From: Mobula hypostoma
Lineage: Eukaryota
Assembly: GCF_963921235.1 (NCBI RefSeq)
Contig: NC_086097.1
Coordinates: 1,488,001 to 1,552,000, forward strand
DNA: 64,000 nt
Reading direction: 5' to 3'
Numbering within the stretch: the first letter of the stretch is position 1; each line of letters starts with the position of its first letter. Shown one piece after another: positions 1 through 64,000 of this stretch. The notes beneath the pieces are model-generated. The model ran no database searches. It saw only the letters and a list, made by a program, of their open reading frames with translations, and had not been told where the DNA came from. Position numbers and translations under genes: made by a program.

Positions 1-944
1 ATTATTTGCTAGTTTCCTTTCATAGTTAATCTTTTCTCTCTTAATGACCTTCTTGGTTTCCTTTTGTAAGGTTTTAAAAACTTCCCAATCCTCTGTCTTC
101 CCACTAACTTTTGCTTCCTTGTATGCCCTCTCCTTTGCTTTAACTTTGGCTTTGACTTCTCTTGTCAACCACGGTTGCATCCTTTTTCCACTCGAAAATT
201 AATCTTTTTTGGAATATACCTGTCTTGCACATTCCTCATTTTTCGCATAAACTCCAGCCACTGCTGCTCTGCCGTCTTTCCCGCCAGTGTCTCTTTCCAG
301 TCAACTTTGGCCAGTTCCTCTCTCATGCCACTGTAATTTCCTTTACTCCACTGAAACACTGACACATCAGATTTCGGCTTCTCTTTTTCTAATTTCACAG
401 TGAACTCAATCATGTTATGATCACTGCCTCCTAAGGGTTCCTTCACCTCAATCTCTCCAATCACCTCTGGTTCATTACACAATACCCAATCCAGTACAGC
501 CGGTCCCCTAGTGGGCTCAACAACAAGCTGTTCTAAAAAGCCATCTCGCAGACATTCTACAAATTCTCTCTCTTGAGATCCAGTGCCGACCTGATTTTTC
601 CAATCTACTCGCATGTTAAAATCCCCCACAATTATCATAACACTACCCTTCTGACAAGCCTTTTCTATTTCCAGTTGTAATTTGTAGTCCGCATCCCTGC
701 AGCTGTTTGGAGGCCTATAAATAACTGCCATCAGGGTCTTTTTACCCCTGCTATTCCTTAGCTCAACCCATAAAGATTCAACACCTTCCGATCCTATATC
801 ACCTCTTTCTAACGATTTAATATCATTTCTTACCAATAAAGCCACGCCTCGCCCTCTGCCTACCTTCCTATCCTTCCGATACACCGTGTATCCTTGGACG
901 TTCAGCTCCCAGAGACATGCATCCTTTAGCCAGGTCTCAGTCAC
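1..944 (-). mobile_element. CR1 LINE fragment, ORF2 apurinic-type endonuclease region; runs off the window start
   Basis: ORF 165..944 has APE motifs TETWL, GRGVALLV, IYRPP, IVGDFN, LDWVL, SDHN. Confidence 0.9.
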
Positions 945-1019
945 AACCAGAGTTCATCTTATTGTGGTAGGGAACACTTAATAGTCATACTATTTAATAT
1001 TATTGTTATATACTATTAA

Positions 1020-3660
1020 TGCTTTATACTTTATTGTCGCCAAACAATTGGTACTAGAATGTACAATCATTACAGCGATATTTGATTCTGCGCTTCACAC
1101 TCCCTATATTACAGATATTAAATATTAAAAATATTAAATATAGTTAAAATTAGTAAATATTAAACATTTGAATTATAAATCATAAATAGAAAATAGAAAA
1201 ATGAGAAGTAAGGTTAGTGCAAAAAAAAAACCGAGAGGCAGGTCCGGATATTTGGAGGCTACGGTCCAGATCCAGGTCAGGATCCGTTCAGCAGTCTTAT
1301 CACAGTTGGAAAGAAGCTGTTCCCAAATCTGGCTGTATGATTCTTCAAGCTCCTGAACCTTTTCCTGGAGGGAAGAGGGACAAAAAGTGTGTTGGCTGGG
1401 TGGGTCTTGTCCTTGATTATCCTGCAGCACTGCTCCGACAGCGTGCGGTGCAAAGTGAGTCCAAGGATGGAAGATTGGTTTGTGTGATGTGTTGCACCGT
1501 GTTCACGATCTTCTGCAGCTTCTTTTGGTCTTGGACAGGACAACTTCCATACCAGGTTGTGATGCACCCTAGAAGAATGCTTTCTGCAGTGCATCTATAA
1601 AAATTAGTGAGGGTTTTAGGGGACAGGCCAAATTTCCTTAGTTTTCTCAGGAAGTAAAGGCGCTGGTGGGCCTTCTTGGCAGTGGACTCTGCTTGGTTGG
1701 ACCAGGTCAGGTCATTTGTGATATTGACCCCGAGGAACTTAAATCTTTTGACCTGTTCCACTTGCGCACCAGCGATGTAAATTGGGTCGTGCGGTCCGCT
1801 GCTCCTTCTGAAGTCAACAACCAATTCCTTCGTCTTGCTGATGTTGAGGGATAGGTCATTGTCTTCCCACCTTGCCACCAGGTTCTTAATTTCCTCTCTG
1901 TACTCAAACTCATCATTACCCGAGGTACGGCCTACAATTGTTGTGTCATCAACAAACATATATTGAGTTTGATGGAAACCTGGCTACGCAATCATGGGTG
2001 TACAGTGAGTACAGCAGGGGGCTGAGTGCCTTGTGGGGCATCGGTGCTCAGAGTGATTGTAGAGGAGAGCTTGTCCCCTATTTTTACAGCCTGGGTCCTG
2101 TCTGTGAGGAAGTTGAAGATCCAGCTGCAGATCTGAGTGCTAAGGCCCAGGTTCCGGAGCTTAGGAATCAGTTTATTTGGAATGATGGTATTAAAGGCAG
2201 AGCTGTAGTCAATGAAAAGGAGCCTTCCGTATGCGTCTTTATTCTCCAGGAGTTCTAAGGAGGAATGTAGGGCCAGAGAGATGGCATCTGCCGTTGACCT
2301 GTTGCTTTGGTAGGCGAATTGCAAAGCGTCGAGGCTGTGCTTGATGTGTGCCATAACCAATCTCTCGATCTCTTTTCTTGATTTTTATTAATGACCAGGA
2401 TGTGGGGGTAGAAGGGTGGGTTGGCAAGTTTGCAGACGACACAAAGGTTGGTGGTGTTGTAGATAGTGTAGAGGATTGTCAAAGATTGCAGAGAGACATT
2501 GATAGGATGCGGGAGTGGGCTGAGAAGTGGCAGATGGAGTTCAACCCGGAGAAGTGTGAGGTGGTACACTTTGGAAGGACAAACTCCAAGGCAGAGTACA
2601 AAGTAAATGGCAGGATACTTGGTAGTGTGGAGGAGCAGAGGGATCTCGGGGTACATGTCCACAGATCCCTGAAAGTTGCCTCACAGGTGGATAGGGTAGT
2701 TAAGAAAGCTTATGGGGTGTTAGCTTTCGTAAGTCAAGGGATAGAGTTTAAGAGTCGCGATGTAATGATGCAGCTCTATAAAACTCTGGTTAGGCCACAC
2801 TTGGAGTATTGTGTCCAGTTCTGGTCACCTCACTATAGGAAGGATGTGGAAGCATTGGAAAGGGTACAGAGGAGATTTACCAGGATGCTGCCTGGTTTAG
2901 AAAGTATGCATTATGATCAGAGATTAAGGGAGCTAGGGCTTTACTCTTTGGAGAGAAGGAGGATGAGAGGAGACATGATAGAGGTGTGCAAGATAATAAG
3001 AGGAATAGATAGAGTGGATAGCCAGCGCCTCTTCCCCAGGGCACCACTGCTCAATACAAGAGGACACGGCTTTAAGATAAGGGTTGGGAAGTTCAAGGGG
3101 GATATTAGAGGAAGGTTTTTGACTCGGAGAGTGGTTGGTGTGTGGAATGCACTGCCTGAGTCAGTGGTGGAGGCAGATACACTAGTGAAGTTTAAGAGAC
3201 CACTAGACAGGTATATGGAGGAATTTAAGGTGGGGACATATGGGAGGCAGGGTCTGAGGGTCGGCACAACATTGTGGGCCGAAGGGCCTGTACTGTGCTG
3301 TACTATCCTATGTTCTATGTTCGAAGAAATTCATAGCAATTGATGTTAGAGCCACAGGTCGATAGTCATTCAGGCATGCCACCTTGCTCTCCTTTGGCAC
3401 TGGGATTATCGTTGCCTTCTTAAAACACGAGGGGATCTTAGACTGAAGCAAGGAGCAGTGAAGATGTCAGCAAACACTCCAGCTAGCTTGCTTGCACAGG
3501 CCCGGAGAACCCGTCCTGGGACGCCATCTGGGCCCGTCGCCTTCCTTGGATTTATCTTCAGGAAGCCCCTTCTAACGTCCTCCTCGGTGACGATAAATCT
3601 CGATGCCACCAGGTCCGGTTGAACCGGAGGGAGCAGGAAGCTCCTCTCCTGTTCAAATCT
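1020..3660 (-). mobile_element. Rex1/Babar-clade LINE, RT and 3' UTR, decayed and split by a CR1 insertion
   Basis: Minus-strand peptides KATGPDGVPGRVLR (3406-3609), [14 protein letters not shown] (1992-2360), FVDDTTIVG/KTKELVVDFRR/QRLYFLRKL (1417-1959); minus-strand AATAAA near 1030. Confidence 0.85.
2369..3320 (+). mobile_element. 5'-truncated CR1 (RT C-terminal half plus 3' tail) inserted into the Rex element
   Basis: ORF 2378..3343 with FADDTK, RPHLEYCVQFWSP; (TTCTATG)-type tail; TCGA duplicated at 2365-2368 and 3321-3324; the Rex frame rejoins across it. Confidence 0.92.
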
Positions 3661-3754
3661 TGCATAGAATACATTAAGTTATATATTAATGTATTATATA
3701 TGTATTAATGTGTACTATTAAGTATACTATTTAGTTATTTTATATTAAACTAGT

Positions 3755-4120
3755 GGATATGCCCCAGTCCATCACGGGTAAAGTGCTCCCCTCCATTGAG
3801 CACATCTAATGAAACACTGTCGCAGGAAAGCAGCATCCATCGTCGAGGGCCCCACCACCCAGGATGTCCTCTGTTCTTGCTGCTGCCATCAGAAAGAAGG
3901 ACTCACACCACCAGGTTCAGAAACAGTTATTACCCCTCAACAATCAGGTTCTTCAACCAGAGGGGATAACTTCACTCATCCCAGCACTGAACTGTTCCCA
4001 CACCTATACACTTTCAAGGACTCTGCATCTCATGTTCTCAATACGTATTGTTTATTTATTGTTGTTGTTATTTTCTTTCATTTTGTATTTGCACGGTTTG
4101 TTGCCTTTTGCACACTGGTT
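3755..4120 (+). mobile_element. Decayed Rex1/Babar-like 3' end fragment
   Basis: Resembles the Rex C-terminus (CRRKAASIV, ACCACCAGGTTCAGAAACAG encoding TTRFRNS), followed by a T-rich UTR. Confidence 0.6.
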
Positions 4121-4129
4121 GCGTGTGCT

Positions 4130-7100
4130 GATGGTGTGGTCACACCGGGGCCACGGCAGACAGACAGGTAGGTCACAGTCAGGAGGGGGTACGGCAAGAG
4201 AGTATCCCTGTGGCTGTACCCCTTGGCAGTAAGTACTCCTGTTTGAGTACTGTTGGGGGGAACGGCCTACCTGGGGGAAACAACTGTGGTCACACCCCTG
4301 GCACAGAGTCTGGCCCTGTGGCTCAGAAGGGTAGGGAAAGGAAGAGGAAGGCAGTAGTGATAAGGGACTCTATAGTTAGGGGGTCAGACAGGCGATTCTG
4401 TGGACGCAGGAAAGAAACTCAGATGGTAGTTTGCCTCCCAGATGCCAGGGTCCGGGATGTTTTTGGATCGCATCCAAGATATCCTGCAGTGGGAGGGAGA
4501 GCAGCCAGAGGTCGTGGTACATATTGATACCAATGACATAGGTAGCAAAAGGGAAGAGGTCCTGATAACAGACTACAGGGAGTTAGGAAGGAAGTTGAGA
4601 AGCAGGACCTCAAAGGTAGTAATCTCGGGATGACTGCCTGTGCCACACGACAGTGAGTATAGGAATGGAATGAGGTGGAGGATAAATGCGTGGCTGAGGG
4701 ATTGGAGCAGGGGGCAGGGATTCAGATTTCTGGATCTTTGGGACCTCTTTTGGAGCAGGTGTGACCTGTACAAAAAGGACGGGTTGCACTTGAATCCCAG
4801 GGGGACCAATATCCAGGCGGGGAGGTTTGCTAAGGCTACTGGGGAGAGTTTAAACTAGAATTGTTGGGGGGTGGGAACCGAACTGAAGTGACCGGGGAAG
4901 AGGCGGTTGGCTCACAAATAGAGAAAGTTTGGAGACAGTGTGTGAGGGAGGATAGGCAGGTGATAGAGAAGGGACGCGCCCAGACCGAAGGTTTGAGATG
5001 TGTCTATTTTAACACAGGGAGTATTGTGAACAAAGCAGATGAGCTTAGAGCATGGATCAGTACTTGGAGCTATGATCTTGTGGCCATTACAGAGACTTGG
5101 ATGGGTCAGGGACAGGAATGGTTACTACAAGTGCCGGGTTTTAGATGTTTCAGAAAGGACAGGGAGGGAGGCAAAAGAGGTGGGGGTGTGGCACTGTTGA
5201 TCAGAGATAATGTCACGGCTGCAGAAATGATGGATGCTATGGAGGGATTGTCTACAGAGTCTCTGTGGGTGGAGGTTAGGAACAGGAAGGGGTCAATAAC
5301 TTGGCTGGGTGTTTTTTATAGACCACCCAATAGTAACAGGGATATCGAGGAGCAGATAGGGAAACAGATCTTGGAAAGGTGTAATAATAACAGAGTTATC
5401 GTGATGGGAGATTTTAATTTCCCAAATATCGATTGGCATAGCCCTAGAGCAAGGGGTTTAGATGGAGTGGAGTTTGTTAGGTGTGTTCAGGAAGGTTTCT
5501 TGACACAATACAGTATGTAGATAAGCCTACAAGAGGAGAGACTGTACTTGATTTGATATTGGGAAATGAACCTGGTCAGGTGTCAGATCTCTCAGTGGGA
5601 GAGCATTTTGGAGATAGTGATCATAATTCTATCTCCTTTGCAATAGCATTGGAGACAGATAGGAACAGACAAATTAGAAAAGCGTTTAATTGATGTAAGG
5701 GGAATTATGAGGCTAACACGCAGGAAATTGGAAACTTAAATTGGAAACGGATGTTCTCAAGGGAAAGTACGGAAGAAATGTGGCAAATGTTCAGGAGATA
5801 TTTGCGTGGAGTTCTGCATAGGTACATTCCAATGAGACAGGGAAGTCGTGGTAGGGTATAGGAACTGTGCTGTACAAAGGCTGTAATAAATCTAGTCAAG
5901 AAAAGATAAGCTTACAAAAGTTCAGAGAGCTAGGTAATGTTAGAGATCTAGAAGATTATAAGACCATTAGGAAGTAGCTTAAAAAGGAAATTAGGATAGC
6001 CAGAAGGGGCCATGAGAAGGCCTTGGCACGCAAGATTAAGGAAAACCCCAACACATTCTTCAAGTATGTGAAGAGCAAGAGGATACGATGTGAAAGAATA
6101 GGACCTACCAAGTGTGACAGTGGGAGAGTGTGTATGGAACCAGAAGAAATAGCAGAAGTATTTAATGAATACTTTACTTCAGTGTTCACTATGGAAAAGG
6201 ATCTTGGTGATTGTAGTGATGACTTGCAGCACACTGAAAAACATGAGCCTGTAGATATTAAGAAAGAGGATGTGCTGGAGCTTTTGGAAAGCATCTAGAT
6301 GGATAAGTCGCCGGGACCGGATGAGATGTACACCAGGCTACTGTGGGAGGCGAGGGAGGAGATTGCTGAGCCACTGGCGATGATCTTTGCATCATCAATG
6401 GGACAGGAGAGGTTCCCGATGATTGGAGGGTTGCGAATGTTGTTCCTTTATTCAAGAAAGGCAGCAGAGATAGCCCAGGAAATTATAGACCAGTGAGTCT
6501 TACTTCAGTGGTCTGTAAGTTGATGGAGAAGATCCTGAGAGGCAGGATTTATGAACATTTAGAGAGGTATAATATAATTAGGAATAGTCAGCATGGCTTT
6601 GTCAAGGGCAGGTCGTGCCTTACGAGCCTGATTGAATTTTTTGAGGATGTGACTAAACACATTTATGAAGGAAGAGCAGTAGATGTAGTTTATATGAATA
6701 TCAGCAAGGCATTTGATAAGGTACCCCATCGAAGGCTTACTGAGAAAGTAAGGAGGCATGGAATCCAAGGGGACATTGCTTTGTGGATCCAGAACTGGCC
6801 TGCCCACAGAAGGCAAAGAGTGGTTGTAGATGGGTCATATTCTGCATGGAGGTTGGTCACTAGCGGAGTGCCTCAGGGATCTGTTCTGGGACCCTTACTC
6901 TTCGTGATTTTTATAAATGACCTGGATGAGGAAGTGGAGGGATGGGTTAGTAAATTTGCTGATGACACAAAGGTGGGGGTGTTGTGAATAGTGTGGAGGG
7001 CTGTCAGAGGTTACAGTGGGACATTGATAGGATGCAAAACTGGGCTGAGAAGCGACAGGTGGAGTTCTACCCAGATAAGTGTGAAGTGGTTCATTTTAGT

Positions 7101-7868
7101 AGGTCAAATGTGATGGCAGAATATAGTATTAATGGTAAGACTCTTGGCAGTGTGGAGGATCAGAGGGATCTTGGGGTCCGAGTCCATAGGACGCTCAAAC
7201 TGCTACGCAGGTTGACCCTGTGGTTAAGAAGGCGTACGGTGCATTGGCCTTCATTAGTCGTGGAATTGAATTTAGGACCTGAGAGGTAATGTTGCAGCTA
7301 TATAGAACCCTGGTCAGACCCCACTTGGAGTACTGTGCTCAGTTCTGGTCGCCTCACTACAGGAAGGATGTGGAAACTATAGAAAGGGTGCAGAGGAGAT
7401 TTACAAGGATGTTGCCTGGATTGGGAGCATGCCTTATGAAAACAGGTTGAGTGAACTCGGCCTTTTCTCCTTGGAGCGATGGAGGATGAGAGGTGACCTG
7501 GTAGAGGTGTATAAGATGATGAGAGACATTGATCGTGTGGATAGTCAGAGGCTATTTCCCAGGGCTGAAATGCTTGCCACAGGAGGACACAGGTTTAAGG
7601 TGCTGGGGAGTAGGTACAGAGGAGATGTCAGGGGTAAGTTTTTTACTCAGAGAGTGGTGAGTGCGTAGAATGGGCTGCCAGCAACGGTGGTGGATGCGGA
7701 TATGATAGGGTCTTTTAAGAGACTTGTGGATAGGTACAAAGGTACATGGAGCTTAGAAAAATAGAGGACTATGAGTAACCCTTGTAATTTCTGAGGTAGG
7801 GACATGTTCGGCACAACTTTGTGGGTCGAAGAGCCTCTATTGTGCTATAGGTTTTCTATGTTTTTATG
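4130..7868 (+). mobile_element. Near full-length decayed CR1 LINE: ORF1 (SGNH/GDSL esterase) plus ORF2 (APE+RT)
   Basis: ORF1 motifs VIRDSIVRG, VHIDTNDI, DGLHLN, stop at 4858; ORF2 pieces 4861-7668 ([33 protein letters not shown]); TTTCTATG tail near 7855. Confidence 0.93.
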
Positions 7869-8249
7869 CTGTGTGTATTCAAATATAGCACCTTCAGTCT
7901 TTATCAACCTTTTCGATTTTGTCTGCCTTTTAAAATTCAACTCGTCCTGTTGACTGCAATTTTGTCCTATCATCTGCCTGTCTTTCCTCATAGCCCTAGT
8001 ACACACTGCATCTGGTTGTACACCAGCCACCTCATTCTCAGCCCTCTCACTCCATTTCCCATCCTCTTTACTATTATGTCTAACAATTTCAATACTACCT
8101 GTCTGTGTTAATTCCACATCCCTGTACTGCCTGCATATTGAAGTACCTGCGTGTTGGGACGCACAGCACTGTAACTAACAGAGCTATGACCCACTGTCTC
8201 TTTTCACCAATGCTCACTGACCTGCTGTGTATCTCCAACTCTCTCTGTT

Positions 8250-9058
8250 TGGATCTTCTCACATTTATGAACAGCACCTTCCGTCCTGTCTTAGTAGTTC
8301 CCAACCTGACACCATGAACATTAATTTCCAATAACCACTCCCTCTGTCTGCTCTTTGCTTTTCGTTATGTCACCAGGTCCACCTCCCCACCCCCTTCTCC
8401 CTCCCCACCCTGTCATTCTGCTCATCACCCTACACATCCATTGGTTCCTCCTCCCCACCTCCTTCTCCCTCCCCACCCTGTCATGCTGCTCATCACCCTA
8501 CACATCTATTGGTTCCTCCTCCCCACCTCCTTCCCTTCATTCCATGGCCTGTTGTCCCTTATCAAATTCCATTTTATTCAACCCTTTGTCACTTGCACCT
8601 AACAGCTGCCATTATTCAGGTTCAGAATCAGATTTATTGAAACTTACAGTGAAGTGCATTGTTTGTGTTAACAATCCACGTGCCCAAGATGTGCTGGGGC
8701 AACTTTTAATAGTTGCCACTCATTCCGGTGCCAACATATGCCCACCATGTTCAGCAGAACATCACAAGCAACAACAACAACAGCAACGACAACTGCAAAA
8801 CAAACCCCTTTATTTCCCCCACATTCCCCCATTCTCAGCTGCCTATCACCCTCCCCTCACCTGTGTCCACCTGTAGCCCACCATCTCTCCCTCCATGGCT
8901 TACATCATCCCCACCTTCCTGTACTGGGCATCTTCCCTCTTTGTTTCCAGTCCTGATGAAGGGTCTTGACCCATAACATTGACCATCTGTTTTCCTCTAC
9001 AGATGCTTCCTGACCCACTGAGTCACTCCAGCTCTCCCCTTTACTTTCGAGTTCCAGC
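8250..9058 (+). mobile_element. Penelope-like 3' end / pseudo-LTR remnant, with an unrelated insert at about 8620-8810
   Basis: C-rich UTR followed by CAGTCCTGATGAAGGGTCTTGACCC and the ...GATGCT...CTGAGT..CTCCAGC block, also seen after the Penelope ORFs at 18343 and 29261. Confidence 0.6.
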
Positions 9059-9809
9059 AGAGGGGAAATAGTTGGTACAGATGGGTGGGCTGCCTCTGCC
9101 TGTAACTCGGGATTCCCCAGCGTGGGCTCTCAGTAACTGGCCAGTGTACCACTTTGCACCAACAACAAACACTCAAAAGACTGACATGTGCAGATGCACA
9201 GTAATTCTACACTGGGATATTCGCTTTCAGTAGTAACTTACAATGAGGCTGCCCTTTACCATCTGAAATAAATTACTTCTCACTGTCAGTAACATGAAAC
9301 CAGTGGACTCTGCCTCTACTCTGAAACAGATTAGCTCTGTGGTGCTGGTAATCACTTTGCCACTCTGTCCTTTGCCTTCTCCTGCATTAACGCTCAGATA
9401 TTGAAATGGACTATTGTTCACCAGGAGATAGGTCGTTGCTAAGAAAGGCTGTTGTTAAGGCGTACTTAGGTTGAAGATAATTATTTGCTGGCATATCAGG
9501 AAGGTGAATTGAGCTTTTTGTGTTCAGGGTGGGGAGGAGGTGGGCTATCTCATAACCTGCAATTGTTCACTGGCCAAGCTGTAATGACTGTTGAGATAAG
9601 TAGATGACGAAGGGAACAAAGTGCTTCGTGTGTGTTCGGAAAGGCAGTATCAGAGTGACTGGAATTTTTGTTCGGGCTCTCTAAGTCTAGCCAGAGTTCC
9701 TGTGCAAATTTTAAGAATAAACAGGCAATATTTTACCCAGGTTACTGACAGAGTTAGGGGTCAACAACCCTGTGCAGATTCCTTCTTAGACTTGGATGTG
9801 CAAGGATAG

Positions 9810-10165
9810 AAGGCATATGGCATGTTTGCCTTTATCAGTGAAAGTGCTCAGTTTAAATATTGCCTGGATGTTAGCAGATTAGAGGGCACGTGCTATAACT
9901 AGGGGTTGGACAAACTTGGGTTGTTTTCTCTGGAGCGGCAGAGGCTGAGGGGAGATCTGATAGGAGTTTATAAGGTTATGAGAGGCATAAATAGAGTAGT
10001 CAGCTGGCATCCTTCGCCCAGGGTTCAGATGTCCAATTCCAGAGGGCATGTATTTAAGATGAGAGGGGCCAAGTTCCAAGGAGATGTGTGAGGATTGTTT
10101 TTTACAGAGTGGTGGGCCTGGAGTGTACTGCCAAGGGTAGTGATGGAGGCAAATACGAAAGGCAC
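9810..10165 (+). mobile_element. Decayed CR1 3' fragment
   Basis: ORF 9906..10091 LGLFSLERQRLRGDLI. Confidence 0.75.
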
Positions 10166-10944
10166 ATAGGCACAAGAAATTGAACATCATTAAAAACAGG
10201 AACAGAATTAGATCATGCCTCTCAACCCTATTCTTCTGCCCTCCAATAGTCTTTGACGCTCTTACTAATCAAGAACCTCATCAACCTTCACTTTGAATAT
10301 AGTTCAAGTCCAAGTTTAATTGTCTTTCAGCCATACATGAAAACCCATAAATACAGCTAAATGAGCCATGTTCCTCCAGAGCCAAGGTGCAAACCACAAC
10401 ACCGACAGTCATACACAGCACAAGGCACGTCGTAGTAAACATACAGTCACACAAAAAACGTAAATATGGCCCATGTCCCTGAGTGGCAAGTCCTATAATT
10501 TGATGGCGCATGGGTTTTGTCAGCAAGAACAAGCAGTTGTTAGCAGTTTCCAGGTAAATGTATGCAAGCAGTCCAGCTTGCCTGCCACCAGGCAAGCACT
10601 GGAGAGCAGCACTGATGGGATGGTCCAGCCCCCAACCCAGCATGGATGCTGCAACATACTGCCTCCAGTATCTCCCCCCCTGGACTGCTGCAACAGGCAA
10701 GCCCACAGGATGAGGCTTAGTCCTCGCTATAGCTGAGGCTCCTCTGCTGTTGGTCTCGCCAATAAACCCGTGAACCGGACTCGGCAATACAGGTGCAGTA
10801 TTCTACATTACCAATGTCCAACAGGGTCTTGTGATCCCAGATAATCACCTGCTGTTAGAGTGCACATCGACCTCACGCATAGACTCACATGCTTCCCTCT
10901 GTCAGGCAAGTGGTCCTCACCAAATCCAGCTCCTCCGCTATCGA

Positions 10945-11669
10945 GCAATACCCGACGATTGTCCTCCACGGCTGTCTATAGCAATACCCGATGATTGTCC
11001 TCCACGGCTGTCTATAGCAATACCCGATGATTGTCCTCCACGGCTGCCTATAGCAATACCCGATGATTGTCCTCCACGGCTGTCTATAGCAATACCCGAT
11101 GATTATCCTCCACGGATGTCTATAGCAATACCCGACAATTGTCCTCCTCGGCTGTCTATAGCAATACCCGATGATTGTCCTCCACGGCTGCCTATAGCAA
11201 TACCCGATGATTATCCTCCACGGCTGTCTATAGCAATACCCGATGATTGTCCTCCACGGCTGTCTATAGCAATACCCGATGATTATCCTCCACGGATGTC
11301 TATAGCAATACCCGATGATTATCCTCCACGGATGTCTATAGCAATACCCGACAATTGTCCTCCTCGGCTGTCTATAGCAATACCCGATGATTGTCCTCCA
11401 CGGCTGTCTATAGCAATACCCGACAATTGTCCTCCTCGGCTGTCTATAGCAATACCCGATGATTGTCCTCCACGGCTGTCTATAGCAATACCCGATGATT
11501 GTCCTCCACGGATGTCTATAGCAATACCCGATGATTGTCCTCCACGGCTGTCTATAGCAATACCCGATGATTGTCCTCCACGGCTGTCTATAGCAATACC
11601 CGATGATTGTCCTCCACGGCTGTCTATAGCAATACCCGATGATTGTCCTCCTCGGCTGTCTATAGCAAT
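10945..11669. repeat. 36-bp minisatellite, 20 full units plus a partial unit (GCAATACCCGATGATTGTCCTCCACGGCTGTCTATA)
   Basis: Direct tandem periodicity; unit 21 begins at 11665. Confidence 0.97.
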
Positions 11670-12357
11670 TGATTCCACAGGTTCACCACCAACTGGCTAA
11701 AGAAATTCCTCATCTGTTCTAAATTGATGTCCTATTCTAAGTCTGTGGCCTCTGGTCCTAGACTCTCCCACTAAAGGAAGCATCCTCTCCTCATCCACTC
11801 TATCTAAGTTTTTCAAGCTGAGAAGAATATGGACATTGTATAGGCAGAAGGGATTAGTTTAGTTAACATAATTAGTTTGGAACATTAGGGTAGGCCGAAA
11901 AGCTTGTTCCTGTGTTGTATTGTTCTATGTTCTGTGAAAGAAGCTGGCAAAAAGAGTAGAAGGATGACTCAATGATAGCAATTGCTCTCCCCAGCAGAGG
12001 TTTTCTGCAGCTGTACAACTAGAGGACTCCATCCCGCTGTAGAGTCATAGAGCACAACACCACAGAGAGAAGCAATTTGGCCCATCTAGTCTGTGATAGC
12101 AAGTTCCCAACTCAGTGCATCTGGACCACAGCCCTGCAGAATCAGGTTTGATATCACTGGCATATGTCCTGAAATTTGTTGTTTTGTGGCAGCAGTACAT
12201 TGCAATACCCCTCCCATCCACGTATGTGTCCAAACTTCTCTTAATTGTTACACTTGAACCTGTATCCACCATTTTGACTTCCATGCTCGCACCTCCCTTT
12301 GAATGAAGACGTTCTCCCCCAGGTTTCCTTATATATTTCACTTTTGCATCAAACTTA

Positions 12358-13171
12358 CACTCAGTGGCCACTTTATTAAGTACCTCCGGTACCCAATAAC
12401 GAACCCACTGAGTGTATGTTTTAGTCTGCTGCTGTAACCCATCCACTTCGAGGTTCAACGTGTTGTGCATTTGGAGATGCTCTTCTGCACATCACCGTTG
12501 TAATATGTGGTTGTTTGAGTTACTGTTGCCTACCTGAACCATTCGGGCCATTCTCTGATTTCTGTCATTAACAAGCCATTTTTGCCCACAAAACTGCTGC
12601 TCACTGGATTTTCTTTTTTGTTCTTTGCTCCATTCTATTTAAACTCTAGAGAGACAGTTGTGCATGAAAATCCCAGGGGATCAGCAGTTTCTGAGATACT
12701 CAAATCACCCTGCCTGACATCAACAATCACTCCATGGTCAAACTCACTTAGATCACATTTCTTCCCCATTCTGATATTTGGTCTGAACAACAACTGAACC
12801 TCTTGACCATGTCTGCATAACAAGAGAAAATCTCCAGATGCTGGTCCTGCTGAAGGGTCTCAGCCCGAACCATTGTACTTTTTTCCATAGATGCTGCCTG
12901 ACCTGTTGAGTTCCTCCAGCATTTTGTGTTCTTTACCCATTGAGTTGCTGCCACATGATTGGTAGATTAGATATTTGCATTAAGACATGATGGTGTCTCT
13001 TTAAGAGACTCCTGGACAGGTACATGGAGCTGAGAAAGATAGAGGGCTATGGGTAACCCCAGGTAATTTCTAAAGTAAGTACATGTTTGGCACAGGATTG
13101 TGGCCGAAGGGCCTGTATTGTGCTGTAGGTTTTCTATGTTTCTACGTACCTAATGAAGTGGCCACAGAGTG
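12358..13171 (-). mobile_element. Decayed Tc1/mariner DNA transposon with nested inserts
   Basis: 26-bp TIRs CACTCAGTGGCCACTTTATTAAGTAC (12358-12383) and 13146-13171 with 3 mismatches; TA on the left flank; transposase N-terminal HTH remnant MGKKCDLSEFDHGVIVDVRQGDLSISETADPLGFSCTTVS (12635-12823). Confidence 0.85.
12985..13145 (+). mobile_element. Short CR1 3' tail inserted inside the Tc1 element
   Basis: Matches the CR1 3' UTR at 7710-7865 and ends in TTTCTATGTTTCTA. Confidence 0.8.
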
Positions 13172-13699
13172 TTTCACCCAACTATTGTACCCATCTGTAC
13201 TAATCCCATTTGCCAGCACAAGACCTACAGCCTAAACGAGGTTCTAATTGAGGACTCCCATTCAGTCTTCAACAAGAAAGAATTTGCTATTGGAGTCTCA
13301 GCAATGGAACATGTAAAGGTTAATGAATAGAGGCTCTTGAAAAAAAATGGGCCTTTGCACTCATCGCACCCTGCTGTTTTACTCATTTACACAAAATCTA
13401 TTTCTCTATTGCTGTATCTTACCTTTCCAAATGCCTGTCTAAATACTTCTTAAATTAAATAATTGGAACTGGCAGCAAGTTCTGAATAGCAACCACTTCT
13501 CTGTATAACAACATTTCCCTTTAAAACTGTTCCTCTCATATTAAACAGTCTGTCCTCTTGTTTTTGTTACTCTTAATATGGGGAAAGATTCTGGCTGTTT
13601 ACCCAATTTGTGCCTCATAATTTATAACTCTCTTATCAGGTCACCCTTCAGCCTTCTTCACTCCAACCAAAATGAGTCCAACCTATCCGAGACACAGGG

Positions 13700-13935
13700 G
13701 GTTCTGCAGATGCTGAAAATCCAGAGCAACACACACAAAATGCTGGAGGGGAGGAACTCAGCAGATCAGACAGCATCTATGGAGGGAGATTAACAGTAAA
13801 ATTCTGGTCTGAGTGCTTTTATTAGCACTTGATTAGACCTGATGAGGGGTCTCTGCCTGAAACGTCGACTGTTTATTTCCCTCCATAAATGCTGCCTGAT
13901 TTGCTGCGTTCCAGATTTTGTGTGTACTGCTCCAG
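13700..13935. mobile_element. Head-to-head inverted pair of Penelope pseudo-LTR ends
   Basis: 13700-13825 is a degenerate reverse complement of 13835-13935 (GCATCTATGGAGGG versus CCCTCCATAAATGC). Confidence 0.7.
13834..13871 (+). ncRNA. Minimal type-I hammerhead ribozyme motif (Penelope-associated)
   Basis: CTGATGA (13839-45), weak stem II, GAAA (13859-62), CGTC, GACTG; catalytic core intact, stem I 5' arm mutated. Confidence 0.65.
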
Positions 13936-16823
13936 CTGATCTGTTACTCCCTGAAAGTGAAGTCCTCCATTTCAGGCAATAACCTGGTGAATCTCTCCTG
14001 CATCTTCACCACTGTCACATGGTGTGGTGGCCAGAACTGCACTGGTCTAACTGTTTTGTAAAGTTACAACAAGATGTCCCAATTATTGTATCCTTTTCCC
14101 CACACAGGAGGATAAGGTGCTGAAGAAGGCACTTATGACATCCATGCATGAAGGCAAGCATGCCATATGCCATCTTCACCACCTTTTCCACCTGTGTTGT
14201 AACTCTCAGGGAACAATATATCGAATGCCAAGGTCTTTCTGTTTACCGACATACCTTAGTGTCCTATTAGTTATTGGTTCAATACTGCCTCACTGTGTGG
14301 TCCTGCCCCACCCTATGTCTTTATGAGTAGATTTCCTCATTGGTCTCTGATCAGCCCCAGCTCTCCTCTTTCAGCCCTTTCAATGTTCGCACGCCTGTGG
14401 AATATTTTTGGATTCCTGTTTACAATCATTGCCAGTATTTTTACGTGTGCTGTCTTTGCCTCTTGTTTCTTTTTTAATTTATCCTCTGAACTTCCTGGAA
14501 TCAGTTTGGTTTCATGTGTGCTGACCTGTTTTCCAATTTTATTTTGACTTTCTATCTTGTTGATCTCCAGGGAGCTCTGCTATTAACATTTTACCACGGA
14601 ATTAATCTGGACTGTAGGTGACATACAGTATCTCCATTTTTAAGGGCCTACTGTACAATTAACTGATCATTATTATTTTACTAGCAGAATAATATTTAGC
14701 ACAGACTAGATGGGCAAAGAGCCTTTGTGCTATAGCGCTCCATGACTATGATAAACTCAGCAATCCACCTATGCAGGTATATCTGTCCGTGGCAGCATTA
14801 CACAGTGCCACACAGACAGTGAGATTCTCATTCTAAGGACACCTTCTACCTCGTTCCTGACTCCTTAGTTGTGCTAGATGGAATAATCCCATCAGAATTG
14901 AGGGATTCCATTAGGGATAGATCCAGGTACCTATCTGAAAGTCTTTAGAAGGAGTGATTATACCTGCCTCTACCAACTCTCCTTCTTCCTCTGAACCGAC
15001 AACTCTCCTTCCCCTTCAATCCCAGTTCTAATCTCTGCTGTATCTTTACTTTTCCCACCAAACTTCCCCTCCCTGAAGTGGAATGTTCTGTCCTCAGCAA
15101 GGGCCTTACCTTTGTCCCCCTTCACCCACACCTCAGTGAGTTCTGCACCCACCACAACGCTGAGCTCTTCTTACATTGCCTCCATCTCCGAACCCATTTC
15201 TTTGGCAAGAGTTCCCCAGTCCACACCAATAGTCCCTTCTCCTGTTTCCAACCCTCCTCCCCTTCTTGGACACCCTGCTCTTGTTCTCTCCCTGCCCTGG
15301 ATCTTTTCATCTCTAACTGCCAACTCAACTTCAGCATTCCTCTCTCCTCCTCGAACTTTACCCTCCCCTCCTCCCAAATGCACTGCCCTCCACTCTCTCT
15401 GCACCAATCCCAATCTTACCATCAAAATTACAGACAAAGGGAGTGCTGTTGTAGTGTGGTGGACTAACCTCTACCTTGCTGAAACAGGCGGCAACTCTCA
15501 GAGACTTCCTCATAACTACCCCATTGAAGAAGACCCCTCTTCTGACAATCAGAAAACCGTCTCTGACACCATCACTGGCCTCATCAACTCTGGAGAACGC
15601 CCACCCACTGCAACCGAACTCATAGTTCCCTTACCCCGCACTGCTCCTCTCTATCTCCTACCCAAGATCCACAGTCCTGACTTTTCTGGATAGGCCCATT
15701 TTCTCTGCCTGCTCCTGCCCCACTGAACTTGTGTCCTCATACCTCGACTGTATTCTACTCCACTTGATTGAGTTCCTTCACACCTACACTTCTTACGCTC
15801 GTGGTCTCCTCGCTAATTTTCAATTCCCTGGCCCTGACCGCCTCATTTTCACCATGGATGTCCATTCCCTATACACTTTTGCCCCCATCAATAAGGCCTT
15901 AAAGCTCTCTTCTTTTTCCTTTTTACTGTTGGCAAAAGAACCAACCAGTACCCCTCCACCATCATCCTCCTCCATTTGGTAGAACTGCTCCTCACCCTCA
16001 ACAATTTCTCCAGTCTCAAGGGGTATTCATTGGCTCCTGTATGGGCCCCAGTTATGTCTTCCTTATTGTTGACTTTGTAGAACAGTCCATTTCCAAGCCT
16101 TCTCCAGTAGTGGTCCTCATCTCTTCCTCTACTACATTGATGACTGTTTTGTTCTGTTTCATGCCTGTACTGAACTTGTCAATTTCATCAACTTGGCCTC
16201 CAACTTCTATCTGCCCTTAAATTCACTTTGTCCATTTCTAACACCTCCCTTCCCTTTCTCGATCTCTCTGTCTCCAACATCTTTTATAAACCTACTGATG
16301 CCCACAGCTATTTTGACTCTTCCCTCCCAGTCTCCTGTAAAAATGCTATTCCCTTTTCTCAGTTCCTTCGTCTCCATTGCAACTGTTCCCAGGATGTGGC
16401 TTTCCTTTCCAGGACATCATAGATGTCCTCCTTCTTCAAAGAATGGGGTTTCCCTTCCACCAGCATTGATGCTGCCCTCATTCACACCTCTTCCATTTAC
16501 TGGACATTTATGCTCACCTCATCTTCCCACCACTTTAACTCTGATAGAGTTCCTCTTGTCCTTACCTATCACTCCATGACCTTTTGTATCCAATACATCA
16601 TTCTCCGCAACTTACACCATTTCCAAAGAGATCCTACCACTAAACACAACTTTACCTGTCCCCCACTTTCCACTTTCCACACGGATTCCCCTGTTCCTGT
16701 CCTGCTCCCCACTAATCTCTCTTCCGGCACTTATCCCTGCAAGCAGCCAAAGTGAAGTATCTGTCCATTCACCTCCTCCCTCACCTCCATTCAGGACCTC
16801 AAATAGTCCTTCACTTCACTATG

Positions 16824-17799
16824 GACTACGGACTTGGACTATGGGATTAATGGATTTGTGGCTAAATTTGCGGATGATACAAAGATAGGTGGAGGAGCGG
16901 TTAGTGTTGAGGAAACAGAGAGCCTGCAGAGAGACTTAGATAGTTTAGGGGAATGGACAAAGAAGTGGCAAATGAAATACAATGTTGGAAAGTGTATGGT
17001 CATGCACTTTGGTGGAAGAAATAAATGGACAGATTATTATTTAGATGGGGAGAGAATTCAAATTGCAGACATGCAAAGGGACTTGGGAGTCCTTGTGCAG
17101 AGCACCCTAAAGGTTAACCTGCAGGTTGAGTCAGTGGTGAAGAAGGCAAGTGCAATGTTGACATTCATTTCTAGAGGTATAGAATAGAAGAGCAGGGATG
17201 TGATGTTGAGGCTCCATAAGGCACACATGAGACCACACTTGGAGTATTGTGTGCAGTTTGGGGCTCTTTATTTTAGAAAGGATATACTGACATTGGAGAG
17301 GGTCCAGAGAAGATTCAAGAGAGTGATTCCAGGAATGAAAGGGTTAACATATGAGGAACATCTGGCAGCTCTTGGGCTGTATTCTCTGGGGTTCAGGAGA
17401 ATGAGGGGAGATCTCATAGAAACATTCCGAATGTTAAGAGGCCTGAACAGATTAGATATAACAAAGTTATTTCCCATGGTAGGGGAGTCTAGGACAAGAG
17501 GGCATGACTTCAGGACTGAAGGATGTCCATTTAGAACTGGGATGCGGGGAATTACTTAGTCAGAGGGTGGTAAATCTGTGGAATTTGTTGCCACGAGTGG
17601 CTGTGGAGGCCAAGTCTTTGGGTGTATTTAAGGCAGAGGTAGATAGGCTCTTGATTGGACAGGGCATCAAAGGGTATGGGGTGAAGGCAGGAGAGTGGGG
17701 AGGACTGGAAGAATTGGATCAGCCCATGATTGAATGGTGGAAAGACTTGATGGGCCGAATGGCCCACTTCTTCTCATATATCTTATGGTCTCACGGTTT
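16824..17799 (+). mobile_element. 5'-truncated CR1 inserted in the Penelope element
   Basis: ORFs 16834..17559 with FADDTKIGG and RPHLEYCVQF; TCTTATGG tail; possible TATG duplication at 16820-23 and 17800-03. Confidence 0.88.
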
Positions 17800-18342
17800 T
17801 ATGAATCTGCTGGGGTAATTTATTGAGTCTGGTGCTCTCGATGCAGCCTCTTCTACATTGGTAAGACCCCTTGTAAATTGGTGAGTCGCTTTGTCAAGCA
17901 CCTCTGCCCCATCTGCCAAAAACAGAGTTTCTTGGTGGCCTAACATCTTAATTGTGATTCCCATTCCCATTCCGGCATGTTGGTCCATCACTTCTTCTTG
18001 TGCTATGATGAGCCACCCTCCGGGTAGAGAAACAACACCTTATATTCTGTTGAGGTAGCCTCCAACTGATAGCATGAGTATCAATTTTTCCTTCTGGTAC
18101 AAAAAAAATTCCCTCACCCCTCCCCTGTTCTACTCCCCATTCTGGCCTCTTACATCTTCTTGCCTGCCTAGTATCTCTCCTAGGTCCCCTTTCTCTTTCC
18201 TCTCTGGTCCACCCTCCTCTCCTATTGGATTCCTTCTCCAGCCCTTTACCTTTGCTACCCGTCTGGTTTCACCTATCATCTTATCGCTATCCTCCCACCT
18301 CTTCTCTCACGTTCTTCTTCTGACGACTTCCTCCTCCCTTTC

Positions 18343-18380
18343 CAGTCCTGATGAAGGATCTCGGTCCGAAATGTCAGCTT
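18343..18380 (+). ncRNA. Minimal hammerhead ribozyme motif at the Penelope 3' end
   Basis: CAGTC-CTGATGA-A-GGAT/CTCG/GTCC-GAAA-TGTC; stem I 3' arm decayed. Confidence 0.6.
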
Positions 18381-18654
18381 TCCAAAGATGTTGCCTGTCC
18401 TGCTGAGTTCCTCCAGCATTTTTTGTGTGATATTCCATATATGTTCCTTGGTCTGTGGTGATCATCATACCTGTCGATACAAATACCATGTCCGCACCGA
18501 TGCCCTGCTCATTTAATTTTCTGTCCAGATAACTCTTAAATGCCGTTATTGTTCCTGCCTCCACTACCTCCTCTGACAGCTCATTCTAGATACCAACTAT
18601 TCTATGTGAAAATTTTGTCCCTTAACTATTCTTTAAACCTCTTCCCTCTCATCT

Positions 18655-19193
18655 TGGCAGCAGGCACCAACAGAATCAACAAGCTCATTCGTAAGGCCAG
18701 TGATGTTGTGGGGATGGAACTGGACTCTCTCACCGTGGTGTCTGAAAAGAGGATGCTGTCCAAGTTGCATGCCATCTTGGACAATGTCTCCCATCCACTA
18801 CATAGTGTACTGGGTGGGCACAGGAGTACATTCAGCCAGAGACTCATTCCTCCGAGATGCAACACAGAGCGTCATAGGAAGTCATTCCTGCCTGTGGCCA
18901 TCAAACTTTACAACTCCTCCCTTGGAGGGTCAGACACCCTGAGCCGATAGGCTGTCCTGGACTTATTTCATAATTTACTGGCATAATTTACATATTACTA
19001 TTTAACTATTTATTACTATTTTTCTATTACTATTTATTATTCCCATGACTATTACCATAGAAACCATAGAAACTACAGCACAGATAGTAATATTACTATT
19101 ACTATTTCTATCACTATTTATTATTTATGGTGCAACTGTAACGAAAACCAATTTCCCCCGGGATCAATAAAGTATGTCTATGACTATGACTAT
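18655..19193 (+). mobile_element. Rex1/Babar 3' fragment with tail
   Basis: Peptide nearly identical to the C-terminus of ORF 63066..63980; ends AATAAAGTATGTCTATGACTATGACTAT. Confidence 0.88.
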
Positions 19194-19829
19194 CTTCAAC
19201 AGGCGGCTGTCTACCCTATCTGAAGAAATGTCTCGCCCCAGTTAACTGTCTGTTCATTTCCATAGGTGCTGCTTGACCTGCTGAGTTCCTCCAGCATTTA
19301 GTGTGTGTAGTTCTAACTTATTTAGGCCTCTCATAACTTTATCTACCTCCAACATGTTATCTCTCACCCTCCCTTAGTGTAGCCCAGACTATCCAATGTT
19401 TCCCTGTAACTCAAGTCTTCCAATTGGAACATAGAACACAGTACAGACCCCTTGGCCCTTTAGCCAACCATGTTGTGCCGACCTTTTATTCTGTTTATGT
19501 TTTTATGTTATGTAAAACCTCCTCCTGTAGATCTTCAATTAAATAAGGAGATCAGGCACAATCGTGTTAATAGCAGAACAGAAACAAAGGATGATCTTGT
19601 TTCTGATGGTCTAATTACTGCAGTGATTCAAGAAGACAATCCACCATCATTTGAACAAGGTGGCTTATACCAACGTCATCCATATCTCACAAATATACAA
19701 AAAATCATTCACTTCTAACAAGGGTTTCTCTCTGCCTCAACTCCCTTTCTGCCCCTTCTGTTCCCTAAGGTCATTGTAACCCTTCCCTCCCTTCCCCCAT
19801 AGCCCTCCATTTTTCTATCATCTGTTTGT

Positions 19830-20345
19830 AAAATTGTTAAATTGTACCACAAAGGCAAAATTCAAAAGGGAGAAGAATGCAGGACTGAAGGTGCTATATT
19901 TAAATGCGTGTAGCGTTCGGAATAAGGTGGATGAACTTGTGGCACAATTAGAGATTAGTCGGTATGATGTGGGCATCACTGAGTCGTGGCTGAAAGGCCA
20001 TAGTTGGGAGTTTAACATCAAAGCATGTACTTTGTATCGAAAGGACAGGCAGGAGACACAGGCGATGGTGTGGCTCTGTTGGTAAGAGATGGAATTACAT
20101 CTTTAGAAAGCAGTGACATAGGGTCAGAGAATGTCGAATCTTTGTGGGTGGAGTTATGAAACTGCAAGGGTGAAGGAACATGGGGAATGATATATAGGCC
20201 TCCAAAAAGTAGCCAAGTTGTGGGGCTGAGATTGCAAAGGGAGCTGGAAAAGGCATGTAATAAGGGTAATGACATGATTGTAATAGGGGACTTCAATATC
20301 CAAGGTTGGTATCAGATCACAAGAGAGGGAATTTGTTGAATGCCT
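19830..20345 (+). mobile_element. Decayed CR1 endonuclease fragment
   Basis: YLNACSVRNKVDEL, GITESWL. Confidence 0.75.
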
Positions 20346-22718
20346 AGAATATAGGGAGTTAGGAAGGGAGTTGTAAAAAAGGACGAAAAAGGTAGTAATC
20401 TCGGGATTACTGCCTGTGCTACGCGACAGTGAGAGTAGGAATGCAATGAGATGTAGGATAAATGTGTGGCTGAGAGATTGGAGCAAGGGGCAGGAATTCG
20501 GGTTTTTGGATCATTGGGACCACTGTTGGTACAGGTGTGACCTGTACAAAGGGGACGATTGCACTTGAATCCTAGGGGGACCAATATCCTGGCGGGCAGA
20601 TTTGCGAGGGCTACTAAGGTGACTTTAAACTAGAATGGTTGGGGGGGAGGGAATCAAATTAAGGAGACTAGGAGAGGGGAGGTTGATGCAAGGGAAAAAG
20701 AAGTAGAAGGTAACAAAGTTGTTTGCTCAATTAAGGATAAACAGAGAGTGGGAGGTAGAGTTTCTTAAATGCATCTATTTTAATGCTAGGAGCATTGTAA
20801 GAAAGGTGGATGAGCTTAGAGCATGGATTGATACCTGGAAATATGATGTTGTAGCTATTAGTGAAACGTGGTTGCAGGAGGGGTGTGATTGGCAACTAAA
20901 TATTCCAGGATTTCGTTGCTTCAGGTGTGATAGAATAGGAGGGGCAAGAGGGGGAGGTGTTGCATTGCTTGTCAGAGATTATATAACAGTGGTGCTCTGG
21001 CAGGATAGATTAGTGGACTCGTCTAGGGAGGCTATTTGGGTGGAATTGAGGAATAGGAAAGGTGTTGTGACGCTTATAGGGGTGTATTATAGACCACCTA
21101 ATGGGGACCGAGAACTGGAGGAGCAAATTTGTAAGGAGATAGCAGATATTTATAGTAAGCACAAGGTTGCAATTGTGGGAGATTTTAATTTTCCACACAT
21201 AGACTGGGAAGCCCATTCTGTAAAAGGGCTGGATGGTTTGGAGTTTGTAAAATGTGTGCAGGATAGTTTTTTAAAGCAATACATAGAGGTACCAACTAGA
21301 GAAGGGGCAGTGTTGGATCTCCTGTTAGGGAATGAGATAGGTCGGGTGACGGAGGTATTTGTTGGGGAGCACTTCGGGTCCAGTGATCACAATACAATTA
21401 GTTTCAGTGTAACTATGGAGAAGGATAGGACTGGACCTAGGATTGAGATTTTTGATTGGAGAAAGGCTAACTTTGAGGAGATGTGAAAGGATTTAGAAGG
21501 AGTGGATTGGAAAAATTTGTTTTATGGGAAGGATGTAACAGAGAAATGGAGGTCATTTAAAGGTGAAATTTTGAGGGTTCAGAATCTTTATGTTCCTGTT
21601 AGGTTGAAAGGAAAGGTTAAAAGTTTGAGAGAGCCATGGTTTTCAAGAGATATTAGAAACTTGGTTCAGAAAAAGAGAGAGATCTTCAATAAATATAGGC
21701 AGCTTGGAGTTAATGAGGTACTCGAGGAATATAAAGAATGTAAAAAGAATCTTAAGAAAGAAATTAGAAAAGCTAAAAGAAGATACGAGGCTGCTTCGGC
21801 AAGTAAGGTGAAAATAAATTCAAGGGGTTTCTACGGTTATGTTAGTGGCAAAAGGATAGTGAGGGATAAAATTGGTCCCTTGGAGAATCAGAGTGGACGG
21901 CTATGTGCGGAGCCAAAAGAGATGGGGGAGATTTTGAACTATTTCTTTTCTTCAGTATTCACTAAGGAGAAGGATATTGAATTGTGTAAGGTAAAGGAAA
22001 CAAGTAGGGTAGTTATAGAAAGTATGACAATTAAAGAAGAGGAAGTACTGACACTTTTAAGAAATATAAAAGTGGATAAGTCTCTGGGTCTGGACAAGAT
22101 ATTCCCTAGGACTTTGAAGAAAGTTAGTGTAGAAATAACAAGGGCTCTGACAGAAGTATTTCAAATGGCATTAGAAATGGGAATGGTGCCGGAGGATTGG
22201 CGTATTGCTCATGTTGTTCCATTGTTTAAAAAGGGTTCTAAGAGTAAACCTGGCAATTTTGTGAGTTTGACGTCAGTGGTGGGTAAATTGATGGAAAGTG
22301 TTCTTAGAGATGGTACACATAATTTTCTGGATAGACAGGGTCTGATTAGGAACAGTCGACATGGATTTGTGCGTGGAACGTCATGTTTGACAAATCTTAT
22401 TGAATTTTTTGATGAGGTTACTAAGAAAGTTGACGAGGGTAAAATGGTGGATCTTGTCTATATGGACTTCAGTAAGGCCTTTGACAAGGTTCCACATGGA
22501 AGGTTAGTTAGGGAGGTTCAATCATTAGGCATTAATATGGAAGTAGTAAAATGGATTCAGCAGTGGCTAGATGGGAGATGCCAGAGAGTAGTGGTGGATT
22601 ACTGTGTGTCAGATTGGAGGACGGTGTGTAGCAGTGTGCCTCAAGGATCTGTACTGGGTCCAATCTTGTTTGTAATATATATTAATGATCTAGATGATGG
22701 GGTGGTAAATTGGATTAG

Positions 22719-23616
22719 ACATAGACATAGACATAGACATACTTTATTGATCCCGAGGGAAATTGAGTTTCCTTACAGCTGCACCAACCAAGAATAGAGC
22801 ATAAATATAGAAATACAAAAACCACAAACAATCAAACAACAATATGCAAACTATGCCAGATGGAAATAAGTCCAGGACCGGCCTATTGGCTCAGGGTGTC
22901 TGACCCTCCACAGGAGGAGCTGCAAAGTTCGATGGCCACAGGCAGGAACAACCTCCCATGACGCCCAGTGTTGTATCTTGGTGGAATATGGCTGGAGTCC
23001 AACAGGAAAAAGTGCAATATCCGGGCTACAAACACGTTCCTCGACCGTAATATGACCAAGATTGCATCATCTGTTGTTAACCAGAACAGCAAGCCCCCAA
23101 CTCCTTTACGCTTACCGCCCTCTGTGCACTTCCGGTCAGCCCGAATGGTCTGGAAGCCCTCCATGGAAAAGTTCTTGTCGGGTATGTCCACGTGCAGTCC
23201 AAGTGGAGAACTCCTTTTCTCCTTAAGTCTCTGTTGTCTTGACCTGGTCCTCTTTCCTCGCCTTTTTGATCCCCCTCCGCATCCTCTGTGTGTTTTCCTC
23301 CAGGTTTCAGCTGGGGTGTCCGCCGCTCTGTTCGCTAAACCGGCTGGCATAAGCGCAATCAGCTGGTCCCTGGAATAAACAATGCCACCATACTGCTGCC
23401 TCGCTAATGAGACGTGTCTGAATGTAACTATTTCCAGCGCCAAAAACTCAAATAAAACTCTCTCCACCAGCATGTTAGAGAGGGTGCAGCTTTAACGTGT
23501 TACCGTGAAAAAAATACAACAAATAATGTAAGTTAAAAAAAGTAAGAAGAATAAAGTAAGAAAACTAGTTGGAACGGCTGTAACAGGCTGCATGCACGAC
23601 TGGCGCATGCGCACTA
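22719..23616 (-). mobile_element. Internally deleted non-autonomous Rex1/Babar derivative (~900 bp)
   Basis: GATTAG target-site duplication (22713-18, 23617-22); (CTATGT)n tail and AATAAA; ORF joins an N-terminal/APE remnant directly to the Rex C-terminus ...FLPVAI...GGSDTLSQ. Confidence 0.8.
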
Positions 23617-23797
23617 GATTAGTAAATATGCAGATGATACTAAGATTGGTGGTGTTGTGGATGATATGGTAGGTTTTCAAAACTTGCAGAGAGATTTAGG
23701 ACAGTTAGAAGAGTGAGCTGAAAGATGGCACATGGAGTTTAATGCTGACAAATGTGAGGTGATACATTTTGGTAGAACTAATCAAAATAGGACATAG

Positions 23798-24889
23798 AAC
23801 ATAGAACATAGAATAGTACAGCATAGTACAGGCCCTTTGGCCCACAATGTTGTGCCGACCCTCAAACCCTGCCTCCCATATAACCCCCCACCTTAAATTC
23901 CTCCATATACCTGTCTAGTAGTCTCTTAAACTTCACTAGTGTATCTGCCTCCACCACTGACTCAGGCAGTGCATTCCACGCACCAACCACTCTCTGAGTA
24001 AAAACCTTCCTCTAATATCCCCCTTGAACTTCCCACCCTTACCTTAAAGCCATGTCCTCTTGTATTGAGCAGTGGTGCCCTGGGGAAGAGGTGCTGGCTA
24101 TCCACTCTATCAATTCCTCTTATTATCTTGTACACCTCTATCATATCTCCTCTCATCTTCCTTCTCTCCAAAGAGTAAAGCCCTAGCTCCCTTAATCTCT
24201 GATCATAATGCATACTTTCTAAACCAGGCAGCATCCTGGTAAATCTCCTCTGTACCCTTTCCAATGCTTCCACATCCTTCCTATAGTGAGGTGACCAGAA
24301 CTGGAAACAGTACTCCAAGTGTGGCCTAACCAGAGTTTTATAGAGCTGCATCATTACATCGCTACTCTTAAACTCTATCCCTCGACTTCTGAAAGCTAAC
24401 ATCCCATAAGCTTTCTTAACTACCCTATCCACCTGTGAGGCAACTTTCAGGGATCTGTGGACATGTACCCCCAGATCCCTCTGCTCCTCCACACTACCAA
24501 GTATCCTGCCATTTACTTTGTACTCTGCCTTGGAGTTTGTCCTTCCAAAGTGTACCACCTCACACTTCTCTGGGTTGAACTCCATCTGCCACTTCTCAGC
24601 CCACTTCTGCATCCTATCAATATCTTTCTGCAATCTTTGACAATCCTCTACACTATCTACAGAACCACCAACCTTTGTGTCATGTGCAAACTTGCCAACC
24701 CACCCCTCTACCCCCATATCCAGGTCGTTAATGAAAATCACGAAAAGTAGAGGTCCCAGAACAAATCCTTGTGGGACACCACTAGTCACAACCCTCCAAT
24801 CTGAGTGTACTCCCTCCACCACCACCCTCTGCCTTCTGCAGGCAAGCCAATTCTGAATCCACCTGGCCAAACTTCCCTGGATCCCATGC
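23798..24889 (-). mobile_element. 5'-truncated CR1, same subfamily as 2369-3320, inserted antisense into the host CR1
   Basis: ORF 23962..24870 nearly identical to ORF 2378..3343; (TTCTATG)n tail at ~23795. Confidence 0.92.
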
Positions 24890-25759
24890 GTGGTAAATGG
24901 TGGACATTAAAGAATGCTTTAGAACAGAGGGATCTAGGAATAATGGTGCATAGTTCCCTGAAGATGGAATCTCATGTGGATAGGGTGGTGAAGAAAGCTT
25001 TTGGTTTGCTGGCCTTTATTAATCAGAGCATTGAGTATAGGAGTTGGGATGTAATGCTGAATTTGTATAAGGCATTGGTAGGGCCAAATCTGGGGTATTG
25101 TATGCAGTTCTGGTCACCGAATTATAGGAATTATAAAATTGAGAGAGTACAGAGGAGATTTACTAAAATGTTGCCTGGGTTTCATCTCTTAAGTTACAGA
25201 GAAAGGTTGAACAAGTTAGGTCTTTATTCTTTGGAACGTAGAAGGTTGAGGGGAGACTTGATAGAGGTATTTAAAATTATGAGGGGGATAGATGGAGTTG
25301 ACTTGGTTAGACTTTTTCCATTGAGAGTGGGGAAGATTCAAACAAGAGGGCATGGGTTGAGAATTAGAGGACGAAAGTCTAGGGGTAACATGAGGGGGAA
25401 CTTCTTTACTCAGAGAGTGGTAGTTGTGTGGAACGAGCTTCCAGCAGAAGTGGTTGAGGCAGGTTCGATGTTGTTGTTTAAAGTTAAATTGGATACATAT
25501 AAGGACAGGAAAGGAATGGAGGCGTTATGGGCTGAGTGCAGGTCAGTGGGAATAGGATAGGGTAAGAGTTCGGCACGGACTAGAATGGCTGAGATAGCCT
25601 GTTTCCGTGCTGTAATTGTTATATGGTTATATATGGTTATATGGTAACTGGGCGGTACGTTACGCAGCATCCACACAAGTGTGATTTCCCAGTTTGGCGG
25701 GGCCAGAGGCTGTTTTCCCCTGGACGAAGACCAGCTGGCCAAGCCTGAAGGTTACATAC

Positions 25760-26140
25760 ATATATCAAATAGATTTTTAAAATGTGCAAAAACAGAAACA
25801 CTGTATATTAAAAAATAAGTGAGGTTGTGTCCAAAGCTTCAATGTCCATTTAGGAATCAGATGGCAGAGGGGAAGAAGCTGTTCCTGAATCACTGAGTGT
25901 GTGCCTTCAGGCTTCTGTATCTCCTCCCTGATGGTAACAGTGAGAAAAGGGCAGCCCTGGGTGCTGGAGGTCCTTAATAATGGACGCTGCCTTTCTGAGA
26001 CACCGCTTCCTAAAGATGTCCTGGGTACTTTGTAGGCTAGTGCCCAAGATGGAGCTGACTAGATTTACAACCTCCTGCAGCTTTTTTTGGTCCTGTGCAG
26101 TAGCTCCTCCGTACCAGACAATGATGTAGCCTGTCAGAAC
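25760..26140 (-). mobile_element. Decayed Rex1/Babar-like 3' fragment
   Basis: GGGAAGAAGCTGTTCCTGAA and CTGCAGCTTTTTTTGGTCCTG match the equivalent part of the 1290-1560 element. Confidence 0.65.
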
Positions 26141-27635
26141 ATGGACTGATTAAGAATAGTTAGCATGGCTTCGTGCTTAGTAGGTCGTGTCTAACCAATC
26201 TTTTAGAGTTTTTTGAGTAAGTTACCAAGAAAGTGGATGAGGGCAAGGCAGTGGATGCTGTCTACATGGCCTTTAGCAAAGCACTTGACAAGGTCCCGAA
26301 TTGGAGGCTGGTCAGAAAGGTTCAGTCACTTGGCATTCAAGATGAGGTGGTAAACTGGGAGAAGCCAGAGAGTGGTAGTAGAGGGTTGCATTTCTGGGTG
26401 GAGGCCTGCAAGTGGTGGTGTGCCGCAGGGATTGGTGCTGGGTCCGTTGTTGTTTGTCATCTATATTAATGATCTGGATAATGGGATGTTATGTTGAACT
26501 TGTATAAGGCATTGGTGAGACCTAATTTAGAGTATCTTGTGAAGTTTTGGTTACCTACTTACAGGAAAATTGTAAACAAGGTGGAGAAGAGTACAAAGAA
26601 AATTTACAAGAATGTTGCTGGTCTGGAGGACCTGAGTGATAAAGAGAGACTGAATAGGTTAGGACTGTATTCTTTCGAATGTTGAAGATTGAGAGGAGAT
26701 TTGATAGAAGTATAGATAGGGTTAATGCAAGCAGACTTTTTCCAGTGAGGTTTGGTGGGACTACAAATAGAGTTTATAGGTTAAAATGAAAGTTGAAAAG
26801 CTTAAGGGGAACATGAGGGGAAACCTCTTCACTTAGAGAGTCATGAGAGTGTGGAATGTGCTGCCTGCACAGGAGACTAGACAAGAAAGTGGGAAGTTAA
26901 ATACAACGTTGGAAAATGCATGGTCATGCATTTTGGTAGAAAAAAATATGCAGACTATTTTTTAAATACTAAGAAAATCTAAAAATCTGAGATGCAAAGG
27001 CACTTGGGAGTCCTTGTGCAGAGCACCCTAAAGGTTAACTTGCAGGTAGAGTAGGTGGTGAGGAAGGCAAATGCAATGTTAGGATTCATTTCAACAAGCC
27101 TAGAATACAAGAGCAGGGATATGAGGCTGAGGCTTTATAATACCTTGTGTATTCTGAACAGTTCTGGGCTCCTCATATAAGAAAAGATGTGCTGGCATTG
27201 GAGATGGTTCAGAGGAGGAATTAAAGGGTTCATACGAGGAATGTTTGATAGATCTGGGTCTGCACTCGCTGGAATTTATAAGTATAAAGGAGTATCTCAT
27301 TGAAACCTTTCGAACGTTGAAAGTCCTAGACAGAGTAGATGTGGAAAGGTGGGGGAATCTAGGACAAGGGGGCATAGCCTCAGGATAGAGGGGTGTCCAT
27401 TTAAAATAGAGATGTGGAGAAATTTCTTTAAGCAGAGGGAGGTGAATTTGTGGAATTTGTTAGCACAGGCTGCTATGGAGGTCTGGTCATTGGGTGTATT
27501 TAAGGCAGAGATTGACACATTCTTGATTGGACATGGCAACTAAGGTTTACGGGGAGACGGCCAGGGAATGGGGCTGACGAGGGCAAAGAAAGGATCAACT
27601 ATGATTGAATGGCAGAGAAGACTCGAAGGGCCAAA
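26140..27635 (+). mobile_element. Two or more decayed, deleted CR1 RT/3' fragments
   Basis: DEGKAVDAVYMAFSKALDKV, LVRPNLEY, SRTRGHSLRI. Confidence 0.75.
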
Positions 27636-27639
27636 TGGA

Positions 27640-28726
27640 CATAATATTCCAAATTAGGCCTCACCAAAGTCTTATACAATTTCAACATAACATCCCCACT
27701 CCTATACACAGTTTTATGAAGGCTAATGTGCCAAAAGCTTTTTTTACAACCCTGTGATATCACTTCCATGGAATTATGGATCTGTATTTCCAGATTCCTC
27801 TGTTCTACCACATTTCTCAGTGCCCTGAGTCCTACCATGTAAGTCCTACCCTGGCTGGCCTGCCTAAAGTGCAACACCTCACACATATCAGCATTTAAGT
27901 CCCATCTGCCATTGCCAGTTCATTTTTCCGTCTGGTGCAGATCCCACTGCAAGCTTTGATAGTCTTCCTCGCTGTCCACTACGCCCTTCTCATAATGCTC
28001 ATAATTCCTATCCCAAATAATATCCCCACATTTCTCAAAATACTCATAATTCCTCTCTCCAGTAACCCTCTCCATTAGTTTCCCTGGCACTGATGTGAGA
28101 ATGACTAGTCACCAATTTTTAGGATTATTTCTATTTCCCTTCTTGAACAAAGGAACAATATTAGATACCTTCCAGTCCTCTGGCACTGTAGCTGTGGCTG
28201 GTAAAGATGCAAAGATCATGGTTAATCTTATTTCTCGTTTCTCTCAACAACCTAGGGTTTTTCCTATAAAGCTCTGGGGACTTATCTATCTTAATATTTC
28301 TGAAGAAACCCTTCACTACTTCCTTTCTGATTTCAAAATTCCTTAGCAGCTTAGCACATTCCACTCAGATCTCAATGTCCTCTACATCCTTCTTCTCATT
28401 AAATACCAGTGCAGATTACTCATCTCATATCTCACCCATATCCTCCGCCTCGAAGCACAAGTTTCCGCCTTTTCTCCTAAAATGGTGCTATTCTCTCTCT
28501 GGTTGTCTTCTTGCTTTTAATGCATGTGTACAATGCCCTGGGATTCTCTTTAATCCTACTCACCAAGGACCTATCATGACTCCTAACTCAATGTGTATAA
28601 ATAAATGGATATCTCTCCCAAGTCATTTTTCAGTTCCCTTCTGGCTTCTTTATAGTCTTCAAGCATCCTGTTGGATTCCAGGTTTCAAAGCTTTACATCT
28701 GCTTCCTTCTTATTCTTGGCTAAATT
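27640..28726 (-). mobile_element. Old decayed CR1 ORF2 fragment
   Basis: KCEVLHF-like and LYKTLVRPNLEY (27599-27886), IKIDKSP (28161-28364). Confidence 0.65.
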
Positions 28727-29355
28727 AATTACCGGAAGTTGGAGAATTCTATGACTGGAAGTTGGAGAATTTTATGACCGGAAGTTGGAGAATTCTATGG
28801 ACCGAACAGACAGGATTTCCCAGTAGCCACCCACTTCAACTCTGCTTCCCACATCCCATTCAGATATGTCCATACATGGCCTCCTCTACTGCCATGATAA
28901 GGCTAAACTCAAGTTGGAGGAGCAACACCTGATATACTGTCTAGGTAGTCTCTAGCCCCTTGGTATGAACATAGAATTCTCCAACTTCCGGTAATTCCCT
29001 CCCCCGCCCCTTCCCCTATCCCAGTTTCACTCTGCCCCCTCCCCCAGCTGCCGACCACCTCCCTCATGGTTCCGCCTCCTTCTACTACCCATTGTGCTTT
29101 CCCCTATTCTTTCTTCATCTTTCCTGCCTATCACCTCCCTGCATCCCTTCCCCCACCCCTTTATCTCTCCCCTTACTGGTTTTTCACCTGGAACCTACCA
29201 GCCTTCTCCTTCCCACCCTCCCCCCACCTTCTTTATAGGGCCTCTGCCCCCTCCCCCCTACAGTCCTGACAAAGGGTTCGGGCCCGAAACTTTGACCGAT
29301 CTTTTCCACGGATGCTGCCCGACCTGCTGAGTTCCTCCAGCGTGTTGTGAGTGAT
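28727..29355 (+). mobile_element. Penelope 3' end (ORF end, C-rich UTR, hammerhead-like pLTR) with an inverted triplicated 5' segment
   Basis: KLEEQHLIY.LG.L.PLGMNIEFSNFR* C-terminus; CAGTCCTGACAAAGGGTTCGGGCCCGAAAC at 29261. Confidence 0.8.
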
Positions 29356-29359
29356 ACTA

Positions 29360-30130
29360 ACAAATAATGTGCATATATGATGCAAGCTAAAAAATAAACA
29401 GTATAATGCCACTGGTGCTCCATGGGTGAAGAGACCTGGGTGGTGGCAGGGAGTTCTGTAGTCTCACGGCCTGTTCCCTATCCTAATGCTATGGTCCCTC
29501 CTGCCTGATGGTAGAGTGTCAAAGAGATTGTTGGACAGACAGGGGGAATCACTTGCTAAGAATCACTTGATAATGCTCAGAATCCAGCATACACAGAGTT
29601 CCTGATAAATATTTCTAATGGGTGGAAGAAAGACCCCAATGATTCTCTCAGCAATCCTCACAATCCTTTGTAAGGACTTGAGGTCAGATCCAGTATAGCC
29701 TTCCCTTTAGCTGGACTCTCTACATACTGCTTCTAGAAACCCTCTTGAACACACCTAAAAAATTCTCCCCCATCCGAACCTTTTGCCCTAAGGATTTCCC
29801 AGTCCATGTTGGTGAGGTTGAAGTCAGCCCCAGTGATAACTTTGTTGTTTTTGTTCCTTTCCATGATCTGCTCCTGCATCCCAGTAACTATTTGGGGTCT
29901 ATAGTATAAACCCATCAGAGTGATGACACCTTTCCCATTTTGGGGTCCTCCCTGTACGGACTCAATCAATGACCTTTCGATTTCTTACCCTCCAAATGTA
30001 GCTGTGATATTGTCCTTGACTGGTAATACTTCCCGCCTCATCTCTTTGAAACCATCAAAACCCTGCAACATTAAGCAACTGTCCTGTGCCTCTCTCAGCC
30101 AGTCTCTGCAATGGCCACAACACCAGTTTA
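29360..30130 (-). mobile_element. Decayed Rex-like fragment (~29360-29690) followed by a CR1 APE fragment (~29690-30130)
   Basis: ORF 29733..29969 MGLYYRP/GADFN/CVQEGF; left part resembles 25850-26100. Confidence 0.55.
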
Positions 30131-30744
30131 GATAATTATGGGCTGCAGGTTTCATGATTCCTAATTATCTGTTTTTGCTGGTTGTTGTAGTTGGTCATTA
30201 TAAACTTGTCCAATCTAATGAATACATTAGTTGCCATCTTCCTACTAGCTGATGTAAGTGACCCTCACAATGTATATCTCAGGAGCTAATGATGCACAAA
30301 AGTATCTTTTATCTCTGCCATCAGATAACATTCATCAACCATAAGATTTTGTTATGATGTCTGGTATCTCAAATCTGTTACTACCCTTAATATAAATTGC
30401 TATTCTTTGTTCACATTATCATAAAATGAATCTGGAAAATTTTATATAAGATTGCAACAAAACACAACAGGTTATTCAGCCTAACTTATGTTGATGCTAT
30501 CTCTTCATCAATGAGGATAGAGACTATCCTCATCAAATTAGTCCTCTAGATAACCCTCTATATTATGGCTGAAATCACTCCCAATACAGTTTGGTATTAG
30601 ATTAGATTAGATTCAACTTTATTGTCATTGTGCTGAGTACAGATACAAAGCTGATGAAATGCAGTTAGCATCTGACCAGAAATGCAAAGAATAGTGTTAT
30701 TTACAAAATAACTGCGAATAAAAATTTAAGTGCTACAGCACACA

Positions 30745-30966
30745 AATATAAAGGTACTGAGACAGTACAGTTGCTAACCAAAGGATTTGACCTGGGCATT
30801 ACAAAAGGCTACAGGTTACAATATAAAAGTACTGAGACAGTACAATTGCTAACCAAAGGATTTGACCTGGGCATTACAAAAGGCTACAGGTTACAATATA
30901 AAAGTACTGAGACAGTACAATTGCTAACCAAAGGATTTGACCTGGGCATTACAAAAGGCTACAGGT
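30745..30966. repeat. 75-bp tandem repeat, 3 copies
   Basis: Units start at 30745, 30820 and 30895; LTKGFDLGITKGYR repeats three times in ORF 30771..30977. Confidence 0.93.
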
Positions 30967-31049
30967 CACTAAAATAACAAAATCCAATAAGTATAAGTAG
31001 CAGACTTGTACAGTTTTCCTCATTCTTCTCATTGGTTTAAATAATTTGG

Positions 31050-31565
31050 CAGGGAGATGGAAACCAGGGTGATAGGAGTGAGGATGGGGCACAAGTAGAT
31101 GCAGTGCATAGTGAGACTGTAAGGACAGGCAGCTGATAGGGCAAAATGGCAGTCACTGGGATGAGTTAAAGTGTAATATGGAGGCAAAATCAAAAAGGGT
31201 GATGAATACAGGACTGAAGGTGTTATATTAGAATACACACAGTTTACAAAATAAGGTAGATGATCTTGTTGTGCAATTAAAGATTGGCAGGTTTGACAAT
31301 GTGGGCTTCTTTGGGTCATGGCTGGAGGAAGATCATAGTTGGGAGCCTAACATCTAAGATAATGCATTGTGACAACAGGACAGGCAGGGAGGTAGAGAAA
31401 GTTGGTGTGGCTCTGTTGGTAAAAACTGAAATCAAATCCTTAGAAAGAGGTGACAGGATAGAGTTAAGAAATTACAAAGATTAAAAGACCCTGAGGGGAG
31501 TTATATACAGACCTCTGAACAGTAGCCAGGATATGGGATACAAAATACAATGGGAGTCAGAAAAA
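31050..31565 (+). mobile_element. Decayed CR1 APE fragment
   Basis: GVALLVKTEIKSLERGD; similar to 19830-20345. Confidence 0.65.
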
Positions 31566-33804
31566 AGATATACAATTTCAAAATGAATAACAAAAGTTTT
31601 TCCAAATATAAAACATAGAACATAGAAAACCTACAGCACAATACAGGCCCTTTGGCCCACAAAGCTGTGCCGAACATGTCCTTATCTCAGAAATTACCTA
31701 GGGTTACCCATAGCCCTCTATTTTTCTAACTCCATGTACCTATCGAGGAGACTCTTGAAAAACCCTATTGTATTTGCCTCCACCACTGCTGCCGGCAGCC
31801 CATTCCATGCACTCACCACTCTCTGTGTGAAAAAACTTACCCCTGACATTTCCTCTGTACCTACTTCCAAGCAGCTTAAAACTGGGCCCTCTCGTGTTAG
31901 CCATTTCAGCCCTGGGAAAAAGCCTCTGACTATCCACACGATCAATGCCTCTCATCATCTTATACACCTCTATCAGGTCACCTCTCATCCTCTGTCACTC
32001 CAAGGAAAAAAGGCCAAGTTCACTCAAACTATTCTCATAAGGCATGCTCCCCGATCCGGGTAACATCCTTGTAAATCTCCTCTGCACCCTTAATATGGTT
32101 TCCACATCCTTCCTGTAGTGAGGCAACCAGAACTGAGCACAGTACTCCAAGTGGGGTCTGACCATGGTCCTAGATAGCTGTAACATTACCTCTCGGCTCT
32201 TAAACTCAATTCCACGATTAATGAAGACCAATACACCATATGCACTTCCTAACCACACAGTCAACCTGCGTAACAGCACTGAGTGTCCTATGGACTCAAA
32301 CCCCAAGATCCCTCTGATCCTCCACACTGCCAAGAGTCTTACCATTAGTATTATATTCTGCCATCATATTTAACCTACCAAAATGAACCACCTCACACTT
32401 ATCTGGGTTGAACTCCATCTGCCACTTCTCAACCCAGTTTTTCATCCTATCGCTGTCCTATTGTAACCTCTGACAGCCCTCCAGACTATTGACAACACCC
32501 CCAGCCTTTCTATCATCAGCAAATTGACTAACCCATCCCTCCACTTCCTCATCCAGACCATTTATAAAATCACAAACAGTAAGGGTCCCAGAACAGATCC
32601 CTGAGGCACAACATTGGTCACCAACCTCCATGCAGAATATGACCCATCTACAAGCACTCTTTGCCTTCTGTGGGCAGGCCAATTCTAGATCCACAAAGCA
32701 ATGCCCCCTTGGATCCCAAGCCTCCTTACTTTCTCAATAAGCCTTTGATTTAAGATTTCAGATGGCTTGCTGAAATCTATATACACTACATCTACTGCTG
32801 TACCCTCATCAATGTGTTTAGTCACATCCTCAAAAAATTCAATCAGGCTTGTCAGGCACGACCTGCCTTTGACAAAGCCATGCTGATTATTCCTAATCAT
32901 ATTATGTCTCTCCAAATGTTCATAAATCCTGCCTCTCAGGATCTTTTCCATCAACTTATCAACCACTGAAGTAAGGCTCACTGGTCTATAATTTCCTGGG
33001 CTATCTCTACTCCCTTTCTTGAATAAGGGAACAACATTCGCAACCCTCCAATCCTCTGGAACCTCTGCTGTCCCCATTGATGATGCAAAGATCATTGAAA
33101 GAGGCTCAGCAATCTCCTCCCTCACCTTCCACAGTAGCCTGGAGTACATCCCATCCGGTCCCGGTGACTTATCCAACTTGATGCTTTCCAAAAGCTCCAG
33201 CACATCCCCTTTCTTAATATCTACATGCTCAAGCCTTTCAGTATGCTGCAAGTCATCCCTGCAATTGCCAAGATCCTTTCCCATAATGAATACTGAAGCA
33301 AAGTATTCATTAAGTACCTCTGCTATCTCCTCTGGTTCCATACACACTTTTCCACTGTCACATTCGATTGGTCCTATTCTCTGAAGTCTCATCATCTTGC
33401 TCTTCACATACTTGTAGAATGCCTTGGGGTTTTCCTTAATCCTGCCCACCAAGGCCCTTTCTGGCTCTCCTAATTTCAGTCTTAAGCTCCTTCCAGCCAG
33501 CCTTATAACCTTCTCGATTCCTATCATTACCTAGTTTTTTGAACCTTTTGTAAGCTTTTCTTCTTGACTAGATTTACAACTGCCTTCTTACATCACGGTT
33601 CCTGTACCCTACCATCCTTTCCCCGTCTCATTGGAATGTACCTATGCAGAACTCCACGCAAATATCCCCTGAACATTTGCCACATTTCTTCCATACCTTT
33701 CCCTGAGAACATCTGTTCCCAAATTAAGCTTCCAAGTTCCTGCCTGATAGCCTCATATTTCCCCTTACTCCAGTTAAATGCTTTCCTAACTTGTCTGTTC
33801 CAAT

Positions 33805-34676
33805 TCTTACGTAACTGGCAACAATGAATATCAATCGAGACAGGTTATATAAAAACAACCAAACATTTATTAGACACGGATAAACAATAAAAAAAACAAA
33901 TGAAAACCTTAACTGGAAGTTAACCGCTAGGCGGCCATTCAACAAATCACCACTCAGTACTGGTTCTTAAAGCGATAAATGCGAAATCAGTTCTTAAAGC
34001 GGTAAAGTCAAATACAGTTCTTAAAATGGTAAATTCGAAAGTCCAACAGATTTATACATTCATATGGGAGAGACATCTCTGGAGAAGGATTTCTTCATAG
34101 ACGCAACTTTCCAGCTGGTTCTGTCCAAAAGGATTCATGATGAAGGAAATAAACAGCTTAAAGCAACTGACCTGTCTTCTGGTGAGAAAATCCTGCGTGA
34201 ACTACCTTGCTCTTTTGGCAGGAGTTATCTTCGATGCAGGTCACTACTTCTTCAATGAAGACTCAATAAGATCGATCCTTTGTTAAACTGCCGAAAGATA
34301 CCAACTTCTCTTAATCCTTCAGGTCCTGTACTTTGATAAAGTCTTCACTCTCCAATACTACTGAAAAGGTACATCAACAAATCTGGCAGAAATGGGTAAA
34401 CTGCCAATCCAGCACTATTGTACCTTACAATAGAATGTAACACTCCGTTTTAAAAATGAAACTGCGTCATAAAACAAATATGCAATGGAACAGAGACACT
34501 GACTAATGTTCTAGCTGGAAAACTAACTGCGTGACCAGGGTCTTCCCTTTTATACCCGTGGTGAACATGTCATCACATGACCTCACATCGGTGGGAAAAT
34601 TACATCAGGTGACCTTCAAAAGACCATTACATCATTCTCACAAGAAAGCTACAAGAGCTCCTTGAGGTATGTAACA
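33805..34676 (-). repeat. 3' LTR
   Basis: Direct repeat of 43101-43973; begins TGTTAC on the minus strand after the purine tract; AATAAA at 33866-71. Confidence 0.95.
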
Positions 34677-34685
34677 CCTCCCTCC
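34677..34685 (-). promoter_or_regulatory. Polypurine tract (GGAGGGAGG)
   Basis: Purine run immediately 5' of the 3' LTR on the minus strand. Confidence 0.85.
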
Positions 34686-34926
34686 AAAAATAAAATTTCC
34701 CTCTTAAGGAACAAAATTTTAAGAATTAAGAATTTACACCAAAAAAAATACAAAGGTATAAAATTTGCAAGATACACCATGTACATGGTATTATCTTTCA
34801 GCACTTTACAAACTAATATACAGTAGGAGTGTTACGAATGTTAGAATACCACGCCCAAAAAACATTTCATTGTACATTTAACATCTAGATAGACAATCAG
34901 CGATCACATTATCTTTACCTTTAATA

Positions 34927-37900
34927 GAAACATAGAAACATAGAAAATAGGTGCAGGAGTAGGCCATTCGGCCCTTTGAGACTGCACCACCATTTATTAT
35001 GATCATGGCTGATCATCCAACTCAGAACCCCGCCCCAGCCTTCCCTCCATACCCCCTGATCCCCGTAGCCACAAGGGCCATATCTAACTCCCTCTTAAAT
35101 ATAGGCAGTGAACTGGCCTCAACTGTTTCCTGTGGCAGAGAATTCCACAGATTCACCACTCTCTGTGTGAAGAAGTTTTTCCTAATCTCGGTCCTAAAAG
35201 GCTTCCCCTTTATCCTCAAACTGTGGCCCCTTGTTCTGGACTTCCCCAACATCGGGAACAATCTTCCTGCATCTAGCCTGTCCAATCCCTTTAGGATTTT
35301 ATACGTTTCAATAAGATCCCCCCTCAATCTTCTAAATTCCAACGAGTACAAGCCCAGTTCATCCAGTCTTTCTTCATATGAAAGTCCTGCCATCCCAGGA
35401 ATCAATCTGGTGAACCTTCTTTGTACTCCCTCTATGGCAAGGATGTCTTTCCTCAGATTAGGGGACCAAAACTGCACACAATACTCCAGGTGTGGTCTCA
35501 CCAAGGCCTTGTACAACTGCAGTAGTACCTCCCTGCTCCTGTACTCGAATCCTCTCACTATAAATGCCAGCATACCATTCGCCTTTTTCACCCCCTGCTG
35601 TACCTGCATGCCCACTTTCAATGACTGGTGTATAATGACACCCAGGTCTCGTTGCACCTCCCCTTTTCCTAATCGGCCACCATTCAGATAATAATCTGTT
35701 TTCCTATTTTTGCCACCAAAGTGGATAACTTCACATTTATCCACATTAAATTGCATCTGCCATGAATTTGCCCACTCACCCACCCTATCCAAGTCACTCT
35801 GCATCCTCTTAGCATCCTCCTCACAGCTAACACTGCCACCCAACTTCGTGTCATCCGCAAGCTTGGAGATGCTGCATTTAATTCCCTCATCCAAGTCATT
35901 AATATATATTGTAAACAACTGGGATCCCAGCACTGAGCCTTGCGGTACCCCACTAGTCACCGCCTGCCATTCTGAAAAGGTCCCGTTTATTCCCACTCTT
36001 TGCTTCCTGTCTGCTAACCAATTCTCCATCCACATCAATACCTTACCCCCAATACCGTGTGCTTTAAGTTTGCACACTAATCTCCTGTGTGGGAGCTTGT
36101 CAAAAGCCTTTTGAAAATCCAAATATACCACATCCACTGGTTCTCCTCTATCCACTCTACTAGTTACATCCTCAAAAAATTCTATGAGATTCATCAGACA
36201 TGATTTTCCTTTCACAAATCCATGCTGACTTTGTCCGATGATTTCACCGCTTTCCAAATGTGCTGTTATCACATCTTTGATAACTGACTCCAGCAGTTTC
36301 CCCACCACCGACGTTAGGCTAACCGGTCTATAATTCCCCGGTTTCTCTCTCCCTCCTTTTTTAAAAAGTGGAGTTACATTAGCCACCCTCCAATCCTCTG
36401 GAACTAGTCCAGAATCTAATGAGTTTTGAGAAATTATCACTAATGCATCCACTATTTCTTGGGCTACTTCCTTAAGCACTCTAGGATGCAGACCATCTGG
36501 CCCTGGGGATTTATCTGCCTTCAATCCCTTCAATTTACCTAACACCACTTCCCTACTAACATGTATTTCGCTCAGTTCCTCCATCCCACTGGACCCTCTG
36601 TCCCCTACTATTTCTGGAAGATATTTATGTCCTCCTTAGTGAAGACAGAACCAAAGTAATTATTCAATTGGTCTGCCATGTCCTTGCTCCCCATAATCAA
36701 TTCACCTGTTTCTGTCTGCAGGGGACCTACATTTGTCTTTACCAGTCTTTTCCTTTTTACATATCTATAAAAGCTTTTACAGTCCGTTTTTATGTTCCCT
36801 GCCAGTTTTCTCTCATAATCTTTTCTCCCCTTCCTAATTAAGCCCTTTGTCCTCCTCTGCTGAACTCTGAATTTCTCCCAGTCCTCAGGTGAGCCACTTT
36901 CTCTGGCTAATTTGTATGCTTCTTCTTTGGAATTGATACTATCCCTAATTTCTCTTGTCAGCCACGGGTGCACTACCTTCCTTAATTTATTCTTTTGCCA
37001 AACTGGGATGAACAATTGTTGTAGTTCATCCATGCAACCTTTAAATGCTTGCCATTGCATATCCACCGTCAATCCTTTAAGTGTCATTTGCCAGTCTATC
37101 TTAGCTAATTCACGTCTCATACCTTCAAAGTTACCCCTCTCTAAGTTCAGAACCTTTGTTTCTGAATTAACTATGTCACTCTCCATCTTAATGAAGAATT
37201 CCACCATATTATGGTCACTCTTATCCAAGGGGCCTCTCACGACAAGATTGCTAATTAACCCTTCCTCATTGCTCAAAACCCAGTCCAGAATAGCCTGCTC
37301 TCTAGTTGGTTCCTCGACATGTTGGTTCAGAAAACCATCCCGCGTACATTCCAAGAAATCCTCTTCCTCAGCACCTTTACCAATTTGGTTCACCCAATCT
37401 ACATGTAGATTGAAGTCACCCATTATAACTGCTGTTCCTTTATTGCACACATTTCTAATTTCCTGTTTAATACCATCTCCGACCTCACTACTACTGTTAG
37501 GTGGCCTGTACACAACTCCCACCAGCGTTTTCTGCCCCTTAGTGTTACGCAGCTCTACCCATATCGATTCCACATCTTCCCGGCTTATGTCCTTCCTTTC
37601 TATTGCGTTAATCTCTTCTTTAACCAGCAACACCACCCCACCTCCCCTTCCTTCATGTCTATCCCTCCTGAATATTGAATATCCCTGAATGTTGAGCTCC
37701 CATCCTTGGTCACCCTGGAGCCATGTCTCTGTGATCCCAACTATATCATAATCATTAATAACAATCTGCACTTTCAATTCATCCACCTTATTACGAATGC
37801 TCCTTGCATTGACACACAAAGCCTTCAGGTGCTCTTTTACAACCCTCTTAGCCCTTATACAATTATGTTGAAAAGTGGCCCTTTTTAATGCTTGCCCTGG

Positions 37901-38450
37901 ATTTGTCGGCCTGCCACTTTTACTTTTCTCCTTAGTACTTTTTGCTTCTACCCTCACTTTACACTCCTCTGTCTCTCTGCACTGGTTCCCATCCCCCTGT
38001 TGTGAACTAACCTCCTCACGCCTAGCCTCTTTAATTTGATTCCCACCCCCCAACCATTCTAGTTTAAAGTCACCTCAGTAGCCCTCGCTAATCTCCCTGC
38101 CAGGATATTGGTCCCCCTAGAATTCAAGTGTAACCTGTCCTTTTTGTACAGGTCACGCCTGCGCCAAAAGAGGTCCCAATGATCCAAAAACTTGAATCCC
38201 TGCCCCCTGCTCCAATCCCTCAGCCACGCATTTATCCTCCGCCTCATTGCATTCCTACTTTCACTGTCGCGTAGCACAGTCAGTAATCCCGAGATTACAA
38301 ACTTTGCTGTCCTTTTTCTCAACTCCCTTCCTAGCTCCCTATATTCTCCTTTCAGGACCTCATCCCTTTTCCTACCTATGTCATTGGTACCTATATGTAC
38401 CACGACCTCTGGCTCCTCACCCTCCCACTTCAGGATATCTTGGACACGAG
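34927..38450 (-). mobile_element. Young CR1 (ORF1 3' half plus ORF2 with one frameshift) inserted in the Gypsy RNase H C-terminus
   Basis: ORFs 38059..38403, 36608..38053, 35022..36584; (TTTCTATG)n tail; ATA shared at both junctions; the Gypsy frame ...QEYDILITHIKGKDNVIADCLSR rejoins across it. Confidence 0.95.
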
Positions 38451-39640
38451 ATATGAGTGATTAAAATATCGTACTCCTGTAACATTAAACTCCAATTTAA
38501 TCATCTTCTATTTTTGTTTCTCATCTTACTCAAAAACACTAACGGATTGTGATCGGTTTTAACTTTAAGTGGTTTATGAGTAGTACCAACATACAGTTCA
38601 AAATGTTGTAAAGCCAAAACAAGGGATAATAATTCCTTTTCTATTGTTGAATAATTTCTTTGATGGGCATTAAATTTCTTGGAAAAATAAGCTACCGGAC
38701 AATCAACTTCATCACCATCATCTCTTTGAAGTAACACTGCTCCTGCAGCTTCATCACTAGCATCTGCAACTAACAAAAATGGTTTTTCAAAGTCAGGAGA
38801 GTTGAGTACAGGTTGACTACATATTATAGTTTTCAATTTATCAAATGCTTCCTGACAAGACTCTGTCCAAACCAACTTTTCATTTTTCTTCAAGAAATTA
38901 GTTAATGGAAGAGCAATCCTCGCAAAATTCTTACGAAATTTTCTGTAATATCCTACCATACCCAAGAATCTTCTGAGAGTTTTCTTACCAGTTGGAGTGG
39001 GTACTTCTAAAATTGCCTGAACTTTTGCTTGAACAGGAGCTCATTTTTCTTGACCCACAACATAACCAAGGTAGGTCACTGTGGCATGGCCAAATTCACT
39101 TTTAGCTAAGTTAATAGTTAAGTTAGCTTTTGAAAGTCTCTCAAATAGTTTCTCCACCACAGTAATATGTGCTTTCCACATATTATTTCCTGTAACTAAA
39201 TCATCAATATAGGCATCTGTATCTTTTAATCCATGAATCACACTATTAATCATCCTCTGAAAAGTACCTGGTGCATTCTTCATCCCAAATGGAAGAACAT
39301 TATATTCATATAACCCAGATGGAGTTACAAATGCAGAACTCTCTCTACCTCTATCCGTCAATGGAACACACCAATAATCTTTTAACAAATCAATCTTTGT
39401 AAGGAATTTGGCTTGTCCAACTTTATCCACACAATCATCTACCCTAGGGATTGGATATGCATCAGTTTTTGTCACAGCATTTGCCTTCTTGTAATCTGTA
39501 CAAAACCTAATACTATTGTCTGGCTTAGGCACCATAACACACAGTGAACTCCAATTTGAATTAGAATGTCTAATAATATCATTCTCTAACATATACTTAA
39601 TTTCTTGTTCGGCAAGTTCACATTTTCCCCTGTTCATTCA
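38451..39640 (-). pseudogene. Gypsy reverse transcriptase and RNase H (disrupted)
   Basis: IRFCTDY, LPFGMKNAP, YIDDLV; VADASD, YFSKKF, YSTIEKELL, TDHNPL. Confidence 0.93.
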
Positions 39641-39988
39641 ATATGGATGTTGTTTTATGGGTTTTGCATCTCCCACATCTACTCATGTGAAGCTACGGTG
39701 GTTCTTTTAGGAATGTCTGGAAATAAATCTCTATATTTAAAAATTAACTGTTTCATCTGCTCTCTCTGCTTGGCTGTAAATGAGCTAATTTCTCATCAAT
39801 ATTTTCCAGAATTGTTGAATTTGGTAATCTGGCAGAAATAATGTTGATTTAAAATATGTTTCAGTTGAATCATCCATTAGGTTTTTATCAAGATCAGACT
39901 CATTATTGACCACAACAGTCATAGTAGCAGCCTGTTTCTCATAATGCAGTTTTATCATATTTATATGACACAGCTGTGTTGGCTTTCT

Positions 39989-41203
39989 TCAATCTGGGGT
40001 TTTTATCACATAATCCACATCATTTACCTTAGATTTAATCTCATAAGGACCATGAAATGTAGCTTGTAATGGGTTCGTTTGCACCAGGAAAAGAACCAAC
40101 TCCTTACCTCCAGGCTTAAATGACCTCATCCTAGCTTCCTTATCATTCAAAGTCTTCATCTTCTCCTGAGCCAATTTTAAATTTTCCTTTGCCAAGCTAC
40201 AAGCTTTATATAATCTTTCTTTAAATTCTAAAACATAATCTAGCAAATTAGTGTGTACTTCTTTATTAATCCACTGTTCCTTCAACAAGGCCAAAGGTCC
40301 TCGATCTCTATGCCCAAACACAAGTTCAAAAGGACTAAAACCTAATGATTTCTGTACTGCCTCCCTTACTGCAAAAAGTAGTAAATGTACACCTTCATCC
40401 CAGTCCTTTTCATTTTCCACACAGTATGTCCTAATCATAGTTTTTAATGTGGAATGGAATCTCTCCAAGGCTCCTTGTGATTCTGGATGATAGGCTGATG
40501 AGATAATCTGTTTTGCTCCCAGTTTATAAACTATCTGCTGAAACAATCCCGACATAAAATTACTACCTTGATCAGATTGTATTTCCTCAGGCAATCTAAA
40601 ATAAGTAAGGAATTATATAAGAGCCTTTGTCACAGTTTTTGCTGTTATATTCCTAAGAGGTATTGCCTCTGGAAACCTAGACGCGATGCACATAATAGTT
40701 AACCAATATTGATGTCCAGTTTTAGTTTTTGGCAAAGGACCTACACAGTCTACAATGATTTTTGGGAACGGCTCACCAAATGCTGGAATTGGTTGCAGTG
40801 GAGCCACTGGAGTAACCCGATTAGGTTTACCCACAATTCTACACGTATGATACGTTCTGCAAAATGCCACCACGTCCTTTCTTAAACTAGGCGAATAAAA
40901 ATTTTTAAAAACCTTGTTCATAGTTTTCTTTACACCTAGATGACCACTCAAAGGAATACTATGAGCCATAGTTAAAATCTCATTTCGATAAACTTTAGGA
41001 ACTACTACCTGGTGATCAACCTCCCATTCCTCACTAGCAGGAATTATAGGCAATCTCCACTTTCTCATTAATACTCCCTTTTCAAAATAATATCCTACTA
41101 CCACTTTCTTAATTTCACTATCTGGAAGAGCTTGTTCCTTTAATTTAACTATCTCAGGATCTCTACCTTGCTCTACTATCATCTCCTTCCGAGATAAAGA
41201 CAA
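39989..41203 (-). pseudogene. Gypsy integrase (Zn-binding region plus DDE core), upstream of RT
   Basis: HSIPLSGHLG, IVDCVGPLP, QSDQGSNF, SAYHPESQGALER. Confidence 0.93.
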
Positions 41204-41287
41204 ATCTTCATGGTCAGTCTTACTACCAAAATCCTGATCAAATAATGTAGGTAAGAGAGTTTCTGATACATCCTCAAAATTTGAATC

Positions 41288-43013
41288 TTAAGTTGAACAG
41301 TCATGAGTAACATAGCTCTTTTTAGCCATAGCTCTTGTTACCACGCAGGAAGAATCTGTGTTAGAATCCCTCTGTGGTTCCTCAGAATTTGGATTTATTG
41401 TTAAATGCACTTCAGGAAAAACTTGTCCGCCTGCTAAGTCATTCCCTAACAAAAGAGAAACATCATTCACAGGTAAACTGGATTGTAGTCCTACTTTAAC
41501 AACCCCTGTAAATAAACCTGACCTTAAATTTACTCTATGTAAATGTACTGGCATAAGGACACTCCCAGCTCTTCCTATATAGTTTACCTCACCAATGTCA
41601 GACTCATCACTAAACTTTAGCACACTGTCTAATATTACTGATTGAGAAGCTCCAGTATCTCTAAGTATTCTTATTGGTACTGAATTGGATCCTTCTTTCA
41701 AGGATACAAATACTACTGTTATAAAAGATTCATATCCCCTCTTAACCTGGTCAGAATCTGACAAAACTTCATTGGGATTTATCAAACTCTGTGCATTTAC
41801 AGGTGTTTCCCTATGCTGCACACAAGCATCAGGGACAGCTTCCTTCTCTTTCTTTTCCAATCAAAAACAGTTGGCTATTACATGTCCCGGTTTCTTACAA
41901 TAATTACAAATATTACCAAAATGTCTTTCCTTCACATGTCTCCCTTCATCCTTACTTTTCTCAATAACTTCAGATTTAATTTCTGGTTTACCTTGACTCT
42001 CTGTCCTAGTTTTCCTTTTAAAAGTTCTACCTGGAGAAAATTTATTCTTATGAATTAAAGCACATTCATCAGCTAATTTAGCAGTCTCCTGCAATGTAGA
42101 AGTGTCCCTTTCATTTAAGTATGTTCTCACTTCAACGGGAATGCTTCTTTTAAATTCCTCCAGTAAAATCAACTCTTTTAATTTATTATACTCCCCATTC
42201 ACATTTTTAGAAGAAACCCATCTCTCAAAACACACAGATTCCTCGTAGGCAAGTTCCACATAAGCTTTTTCCACAGATTTCTTCAAATTTCTGATTCTTT
42301 CTCTATACGCTTGCGGAACCAACTCATATGCCTTTAATATATGCTGTTTAACAATATCATAATCTGGTGCTTGCTCAGCATTTAAAGCTGTATAAACTTG
42401 TTGTGTCTTGCCTTTAATTACACTTTGTAACATCACTGGCCATTGCTGTTTTGGCCACCCTAAACTAGAGCAAAATTTCGAAATGCTGGAAATATTTGTC
42501 CACTTCAGCTTCATTAAATGGAGGAGCCAAAATAACCTCACGACTAGCAATTAACTGTTTCTTAGAACCAGAAGACTGATTTCCCATCCTTAATTTCTCC
42601 ATCTCTAACTCAAATTTCCTCTGGTTTTCAGCTTCTCTTTCTTTAAATTCCCTTATTTTATGGGCCTCTCTAGCCTTGAATTCCTTCTGTTTATTTTCAG
42701 CTTCTAACCGACTTCTTTTCAAATCAGCTTCTAATTGGTTTAACTTTATTTGTTCAAGACGTAACTGCATTTCCAGATTACTCATTGGAAACCTATCTAA
42801 CACCTCATCCTCAAACGTTTTCTAACTTATATAATGCTCCGCGATTTTTCTTTGAGTTAACACCTTTGTGGTACTCTTCATAATTCCCTTAATATCCAAC
42901 CTCCTAGCAATCTCCGATACAACAGGTTTTTTTGCATTTGCTAAAAACTCCGGGTCAGGCGAATCCATAAAGTCATCAATATTCATTGCTGCCGAATACC
43001 ACTCACACACCAA
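41288..43013 (-). pseudogene. Gypsy gag (capsid/SCAN-like region, CCHC knuckle) and aspartic protease (disrupted)
   Basis: GWPKQQWPVMLQSVIKGK, LILLEEFK, CNYCKKPGHVIANC; protease ILRDTGASQS, LLLGND. Confidence 0.88.
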
Positions 43014-43075
43014 TCAAATTTTAAAATAATCGGGTACTTCCCTTTTCCAAATCAGAATGGCAAATTTAGAACAAG

Positions 43076-43093
43076 ATCCCGGACGAGCCCCCA
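43076..43093 (-). promoter_or_regulatory. Primer binding site, tRNA-Pro
   Basis: TGGGGGCTCGTCCGGGAT on the minus strand, the canonical 18-nt tRNA-Pro PBS (as in MLV). Confidence 0.93.
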
Positions 43094-43100
43094 CAATATA

Positions 43101-43973
43101 TGTTATGTAACCGGCAACAATGATTATCAATCAAGACAGGTTATATAAAGACAGCCAAACATTTATTAAAAATGGATAAACAATAAAAAAAAACAAACGA
43201 AAACCTTAACTGGAAGTTAACCGCTATGCGGCCATTCAACAAATCACCACTCGCTACTGGTTCTTAAAGCGATAAATGCGAAAACAGTTCTTAAAGCGGT
43301 AAAGTCAAATACAGTTCTTAAAATGGTAAATTCAAAAGTCCAACAGATTTATACATTCAATTGGGAGAGACTTCTCTGGAGAAGGATTTCTTCGTAGACG
43401 CAACTTTCCTGCTGGTTCTGTCCAAAAGGATTCACGATGAAGGAAATAAACAGCTTAAAACAACTGACCTTTCTTCTGGTGAGCAAATTCTGCATGAACT
43501 ACCTTGCTCTTTTGGCAGGAGTTGTCCTCGATGCAGGTCACTACTTCTTCAATGAAAACTCAATAAGATCGATCCTTCATTAAACTGCCGAAACATACCA
43601 ACTTCTCTTAATCCTTCAGGTCCTGTACTTCGATAAAGTCTTCACTCTCCAATACTACTGAAAAGGTACATCAACAAATCTGGCAGAAATGGGTAAACTA
43701 CCAGTCCAGCACTATTGTACCTTACAATAGAATGTAACACTCCGTTTTAAAAATGAAACTGCGTCATAAAACAAATATGCAATGGAATGGAGACACTGAC
43801 TAACGTTCTAGCTGGAAAACTAACTGCGTGACCAGGGTCTTCCCTTTTATACCCGTGGTGAACATGTCATCACATGACCTCACATCGGTGGGAAAATTAC
43901 ATCAGGTGACCAACAAAAGACCATTACATCATTCTCTCAAGAAAGTCACAAGATCTCCTTGAGGTATGTAACA
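43101..43973 (-). repeat. 5' LTR (TGTTAC...TAACA) with TATAAAA at 43845-43851
   Basis: Direct repeat of 33805-34676; TG...CA termini. Confidence 0.95.
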
Positions 43974-45710
43974 CTATTCCTCTCCAATGTTATGGTAAAG
44001 GAGATAGAATTGTGATTACTGTCTCCAAAATGCTTTTCCACTAAGAGATCTGACACCTGACCAGGTTCATTTCCCAATTCCAGATCAAGTACAGCCTCTC
44101 CTCTTGTAGGCTTATCTACATACTGTGCCAAGAAACCTTCCTGAACACACCTAAACTCTACCCCATCTAAACACCTTGCTGTAGGGAGGTACCAATCAAT
44201 ATTTGGGAAATTAAAATCTCCCATCACGACAACCCTGTTATTATTACTCCTTTCCAGAATCTGTCTCCCTATCTGCTCCTTGATGTCCCTGTTACTACTG
44301 GGTGGTCCTGATCCACGCTCTAAGATCATCTTCTTTGTTCGTTATACTTCTTGCATTAAAATAGACACATTTCAGACCATCGATCTGAGCGCGTCCCTTC
44401 TCTATCACCTACCTATCCTCCCTCTCACACTGTCTACAGGCTTTCTGTATTAGTGAACCAATTGCCCATTCCTCCGTCTCTTCAGTTTGGTTCCCACCCC
44501 CCAACAATTCTAGTTTAAACTCTCCCCAGTAGCCTTAGCAAACCTCCCTGCCTGGATATTGGTCCCCCTGGGCTTCAAGTGCAACCTGTCCTTTTTGTAC
44601 AGGCCACACCTGCCCCAAAAGAGATCCCAATGATCCAGAAATCTGAATCCCTGCCCCCTGCTCCAATCCTTCAGCCACGCATTTATCCTCCACCTCACTA
44701 TATTCCTATACTCACTGTCATGTGGCACAGGCAGTAATCCCGAGACGACTACCTTTGAGGTCCTGCTTCTCAACTTCCTTCCGAACTGTCTGAAGTCTGT
44801 CTACAGGACCTCTTCCCTTTTCCTAGCTATGTCGTTGGTGCCAATATGTGCCACGACCTCTGGCTATTCTCCTTCGTACTTCAGGATATCGTGGACATGA
44901 TCTGAAACATCTCGGACCCTGGCACCTTGGAGGCAAACTACCATCCACGTTTCTTTCCTGCATCCACAGAATCACCTGTCTGAACCCCTAACTATAGAGT
45001 CCCCTATCACTACTGCCTTCTTCTTCCTTCCTCTACCCTTCTGAGCCGCAGGGCCAGACTCTGTGCCAGATGTGCGGCCACTGTTGCTTCCCCCAGGTAG
45101 GCCATCCCCCCCAACAGTACTCAGACAGGAGTACTTATTGTTCAGGGGGACAGCCATGGGGTACTCTCTAGCATCTGACTCTTGCCCTTCCCTCTCGTGA
45201 TTGTTACCCACTTACATGTCTCCCGAGGCCCCGGGGTGACTACCTGCATATAGCTCCTATCTATCATCTCCTCACTCTCTGACCAGCCAGAGGTCATCGA
45301 GCTGCATCTCCAGTTCCCTAATGCGGTTCCTCAGGAGCTGCTGCAGCTTGACGCACCTGGTGTAGATGTGGCCGCCGGGAGGCTGGGAGTCTTCAGGACT
45401 TCCCACATCTGACACTGAGCACAGAACAACGGCCTCACATACGTACTTCCTGTCTGTATTCTACACAGGCAACCTACCACGCCTTGACCCATTATCGCCA
45501 AAGCCCCGTTGAACCAAAGCCCTCCTACTCTGTCCCCCTCTACTTCGTCACCCGCTCCTCCTAAGCCTGCTCTATAAAACTGTTTCCTTTTAAACTCTTC
45601 TCACTGTTCAAACTGGCTGACGTCCACGCGTTTGCGCAGTCGTACCTCGATTAAATGCTGAAGAAATAACCGTCTCCTTTTAAACTCTCTTCACTGTTCT
45701 AACTGGCTGT

Positions 45711-46285
45711 CATTGTTGTTCCACATACAGTCTGTGCAAGTGTTGTCCACATACAGTCTGTGTGAGCATCAATGTGCAGCCTCTGTGAATGTTGAAGTAC
45801 AGTCTGTGAGTGTTGTTCACGTACAGTCTGAGTGTTTTTGATATTTAGTCACTGTGAGTGTGTGAGTCATTGTCATACAGTGTGTAAATGCTGTCGAAAT
45901 ACAGTCTCTGTGTATTGTCCATGTACGGTCTGTGTGAATGTTGTCGATGTGTAGTCTGTGCAAGTGTTGGTCTGTGAGTGTCAAAGTACAATCTGTGTGA
46001 GTGTTGATGTACAGTCTGTGAATTTCGAAGTACAGTCTGTGAGTGTCCATGTACAGTCTGTGTGATTGTTGTCCTTGTACAGTCTATGTGAGTGGCATTG
46101 ACACACAGACTGTAAATGTTATTGACATACAGTCAGTGAGTGTTGTCCATGTACAGTCTGTGTAAGCATTGTTCACATACAGTCTCTGTTTGTGTTATCC
46201 ACATACAGTCTGTGTGAGTGTCGATGTACAGTCTGAGTGTCAATGTGCAGTCTGTGAGTGGTGAGGTACAGTCTGTGTGAGTGTT
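45711..46285. repeat. Degenerate outlying part of the 26-bp satellite
   Basis: Recurring TACAGTCTGTG(TGAG) cores with irregular spacing. Confidence 0.85.
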
Positions 46286-49200
46286 CATAAGACCATAAGA
46301 TTTAGAAACATAGAAACATAGAAAATAGGTGCAGGAGTAGGCCATTCAGCCCTTCGAGCCTGCACCGCCATTTATTATGATCATGGCTGATCATCCAACT
46401 CAGAACCCCGCCCCAGCCTTCCCTCCATACCCCCTGACCCCCGTAGCCACAAGGGCCATATCTAACTCCCTCTTAAATATAGCCAATGAACTGGCCTCAA
46501 CTGTTTCCTGTAGCAGAGAATTCCACAGATTCACCACTCTCTGTGTGAAGAAGTTTTTCCTAATCTCGGTCCTAAAAGGCTTCCCCTCTATCCTCAAACT
46601 GTGGCCCCTCGTTCTGGACTTCCCCAACATTGGGAACAATCTTCCTGCATCTAGCCTGTCCAATCCCTTTAGGATCTTATACGTTTCAATCAGATCCCCC
46701 CTCAATCTTCTAAATTCCAACGAGTACAAGCCCAGTTCATCCAGTCTTTCTTCATATGAAAGTCCTGCCATCCCAGGAATCAATCTGGTGAACCTTCTTT
46801 GTACTCCCTCTATGGCAAAGATGTCTTTCCTCAGATTAGGGGACCAAAACTGCACACAATACTCCAGGTGTGGTCTCACCAAGGCCTTGTACAACTGCAG
46901 TAGTACCTCCCTGCTCCTGTACTCGAATCCTCTCGCTATAAATGCCAGCATACCATTCGCCTTTTTCACCGCCTGCTGTACCTGCATGCCCACTTTCAAT
47001 GACTGGTGTATAATGACACCCAGGTCTCGTTGCACCTCCCCTTTTCCTAATCGGCCACCATTCAGATAATAATCTGTTTTCCTATTTTTGCCACCAAAGT
47101 GGATAACTTCATATTTATCCACATTAAATTGCATCTGCCATGAATTTGCCCACTCACCCAACCTATCGAAGTCACCCTGCATCCTCTTAGCATCCTCCTC
47201 ACAGTTAACACTGCCACCCAACTTCGTGTCATCCGCAAGCTTGGAGATGCTGCATTTAATTCCCTCATCCAAGTCATTAATATATATTGTAAACAACTGG
47301 GGTCCCAGCACTGAGCCTTGCGGTACCCCACTAGTCACCGCCTGCCATTCTGAAAAGGTCCCGTTTATTCCCACTCTTTGCTTCCTGTCTGCTAACCAAT
47401 TCGCCACCCACACCAATACCTTACCCCCAATACCGTGTGCTTTAATTTGCACACTAATCTCCTGTGTAGGACCTTGTCAAAAGCCTTTTGAAAATCCAAA
47501 TATACCACATCCACTGGTTCTCCCCTATCCACTCTACTAGTTACATCCTCAAAAAATTCTGAGATTCGTCAGACATGATTTTCCTTTCACAAATCCATGC
47601 TGACTTTGTCCGATCATTTCACCGCTTTCCAAATGTGCTGTTATCACATCCTTGATAACTGACTCCAGCAGTTTCCCCACCACCGATGTTAGGCTAACCG
47701 GTCTATAATTCCCCGGTTTCTCTCTCCCTCCTTTTTTAAAAAGTGGAGTTACATTAGCCACCCTCCAATCCTCTGGAACTAGTTCAGAATCTAATGAGTT
47801 TTGAAAAATTATCACTAATGCATCCACTATTTCTTGGGCTACTTCCTTAAGCACTCTAGGATGCAGACCATCTGGCTCTGGGGATTTATCTGCCTTCAAT
47901 CCCTTCAATTTACCTAACACCACTTCCCTACTAACATGTATTTCGCTCTGTTCCTCCACCCCACTGGACCCTCTGTCCCCTACTATTTCTGGAAGATATT
48001 TATGTCCTCCTTAGTGAAGACAGAACCAAAGTAATTATTCATTTGATCTGCCATGTCCTTGCTCCCCGTAATCAATTCACCTGTTTCTGTCTGCAGGGGA
48101 CCTACATTTGTCTTTACCAGTCTTTTCCTTTTTACATATCTATAAAAGCTTTTACAGTCCGTTTTTATGTTCCCTGCCAGTTTTCTCTCATAATCTTTTC
48201 TCCCCTTCCTAATTAAGCCCTTTGTCCTCCTCTGCTGAACTCTGAATTTCTCCCAGTCCTCACCCACTTTCTCTGGCTAATTTGTATGCTTCTTCTTTGG
48301 AATTGATACTATCCCTAATTTCTCTTGACAGCCACGGGTGCACGACCTTCCTTGATTTATTCTTTTGCCAAACTGGGATGAACAATTGTTGTAGTTCATC
48401 CATGCAACCTTTAAATGCTTGCCATTGCATATCCACCGTCAATCCTTTAAGTGTCATTTGCCAGTCTATCTTAGCTAACTCACGTCTCATACCTTCAAAG
48501 TTACCCCTCTTTAAGTTCAGAACCTTTGTTTCTGAATTAACTATGTCACTCTCCATATTAATGAAGAATTCCACCATATTATGGTCACTCTTACCCAAGG
48601 GGCCTCTCACGACAAGATTGCTAATTAACCCTTCCTCATTGCTCAAAACCCAGTCCAGAATAGCCTGCTCTCTAGTTGGTTCCTCGACATGTTGGTTCAA
48701 AAAACCATCCCGCATACATTCCAAGAAATCCTCTTCCTCAGCACCTTTACCAATTTGGTTCACCCAATCTACATGTAGATTGAAGTCACCCATTATAACT
48801 GCTGTTCCTTTATTGCACACATTTCTGATTTCCTGTTTAATACCATCTCCGACCTCACTACTACTGTTAGGTGGCCTGTACACAACTCCCACCAGCGTCT
48901 TCTGCCCTTTAGTGTTACGCAGCTCTACCCATATCGATTCCACATCTTCCTGGCTTATGTCCTTCCTTTCTGCGTTAATCTCTTCTTTAACCAGCAACGC
49001 CACCCCACCTCCCCTTCCTTCATGTCTATCCCTCCTGAATATTGAATATCCCTGAACGTTGAGCTCCCATCCTTGGTCACCCTGGAGCCATGTCTCTGTG
49101 ATCCCAACTATATCATAATCATTAATAACAATCTGCACTTTCAATTCATCCACCTTATTACGAATGCTCCTTGCATTGACACATAAAGCCTTCAGGCACT

Positions 49201-51193
49201 CTTTTACAACTCTCTTAGCCCTTATACAATTATGTTGAAAAGTGGCCCTTTTTAATGCTTGCCCTGGATTTGTCGGCCTGCCACTTTTACTTTTCTCCTT
49301 AGTACTTTTTGCTTCTACCCTCACTTTACACCCCTCTGTCTCTCTGCACTGGTTCCCATCTCTCTGTTGTGAACTAACCTCCTCACGCCTAGCCTCTTTA
49401 ATTTGATTCCCACCCCCCAACCATTCTAGTTTAAAGTCACCTCAGTAGCCCCCGCTAATCTCCCTGCCAGAATATTGGTCCCCCTAGGATTCAAGTGTAA
49501 CCCGTCCTTTTTGTACAGGTCACGCCTGCGCCAAAAGAGGTCCCAATGATCCAAAAACTTGAATCCCTGCCCCCTGCTCCAATCCCTCAGCCACGCATTT
49601 ATCCTCCACCTCATCGCATTCCTACTCTCACTGTCGCGTGGCACAGGCAGTAATCCCGAGATTACAAACTTTGCGGTCCTTTTTCTCAACTCCCTTCCTA
49701 GCTCCCTATATTCTCCTTTCAGGACCTCATCCCTTTTCCTACCTATGTCATTGGTACCTATATGTACCACGACCTCTGGCTCCTCACCCTCCCACTTCAG
49801 GATATCTTGGACACGATCAGAAATATCCTGGACCCTGGCACCAGGGAGGCAAACTACCATCCGGGTCTCTGGATTTAGGAGCAGTAGTAGGCCATTTGGC
49901 CCATTGAGTCTGCTCTACCATTCAATCATGGGCTCATCCAATTCTTCCAGTCATCCCCACTCCCTGACTTCTCCCCATACCCTTTGATGCCATGGCTAAT
50001 CAAGAACCTATCTATCTCTGCCTTAAATACACCCAATGACTTGGCCTCCACAGCTGCTCGTGGCAGCAAATTCCATAGATTTACCACCCTCTGGCTAAAG
50101 TAATTTCTCCACAGTTCAGTTCAAAAAGGACGTCCTTCAAATCCTGAAGTCGTGCCCTCTTGTCCTAGAATCCCCTACCATGGGAAATAACTTTGTCATA
50201 TCTAATCTGTTCAGGCCTTTTAACATTCAGAATGTTTCTATGAAATTACCCCTCATTCTCCTGAATTCCAGGGAATACAGCCCAAGAGCTGCCAGACATT
50301 CCTCATATGGTAACCTTTTCATTCCTGGAATCATTCTCATGAAACTTCTCTGAACCCTCTCCAATGTCAGTATATCCTTTCTAAAATAAGGAGCCCAAAA
50401 CTGCACACAATACTCCGTGTGGCCTCACGAGTGCCTTATAGAGCCTCAACATCACATCCCTGCTCTTATATTCTATACCTCTAGAAATGAATGCCAACAT
50501 TACATTTGCCTTCTTCACAACTGAGTCAACCTGCAGGTTAACCTTTAGGGTATCTTGCACAAGGACTCCAAGTCCCTTTCCATCTCCGCATTTTGAATCA
50601 TCTCCTCATCTAAATAATAGTCTGCTTGTTTATTTCTTCCACCATTATATTTCATTTGCTACTTCTTTGCCCATTCCCCTAAACTATCTAAGTCTGTCTG
50701 CAGGCTCTCTGTTTCCTCAACACTACCCGCTCCTCCACCTATCTTTGTATCATTAGCAAATTTAGCCACAAATCCCTTAATGCCGTAGTCCAAATCATTG
50801 ACGTACATCGTAAAAAGCAACGGTCCTAACACCTATCCCTGTGGAACTCCACTGGTAACGAACAGCCAGCCAGAATAGGATCCTTTTATTCCCACTCCAC
50901 CCATGATAGTAACTTCCCTGGAATTCCATGGGATCTTATCTTGCTAACCAGCCTCATGTCCAGCACCTCGTCAAAGACCTTCAAAAAAATCCAAGCACAC
51001 CATACCTACTGCATCTCTTTTGTCTACCCTGCTTGTAATTTCATCAAAGAAGTACAGTAGGTTTCTCAGGCAGGATTTTCCTTTCAGGAAACCATGCTGG
51101 CTTTGGCCTATCTTGTCATGTGTCTCCAGGTACTCCATAATCTCATCCCTAAGGATTGATTCCAACAACTTCCCAACCACTGATGTCAGGCTA
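46286..51193 (-). mobile_element. 5'-truncated CR1 inserted in the satellite and itself split by a younger CR1
   Basis: Tail CATAAGACCATAAG at 46286; 3' UTR/RT resumes at 49872; GQSQHGFLKGKSCL at ~51100; similar to 16824-17799. Confidence 0.85.
46306..49871 (-). mobile_element. Young CR1, near-identical sibling of 34927-38450
   Basis: ORFs 49426..49860, 48260..49420, 47983..48267, 47549..47959, 46400..47452; 7-bp TSD GATTTAG (46299-305, 49872-78). Confidence 0.95.
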
Positions 51194-54100
51194 CAGCATC
51201 GACATACCGTCTGTGTGAGTGTCGATGTACAATCTGGGTGAGTGTTGTCCACGTACAGTCTGTATGAGTGTTGAAGTACAGTCAGTGTGAGCATCGATAC
51301 ACAGTCTCTGAGAGTCGATGTACAGTTTTTGTGTGTCGATGTGCAGTCTGTGTGAGTGTTCTCGACGTACAGTCTGTGTGAGTATCGTCGATGTACAGTC
51401 TGTGTGAGTGTTCTCGATGTACAGTCTGTGTGAGTGTTCTCGACGTACAGTCTGTGTGAGTATCGTCGATGTACAGTCTGTGTGAGTGTTCTCGATGTAC
51501 AGTCTGTGTGAGTGTTCTCGACGTACAGTCTGTGTGAGTGTCCTCGATGTACAGTCTGTGTGAGTGTTCTCGATGTACAGTCTGTGTGAGTGTCATCGAT
51601 GTACAGTCTGTGTGATATTTCTTGCTGTACAGTCTGAGTGTCATTGACGTACAGTCTGTGCGAGTGTTCTCGACGTACAGTCTGTGTGAGTGTTCTCGAC
51701 GTACAGTCTGTGTGAGTGTCATCGATGTACTGTCTGTGTGTGTCGTCGATGTACAGTCTAAGTGAGTGTCATCGACGTACAGTCTGTGTGACATTTCTTG
51801 CTGTACTGTCTGTGTGAGTGTCATCTACGTACAGTCTGTGAGTGTCATCAACGTACAGTCTGCGTGAGTGTCATCAACGTACAGTCTGTGTGTGTGTTCT
51901 CGACGTACAGTCTGAGTATTCTCAACGTACAATCTGTGTGAGTGTCATTGACGTACTATTTGTGCAAGTGTTCTCAACGTACAGTCTGTGTGAGTGTCAT
52001 CGATGTACAGTCTGTGCGAGTGTTCTCGACGTACAGTCTGTGTGAGTGTGATTGTCGTACTGTCTGTGTGAGTGTCATTGACATATAGTCTGTGTGAGTG
52101 TCATCGACGTACAGTCTGTGTGAGTGTCATCGACGTACAGTCTGTGCGAGTGTTCTCGACGTACAGTCTGTGTAAGTATTCTTGACATACAGTATGTATG
52201 AGTGTTCTCGACATACAGTCTATGTGAATATCATCGACGTACTGTCAGTGCGAGTGTTCTCGACATACAGTCTGTGTAAGTATTCTTGACATACAGTATG
52301 TATGAGTGTTCTCGACGTACAGTCTGTGTGAGTGTCATTGATGTACAGTCTGTGTAAGTATTCTTGACATACAGTATGTATGAGTGTTCTCGATGTAGTC
52401 TGTATGAGTGTCATTGACGTACTGTCTGTGCGAGTGTTCTCAACGTACAGTCTGTGTGAGTGTGATCGACGTACTGTCTGTGTGAGTGTGATCGACGTAC
52501 TGTCTGTGTGAGTGTCATTGACGTACAGTCTGTGTGAGTGTCATCGACGTACAGTCTGTGCGAGTGTGATCGACGTACAGTCTGTGTAAGTATTCTTGAC
52601 ATACAGTATGTATGAGTGTTCTCGACATACAGTCTATGTGAATATCATCGACGTACTGTCTGTGTGAGTGTTCTCGACGTACAGTCTGTGTGAGTGTCAT
52701 CGACGTACAGTCTGTGTAAGTATTCTTGACATACAGTATGTATGAGTGTTCTCGATGTACAGTCTGTGTGAGTGTCATCGATGTACAGTCTGTGCGAGTG
52801 TTCTCAACGTACAGTCTGTGTGAGTGTGATCGACGTACTGTCTGTGTGAGTGTGATTGACGTACAGTCTGTGTGAGTGTCATCGATGTACAGTCTGTGCG
52901 AGTGTTCTCAACGTACAGTCTGTGTGAGTGTCATCGATGTACAGTCTGTGCGAGTGTTCTCGACGTACAGTCTGTGTGAGTGTGATCGACGTACTGTCTG
53001 TGTGAGTGTCATTGACGTACAGTCTGTGTGAGTGTCATCGACGTACTGTCAGTGCGAGTGTTCTCGACGTACAGTCTGTATAAGTATTCTTGACATACAG
53101 TATGTATGAGTGTTCTCGACGTACATTCTGTGTGAGTGTCATTGACGTACAGTCTGTGTGAATATCATCGACGTACAGTTGTGCGAGTGTTCTCGACGTA
53201 CAGTCTGTGTCAGTATTCTTGACATACAGTATGTATGAGTGTTCTCGACGTACAGTCTGTGTGAGTGTCATTGACGTACTGTCTGTGCGAGTGTTCTCGA
53301 CGTACAGTCTGTGTGAGTGTGATCGACGTACTGTCTGTGTGAGTGTGATTGACGTACAGTCTGTGTGAGTGTTCTCAATGTACTGTCTGTGTGAGTGTCA
53401 TTGACGTACAGTCTGTGTGTGTGTTCTCAACGTACAGTCAGTGTGAGTGTTCTCGACGTACTGTCTGTGTGAGTGTCATCGATGTACAATCTGTGCGAGT
53501 GTTCTCGACGTACAGTCTGTGTGAGTGTGATCAACGTACTGTCTGTGTGAGTGTCATCGATGTACAGTCTGTGTTAGTGTTCTCGATGTACTGTCTGTGT
53601 GAGTGTCATTGACGTACAGTCTGTGTGAGTGTCATTGACGTACAGTCTGTGCGAGTGTTCTCGACGTACAGTCTGTGTAAGTATTCTTGACATACAGTAT
53701 GTATGACTGTTCTCGACATACAGTCTGTGTGAATATCATCAACGTACAGTCTGTGTGAGTGTTCTCGATGTACAGTCTGTGTGAGTGTCATCGATGTACA
53801 GTCTGTGTGAGTGTTCTCGACGTACAGTCTGTGTGAGTGTTCTCAACGTACAGTCTGTGTGAGTGTTCTCGATGTACAGTCTGTGTGAGTGTTCTCGACG
53901 TACAGTCTGTGTGAGTGTCCTTGATGTACAGTCTGTGTTAGTGTTCTCGATGTACAGTCTGTGTGAGTGTCATCGACGTACAGTCTGTGTGAGTGTTATC
54001 GACGTACAGTCTGTGTGAGTGTGATCGACGTACTGTCTGTGTGAGTGTCATTGACGTACAGTCTGTGTGAGTGTCATCGACGTACTGTCAGTGCGAGTGT

Positions 54101-57100
54101 TCTCGACGTACAGTCTGTGTAAGTATTCTTGACATACAGTATGTATGAGTGTTCTCGACGTACATTCTGTGTGAGTGTCATTGACGTACAGTCTGTGTGA
54201 ATATCATCGACGTACAGTTGTGCGAGTGTTCTCGACGTACAGTCTGTGTCAGTATTCTTGACATACAGTATGTATGAGTGTTCTCGACGTACAGTCTGTG
54301 TGAGTGTCATTGACGTACTGTCTGTGCGAGTGTTCTCGACGTACAGTCTGTGTGAGTGTGATCGACGTACTGTCTGTGTGAGTGTGATTGACGTACAGTC
54401 TGTGTGAGTGTTCTCAATGTACTGTCTGTGTGAGTGTCATTGACGTACAGTCTGTGTGTGTGTTCTCAACGTACAGTCAGTGTGAGTGTTCTCGACGTAC
54501 TGTCTGTGTGAGTGTCATCGATGTACAATCTGGTGCGAGTGTTCTCGACGTACAGTCTGTGTGAGTGTGATCAACGTACTGTCTGTGTGAGTGTCATCGA
54601 TGTACAGTCTGTGTTAGTGTTCTCGATGTACTGTCTGTGTGAGTGTCATTGACGTACAGTCTGTGTGAGTGTCATTGACGTACAGTCTGTGCGAGTGTTC
54701 TCGACGTACAGTCTGTGTAAGTATTCTTGACATACAGTATGTATGACTGTTCTCGACATAAAGTCTGTGTGAATATCATCAACGTACAGTCTGTGTGAGT
54801 GTTCTCGATGTACAGTCTGTGTGAGTGTCATCGATGTACAGTCTGTGTGAGTGTTCTCGACGTACAGTCTGTGTGAGTGTTCTCAACGTACAGTCTGTGT
54901 GAGTGTTCTCGATGTACAGTCTGTGTGAGTGTTCTCGACGTACAGTCTGTGTGAGTGTCCTTGATGTACAGTCTGTGTTAGTGTTCTCGATGTACAGTCT
55001 GTGTGAGTGTCATCGACATACAGTCTGTGTGAGTGTTATCGACGTACAGTCTGTGTGAGTATCGTCGATGTACAGTCTGTGTGAGTGTTCTCGATGTACA
55101 GTCTGTGTGAGTGTTCTCGATGTACAGTCTGTGTGAGTGTCCTTGATGTACAGTCTATGTGAGTGTTCTCGATGTACAGTCAGTGTGAGTGTTCTCGACG
55201 TACTGTCTGTGTGAGTGTCATCGATGTACAGTCTGTGTAAGTATTCTTGACATACAGTATGTATGAGTGTTCTCGACGTACATTCTGTGTGAGTGTCATT
55301 GACGTACTGTCTGTGTGAGTGTTCTCGATGTACAGTCTGTGTGAGTGTTCTCGACGTACTGTCTGTGTGTGTTCTCGATGTACAGTCTGTGTGAGTGTTT
55401 TCGATGTACAGTCTATGTGAGTGTTCTCGATGTACACTCTGTGTGAGTGTTCTCGATGTACAGTCTGTGTGAGTGTTCTCGACGTACAGTCTGTGTGAGT
55501 GTCCTTGATGTACAGTCTGTGTGAGTGTTCTCGATGTACAGTCTGTGTGAGTGTCATCAACGTACAGTCTGTGTGAGTGTTCTCGACGTACAGTCTGTGT
55601 GAGTATCGTCGATGTACAGTCTGTGTGAGTGTTCTCGACGTACAGTCTGTGCGAGTATCGTCGATGTACAGTCTGTGTGAGTGTTCTCGATGTACAGTCT
55701 GTGTGAGTGTCATCGACGTACAGTCTGTGTGAGTGTTATCGACGTACAGTCTGTGTGAGTGTCATCGACGTACAGTCTGTGTGAGTGTTATCGACGTACA
55801 GTCTGTGTGAGTATCGTCGATGTACAGTCTGTGTGAGTGTTCTCGATGTACAGTCTGTGTGAGTGTTCTCGATGTACAGTCTGTGTGAGTGTCCTTGATG
55901 TACAGTCTATGTGAGTGTTCTCGATGTACAGTCAGTGTGAGTGTTCTCGACGTACTGTCTGTGTGAGTGTCATCGATGTACAGTCTGTGTAAGTATTCTT
56001 GACATACAGTATGTATGAGTGTTCTCGACGTACATTCTGTGTGAGTGTCATTGACGTACTGTCTGTGTGAGTGTTCTCGATGTACAGTCTGTGTGAGTGT
56101 TTTCGACGTACAGTCTATGTGAGTGTTCTCGATGTACACTCTGTGTGAGTGTTCTCGATGTACAGTCTGTGTGAGTGTTCTCGATGTACAGTCTGTGTGA
56201 GTGTCATCGACGTACAGTCTGTGTGAGTGTTCTCGATGTACAGTCTGTGTGAGTGTTCTCGATGTACAGTCTGTGTGAGTGTTTTCGACGTACAGTCTAT
56301 GTGAGTGTTCTCGATGTACACTCTGTGTGAGTGTTCTCGATGTACAGTCTGTGTGAGTGTTCTCGATGTACAGTCTGTGTGAGTGTCATCGACGTACAGT
56401 CTGTGTGAGTGTTCTCGATGTACAGTCTGTGTGAGTGTTCTCGATGTACAGTCTGTGTGAGTGTCATCAACGTACAGTCTGTGTGAGTGTTCTCGACGTA
56501 CAGTCTGTGTGAGTATCGTCGATGTACAGTCTGTGTGAGTGTTCTCGACGTACAGTCTGTGCGAGTATCGTCGATGTACAGTCTGTGTGAGTGTTCTTGA
56601 CGTACAGTCTGTGTGAGTATCGTCGATGTACTGTCTGTGTGAGTGTTCTCGATGTACAGTCTGTGTGAGTGTTCTCGATGTACAGTCTGTGTGAGTGTTC
56701 TCGACGTACTGTCTGTGTGAGTGTTCTCAACGTACAGTCTGTGTGAGTGTTTTCGACGTACAGTCTATGTGAGTGTTCTCGATGTACAGTCTGTGTGAGT
56801 GTTCTCGATGTACAGTCTATGTGACTGTCATCGACGTACTGTCTGTGTGGGTGTCATTGACATACTGTCTGTGCGAGTGTTCTCGACGTACAGTCTGTGT
56901 GAGTGTCGTCGATGTACAGTCTGTGTGAGTGTTCTCGATGTACAGTCTGTGTGAGTGTTCTCGATGTACAGTCTATGTGACTGTCATCGACGTACTGTCT
57001 GTGTGGGTGTCATTGACATACTGTCTGTGCGAGTGTTCTCGACGTACAGTCTGTGTGAGTGTCGTCGATGTACAGTCTGTGTGAGTATCGTCGATGTGCA

Positions 57101-60100
57101 GTCTATGTGAGTGTCATCGACGTACAGTCTGTGTGAGTGTTCTCGATGTACAGTCTGTGTGAGTGTTCTCGATATACAGTCTGTGTGAGTATCGTCGATG
57201 TGCAGTCTCTGTGAGTGTCCTTGACGTACAGTCTGTGTGAGTGTCGTCGATGTACAGTCTGTGTGAGTATCGTCGATGTGCAGTCTGTGTGAGTGTCCTT
57301 GACGTACAGTCTGTGTGAGTGTCCTATTTGTACAGTGTGTGTGAGTGTTCTCGATGGACAGTCTGTGTGAGTGTTCTCGATGTACAGTCTATGTGACTGT
57401 CATCGACGTACTGTCTGTGTGGGTGTCATTGACGTACTGTCTGTGTGATATTTCTTGCTGTACAGTCTGAGTGTCATTGACGTACAGTCTGTGCGAGTGT
57501 TCTCGACGTACAGTCTGTGTGAGTGTCATCGATGTACTGTCTGTGTGTGTCGTCGATGTACAGTCTATGTGAGTGTCATCGACGTACAGTCTGTGTGACA
57601 TTTCTTGCTGTACTGTCTGTGTGAGTGTCATCTACGTACAGTCTGTGAGTGTCATCAACGTACAGTCTGCGTGAGTGTCATCAACGTACAGTCTGTGTGT
57701 GTGTTCTCGACGTACAGTCTGAGTATTCTCGACGTACAATCTGTGTGAGTGTCATCGACGTACTGTCTGTGCGAGTGTTCTCGACGTACAGTCTGTGTGA
57801 GTGTGATCGATGTACTGTCTGTGTGAGTGTCATTGACATATAGTCTGTGTGAGTGTCATCGATGTACAGTCTGTGCGAGTGTTCTCGACGTACAGTCTGT
57901 GTAAGTATTCTTGACATACAGTATGTATGAGTGTTCTCGACATACAGTCTATGTGAATATCATCGAGGTACTGTCAGTGCGAGTGTTCTCGACATACAGT
58001 CTGTGTAAGTATTCTTGACATACAGTATGTATGAGTGTTCTCGACGTACAGTCTGTGTGAGTGTCATTGATGTACAGTCTGTTGGAGTGTTCTCGACGTA
58101 CAGTCTGTGTGAGTGTCATCGATGTACAGTCTGTGTGAGTGTTCTCGACGTACTGTCTGTGTGAGTGTTCTCGACGTACAGTCTGTGTGAGTGTCATCGA
58201 TGTACAGTCTGTGTGAGTGTGATCGACGTACTGTCTGTGTGAGTGTGATCGACGTACTGTCTGTGTGAGTGTCATTGACATATAGTCTGTGTGAGTGTCA
58301 TCGACGTACAGTCTGTGCGAGTGTTCTCGACATACAGTCTATTTGAATATCATCGACGTACTGTCAGTGCGAGTGTTCTCGACGTACAGTCTGTGTGAGT
58401 GTCATCGACGTACAGTCTGTGTAAGTATTCTTGACATACAGTATGTATGAGTGTTCTCGACGTACTGTCTGTGTGAGTGTTCTCAACGTACAGTCTGTGT
58501 GAGTGTTTTCGACGTACAGTCTATGTGAGTGTTCTCGATGGACAGTCTGTGTGAGTGTTCTTGATGTACAGTCTATGTGACTGTCATCGACGTACTGTCT
58601 GTGTGGGTGTCATCGATGTACAGTCTGTGTGATATTTCTTGCTGTACAGTCTGAGTGTCATTGACGTACAGTCTGTGCGAGTGTTCTCGACGTACAGTCT
58701 GTGTGAGTGTCATCGATGTACTGTCTGTGTGTGTCGTCGATGTACAGTCTATGTGAGTGTCATTGACGTACAGTCTGTGTGACATTTCTTGCTGTACTGT
58801 CTGTGTGAGTGTCATCTACGTACAGTCTGTGAGTGTCATCAACGTACAGTCTGCGTGAGTGTCATCAACGTACAGTCTGTGAGTGTCATCAACGTACAGT
58901 CTGCGTGAGTGTCATCAACGTACAGTCTGTGTGTGTGTCATTGACGTACTGTTTGTGCAAGTGTTCTCAACGTACAGTTTGTGTGAGTGTCATCGATGTA
59001 CAGTCTGTGCGAGTGTTCTCGACGTACAGTCTGAGTATTCTCGACGTACAATCTGTGTGAGTGTCATCGACGTACTGTCTGTGCGAGTGTTCTCGACGTA
59101 CAGTCTGTGTGAGTGTGATCGATGTACTGTCTGTGTGAGTGTCATTGACATATAGTCTGTGTGAGTGTCATCGATGTACAGTCTGTGCGAATGTTCTCGA
59201 CGTACAGTCTGTGTAAGTATTCTTGACATACAGTATGTATGAGTGTTCTCGACATACAGTCTATGTGAATATCATCGACGTACAGTCTGTGTGAGTGTTC
59301 TCGATGTACAGTCTGTGTGAGTGTTCTCGATATACAGTCTGTGTGAGTATTGTCGATGTACAGTCTGTGTGAGTGTTCTCGACGTATAGTCTGTGTGAGT
59401 GTCATCGATGTACAGTCTGTGTGAGTATCGTCGATGTGCAGTCTGTGTGAGTGTCCTTGACGTACAGTCTGTGTGAGTGTCATCGATGTACAGTCTGTGT
59501 GAGTGTTCTTGATGTACAGTCTGTGTGAGTGTCATCGATGTGCAGTCTGTGTGAGTGTCCTTGACGTACAGTCTGTGTGAGTATCGTCGATGTGCAGTCT
59601 GTGTGAGTGTCCTTGACGTACAGTCTGTGTGAGTATCGTCGATGTGCAGTCTGTGTGAGTGTCCTTGATGTACTGTCTGTGCGAGTGTTCTCGACGTACA
59701 ATCTGTGTGAGTGTCATCGACGTACAGTCTGTGCGAGTGTTCTCGACGTACAGTCTGTGTGAGTGTGATCGATGTACTGTCTGTGTGAGTGTCATTGACA
59801 TATAGTCTGTGTGAGTGTCATCGATGTACAGTCTGTGCGAATGTTCTCGACGTACAGTCTGTGTAAGTATTCTTGACATACAGTATGTATGAGTGTTCTC
59901 GACATACAGTCTATGTGAATATCATCGACGTACAGTCTGTGTGAGTGTTCTCGATGTACAGTCTGTGTGAGTGTTCTCGATATACAGTCTGTGTGAGTAT
60001 TGTCGATGTACAGTCTGTGTGAGTGTTCTCGACGTATAGTCTGTGTGAGTGTCATCGATGTACAGTCTGTGTGAGTATTCTCGATGTACAGTCTGTGTGA

Positions 60101-62838
60101 GTGTTCTCGATGTACAGTCTGTGTGAGTGTCATTGACGTACAGTCTGTGTGAGTGTCATCGACGTACTGTCAGTGCGAGTGTTCTCGACGTATAGTCTGT
60201 GTGAGTGTCATCGATGTACAGTCTGTGTGAGTATCGTCGATGTGCAGTCTGTGTGAGTGTCCTTGACGTACAGTCTGTGTGAGTGTCATCGATGTACAGT
60301 CTGTGTGAGTGTTCTTGATGTACAGTCTGTGTGAGTATCGTCGATGTGCAGTCTGTGTGAGTGTCCTTGACGTACAGTCTGTGTGAGTGTCCTTGATGTA
60401 CAGTCTGTGTGAGTGTTCTCGATGTACAGTCTGTGTGAGTGTCATCGACGTACAGTCTGTGTGAGTGTTCTCGACATATAGTCTGTGTGAGTGTTCTCGA
60501 TGTACAGTCTGTGTGAGTGTCATTGACGTACAGTCTGTGTGAGTGTTCTCGACGCACAGTCTGTGTGAGTGTTCTCGACGTACTGTCTGTGTGAGTTTTC
60601 TCGATGTACAGTCTGTGTAAGTATTCTTGACATACAGTATGTATGAGTGTTCTCGACATACAGTCTATGTGAATATCATCGATGTACTGTCAGTGCGAGT
60701 GTTCTCGACGTACAGTCTGTGTAAGTATTCTTGACATACAGTATGTATGAGTGTTCTCGACATACAGTCTGTGTGAGTGTCATCGATGTACAGTCTGTGT
60801 GTCATCGATGTACAGTCTGTGTGAGTGTCATCGACGTACAGTCTGTGTAAGTATTCTTGACATACAGTATGTATGAGTGTTCTCGACGTACTGTCTGTGT
60901 GAGTGTTCTCAACGTACAGTCTGTGTGAGTGTTTTCGACGTACAGTCTATGTGAGTGTTCTCGATGGACAGTCTGTGTGAGTGTTCTCGATGTACAGTCT
61001 ATGTGACTGTCATCGACGTACTGTCTGTGTGGGTGTCATCGATGTACAGTCTGTGTGATATTTCTTGCCGTACAGTCTGAGTGTCATTGACGTACAGTCT
61101 GTGCGAGTGTTCTCGACGTACAGTCTGTGTGAGTGTCATCGATGTACTGTCTGTGTGTGTCGTCGATGTACAGTCTATGTGAGTGTCATTGACGTACAGT
61201 CTGTGTGACATTTCTTGCTGTACTGTCTGTGTGAGTGTCATCTACGTACAGTCTGTGAGTGTCATCAACATACAGTCTGCGTGAGTGTCATCAACGTACA
61301 GTCTGTGTGTGTGTTCTCGACGTACAGTCTGAGTATTCTCGACGTACAATCTGTGTGAGTGTCATTGACGTACTGTTTGTGCAAGTGTTCTCAACGTACA
61401 GTCTGTGTGAGTGTCATCGACGTACAGTCTGTGCGAGTGTTCTCGACGTACAGTCTGTGTGAGTGTGATCGATGTACTGTCTGTGTGAGTGTCATTGACA
61501 TATAGTCTGTGTGAGTGTCATCGATGTACAGTCTGTGCGAATGTTCTCGACGTACAATCTGTGTAAGTATTCTTGACATACAGTATGTATGAGTGTTCTC
61601 GACATACAGTCTATGTGAATATCATCGACGTACAGTCTGTGTGAGTGTTCTCGATATACAGTCTGTGTGAGTGTGATCGACGTACTGTCTGTGTGAGTGT
61701 CATTGACATATAGTCTGTGTGAGTGTCATCGACGTACAGTCTGTGCGAGTGTTCTCGACGTACAGTCTGTGTAAGTATTCTTGACATACAGTATGTATGA
61801 GTGTTCTCGACATACAGTCTATGTGAATATCATCGACGTACAGTCTGTGTGAGTGTTCTCGATGTACAGTCTGTGTGAGTGTTCTCGATGTACAGTCTGT
61901 GTGAGTATTGTCGATGTGCAGTCTGTGTGAGTGTTCTCGACGTATAGTCTGTGTGAGTGTCATCGATGTACAGTCTGTGTGAGTGTCCTTGACGTACAGT
62001 CTGTGTGAGTGTTCTCGATGTACAGTCTGTGTGAGTGTTCTCGATATACAGTCTGTGTGAGTATTGTCGATGTACAGTCTGTGTGAGTGTTCTCGACGTA
62101 TAGTCTGTGTGAGTGTCATCGATGTACAGTCTGTGTGAGTGTCCTTGACGTACAGTCTGTGTGAGTGTTCTCGACATACAGTCTGTGTGAGTGTTCTCGA
62201 CGTACTGTCTGTGTGAGTGTCCTTGATGTACAGTCTGTGTGAGTGTTCTCGATGTACAGTCTGTGTGAGTGTCATCGACGTACTGTCTGTGTGTGTGTCA
62301 TTGACGTACAGTCTGTGTGAGTGTTCTCGACGTACAGTCTGTGTGAGTGTTCTCGACGTACAGTCTGTGTGAGTATCATCGACGTACAGTCTGTGTGAGT
62401 GTTCTCGACGTACAGTCTGTGTGAGTGTTCTCGATGTACAGTCTGTGTGAGTGTTCTCGATATACAGTCTGTGTGAGTATTGTCGATGTACAGTCTGTGT
62501 GAGTGTTCTCGACGTATAGTCTGTGTGAGTGTCATCGATGTACAGTCTGTGTGAGTATCGTCGATGTGCAGTCTGTGTGAGTGTCCTTGACGTACAGTCT
62601 GTGTGAGTGTCCTTGATATACAGTCTGTGTGAGTGTTCTCGATGTACAGTCTGTGTGAGTGTCATCGACGTACAGTCTGTGTGAGTGTTCTCGACATACA
62701 GTCTGTGTGAGTGTTCTTGATGTACAGTCTGTGTGAGTGTGATCGACGTACAGTCTGTGTGAGTGTTCTCGACGTACTGTCTGTGTGAGTGTCCTTGACG
62801 TACAGTCTGTGTGAGTGTCCTTGACGTACAGTCTGTTT
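51194..62838. repeat. 26-bp satellite array, ~11.6 kb (roughly 450 units), consensus GTACAGTCTGTGTGAGTGT(TC/CA)TCGA(C/T)
   Basis: Continuous 26-nt periodicity; the 26-aa ORF repeat corresponds to 3 units. Confidence 0.98.
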
Positions 62839-62924
62839 GGAGCCTTTTATTTTCCTTTTATATTTTATCTCTATTAATTACATAGTTCCAGGAAGATCTA
62901 TAAAGTGTAATCATTTAATCGCAT

Positions 62925-64000
62925 ATAGTCATTATCATACTTTATTGATCCCGGGGGAAATTGGTTTTCGTTACAATTGCACCATAAGTAATTAAATAGT
63001 AATATAACCATAAATAGTTAAATAGTAATAAGTAAATTATGCCAGGAAATATGTCCAGGACCAGCCTATTGGCTCAGGGTGTCTGACCCTCCAAGGGAGG
63101 AGTGGTAAAGTTTGATGACCACAGGCAGGAATGACTTCCTATGACTCTCTGTGTTGCATCTCGGTGAGATGAGTCTCTGGCTGAATGTACTCCTGTGCCC
63201 ACCCAGTCCATTATGTAGTGGATGGGAGACATTGTCCAAGATGGCATGCAACTTGGACAGCATCCTCTTTTCAGACACCACCGTCAGAGAGTCCAGTTCC
63301 ATCCCCACAACATCACTGGCCTTACGAATGAGTTTGTTCATTCTGTTGGTGTCTGCCACCCTCAGCCTGCTGCCCCAGCACACAACAGCAAACATGATCG
63401 CACTGGCCACCACAGACTCGTAGAACATCCTCAACATCGTCCGGCAGATGTTAAAGGACCTCAGTCTCCTCAGGAAATAGAGACAGCTCTGACCCTTCTT
63501 GTAGACAGCCTCAGTGTTCTTTGACCAGTCCAGTTTATTGTCAATTCGTATCCCCAGGTATTTGTAATCCTCCACCATATCCACACTGACCCCCTGGATG
63601 GAAACAGGGGTCACCGGTACCTTAGCTCTCCTCAGGTCTACCACCAGCTCCTTAGTCTTTTTCACATTAAGCTGCAGATAATTCTGCTCACACCATGTGA
63701 CAAAGTTTCCTACCGTAGCCCTGTACTCAACTTCATCTCCCTTGCTGATGCATCCAACTATGGCAGAGTCATCCGAAAACTTCTGAAGATGACAAGACTC
63801 TGTGCAGTAATTGAAGTCCGAGGTGTAAATGGTGAAGAGAAAGGGAGACAAGACAGTCCTCTGTGGAGCCCCAGTGCTGCTGATCACTCTGTCGGACACA
63901 CAGTGTTGCAAGCACACGTACTGTGGTCTGCCAGTCAGGTAATCAAGAATCCATGACACCAGGGAAGTATCCACCTGCATCGCTGTCAGCTTCTCCCCCA
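62925..64000 (-). mobile_element. Rex1/Babar LINE, RT C-terminal half in an open frame plus 3' UTR; continues beyond the window
   Basis: ORF 63066..63980 with GAPQRTVLSPFLF, KFSDDSAIVG, KTKELVVD, LYFLRRLRSF; AATAAA tail near 62942. Confidence 0.93.

Follow-up and report, generated by a model that had tools for sequence, protein, structure and literature searches.

The junction between ORF1 and ORF2 of a CR1 retrotransposon copy in Mobula hypostoma is probably a fossil programmed -1 ribosomal frameshift signal, inherited from an esterase-type CR1 family in which it would have yielded an ORF1-ORF2 fusion protein. ORF1 ends on the slippery heptamer T_TTA_AAC immediately before its stop codon, and ORF2 is open in the -1 frame across the junction without a usable AUG. 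The retention of this heptamer from sharks to crocodiles suggests that ribosomes slip back by one letter at the junction to make the copying enzyme; the signal appears to be ancient in esterase-type CR1 and not the property of one particular lineage.

The CR1 element and its ORF1/ORF2 junction

The element lies in a window of 64,000 nucleotides (the whole stretch of DNA that was analysed), and its features are collected in Table 1. By alignment of copies it extends to about position 7860-7900, and it displays the organization of the CR1 clade: an SGNH/GDSL esterase ORF1, recognized with a Pfam score below the gathering level, and an ORF2 with an APE endonuclease followed by a reverse transcriptase. 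The focal copy is a dead fossil, with both ORF1 and ORF2 broken away from the junction. ORF1 changes frame near 4440-4530 and carries a stop at 4631-4633, where position 4632 is T rather than G in ~99.7% of the depth of public-run contigs; its last stretch, 4634-4855, shares the frame of the terminal TAG. This 74-aa fragment matches Pfam Lipase_GDSL_2 with an E-value of 6e-07 and 30.6 bits, under the 32.9-bit cut-off, and full-length ORF1 homologues of 268-352 aa carry PF13472. The ORF2 frame of the focal copy breaks at 5518-5520. Of the published consensuses accessible to us, the nearest by eye is HypSab_CR1-13, which was named CR1 by its authors.

Table 1. Features of the focal CR1 element and of further junction copies in the window
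Feature	Position	Strand	Remarks
ORF1 remnant, SGNH/GDSL esterase type	4210..4858	+	Three-frame translation; Pfam
TAA stop of the -1 (ORF2) frame	4831..4833	+	Confines the ORF1/ORF2 overlap to 8 codons
Slippery heptamer T_TTA_AAC	4849..4855	+	In ORF1 frame; invariant in 5/5 window copies
ORF1 stop TAG	4856..4858	+	Immediately 3' of the heptamer
ORF2 5' part in the -1 frame	4859..5520	+	ATG-free linker, then APE endonuclease; Pfam Exo_endo_phos, E 3.1e-16
G-rich tract GGGGGGTGGGAA	4866..4877	+	Begins 10 nt past the heptamer; similar tract and spacing in consensuses of other species
Bulged hairpin of the initial annotation	4871..4915	+	Arms 4871-80 and 4904-15; drawable but unsupported
ORF2 reverse transcriptase segment	6400..6984	+	Pfam RVT_1, E 4.1e-27
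Junction motif, more diverged degraded copy	20624..20646	+	Additional G in the G run; ORF2 not at -1
Junction motif, subfamily-B copy	38046..38068	-	ORF2 at -1; -1-frame stop 3 codons before the heptamer
Junction motif, second subfamily-A copy	44497..44519	-	ORF2 at -1
Junction motif, second subfamily-B copy	49413..49435	-	ORF2 at -1

Three-frame translation reads the end of ORF1 as AGT (4847-4849), TTA (4850-4852), AAC (4853-4855) and TAG (4856-4858); in the -1 frame the same letters read TTT AAA CTA GAA TTG TTG GGG, and in the focal copy this frame is open from 4834 to 5517. Translation also bore out what the initial annotation had said of the geometry, namely a T_TTA_AAC in the ORF1 frame directly ahead of the TAG, an ORF2 open in the -1 frame across the junction, and a first ORF2 AUG located inside the endonuclease with a TTG as the listed start. 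That ATG is found at 5101-5103, 84 codons past the heptamer and 3' of the endonuclease ITETW motif with its catalytic Glu; the TTG, at 4861, is the start given in the list of open reading frames. As expected of a eukaryotic -1 frameshift site, an X_XXY_YYZ heptamer stands in phase with the upstream ORF, and the downstream ORF is at -1, open over the site and without a start of its own. The G-rich tract 3' of the stop encodes Gly-Gly-Gly-Asn in the ORF2 frame and is a candidate stimulator or linker.

The presence of a slippery heptamer at the focal junction exceeds chance expectation. The interval from the -1-frame stop to the ORF1 stop offers only 6 in-phase positions, and ~24 of 16384 heptamers are canonical, which by our own arithmetic gives a chance expectation of ~1% for one family. 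Given x-Leu-Asn, xxT TTA AAC would be expected at ~1.2% from the element's own codon usage (TTA in 15 of 116 Leu codons, AAC in 21 of 64 Asn codons, and T in the third position of 376 of 1383 codons); TTA and AAC each represent a minority of the codons for their amino acid in the focal element.

Proposed frameshift mechanism

When ribosomes finishing ORF1 arrive at U_UUA_AAC, their P site would be occupied by tRNA-Leu and their A site by tRNA-Asn; a minority would slip one base back to UUU_AAA and read CUA next, thereby bypassing the UAG and entering the APE-RT frame by way of a linker that is rich in Gly and lacks Met. The predicted fusion of ORF1p and ORF2p would read ...GESLN followed by the -1-frame residues LELLGGGN..., and ribosomes that do not slip would terminate, leaving an excess of free ORF1p in the style of retroviral Gag and Gag-Pol. 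In a possible variant with the same product, tRNA-Asn would already be in the P site when it slips from AAC to AAA, with the stop waiting in the A site. From the sequence we infer the slippage itself, its efficiency, and the stimulator roles of the stop and the G-rich tract.

Copies in the window and in public contigs

A 23-nt junction motif is present in all five junction copies of the window, for which shuffles predict 0 occurrences, and four of the five have ORF2 at -1 with respect to the end of ORF1; the heptamer junction with a -1 ORF2 is a feature of the CR1 family and not of a single copy. The ORF2 open frame starts just 3-5 codons before the heptamer in the window copies, and the room for the shift is limited to 8 codons in subfamily A and to about 15 nt in subfamily B. 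No ATG is found near the ORF1 stop in any of the five copies, and about 100 codons of both subfamily-B copies are free of an in-frame ATG. Conservation within the window alone shows no special constraint on the junction, which does not surpass the neighbouring ORF1 coding sequence in this respect; the longest invariant run at the junction is 13 nt (4849-4861), compared to 14 nt in ORF1 (4799-4812).

Contigs aligned at 80% likeness numbered 41702, 1923 and 2551 in three public runs; a raw-read DNA run, X23, yielded just 2 reads and was uninformative. A rare deletion of 1 nt at 4893 makes up the sole indel row from the three runs across 4560-5160, the 40 variant rows shown include none in 4849-4863, and a common indel at the junction is absent from these thousands of contigs. 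A T>C change at 4864 accounts for 84% of the depth in X1 and is synonymous in the ORF2 frame. The 23-nt junction motif had 0 matches in metagenome contigs.

Junctions in published CR1 consensuses

The consensus table of PMC13343379, in its accessible part, was examined over the first ~400 nt of every entry, and the counts in this section refer to that text. TTTAAAC followed by TAG has 12 matches, 10 of which are esterase/ORF2 junctions; with TAA there are 8 matches (6 junctions) and with TGA 3 matches (1 junction). The resulting 17 junction-type consensuses come from 12 species, and the hosts of TTTAAAC plus stop are chimaera, sharks, rays, bowfin, coelacanth, frog, lizard, alligator and crocodile. 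Where rows are instead located by the DGLHL-coding motif, all seven with sufficient downstream text have TTTAAAC and a stop.

The heptamer is conserved in these relatives beyond the need of the protein, that is, at protein-neutral positions as well. Replacing the first T by A, C or G as a control gives 5 matches and 0 junctions; synonymous Leu or Asn codons followed by TAG give 14 matches and 0 junctions. The codon preceding TTA is GCT, CTT, TGT, GAT, GGT, AGT or ACT, and the third base is always T across these seven amino acids. No clear junction turned up in the same text for GGGAAAC or AAAAAAC followed by a stop. ScyCan_CR1-13 has TTTAAAC with no stop after it. HypSab_CR1-13 lacks the TA of the stop, which was judged an artefact because many other columns of that entry are dropped and no such deletion occurs among the contigs.

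Tracing the -1 frame by hand in individual consensuses gave both outcomes: in ScyCan_CR1-1a and SquAca_CR1-6c it continues from TTT AAA to the endonuclease without a stop, and it closes before the endonuclease in seven consensuses (AllMis_CR1-1b, AllMis_CR1-6a, CalMil_CR1-1b, ScyCan_CR1-14, SquAca_CR1-17a, SquAca_CR1-22 and PogVit_CR1-2). In AllMis_CR1-1b another frame encodes the endonuclease, and an ATG in it precedes the endonuclease motif by 5 codons; upstream of the heptamer, three crocodilian consensuses have a spacing 1 nt less than that of two others. The crocodilian consensuses neither support nor refute the frameshift model, since many of their letters are of low confidence and their ORF1 frames are internally inconsistent.

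A heptamer that is a functionless coincidence in a decayed repeat would be in keeping with a focal copy that is a pseudogene, and with a junction that in the window is no better conserved than the flanking coding sequence. Such a coincidence is nevertheless very improbable; the ~1% expected for one family stands against the junction-type consensuses counted above, and the pattern survived its controls.

Codons after the ORF1 stop

The initial annotation held that a conserved in-frame AUG before the APE domain would speak against frameshifting, and the accessible consensuses show no conserved start codon. The codon after the stop differs among lineages (Met, Val, Glu, Gly, Ile, Asp or Ser); UAAUG, in which an ORF2-frame AUG overlaps the stop, occurs in three shark consensuses only (ScyCan_CR1-1a, SquAca_CR1-6c and SquAca_CR1-17a), and GUG is the codon after the stop in CalMil_CR1-1b and ScyCan_CR1-14.

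These codons bear on termination-reinitiation, in which every ribosome would end translation at the stop of ORF1 and some would resume nearby in the ORF2 frame, at the AUG where one overlaps the stop and elsewhere at a non-AUG codon such as the CUG or UUG at 4861-4866, the heptamer being conserved for another reason. Reinitiation, described for ORF2 of silkworm SART1 and human L1, is the main rival and a live one because some shark lineages have UAAUG, a stop/start of the SART1 type, and the GUG codons after the stop may be read in the same way; it is also the mechanism given for LINE ORF2 in the accessible text of PMC2881922, PMC3708506 and PMC3894237. Further points in keeping with it are that the stop is always right at the junction, that 4864 is C in most copies of the focal family, creating a CUG 5 nt past the stop, and that no frameshift-stimulating structure was found. 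We consider it unlikely all the same, as it leaves unexplained why U_UUA_AAC is kept at protein-neutral positions and in the exact ORF1 phase at every junction seen; it does not predict a constant -1 ORF2, and its start codon is not conserved, given the variation after the stop in the accessible consensuses. The five window copies have no ATG at or near the upstream stop. Ribosomes are retained by a downstream structure in SART1 and by an rRNA-complementary motif upstream in caliciviruses; folding gave no downstream structure at the CR1 junction, and no upstream tethering motif was identified by unsystematic inspection.

C-termini of ORF1 proteins

Complete ORF1p C-termini end in LN in all four near matches and in 28 of the 30 longer matches. 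A wider sample consists of 86 cluster representatives, defined as proteins from the profile search that end 20-45 aa past the esterase DGxHL motif; their C-terminal dipeptide is LN in 43, GN in 10 (QGN in 9 of these), KN in 1 and another pair in 32. LN, GN and KN all lie within the coding capacity of an X_XXA_AAC heptamer, as does Pro-Asn, which was not seen among the representatives. The residue preceding LN could be specified by a U-ending codon in 42 of the 43 LN representatives, one of which comes from a snake, and the residue preceding GN could be specified by a G-ending codon in all 10 of the GN class. One ORF1p ends in EELN, and Glu codons cannot end in U. A DNA search for the QGN class in the metagenome returned one weak locus, L001, with 45% identity over 38 residues on a contig that stops before the C-terminus; a search of genome and viral contigs with the ORF1 profile gave no matches. 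An esterase-APE-RT fusion protein was found in 0 of the 32 longer protein matches, and gene callers would not predict one.

The conservation of Leu-Asn at the protein level is also in keeping with another role for the conserved block of ORF1 end, stop and G tract, such as an RNA binding or packaging site or a need of the ORF1 C-terminus, with ORF2 translated by an unrelated route such as internal entry or a subgenomic transcript. The G-rich tract, found at a fixed spacing in several lineages of the accessible consensuses, is unlike any known frameshift stimulator, and a specific RNA site would be plausible because esterase-type ORF1 proteins are described in the accessible text of PMC3905857 as having no structural RNA-binding domain, with the way they join the RNP left open there. 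Against such a role, a protein-level need would permit synonymous codons, and these occur at none of the junctions in the accessible consensuses (0 junctions among 14 matches); the role also leaves unexplained the combination of a top-efficiency heptamer, the right phase, a -1 ORF2 and the absence of an AUG. Moreover, the opening of the ORF2 frame so shortly before the heptamer fits entry from ORF1 over independent entry, and we regard the other-role reading as improbable.

Downstream RNA structure

A bulged hairpin 3' of the stop had been put forward as the stimulator by the initial annotation; it is supported by neither folding nor covariation. In the five window copies 82% of the cells of its arms pair, compared to 25-46% in slid controls, for a hairpin that was derived from one copy; compensatory changes occur in 0 of 10 pairs, and the G4880-C4904 pair is lost in four of the five copies. 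Among the contigs, G>A at 4880 and C>A at 4904 are similarly frequent and together would give A-A. RNAalifold gave -3.06 kcal/mol and 0 covarying pairs; folding after the heptamer is no better than that of shuffles (z of -0.27 to +0.82 for five stretches in four window copies). There is no Rfam match, and a simple search of the focal copy for same-strand sequence complementary to the G tract yielded none. A classical stimulator is considered to be missing, since there is no stable or covarying structure, no Rfam match and no same-strand complement of the G tract; folding, covariation and the Rfam search gave no stimulatory hairpin or pseudoknot about 5-9 nt downstream.

The feature conserved 3' of the heptamer is the G-rich tract, which is found 6-10 nt downstream in the accessible consensuses of several lineages. 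As a G-quadruplex this tract was rejected by eye, the required four G3 tracts with short loops being absent in the focal copy and generally; calicivirus-type rRNA tethering by UGGGA within the tract was considered unlikely because the motif is downstream of the stop. With the consensus heptamer and stop, the T in the third base, Leu-Asn and the family-wide -1 offset, a frameshift fusing the esterase to APE-RT is the best-supported reading of the junction, as initially proposed; its restriction to a single CR1 lineage did not hold, the signal being found across vertebrate CR1 with the G-rich tract in place of the hairpin.

Comparison with known systems

We know of no non-LTR element that uses -1 frameshifting for ORF2. 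U_UUA_AAC is the -1 frameshift site of coronavirus ORF1a/1b, where it acts together with a pseudoknot; the CR1 junction has the identical heptamer in the identical phase, with a replicase-type enzyme at -1, however it differs in having no pseudoknot or stable hairpin, in the adjacent zero-frame stop and in belonging to a nuclear non-LTR retrotransposon. In luteovirus and dianthovirus sites (e.g. barley yellow dwarf virus) a shifty heptamer is followed directly by the zero-frame stop, and these viruses use an adjacent structure and long-distance pairing to a 3' region. The adjacency of heptamer and stop is alike in CR1, whereas a long-range complement was not found within the focal copy. Protein-stimulated frameshifting in arteriviruses and cardioviruses relies on an element that is linear or small and lies about 10-13 nt downstream, with no pseudoknot; the CR1 tract at +6 to +10 is G-rich and not C-rich, and the resemblance may be taken as an analogy only.

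The frameshift model resembles the gag-pol of retroviruses and LTR elements in that an abundant structural or accessory protein from the upstream ORF and a rare RT fusion would be made in a ratio set by slippage; in contrast, the CR1 ORF1 is an SGNH esterase and not a Gag, and there is no protease to cut the fusion. SART1 and human L1 are, like CR1, bicistronic LINE RNAs in which ORF2 adjoins the ORF1 stop, and some shark CR1 share the UAAUG; however, most CR1 junctions in the accessible consensuses have no AUG and instead carry an in-phase slippery heptamer before the stop, which is absent from SART1 and L1 in the sources at hand. In its accessible text the 2016 review PMC5009743 contains UUUAAAC 3 times, names HeT-A gag as the sole non-LTR frameshift and states that L1 ORF2 does not require its AUG. 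The translation of LINE ORF2 from a bicistronic RNA is described as unclear in the accessible text of PMC3894237 and PMC3708506. A literature search, with Haas 1997, Kajikawa 1997, Kapitonov and Jurka 2003 and Kojima 2005 outside its coverage, returned no report of frameshifting at the CR1 junction.

Implications for CR1 retrotransposons

A broader model is put forward tentatively and may well prove too general: all jawed-vertebrate esterase-type CR1, and perhaps further CR1-group lineages, would express ORF2 only as an ORF1p-ORF2p fusion, through a -1 shift on X_XXA_AAC right before the stop. The heptamer would mostly be U_UUA_AAC, with G_GGA_AAC predicted where ORF1 ends in Gln-Gly-Asn; stimulation would come from the adjacent stop and a G-rich tract at fixed distance, possibly read by a protein, with no pseudoknot. 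The fusion would tether an ORF1p that has no RNA-binding domain to the reverse transcriptase and its template, explaining RNP assembly and cis-preference.

CR1 is the dominant retrotransposon in most vertebrate species, according to the accessible text of PMC13343379. If the frameshift reading is true, CR1 would gain a defined and easily testable mechanism of ORF2 expression, and the annotation of CR1 ORF2 would change because gene callers begin it at an internal ATG or TTG; the junction would represent a widespread class of vertebrate frameshift signals with no classical RNA stimulator, and would hint at how esterase-type ORF1 proteins enter the RNP.

Frame organization of the focal junction

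The focal element is a decayed copy of a CR1-type LINE; its esterase ORF1 has undergone a frame change and acquired a stop, and its ORF2 is broken upstream of the RVT_1 domain. The closest published consensus, judged by eye, is a stingray entry labelled CR1, and the best named protein match to the ORF1 end is an uncharacterised ray protein of 97% identity. CR1 fragments are dense on both strands across 500-50000 of the window, where the element has at least 17 further blastn matches, many of them 5'-truncated.

The frame encoding the C-terminal part of the SGNH esterase ends AGT TTA AAC TAG. T_TTA_AAC accordingly fits the canonical X_XXY_YYZ pattern in ORF1 phase, immediately upstream of the stop codon. 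At the junction the sequence in the -1 frame is TTT AAA CTA GAA TTG TTG GGG, and this frame encodes the APE endonuclease (Exo_endo_phos, E 3.1e-16); its first in-frame ATG follows the ITETW motif, so an AUG-initiated product cannot contain the whole endonuclease. The initial annotation had described an in-phase heptamer adjoining a stop, an ORF2 open in the -1 frame across the junction and a first AUG within the endonuclease domain, all of which are borne out by these readings.

Coordinates of features in the window
Feature	Position	Strand	Remark
Focal CR1 element	~4136-7900	+	decayed copy
ORF1 frame change	near 4440-4530	+
ORF1 stop	4631-4633	+
TAA closing the -1 frame upstream	4831-4833	+
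-1 frame without stop	4834-5517	+
ORF1 end	4847-4858	+	AGT TTA AAC TAG
Heptamer	4849-4855	+	T_TTA_AAC
T>C variant	4864	+	84% of depth in X1, a public sequencing run
G tract	4866-4877	+
Proposed hairpin arms	4871-4880, 4904-4915	+
Rare 1-nt deletion	4893	+
First in-frame ATG of ORF2	5101-5103	+	just past ITETW
ORF2 break	5518-5520	+
RVT_1	6400-6984	+
Diverged junction copy	20624-20646	+
G run of diverged copy	20641-20647	+	7 G, vs 6 in other copies
Further blastn match	31619-33804		2.2 kb, 87% identity to focal element
Second G-tract motif, subfamily B	37986-37997	-	GGGGGATGGGAA
Junction copy, subfamily B	38046-38068	-
Junction copy, subfamily A	44497-44519	-
Junction copy, subfamily B	49413-49435	-

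The 23-nt junction motif occurs five times in the window against 0 expected from shuffles, and the copies comprise two subfamilies at about 86% identity and one more diverged copy. Relative to the end of ORF1, four of the five have their endonuclease in the -1 frame; the sole exception is the diverged copy, which contains several indels including an extra G. Both subfamily-B copies have a -1-frame stop three codons upstream of the heptamer, and from this stop to the endonuclease the frame runs for ~100 codons without Met. The second G tract in subfamily B lies ~55 nt downstream of the first and suggests an insertion or partial duplication within the ORF2 linker; its spelling is that of the G tract directly after the junction in the available text of the sawfish and catshark consensuses.

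Over 4560-5160 the focal junction was compared at 80% likeness with contigs from three public runs (41702, 1923 and 2551 contigs) and with raw reads from a fourth (2 reads). Among the variants listed the only indel is the rare 1-nt deletion, and 4849-4863 is free of variants among the 40 listed from the three-run contigs (134 further variants exist); the T>C change converts TTG to CTG, synonymous in the ORF2 frame. The -1 relation therefore belongs to the family as a whole rather than being an accident of the focal copy. No special constraint is evident within the window, the invariant run being 13 nt at the junction and 14 nt in the neighbouring esterase CDS.

Conservation in vertebrate CR1 consensuses

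The CR1-group consensuses of Supplementary Table 2 of PMC13343379 were compared over the first ~400 nt of each entry, so that the junction is visible in 5'-truncated consensuses only.

Junction motifs in the first ~400 nt of CR1-group consensuses
Motif	Matches	Esterase/ORF2 junctions
TTTAAAC+TAG	12	10
TTTAAAC+TAA	8	6
TTTAAAC+TGA	3	1
Control: A, C or G replacing first T	5	0
Control: synonymous Leu or Asn codons + TAG	14	0

The junction rows derive from chimaera, three sharks and rays, sawfish, bowfin, coelacanth, bullfrog, lizard, alligator and crocodile; when the DGLHL-coding sequence is used as the anchor instead, TTTAAAC and a stop follow 48-70 nt on in 7/7 rows with enough downstream text. 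The codon preceding TTA in these entries is GCT, CTT, TGT, GAT, GGT, AGT or ACT, its third base T being constant while the encoded residue varies; across the CR1 coding segments of the window (1383 codons), T occupies 27% of third positions, TTA accounts for 13% of Leu and AAC for 33% of Asn. The short overlap offers six in-phase heptamer positions and ~24/16384 heptamers are canonical, a chance expectation of ~1%; a chance origin of the heptamer is considered very unlikely.

Downstream of the heptamer the consensus text also shows a G-rich tract, GGGGG-N-GGG in form. Its start lies exactly 10 nt on in sawfish, catshark, alligator and one crocodile family, as in the focal family, and 6-9 nt on in frog, lizard, dogfish and coelacanth; the bases in between vary freely. 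The dogfish entries SquAca_CR1-3 and SquAca_CR1-18 of the same supplement carry GGTTTAAACTA then GCGGGAAAC in the 5' untranslated region, far from the ORF junctions.

The consensus frames were traced by eye within the same text. In ScyCan_CR1-1a and SquAca_CR1-6c no stop interrupts the -1 frame between the heptamer and the endonuclease, and in PriPec_CR1-7 and CroPor_CR1-3a none interrupts it before the end of the ~400 nt; early closure is seen in seven entries (AllMis_CR1-1b, AllMis_CR1-6a, CalMil_CR1-1b, ScyCan_CR1-14, SquAca_CR1-17a, SquAca_CR1-22 and PogVit_CR1-2). AllMis_CR1-1b has its endonuclease in another frame, with an ATG five codons upstream of it. Low-confidence letters are numerous in the consensuses and the ORF1 frames lack internal consistency, and for these reasons the entries do not settle the amniote frame relation. 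The distance from a conserved upstream motif to the heptamer is 19 nt in three crocodilian consensuses and 20 nt in two; the ...RRALN terminus shared by a snake ORF1 protein and numerous unnamed representatives falls exactly 26 residues past DGLHL, as it does in rays, which favours the 20-nt version. In ScyCan_CR1-13 the TTTAAAC has no stop after it and the ORF1 frame continues for 53 codons into endonuclease-like sequence, with GGGAAAC+TAG located another 20 nt on; a natural in-frame fusion and a consensus error are the two readings of this entry.

C-termini of ORF1 proteins

Word-seeded searches with the last 112 ORF1 residues gave 9 near-length and 32 longer matches, with rays, skates and sharks as the main sources. 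Where the C-terminus is complete it is Leu-Asn in 4/4 near-length and 28/30 longer matches, the exceptions being ...TIN and ...NLNLNG; one protein of the LN type ends EELN. When 1.84 billion representatives were searched with a profile, the 150 matches listed included 90 with the esterase DGxHL motif and 86 ending 20-45 residues past it; of the latter, 43 end in LN, 10 in GN (9 of them QGN), 1 in KN and 32 otherwise. An X_XXA_AAC heptamer can encode four dipeptides, of which LN, GN and KN are observed; the fourth, Pro-Asn, is absent among the 86. The residue preceding LN is compatible with a U-ending codon in 42/43 and that preceding GN (Gln or Ala) with a G-ending codon in 10/10, a pattern that fits the heptamer rule, though the classes probably represent few clades. 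The QGN class (P0083, P0093, P0098, P0100, P0103, P0104, P0106, P0153, P0154 and P0187, one ending Ala-Gly-Asn) is seen here at the protein level; if encoded CAG GGA AAC it would carry the slippery heptamer G_GGA_AAC.

P0006, a UniRef entry labelled as a Proteus mirabilis SGNH hydrolase, evidently represents part of a CR1 ORF1 from a shark or ray and is thus probably contamination; past the junction its sequence follows the -1 frame (...FKLIWQGDG...). P0024 and P0041, host gene models annotated as 40S ribosomal protein S24 isoform X2 (sawfish) and a V-set immunoglobulin protein (ray), each include an esterase segment from CR1 ORF1; both are likely chimeric annotations.

RNA structure downstream of the heptamer

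The hairpin initially put forward as a possible stimulator is not upheld: 82% of its cells pair across the five window copies against 25-46% for slid controls, with no compensatory changes among them and one pair absent in 4/5. The consensus fold of the downstream region reaches -3.06 kcal/mol with no covariation, and five post-heptamer stretches from four window copies fold no better than shuffles. The region is purine-rich, and no complement of the G tract was found on the element's own strand. An Rfam search gave no match.

Expression of ORF2

The open literature searched, to which any claim of novelty is confined, contained no description of frameshifting at the ORF1/ORF2 junction of CR1 or of any other LINE. 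In the portions available, the recoding review PMC5009743 mentions the HeT-A gag frameshift as the sole one among non-LTR elements and treats L1 ORF2 as being initiated in a novel way, PMC3894237 and PMC3708506 describe the initiation of LINE ORF2 as unresolved, and PMC13343379 and PMC4120745 describe CR1 ORF1 diversity with no mention of the junction. The main rival explanation is termination-reinitiation independent of AUG, the route described for L1 and SART1; the presence of UAAUG in three shark consensuses (within the text available) and a stop that invariably adjoins the junction speak for it, but this model gives no reason for the heptamer. A further alternative gives the junction block some other RNA or protein function.

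The most economical account is a -1 ribosomal frameshift with an ORF1p-ORF2p fusion as its product; it is preferred because of the exact heptamer, its phase and its conservation at protein-neutral positions, and because the -1 ORF2 has no usable AUG and the ORF overlap is very short. The lack of a classical stimulator is not fatal to this account since low efficiency would suffice for a LINE; candidates for a stimulatory role are the adjoining stop and the G tract. The site in the focal copy is a fossil, and any function would be that of active family members, in which the main product would be free ORF1p and ribosomes slipping -1 at the heptamer would produce the ORF1p-ORF2p fusion.

Follow-up and report, generated by a model that had tools for sequence, protein, structure and literature searches.

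How the endonuclease and reverse transcriptase (RT) of CR1 retrotransposons are translated is the question raised by the 64,000-nt stretch of Mobula hypostoma DNA analysed in this study (contig NC_086097.1; hereafter the window), in which five element copies end their first open reading frame on the slippery heptamer TTTAAAC and carry the second one without an obvious start. CR1-group elements are the dominant retrotransposons of most vertebrates according to a passage in PMC13343379, and the translation of LINE ORF2 has been called an open question (PMC3894237).

The five copies are decayed CR1 LINEs with an esterase ORF1 and an APE-RT ORF2 (Table 1). ORF1 was identified as an SGNH esterase by Pfam PF13472; an N-terminal Cys motif is present in the esterase ORF1, and the ORF1 homologue P0001 matched the ORF1 esterase of ZfL2-1 (4C1B, E 9e-28). 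ORF2 matched PF03372/PF14529 (endonuclease) followed by PF00078 (RT). The window endonuclease profile matched the L1 endonuclease 1VYB (E 1.5e-11), and a PDB search with a single endonuclease sequence gave no match. CR1 LINEs end in a short microsatellite, not in poly(A), and (TTTCTATG)n closes the 38-kb, 49-kb and 4.8-kb copies at their 3′ ends. Esterase ORF1, APE-RT ORF2 and 8-bp microsatellite are common to the window copies, to canonical CR1 with an esterase (type IV) ORF1 and to chondrichthyan CR1. Also, the window junction matches published consensus sequences labelled LINE/CR1, and chondrichthyan L2s are reported to be without ORF1. In the 38-kb copy, the ORF2 5′ part begins with a linker followed by the APE endonuclease from about codon 80, and a copy-specific frame break divides it from the RT part. 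Over 3.5 kb, the 38-kb and 49-kb copies share 97.6% identity. The 3′ part of the 44-kb copy appears to continue at 33804-31619, past an inserted LTR element, and both parts are 87-88% identical to the 4.8-kb copy.

Table 1. Positions of CR1 features in the window.
Copy	Feature	Position	Strand	Evidence
38-kb	Slippery heptamer U_UUA_AAC, ORF1 codons Leu-Asn	38062..38068	-	
38-kb	ORF1 stop TAG	38059-38061	-	
38-kb	G6 run starting +10 nt from heptamer, candidate stimulator	38046..38051	-	
38-kb	ORF1 3′ part (5′-truncated), SGNH/GDSL esterase	38062..38448	-	Pfam PF13472 E 2.7e-13; tblastn
38-kb	ORF2 5′ part, -1 frame, 486 codons open	36611..38068	-	
38-kb	ORF2 3′ part, reverse transcriptase	35025..36635	-	Pfam PF00078 E 9e-31
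38-kb	3′ terminal 8-bp microsatellite	34924..34946	-	
49-kb	Whole CR1 copy	46303..49869	-	
49-kb	ORF1 esterase	49429-49869	-	
49-kb	Slippery heptamer	49429..49435	-	
49-kb	TAG	49426-49428	-	
49-kb	G6	49413-49418	-	
44-kb	CR1 copy, near-complete decayed ORF1 and ORF2 start	43981..45438	-	
44-kb	Slippery heptamer	44513..44519	-	
44-kb	TAG	44510-44512	-	
44-kb	G6	44497-44502	-	
20-kb	CR1 copy, ORF1 remnant, endonuclease and RT remnants, third ORF2 lineage	20347..22704	+	
20-kb	Slippery heptamer	20624..20630	+	
20-kb	TAG	20631-20633	+	
20-kb	G7 (one extra G)	20641-20647	+	
4.8-kb	CR1 copy, ORF1 remnant and ORF2	4136..7862	+	
4.8-kb	Slippery heptamer	4849..4855	+	
4.8-kb	TAG	4856-4858	+	
4.8-kb	G6	4866-4871	+	

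A preliminary description of this DNA had reported the same heptamer at all five junctions, preceded by a Ser or Thr codon, and had seen conservation at synonymous positions as a sign of an RNA-level signal. The sites were recovered as described: TTTAAACTAGAA occurs exactly at 4849(+), 20624(+), 38068(-), 44519(-) and 49435(-), the codon before the heptamer is AGT (4849, 44519) or ACT (20624, 38068, 49435), and all five have TTA for Leu. The site at 4849 falls outside the span 20624..49435 given for that finding. Against these five exact matches of TTTAAACTAGAA, shuffled sequence averaged 0.32 even when one mismatch was tolerated. TTTAAAC-TAG-AA closes every ORF1 of the window (5/5), which is not a selected subset, since tblastn with ORF1 C-termini found no further ORF1 end within the window. 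Upstream of the heptamer, 75% of the columns are invariant among the window copies, including an invariant run of 14 nt within ORF1. Four-fold degenerate sites of the ORF1 end are identical between lineages at 30/35, 28/33, 11/13 and 11/13 positions, versus 10/50, 19/49 and 13/48 in the RT, so that silent-site identity is about 85% at the ORF1 ends and junctions compared to 20-39% in the RT. ORF1 and junction are thus one recently shared cassette placed on three deeply diverged ORF2 lineages, and the invariance of the heptamer within the window does not exceed what kinship leads one to expect. Because of this shared cassette, the five copies amount to roughly a single observation, in line with the caveat of relatedness already attached to the earlier claim. 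The synonymous conservation in the window therefore does not carry the conclusion of an RNA-level signal, which is supported by distant relatives.

The reading frame of ORF2 could be judged at 20 junctions without interruption between the ORF1 stop and the beta-1 motif of the endonuclease; ORF2 lies in the -1 frame in 19 of them, in the +1 frame in one (L029) and in the 0 frame in none. L029 looks decayed, with a G run that lacks one base and an ORF1 of just 55 open codons. Among the window copies, the -1 frame is open up to the endonuclease in three of five (open over 391 codons in the 49-kb and 223 codons in the 4.8-kb copy); it contains one stop in the 44-kb copy, and the ORF2 frame of the 20-kb copy is broken by indels. 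ORF2 overlaps ORF1 in -1, and this frame is closed a few codons upstream. The earlier statement that ORF2 of the 38-kb and 49-kb copies has no AUG until about 210 codons was confirmed, the first in-frame AUG being codon 216 (37423) and codon 215 (48793), respectively; in the 4.8-kb copy it is codon 85 (5101). At 16 of 18 intact junctions the first in-frame Met lies behind the Asn aligned to N14 of the L1 endonuclease, and in the 38-kb copy also behind the equivalents of E43 and Y115. In the other two, L020 and L025, Met is found 1-3 residues before the motif, and initiation there is possible.

Relatives were collected from metagenomes with a search pattern that did not contain the heptamer; their ORF1s are 20-42% identical between lineages, and their RTs are 41-54% identical to that of the window over 84-203 residues, kinship being judged by pairwise identity alone. 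After removal of L034, a low-complexity false match, from 29 loci, 28 loci and the five window copies were analysed. L015, L019 and L027 were rejected, having no endonuclease behind ORF1, no heptamer and a closed -1 frame. Ten decayed or too short loci (L008, L010, L011, L012, L016, L017, L018, L023, L029, L031) were kept outside the 18 intact junctions; five of these ten retain the heptamer. Protein-seeded locus searches of metagenomes and viral contigs yielded nothing useful, and six loci from prokaryote genomes (24-30% identity) were taken as bacterial SGNH hydrolases and set aside.

A canonical X_XXY_YYZ heptamer in ORF1 phase and within the overlap was found at 16 of the 18 intact junctions, out of phase at none; the remaining two carry G_GAU_UUU and G_AAU_UUU. 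Its class varies by lineage (U_UUA_AAC, G_GGA_AAC, A_AAA_AAC, G_GGU_UUU/U_UUU_UUA), and it is canonical in seven of nine lineages. Without the window lineage, six of eight lineages are canonical, corresponding to P 1e-7 against the background (23/6237 codon positions) and to P 1.8e-4 under a stricter null with fixed amino acids and redrawn synonymous codons, both values overstating independence because the lineages are related. Synonymous constraint on the heptamer is thus seen across lineages; within the window, kinship suffices. ORF1 of L025 is considerably extended at its C-terminus, and it is at this new end that the heptamer is found.

At the protein level, 30 of 38 ORF1 homologues end in LN; an alignment of 31 of the 38 has an invariant terminal Asn, which is not usable as a count, since these were chosen for complete ends. 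Among 150 representatives at 50% identity, 59 were not scorable, and the remaining 91 end in LN (46, including snake and swallow proteins), GN (9) or neither (36). In the part of the published vertebrate consensus sequences that was read, at least 18 ORF1 ends, which are no fraction of all consensus sequences, carry TTTAAAC followed by TAG (11), TAA (6) or TGA (1). The same junction as in the window is present there in CR1 consensus sequences of sawfish, stingray, catshark, dogfish and elephant shark. Eight synonymous variants that break the heptamer before TAG gave 13 matches among the consensus matches listed, all outside CR1 junctions. In two DNA sequencing runs (~8,600 and ~9,400 contigs), no variant among those listed fell into the 42-nt segment spanning heptamer and G run, and at least 37 variant rows were listed in the 99 nt of ORF1 upstream; this comparison clips divergent contigs, 11 further variant rows lie outside those listed, and a variant-free stretch of 15 nt also occurs within ORF1.

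Programmed -1 frameshifting at the heptamer, by which the CR1 endonuclease/RT would be made as an ORF1p-ORF2p fusion, is very probable from these sequence comparisons. The slippery-heptamer interpretation of the preliminary description gains support from LN-stop ORF1 ends that range from rays to a snake and a swallow, from the switching of heptamer classes in invertebrate-type lineages, from the free identity of the stop codon among consensus sequences and from a -1 ORF2 without AUG before the endonuclease. Most ribosomes would stop at the ORF1 stop codon and release ORF1p, and a minority would move back by one base while on the Leu and Asn codons and continue in -1, giving Leu-Glu-Trp... in the 38-kb copy. 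Rare slippage would set a high ORF1p:ORF2p ratio, like that of gag-pol. As no protease domain was found in ORF2 by Pfam search, the fusion would remain intact unless cleaved by the host.

Pausing is the least certain step of this proposal. Most stimulators of -1 frameshifting are pseudoknots or hairpins located 5-9 nt downstream, and some are protein-bound motifs. Folding without pseudoknots gave no significant local structure at the window junctions (z-scores -0.8 to +0.6) or at 17 of 18 intact junctions; in L025, a hairpin with z -3.9 starts 7 nt downstream of the heptamer. Of the pairing GUGGGAAUC / GGUU..UUCAC described earlier for the 38-kb and 49-kb copies, nothing more than a 7-bp stem in the consensus was recovered (-2.7 kcal/mol). 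This stem lies some 20 nt away from the heptamer and contains a single compensatory pair; as the folding z-scores are not significant, it was rejected as a stimulator. Rfam gave three chance-level matches and no frameshift element at the junction. A G6 run, absent from the preliminary description, starts exactly 10 nt past the heptamer in four lineages; no local structure accompanies it. A search for a conserved long-range partner of this run was negative, the best duplexes lying at unrelated places. A G-quadruplex was rejected as well, with a marginal two-tier fold in three of five window copies and most other lineages lacking four G tracts. Tentatively, the pause might be caused by the stop codon, which follows immediately on the heptamer, in combination with the G6 run at +10, the latter perhaps as a protein-binding site.

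Instead of shifting, ribosomes might terminate at the ORF1 stop and restart in -1 at a non-AUG codon, the conserved letters serving as a reinitiation signal. L1 ORF2 is thought to use AUG-independent initiation, according to a passage in PMC5009743, SART1 sets a precedent with its UAAUG stop-start (PMC3894237), most lineages have the stop immediately after the heptamer, and the scarcity of stimulating structure suits such a restart. However, reinitiation predicts neither the X_XXY_YYZ pattern, nor its phase, nor a turnover among four shift-prone classes. At six loci, 37-40 nt separate the heptamer from the downstream stop, and the overlap is free of AUG at all 18 intact junctions, the -1 codon over the stop being CUA. 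We therefore regard reinitiation as improbable.

That the heptamer letters are kept merely by descent, as part of a recently shared ORF1 cassette, or for the C-terminal Leu-Asn of ORF1p holds for the window alone with its silent-site identity, and in many homologues the last helix of the esterase ends with LN. Across lineages this is highly unlikely: all eight loci ending in LN-stop use TTA for Leu with a preceding wobble T, the ORF1 ends of other lineages (QGN, PGN, KN with about 10 further residues, GFL with 3 more) fall on a heptamer as well, the synonymous null argues against it, and ORF2 would be left without a start. An ORF2 read from a spliced transcript (CUAG acceptor) or a polymerase-slipped one is equally far-fetched: U_UUA_AAC_UAG does end in YAG, A_AAA_AAC is a homopolymer, and the NCBI gene models P0029 and P0033 run ORF1 directly into the -1 frame, but with TAA or TGA as their stop, 7 of 18 consensus junctions offer no AG, G_GGA_AAC and U_UUA_AAC are not homopolymers, slippage on the G run behind the stop cannot join the frames, and both models may be copies with an upstream indel.

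Frameshifting as the preferred reading has a precedent in non-LTR elements, namely Dictyostelium TRE5-A. Like CR1, TRE5-A and TRE3-A are of APE type, and their ORF2 is said to require a -1 frameshift in a passage of PMC5911963 that names no heptamer, stimulator or experiment; they differ in an unrelated ORF1, a single protist lineage and tRNA-gene targeting. The literature search, from which CR1 papers of the 1990s were outside scope, found no report of -1 frameshifting in CR1; in PMC13343379, the supplement does not contain 'frameshift' or 'slippery', nor the text 'translation', 'start codon' or 'overlap'. Retroviruses, LTR retrotransposons and coronaviruses share with CR1 an X_XXY_YYZ of the most shift-prone classes and a polymerase ORF placed in -1 behind a structural one, whereas 17 of 18 CR1 junctions lack the strong hairpin 5-9 nt downstream. 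L1 and SART1 likewise have a bicistronic LINE RNA and need little ORF2p, but they reinitiate to a separate ORF2p, whereas ORF2 of CR1 overlaps ORF1 in -1 on the heptamer without AUG.

If true, CR1 would have a Gag-Pol-like expression strategy, and the esterase/RNA-packaging ORF1p would be covalently tied to the RT, from which cis preference could follow in a simple way. AUG-based ORF2 annotations would lose part of the endonuclease, and the criteria for intact, potentially active CR1 copies would change. A G run that stimulates shifting without RNA structure would represent a frameshift signal of a new type. In arteriviruses (PRRSV), the nsp2 -2/-1 shift site is accompanied by a short homopolymer-rich motif at a fixed spacing of 9-10 nt without RNA structure, as described in a passage of PMC6675879. 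PCBP together with nsp1-beta binds this C-rich motif, whereas the CR1 candidate is G-rich and any protein bound to it would be hypothetical. The widest generalization is rather doubtful: esterase-ORF1 CR1 LINEs from annelid- and crab-type elements to those of sharks, crocodilians and birds would make their RT only as a -1 fusion, the shift being stimulated by a putative G6-bound protein and not by RNA structure, as a counterpart of arterivirus trans-activation, and the cassette being swapped with ORF1 between ORF2 lineages. A C-rich stretch recalling the arterivirus motif, absent from L014, L028 and L030, was observed behind A_AAA_AAC in L013, L033 and L021.

The oligonucleotide TTTAAACTAGAA, which the preliminary description had assigned to five CR1 junctions, was recovered five times by exact search of the window, at the junctions described. 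Each occurrence ends an ORF1 encoding an SGNH/GDSL esterase and is followed by an ORF2 encoding an APE endonuclease and a reverse transcriptase (RT); no further ORF1 ends were found in the window. The terminal Leu-Asn codons and the T before them form the heptamer TTTAAAC (U_UUA_AAC), which has the canonical slippery form X_XXY_YYZ. The -1 frame, which reads TTT AAA CTA GAA, is blocked 2-5 codons before the heptamer and runs open over 486 codons in copy 38068, 391 in 49435 and 223 in 4849 (copies named by heptamer position). The CR1 copies terminate in (TTTCTATG)n, and all five are decayed. The top homologue (97% identity) carries a Mobula hypostoma annotation, and skates, stingrays and sharks supply the named homologues that follow, which makes a ray the probable host.

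CR1 heptamers and neighboring elements in the window
Feature	Position	Strand	Remarks
CR1 heptamer	4849	+	
CR1 heptamer	20624	+	
CR1 heptamer	38068	-	copy nested inside the LTR retrotransposon
CR1 heptamer	44519	-	
CR1 heptamer	49435	-	
Tandem repeat	10944-11669		20 copies of 36 bp, three long open frames, at end of a CR1 fragment
LTR retrotransposon	33807-43974	-	inserted within the 44-kb CR1 copy
LTR direct repeats	33807-34677 and 43103-43974		about 870 bp, 95% identity
Short array	about 45700-46290		related to the 26-bp satellite
Satellite	51336-62836		26 bp, about 445 copies
RT fragment	63066-63998	-	other LINE type, Pfam ALKBH8_N match, 25% identity to CR1 RT

The five copies are not independent observations. 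Copies 38068 and 49435 share 97.6% identity across 3.5 kb, and 4849 and 44519 about 86-88%. Among the three window lineages, identity is 82-96% over the final 120 nt of ORF1 and over the 34 nt that follow the heptamer, and beyond that it falls to 36-57%. Identical four-fold sites number 30/35, 28/33, 11/13 and 11/13 at the ORF1 end, vs 10/50, 19/49 and 13/48 in the RT; in a control pair of metagenome loci (L009/L022) they number 17/40 in ORF1 and 28/53 in the endonuclease. This pattern suggests that a single ORF1-plus-junction cassette was transferred by recombination to three old ORF2 lineages; the apparent breakpoint is about 35 nt past the heptamer, shortly after a run of G's (junctions 4849, 20624 and 38068). 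Reticulate ORF1 evolution is known for this group (PMC4120745). Because 75% of the columns upstream of the heptamer are also invariant among the window copies, its seven invariant bases say little within the window.

A search with a degenerate pattern matching the end of the esterase, not including the heptamer, yielded 29 metagenome loci, comprising one false match, three without an endonuclease behind, ten decayed or too short, and 15 with intact ORF2. Together with three window copies, the latter gave 18 junctions in nine lineages (between-lineage ORF1 identity 20-42%). The closest named matches were Lamellibrachia (58-61%; L009, L022, L024), Portunus (59%; L035), sawshark (50%; L007) and, for the remaining loci, snow crab (29-40%). 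Between the ORF1 stop and the endonuclease motif, 20 of 33 examined junctions are open: 19 in the -1 frame, none in the 0 frame and one, L029, in +1, where the G run is one base short and ORF1 is broken. None of the 18 junctions has an AUG within the overlap. By alignment, the motifs NARS, ITETW, YRPP and GDFN correspond to N14, E43, Y115 and D145 of the L1 endonuclease, which are active-site residues; in copy 38068 the four motifs are found at codons 87, 114, 187 and 218. This copy has its first Met at codon 216, in agreement with the earlier statement that no AUG appears until about codon 210. In 16/18 junctions the first Met lies behind the motif Asn, and in L020 and L025 just before it. 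ORF2 is without a usable AUG. Reinitiation on ORF2 after termination of ORF1 fits these junctions less well than frameshifting, and we consider it improbable.

A canonical heptamer lies in ORF1 phase within the overlap in 16 of the 18 junctions and out of phase in none, and its class switches between lineages: U_UUA_AAC in the window, L007, L009, L022 and L024; G_GGA_AAC in L020 and L025; A_AAA_AAC, 37-40 nt before the stop, in L013, L014, L021, L028, L030 and L033; and G_GGU_UUU with U_UUU_UUA in L035. L026 (G_GAU_UUU) and L032 (G_AAU_UUU) are non-canonical. Elsewhere in these ORFs, 23 in-phase canonical heptamers occur in 6,237 positions. When the window lineage is left out, six of eight lineages are canonical (P 1.1e-7 vs background). 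With amino acids fixed and synonymous codons redrawn, P is 1.8e-4. The earlier reading of heptamer invariance as an RNA-level signal is supported across lineages; within the window, kinship leaves the invariance little weight. Constraint on the protein or common descent as the source of the heptamer fits less well, and we regard it as very unlikely. From sequence comparison, the reading we favor with good confidence is -1 slippage: ribosomes would slip one base back on the heptamer and produce an ORF1p-ORF2p fusion at a low rate, presumably setting the ratio of the products. Splicing or polymerase slippage also fits less well and appears just as unlikely as constraint or descent. In L025, ORF1 is extended by considerably more than 100 low-complexity residues, with G_GGA_AAC and the stop at the end of this extension.

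Vertebrate consensus sequences were read by eye in 400-character excerpts of the PMC13343379 supplement, with species taken from abbreviated labels. There, TTTAAAC ends ORF1 in at least 18 sequences, with hosts including alligator, crocodile, bearded dragon, bullfrog, coelacanth, bowfin and an eel as well as elephant shark, sawfish, stingray, catshark and dogfish. Among the matches listed, 11/12 followed by TAG, 6/8 by TAA and 1/3 by TGA lie at ORF1 ends; the remaining matches belong to 5' regions or to other types of LINE. When eight synonymous variants that break the heptamer were searched before TAG in these excerpts, 13 matches came up, none at a CR1 ORF1 end. In these sequences, the stop codon varies freely but the heptamer does not. 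The dogfish consensus sequences SquAca_CR1-3 and -18 have a further occurrence of TTTAAACTAG/TAA ahead of ORF1, in the 5' region. When the 38-kb junction was compared with contigs from four runs (8,559, 9,371, 2 and 375; divergent contigs clipped), 37 of the 40 variants listed fell in ORF1, three further downstream and none in the 42 nt from heptamer through G run; with 11 more variant rows outside the listing, we count this result as supporting evidence only.

The pairing proposed earlier behind the heptamer, a 7-bp stem of -2.7 kcal/mol roughly 20 nt from it, is no better than shuffles, and no significant fold was found in the 80 nt behind the heptamer in 17/18 junctions (z -1.5 to +1.7); L025, which has no G run, carries a hairpin from 7 nt downstream (z -3.9). 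A run of at least six G's, beginning precisely 10 nt past the heptamer, is present in all five window copies and in L007, L008, L009, L011, L022, L024 and L020, spanning four lineages and two heptamer classes, against a background of 1 such run start in 2,663 positions. A need for Gly-Gly in the -1 frame would account for the wobble G letters with a P of about 7e-4. L032 has five G's at +9, and the run is absent in L025, L026, L035 and the A_AAA_AAC group. In the excerpts of 18 consensus junctions, at least four G's occur at +9/+10 in nine and nearer in four, with no clear run in the other five. No conserved distant partner of the run was found. The G run is an unusual candidate stimulator, which may bind a protein. 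Its fixed 10-nt spacing is similar to that of an arterivirus signal in which proteins bind a C-rich motif placed 9-10 nt after the shift site (PMC6675879). A C-rich stretch resembling a poly(C)-binding motif lies about 15-30 nt behind A_AAA_AAC in L013, L033 and L021, and was not seen in L014, L028 and L030.

At the protein level, 30/38 homologues end in Leu-Asn with variable preceding residues. Among the best 150 of 6,759 50%-identity representatives, 91 carry the esterase end motif between 22 and 40 residues before the C-terminus; these end in Asn in 61 cases, LN in 46 and GN in nine. LN-ending proteins include two from snake and swallow, QGN termini occur in snow crab proteins, and Portunus and the tubeworm Lamellibrachia are the named sources of further invertebrate-type matches. 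Four database homologues (P0029, P0033, P0012, P0022) are artefacts: they comprise stingray gene models that continue from ORF1 into ORF2 in its -1 frame, CR1 ORF1s carrying host-gene names, and one entry labelled Pseudomonas aeruginosa, from a 4-kb contig, which is probably contamination.

The feature is real and its probable mechanism known, but apparently undescribed in this family: no report of CR1 frameshifting was found in the literature searched. The original chicken and turtle CR1 papers, Kapitonov and Jurka 2003, Repbase notes or supplements may mention the overlap, though we think an earlier passing suggestion less likely than not. The consulted part of a frameshifting review names only HeT-A, TART and L1 and does not mention CR1; that of PMC3894237 treats reinitiation and IRES, not frameshifting; that of PMC13343379 says nothing on translation, and that of PMC5006619 adds nothing further. 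A legend in a review (PMC5911963) gives -1 frameshifting as a requirement of the Dictyostelium elements TRE5-A and TRE3-A.

The LTR retrotransposon of the window encodes, in order, SCAN, zinc finger, integrase, RT and RNase H domains in frames interrupted by stops; the integrase-before-RT order is that of Gmr1-like elements.
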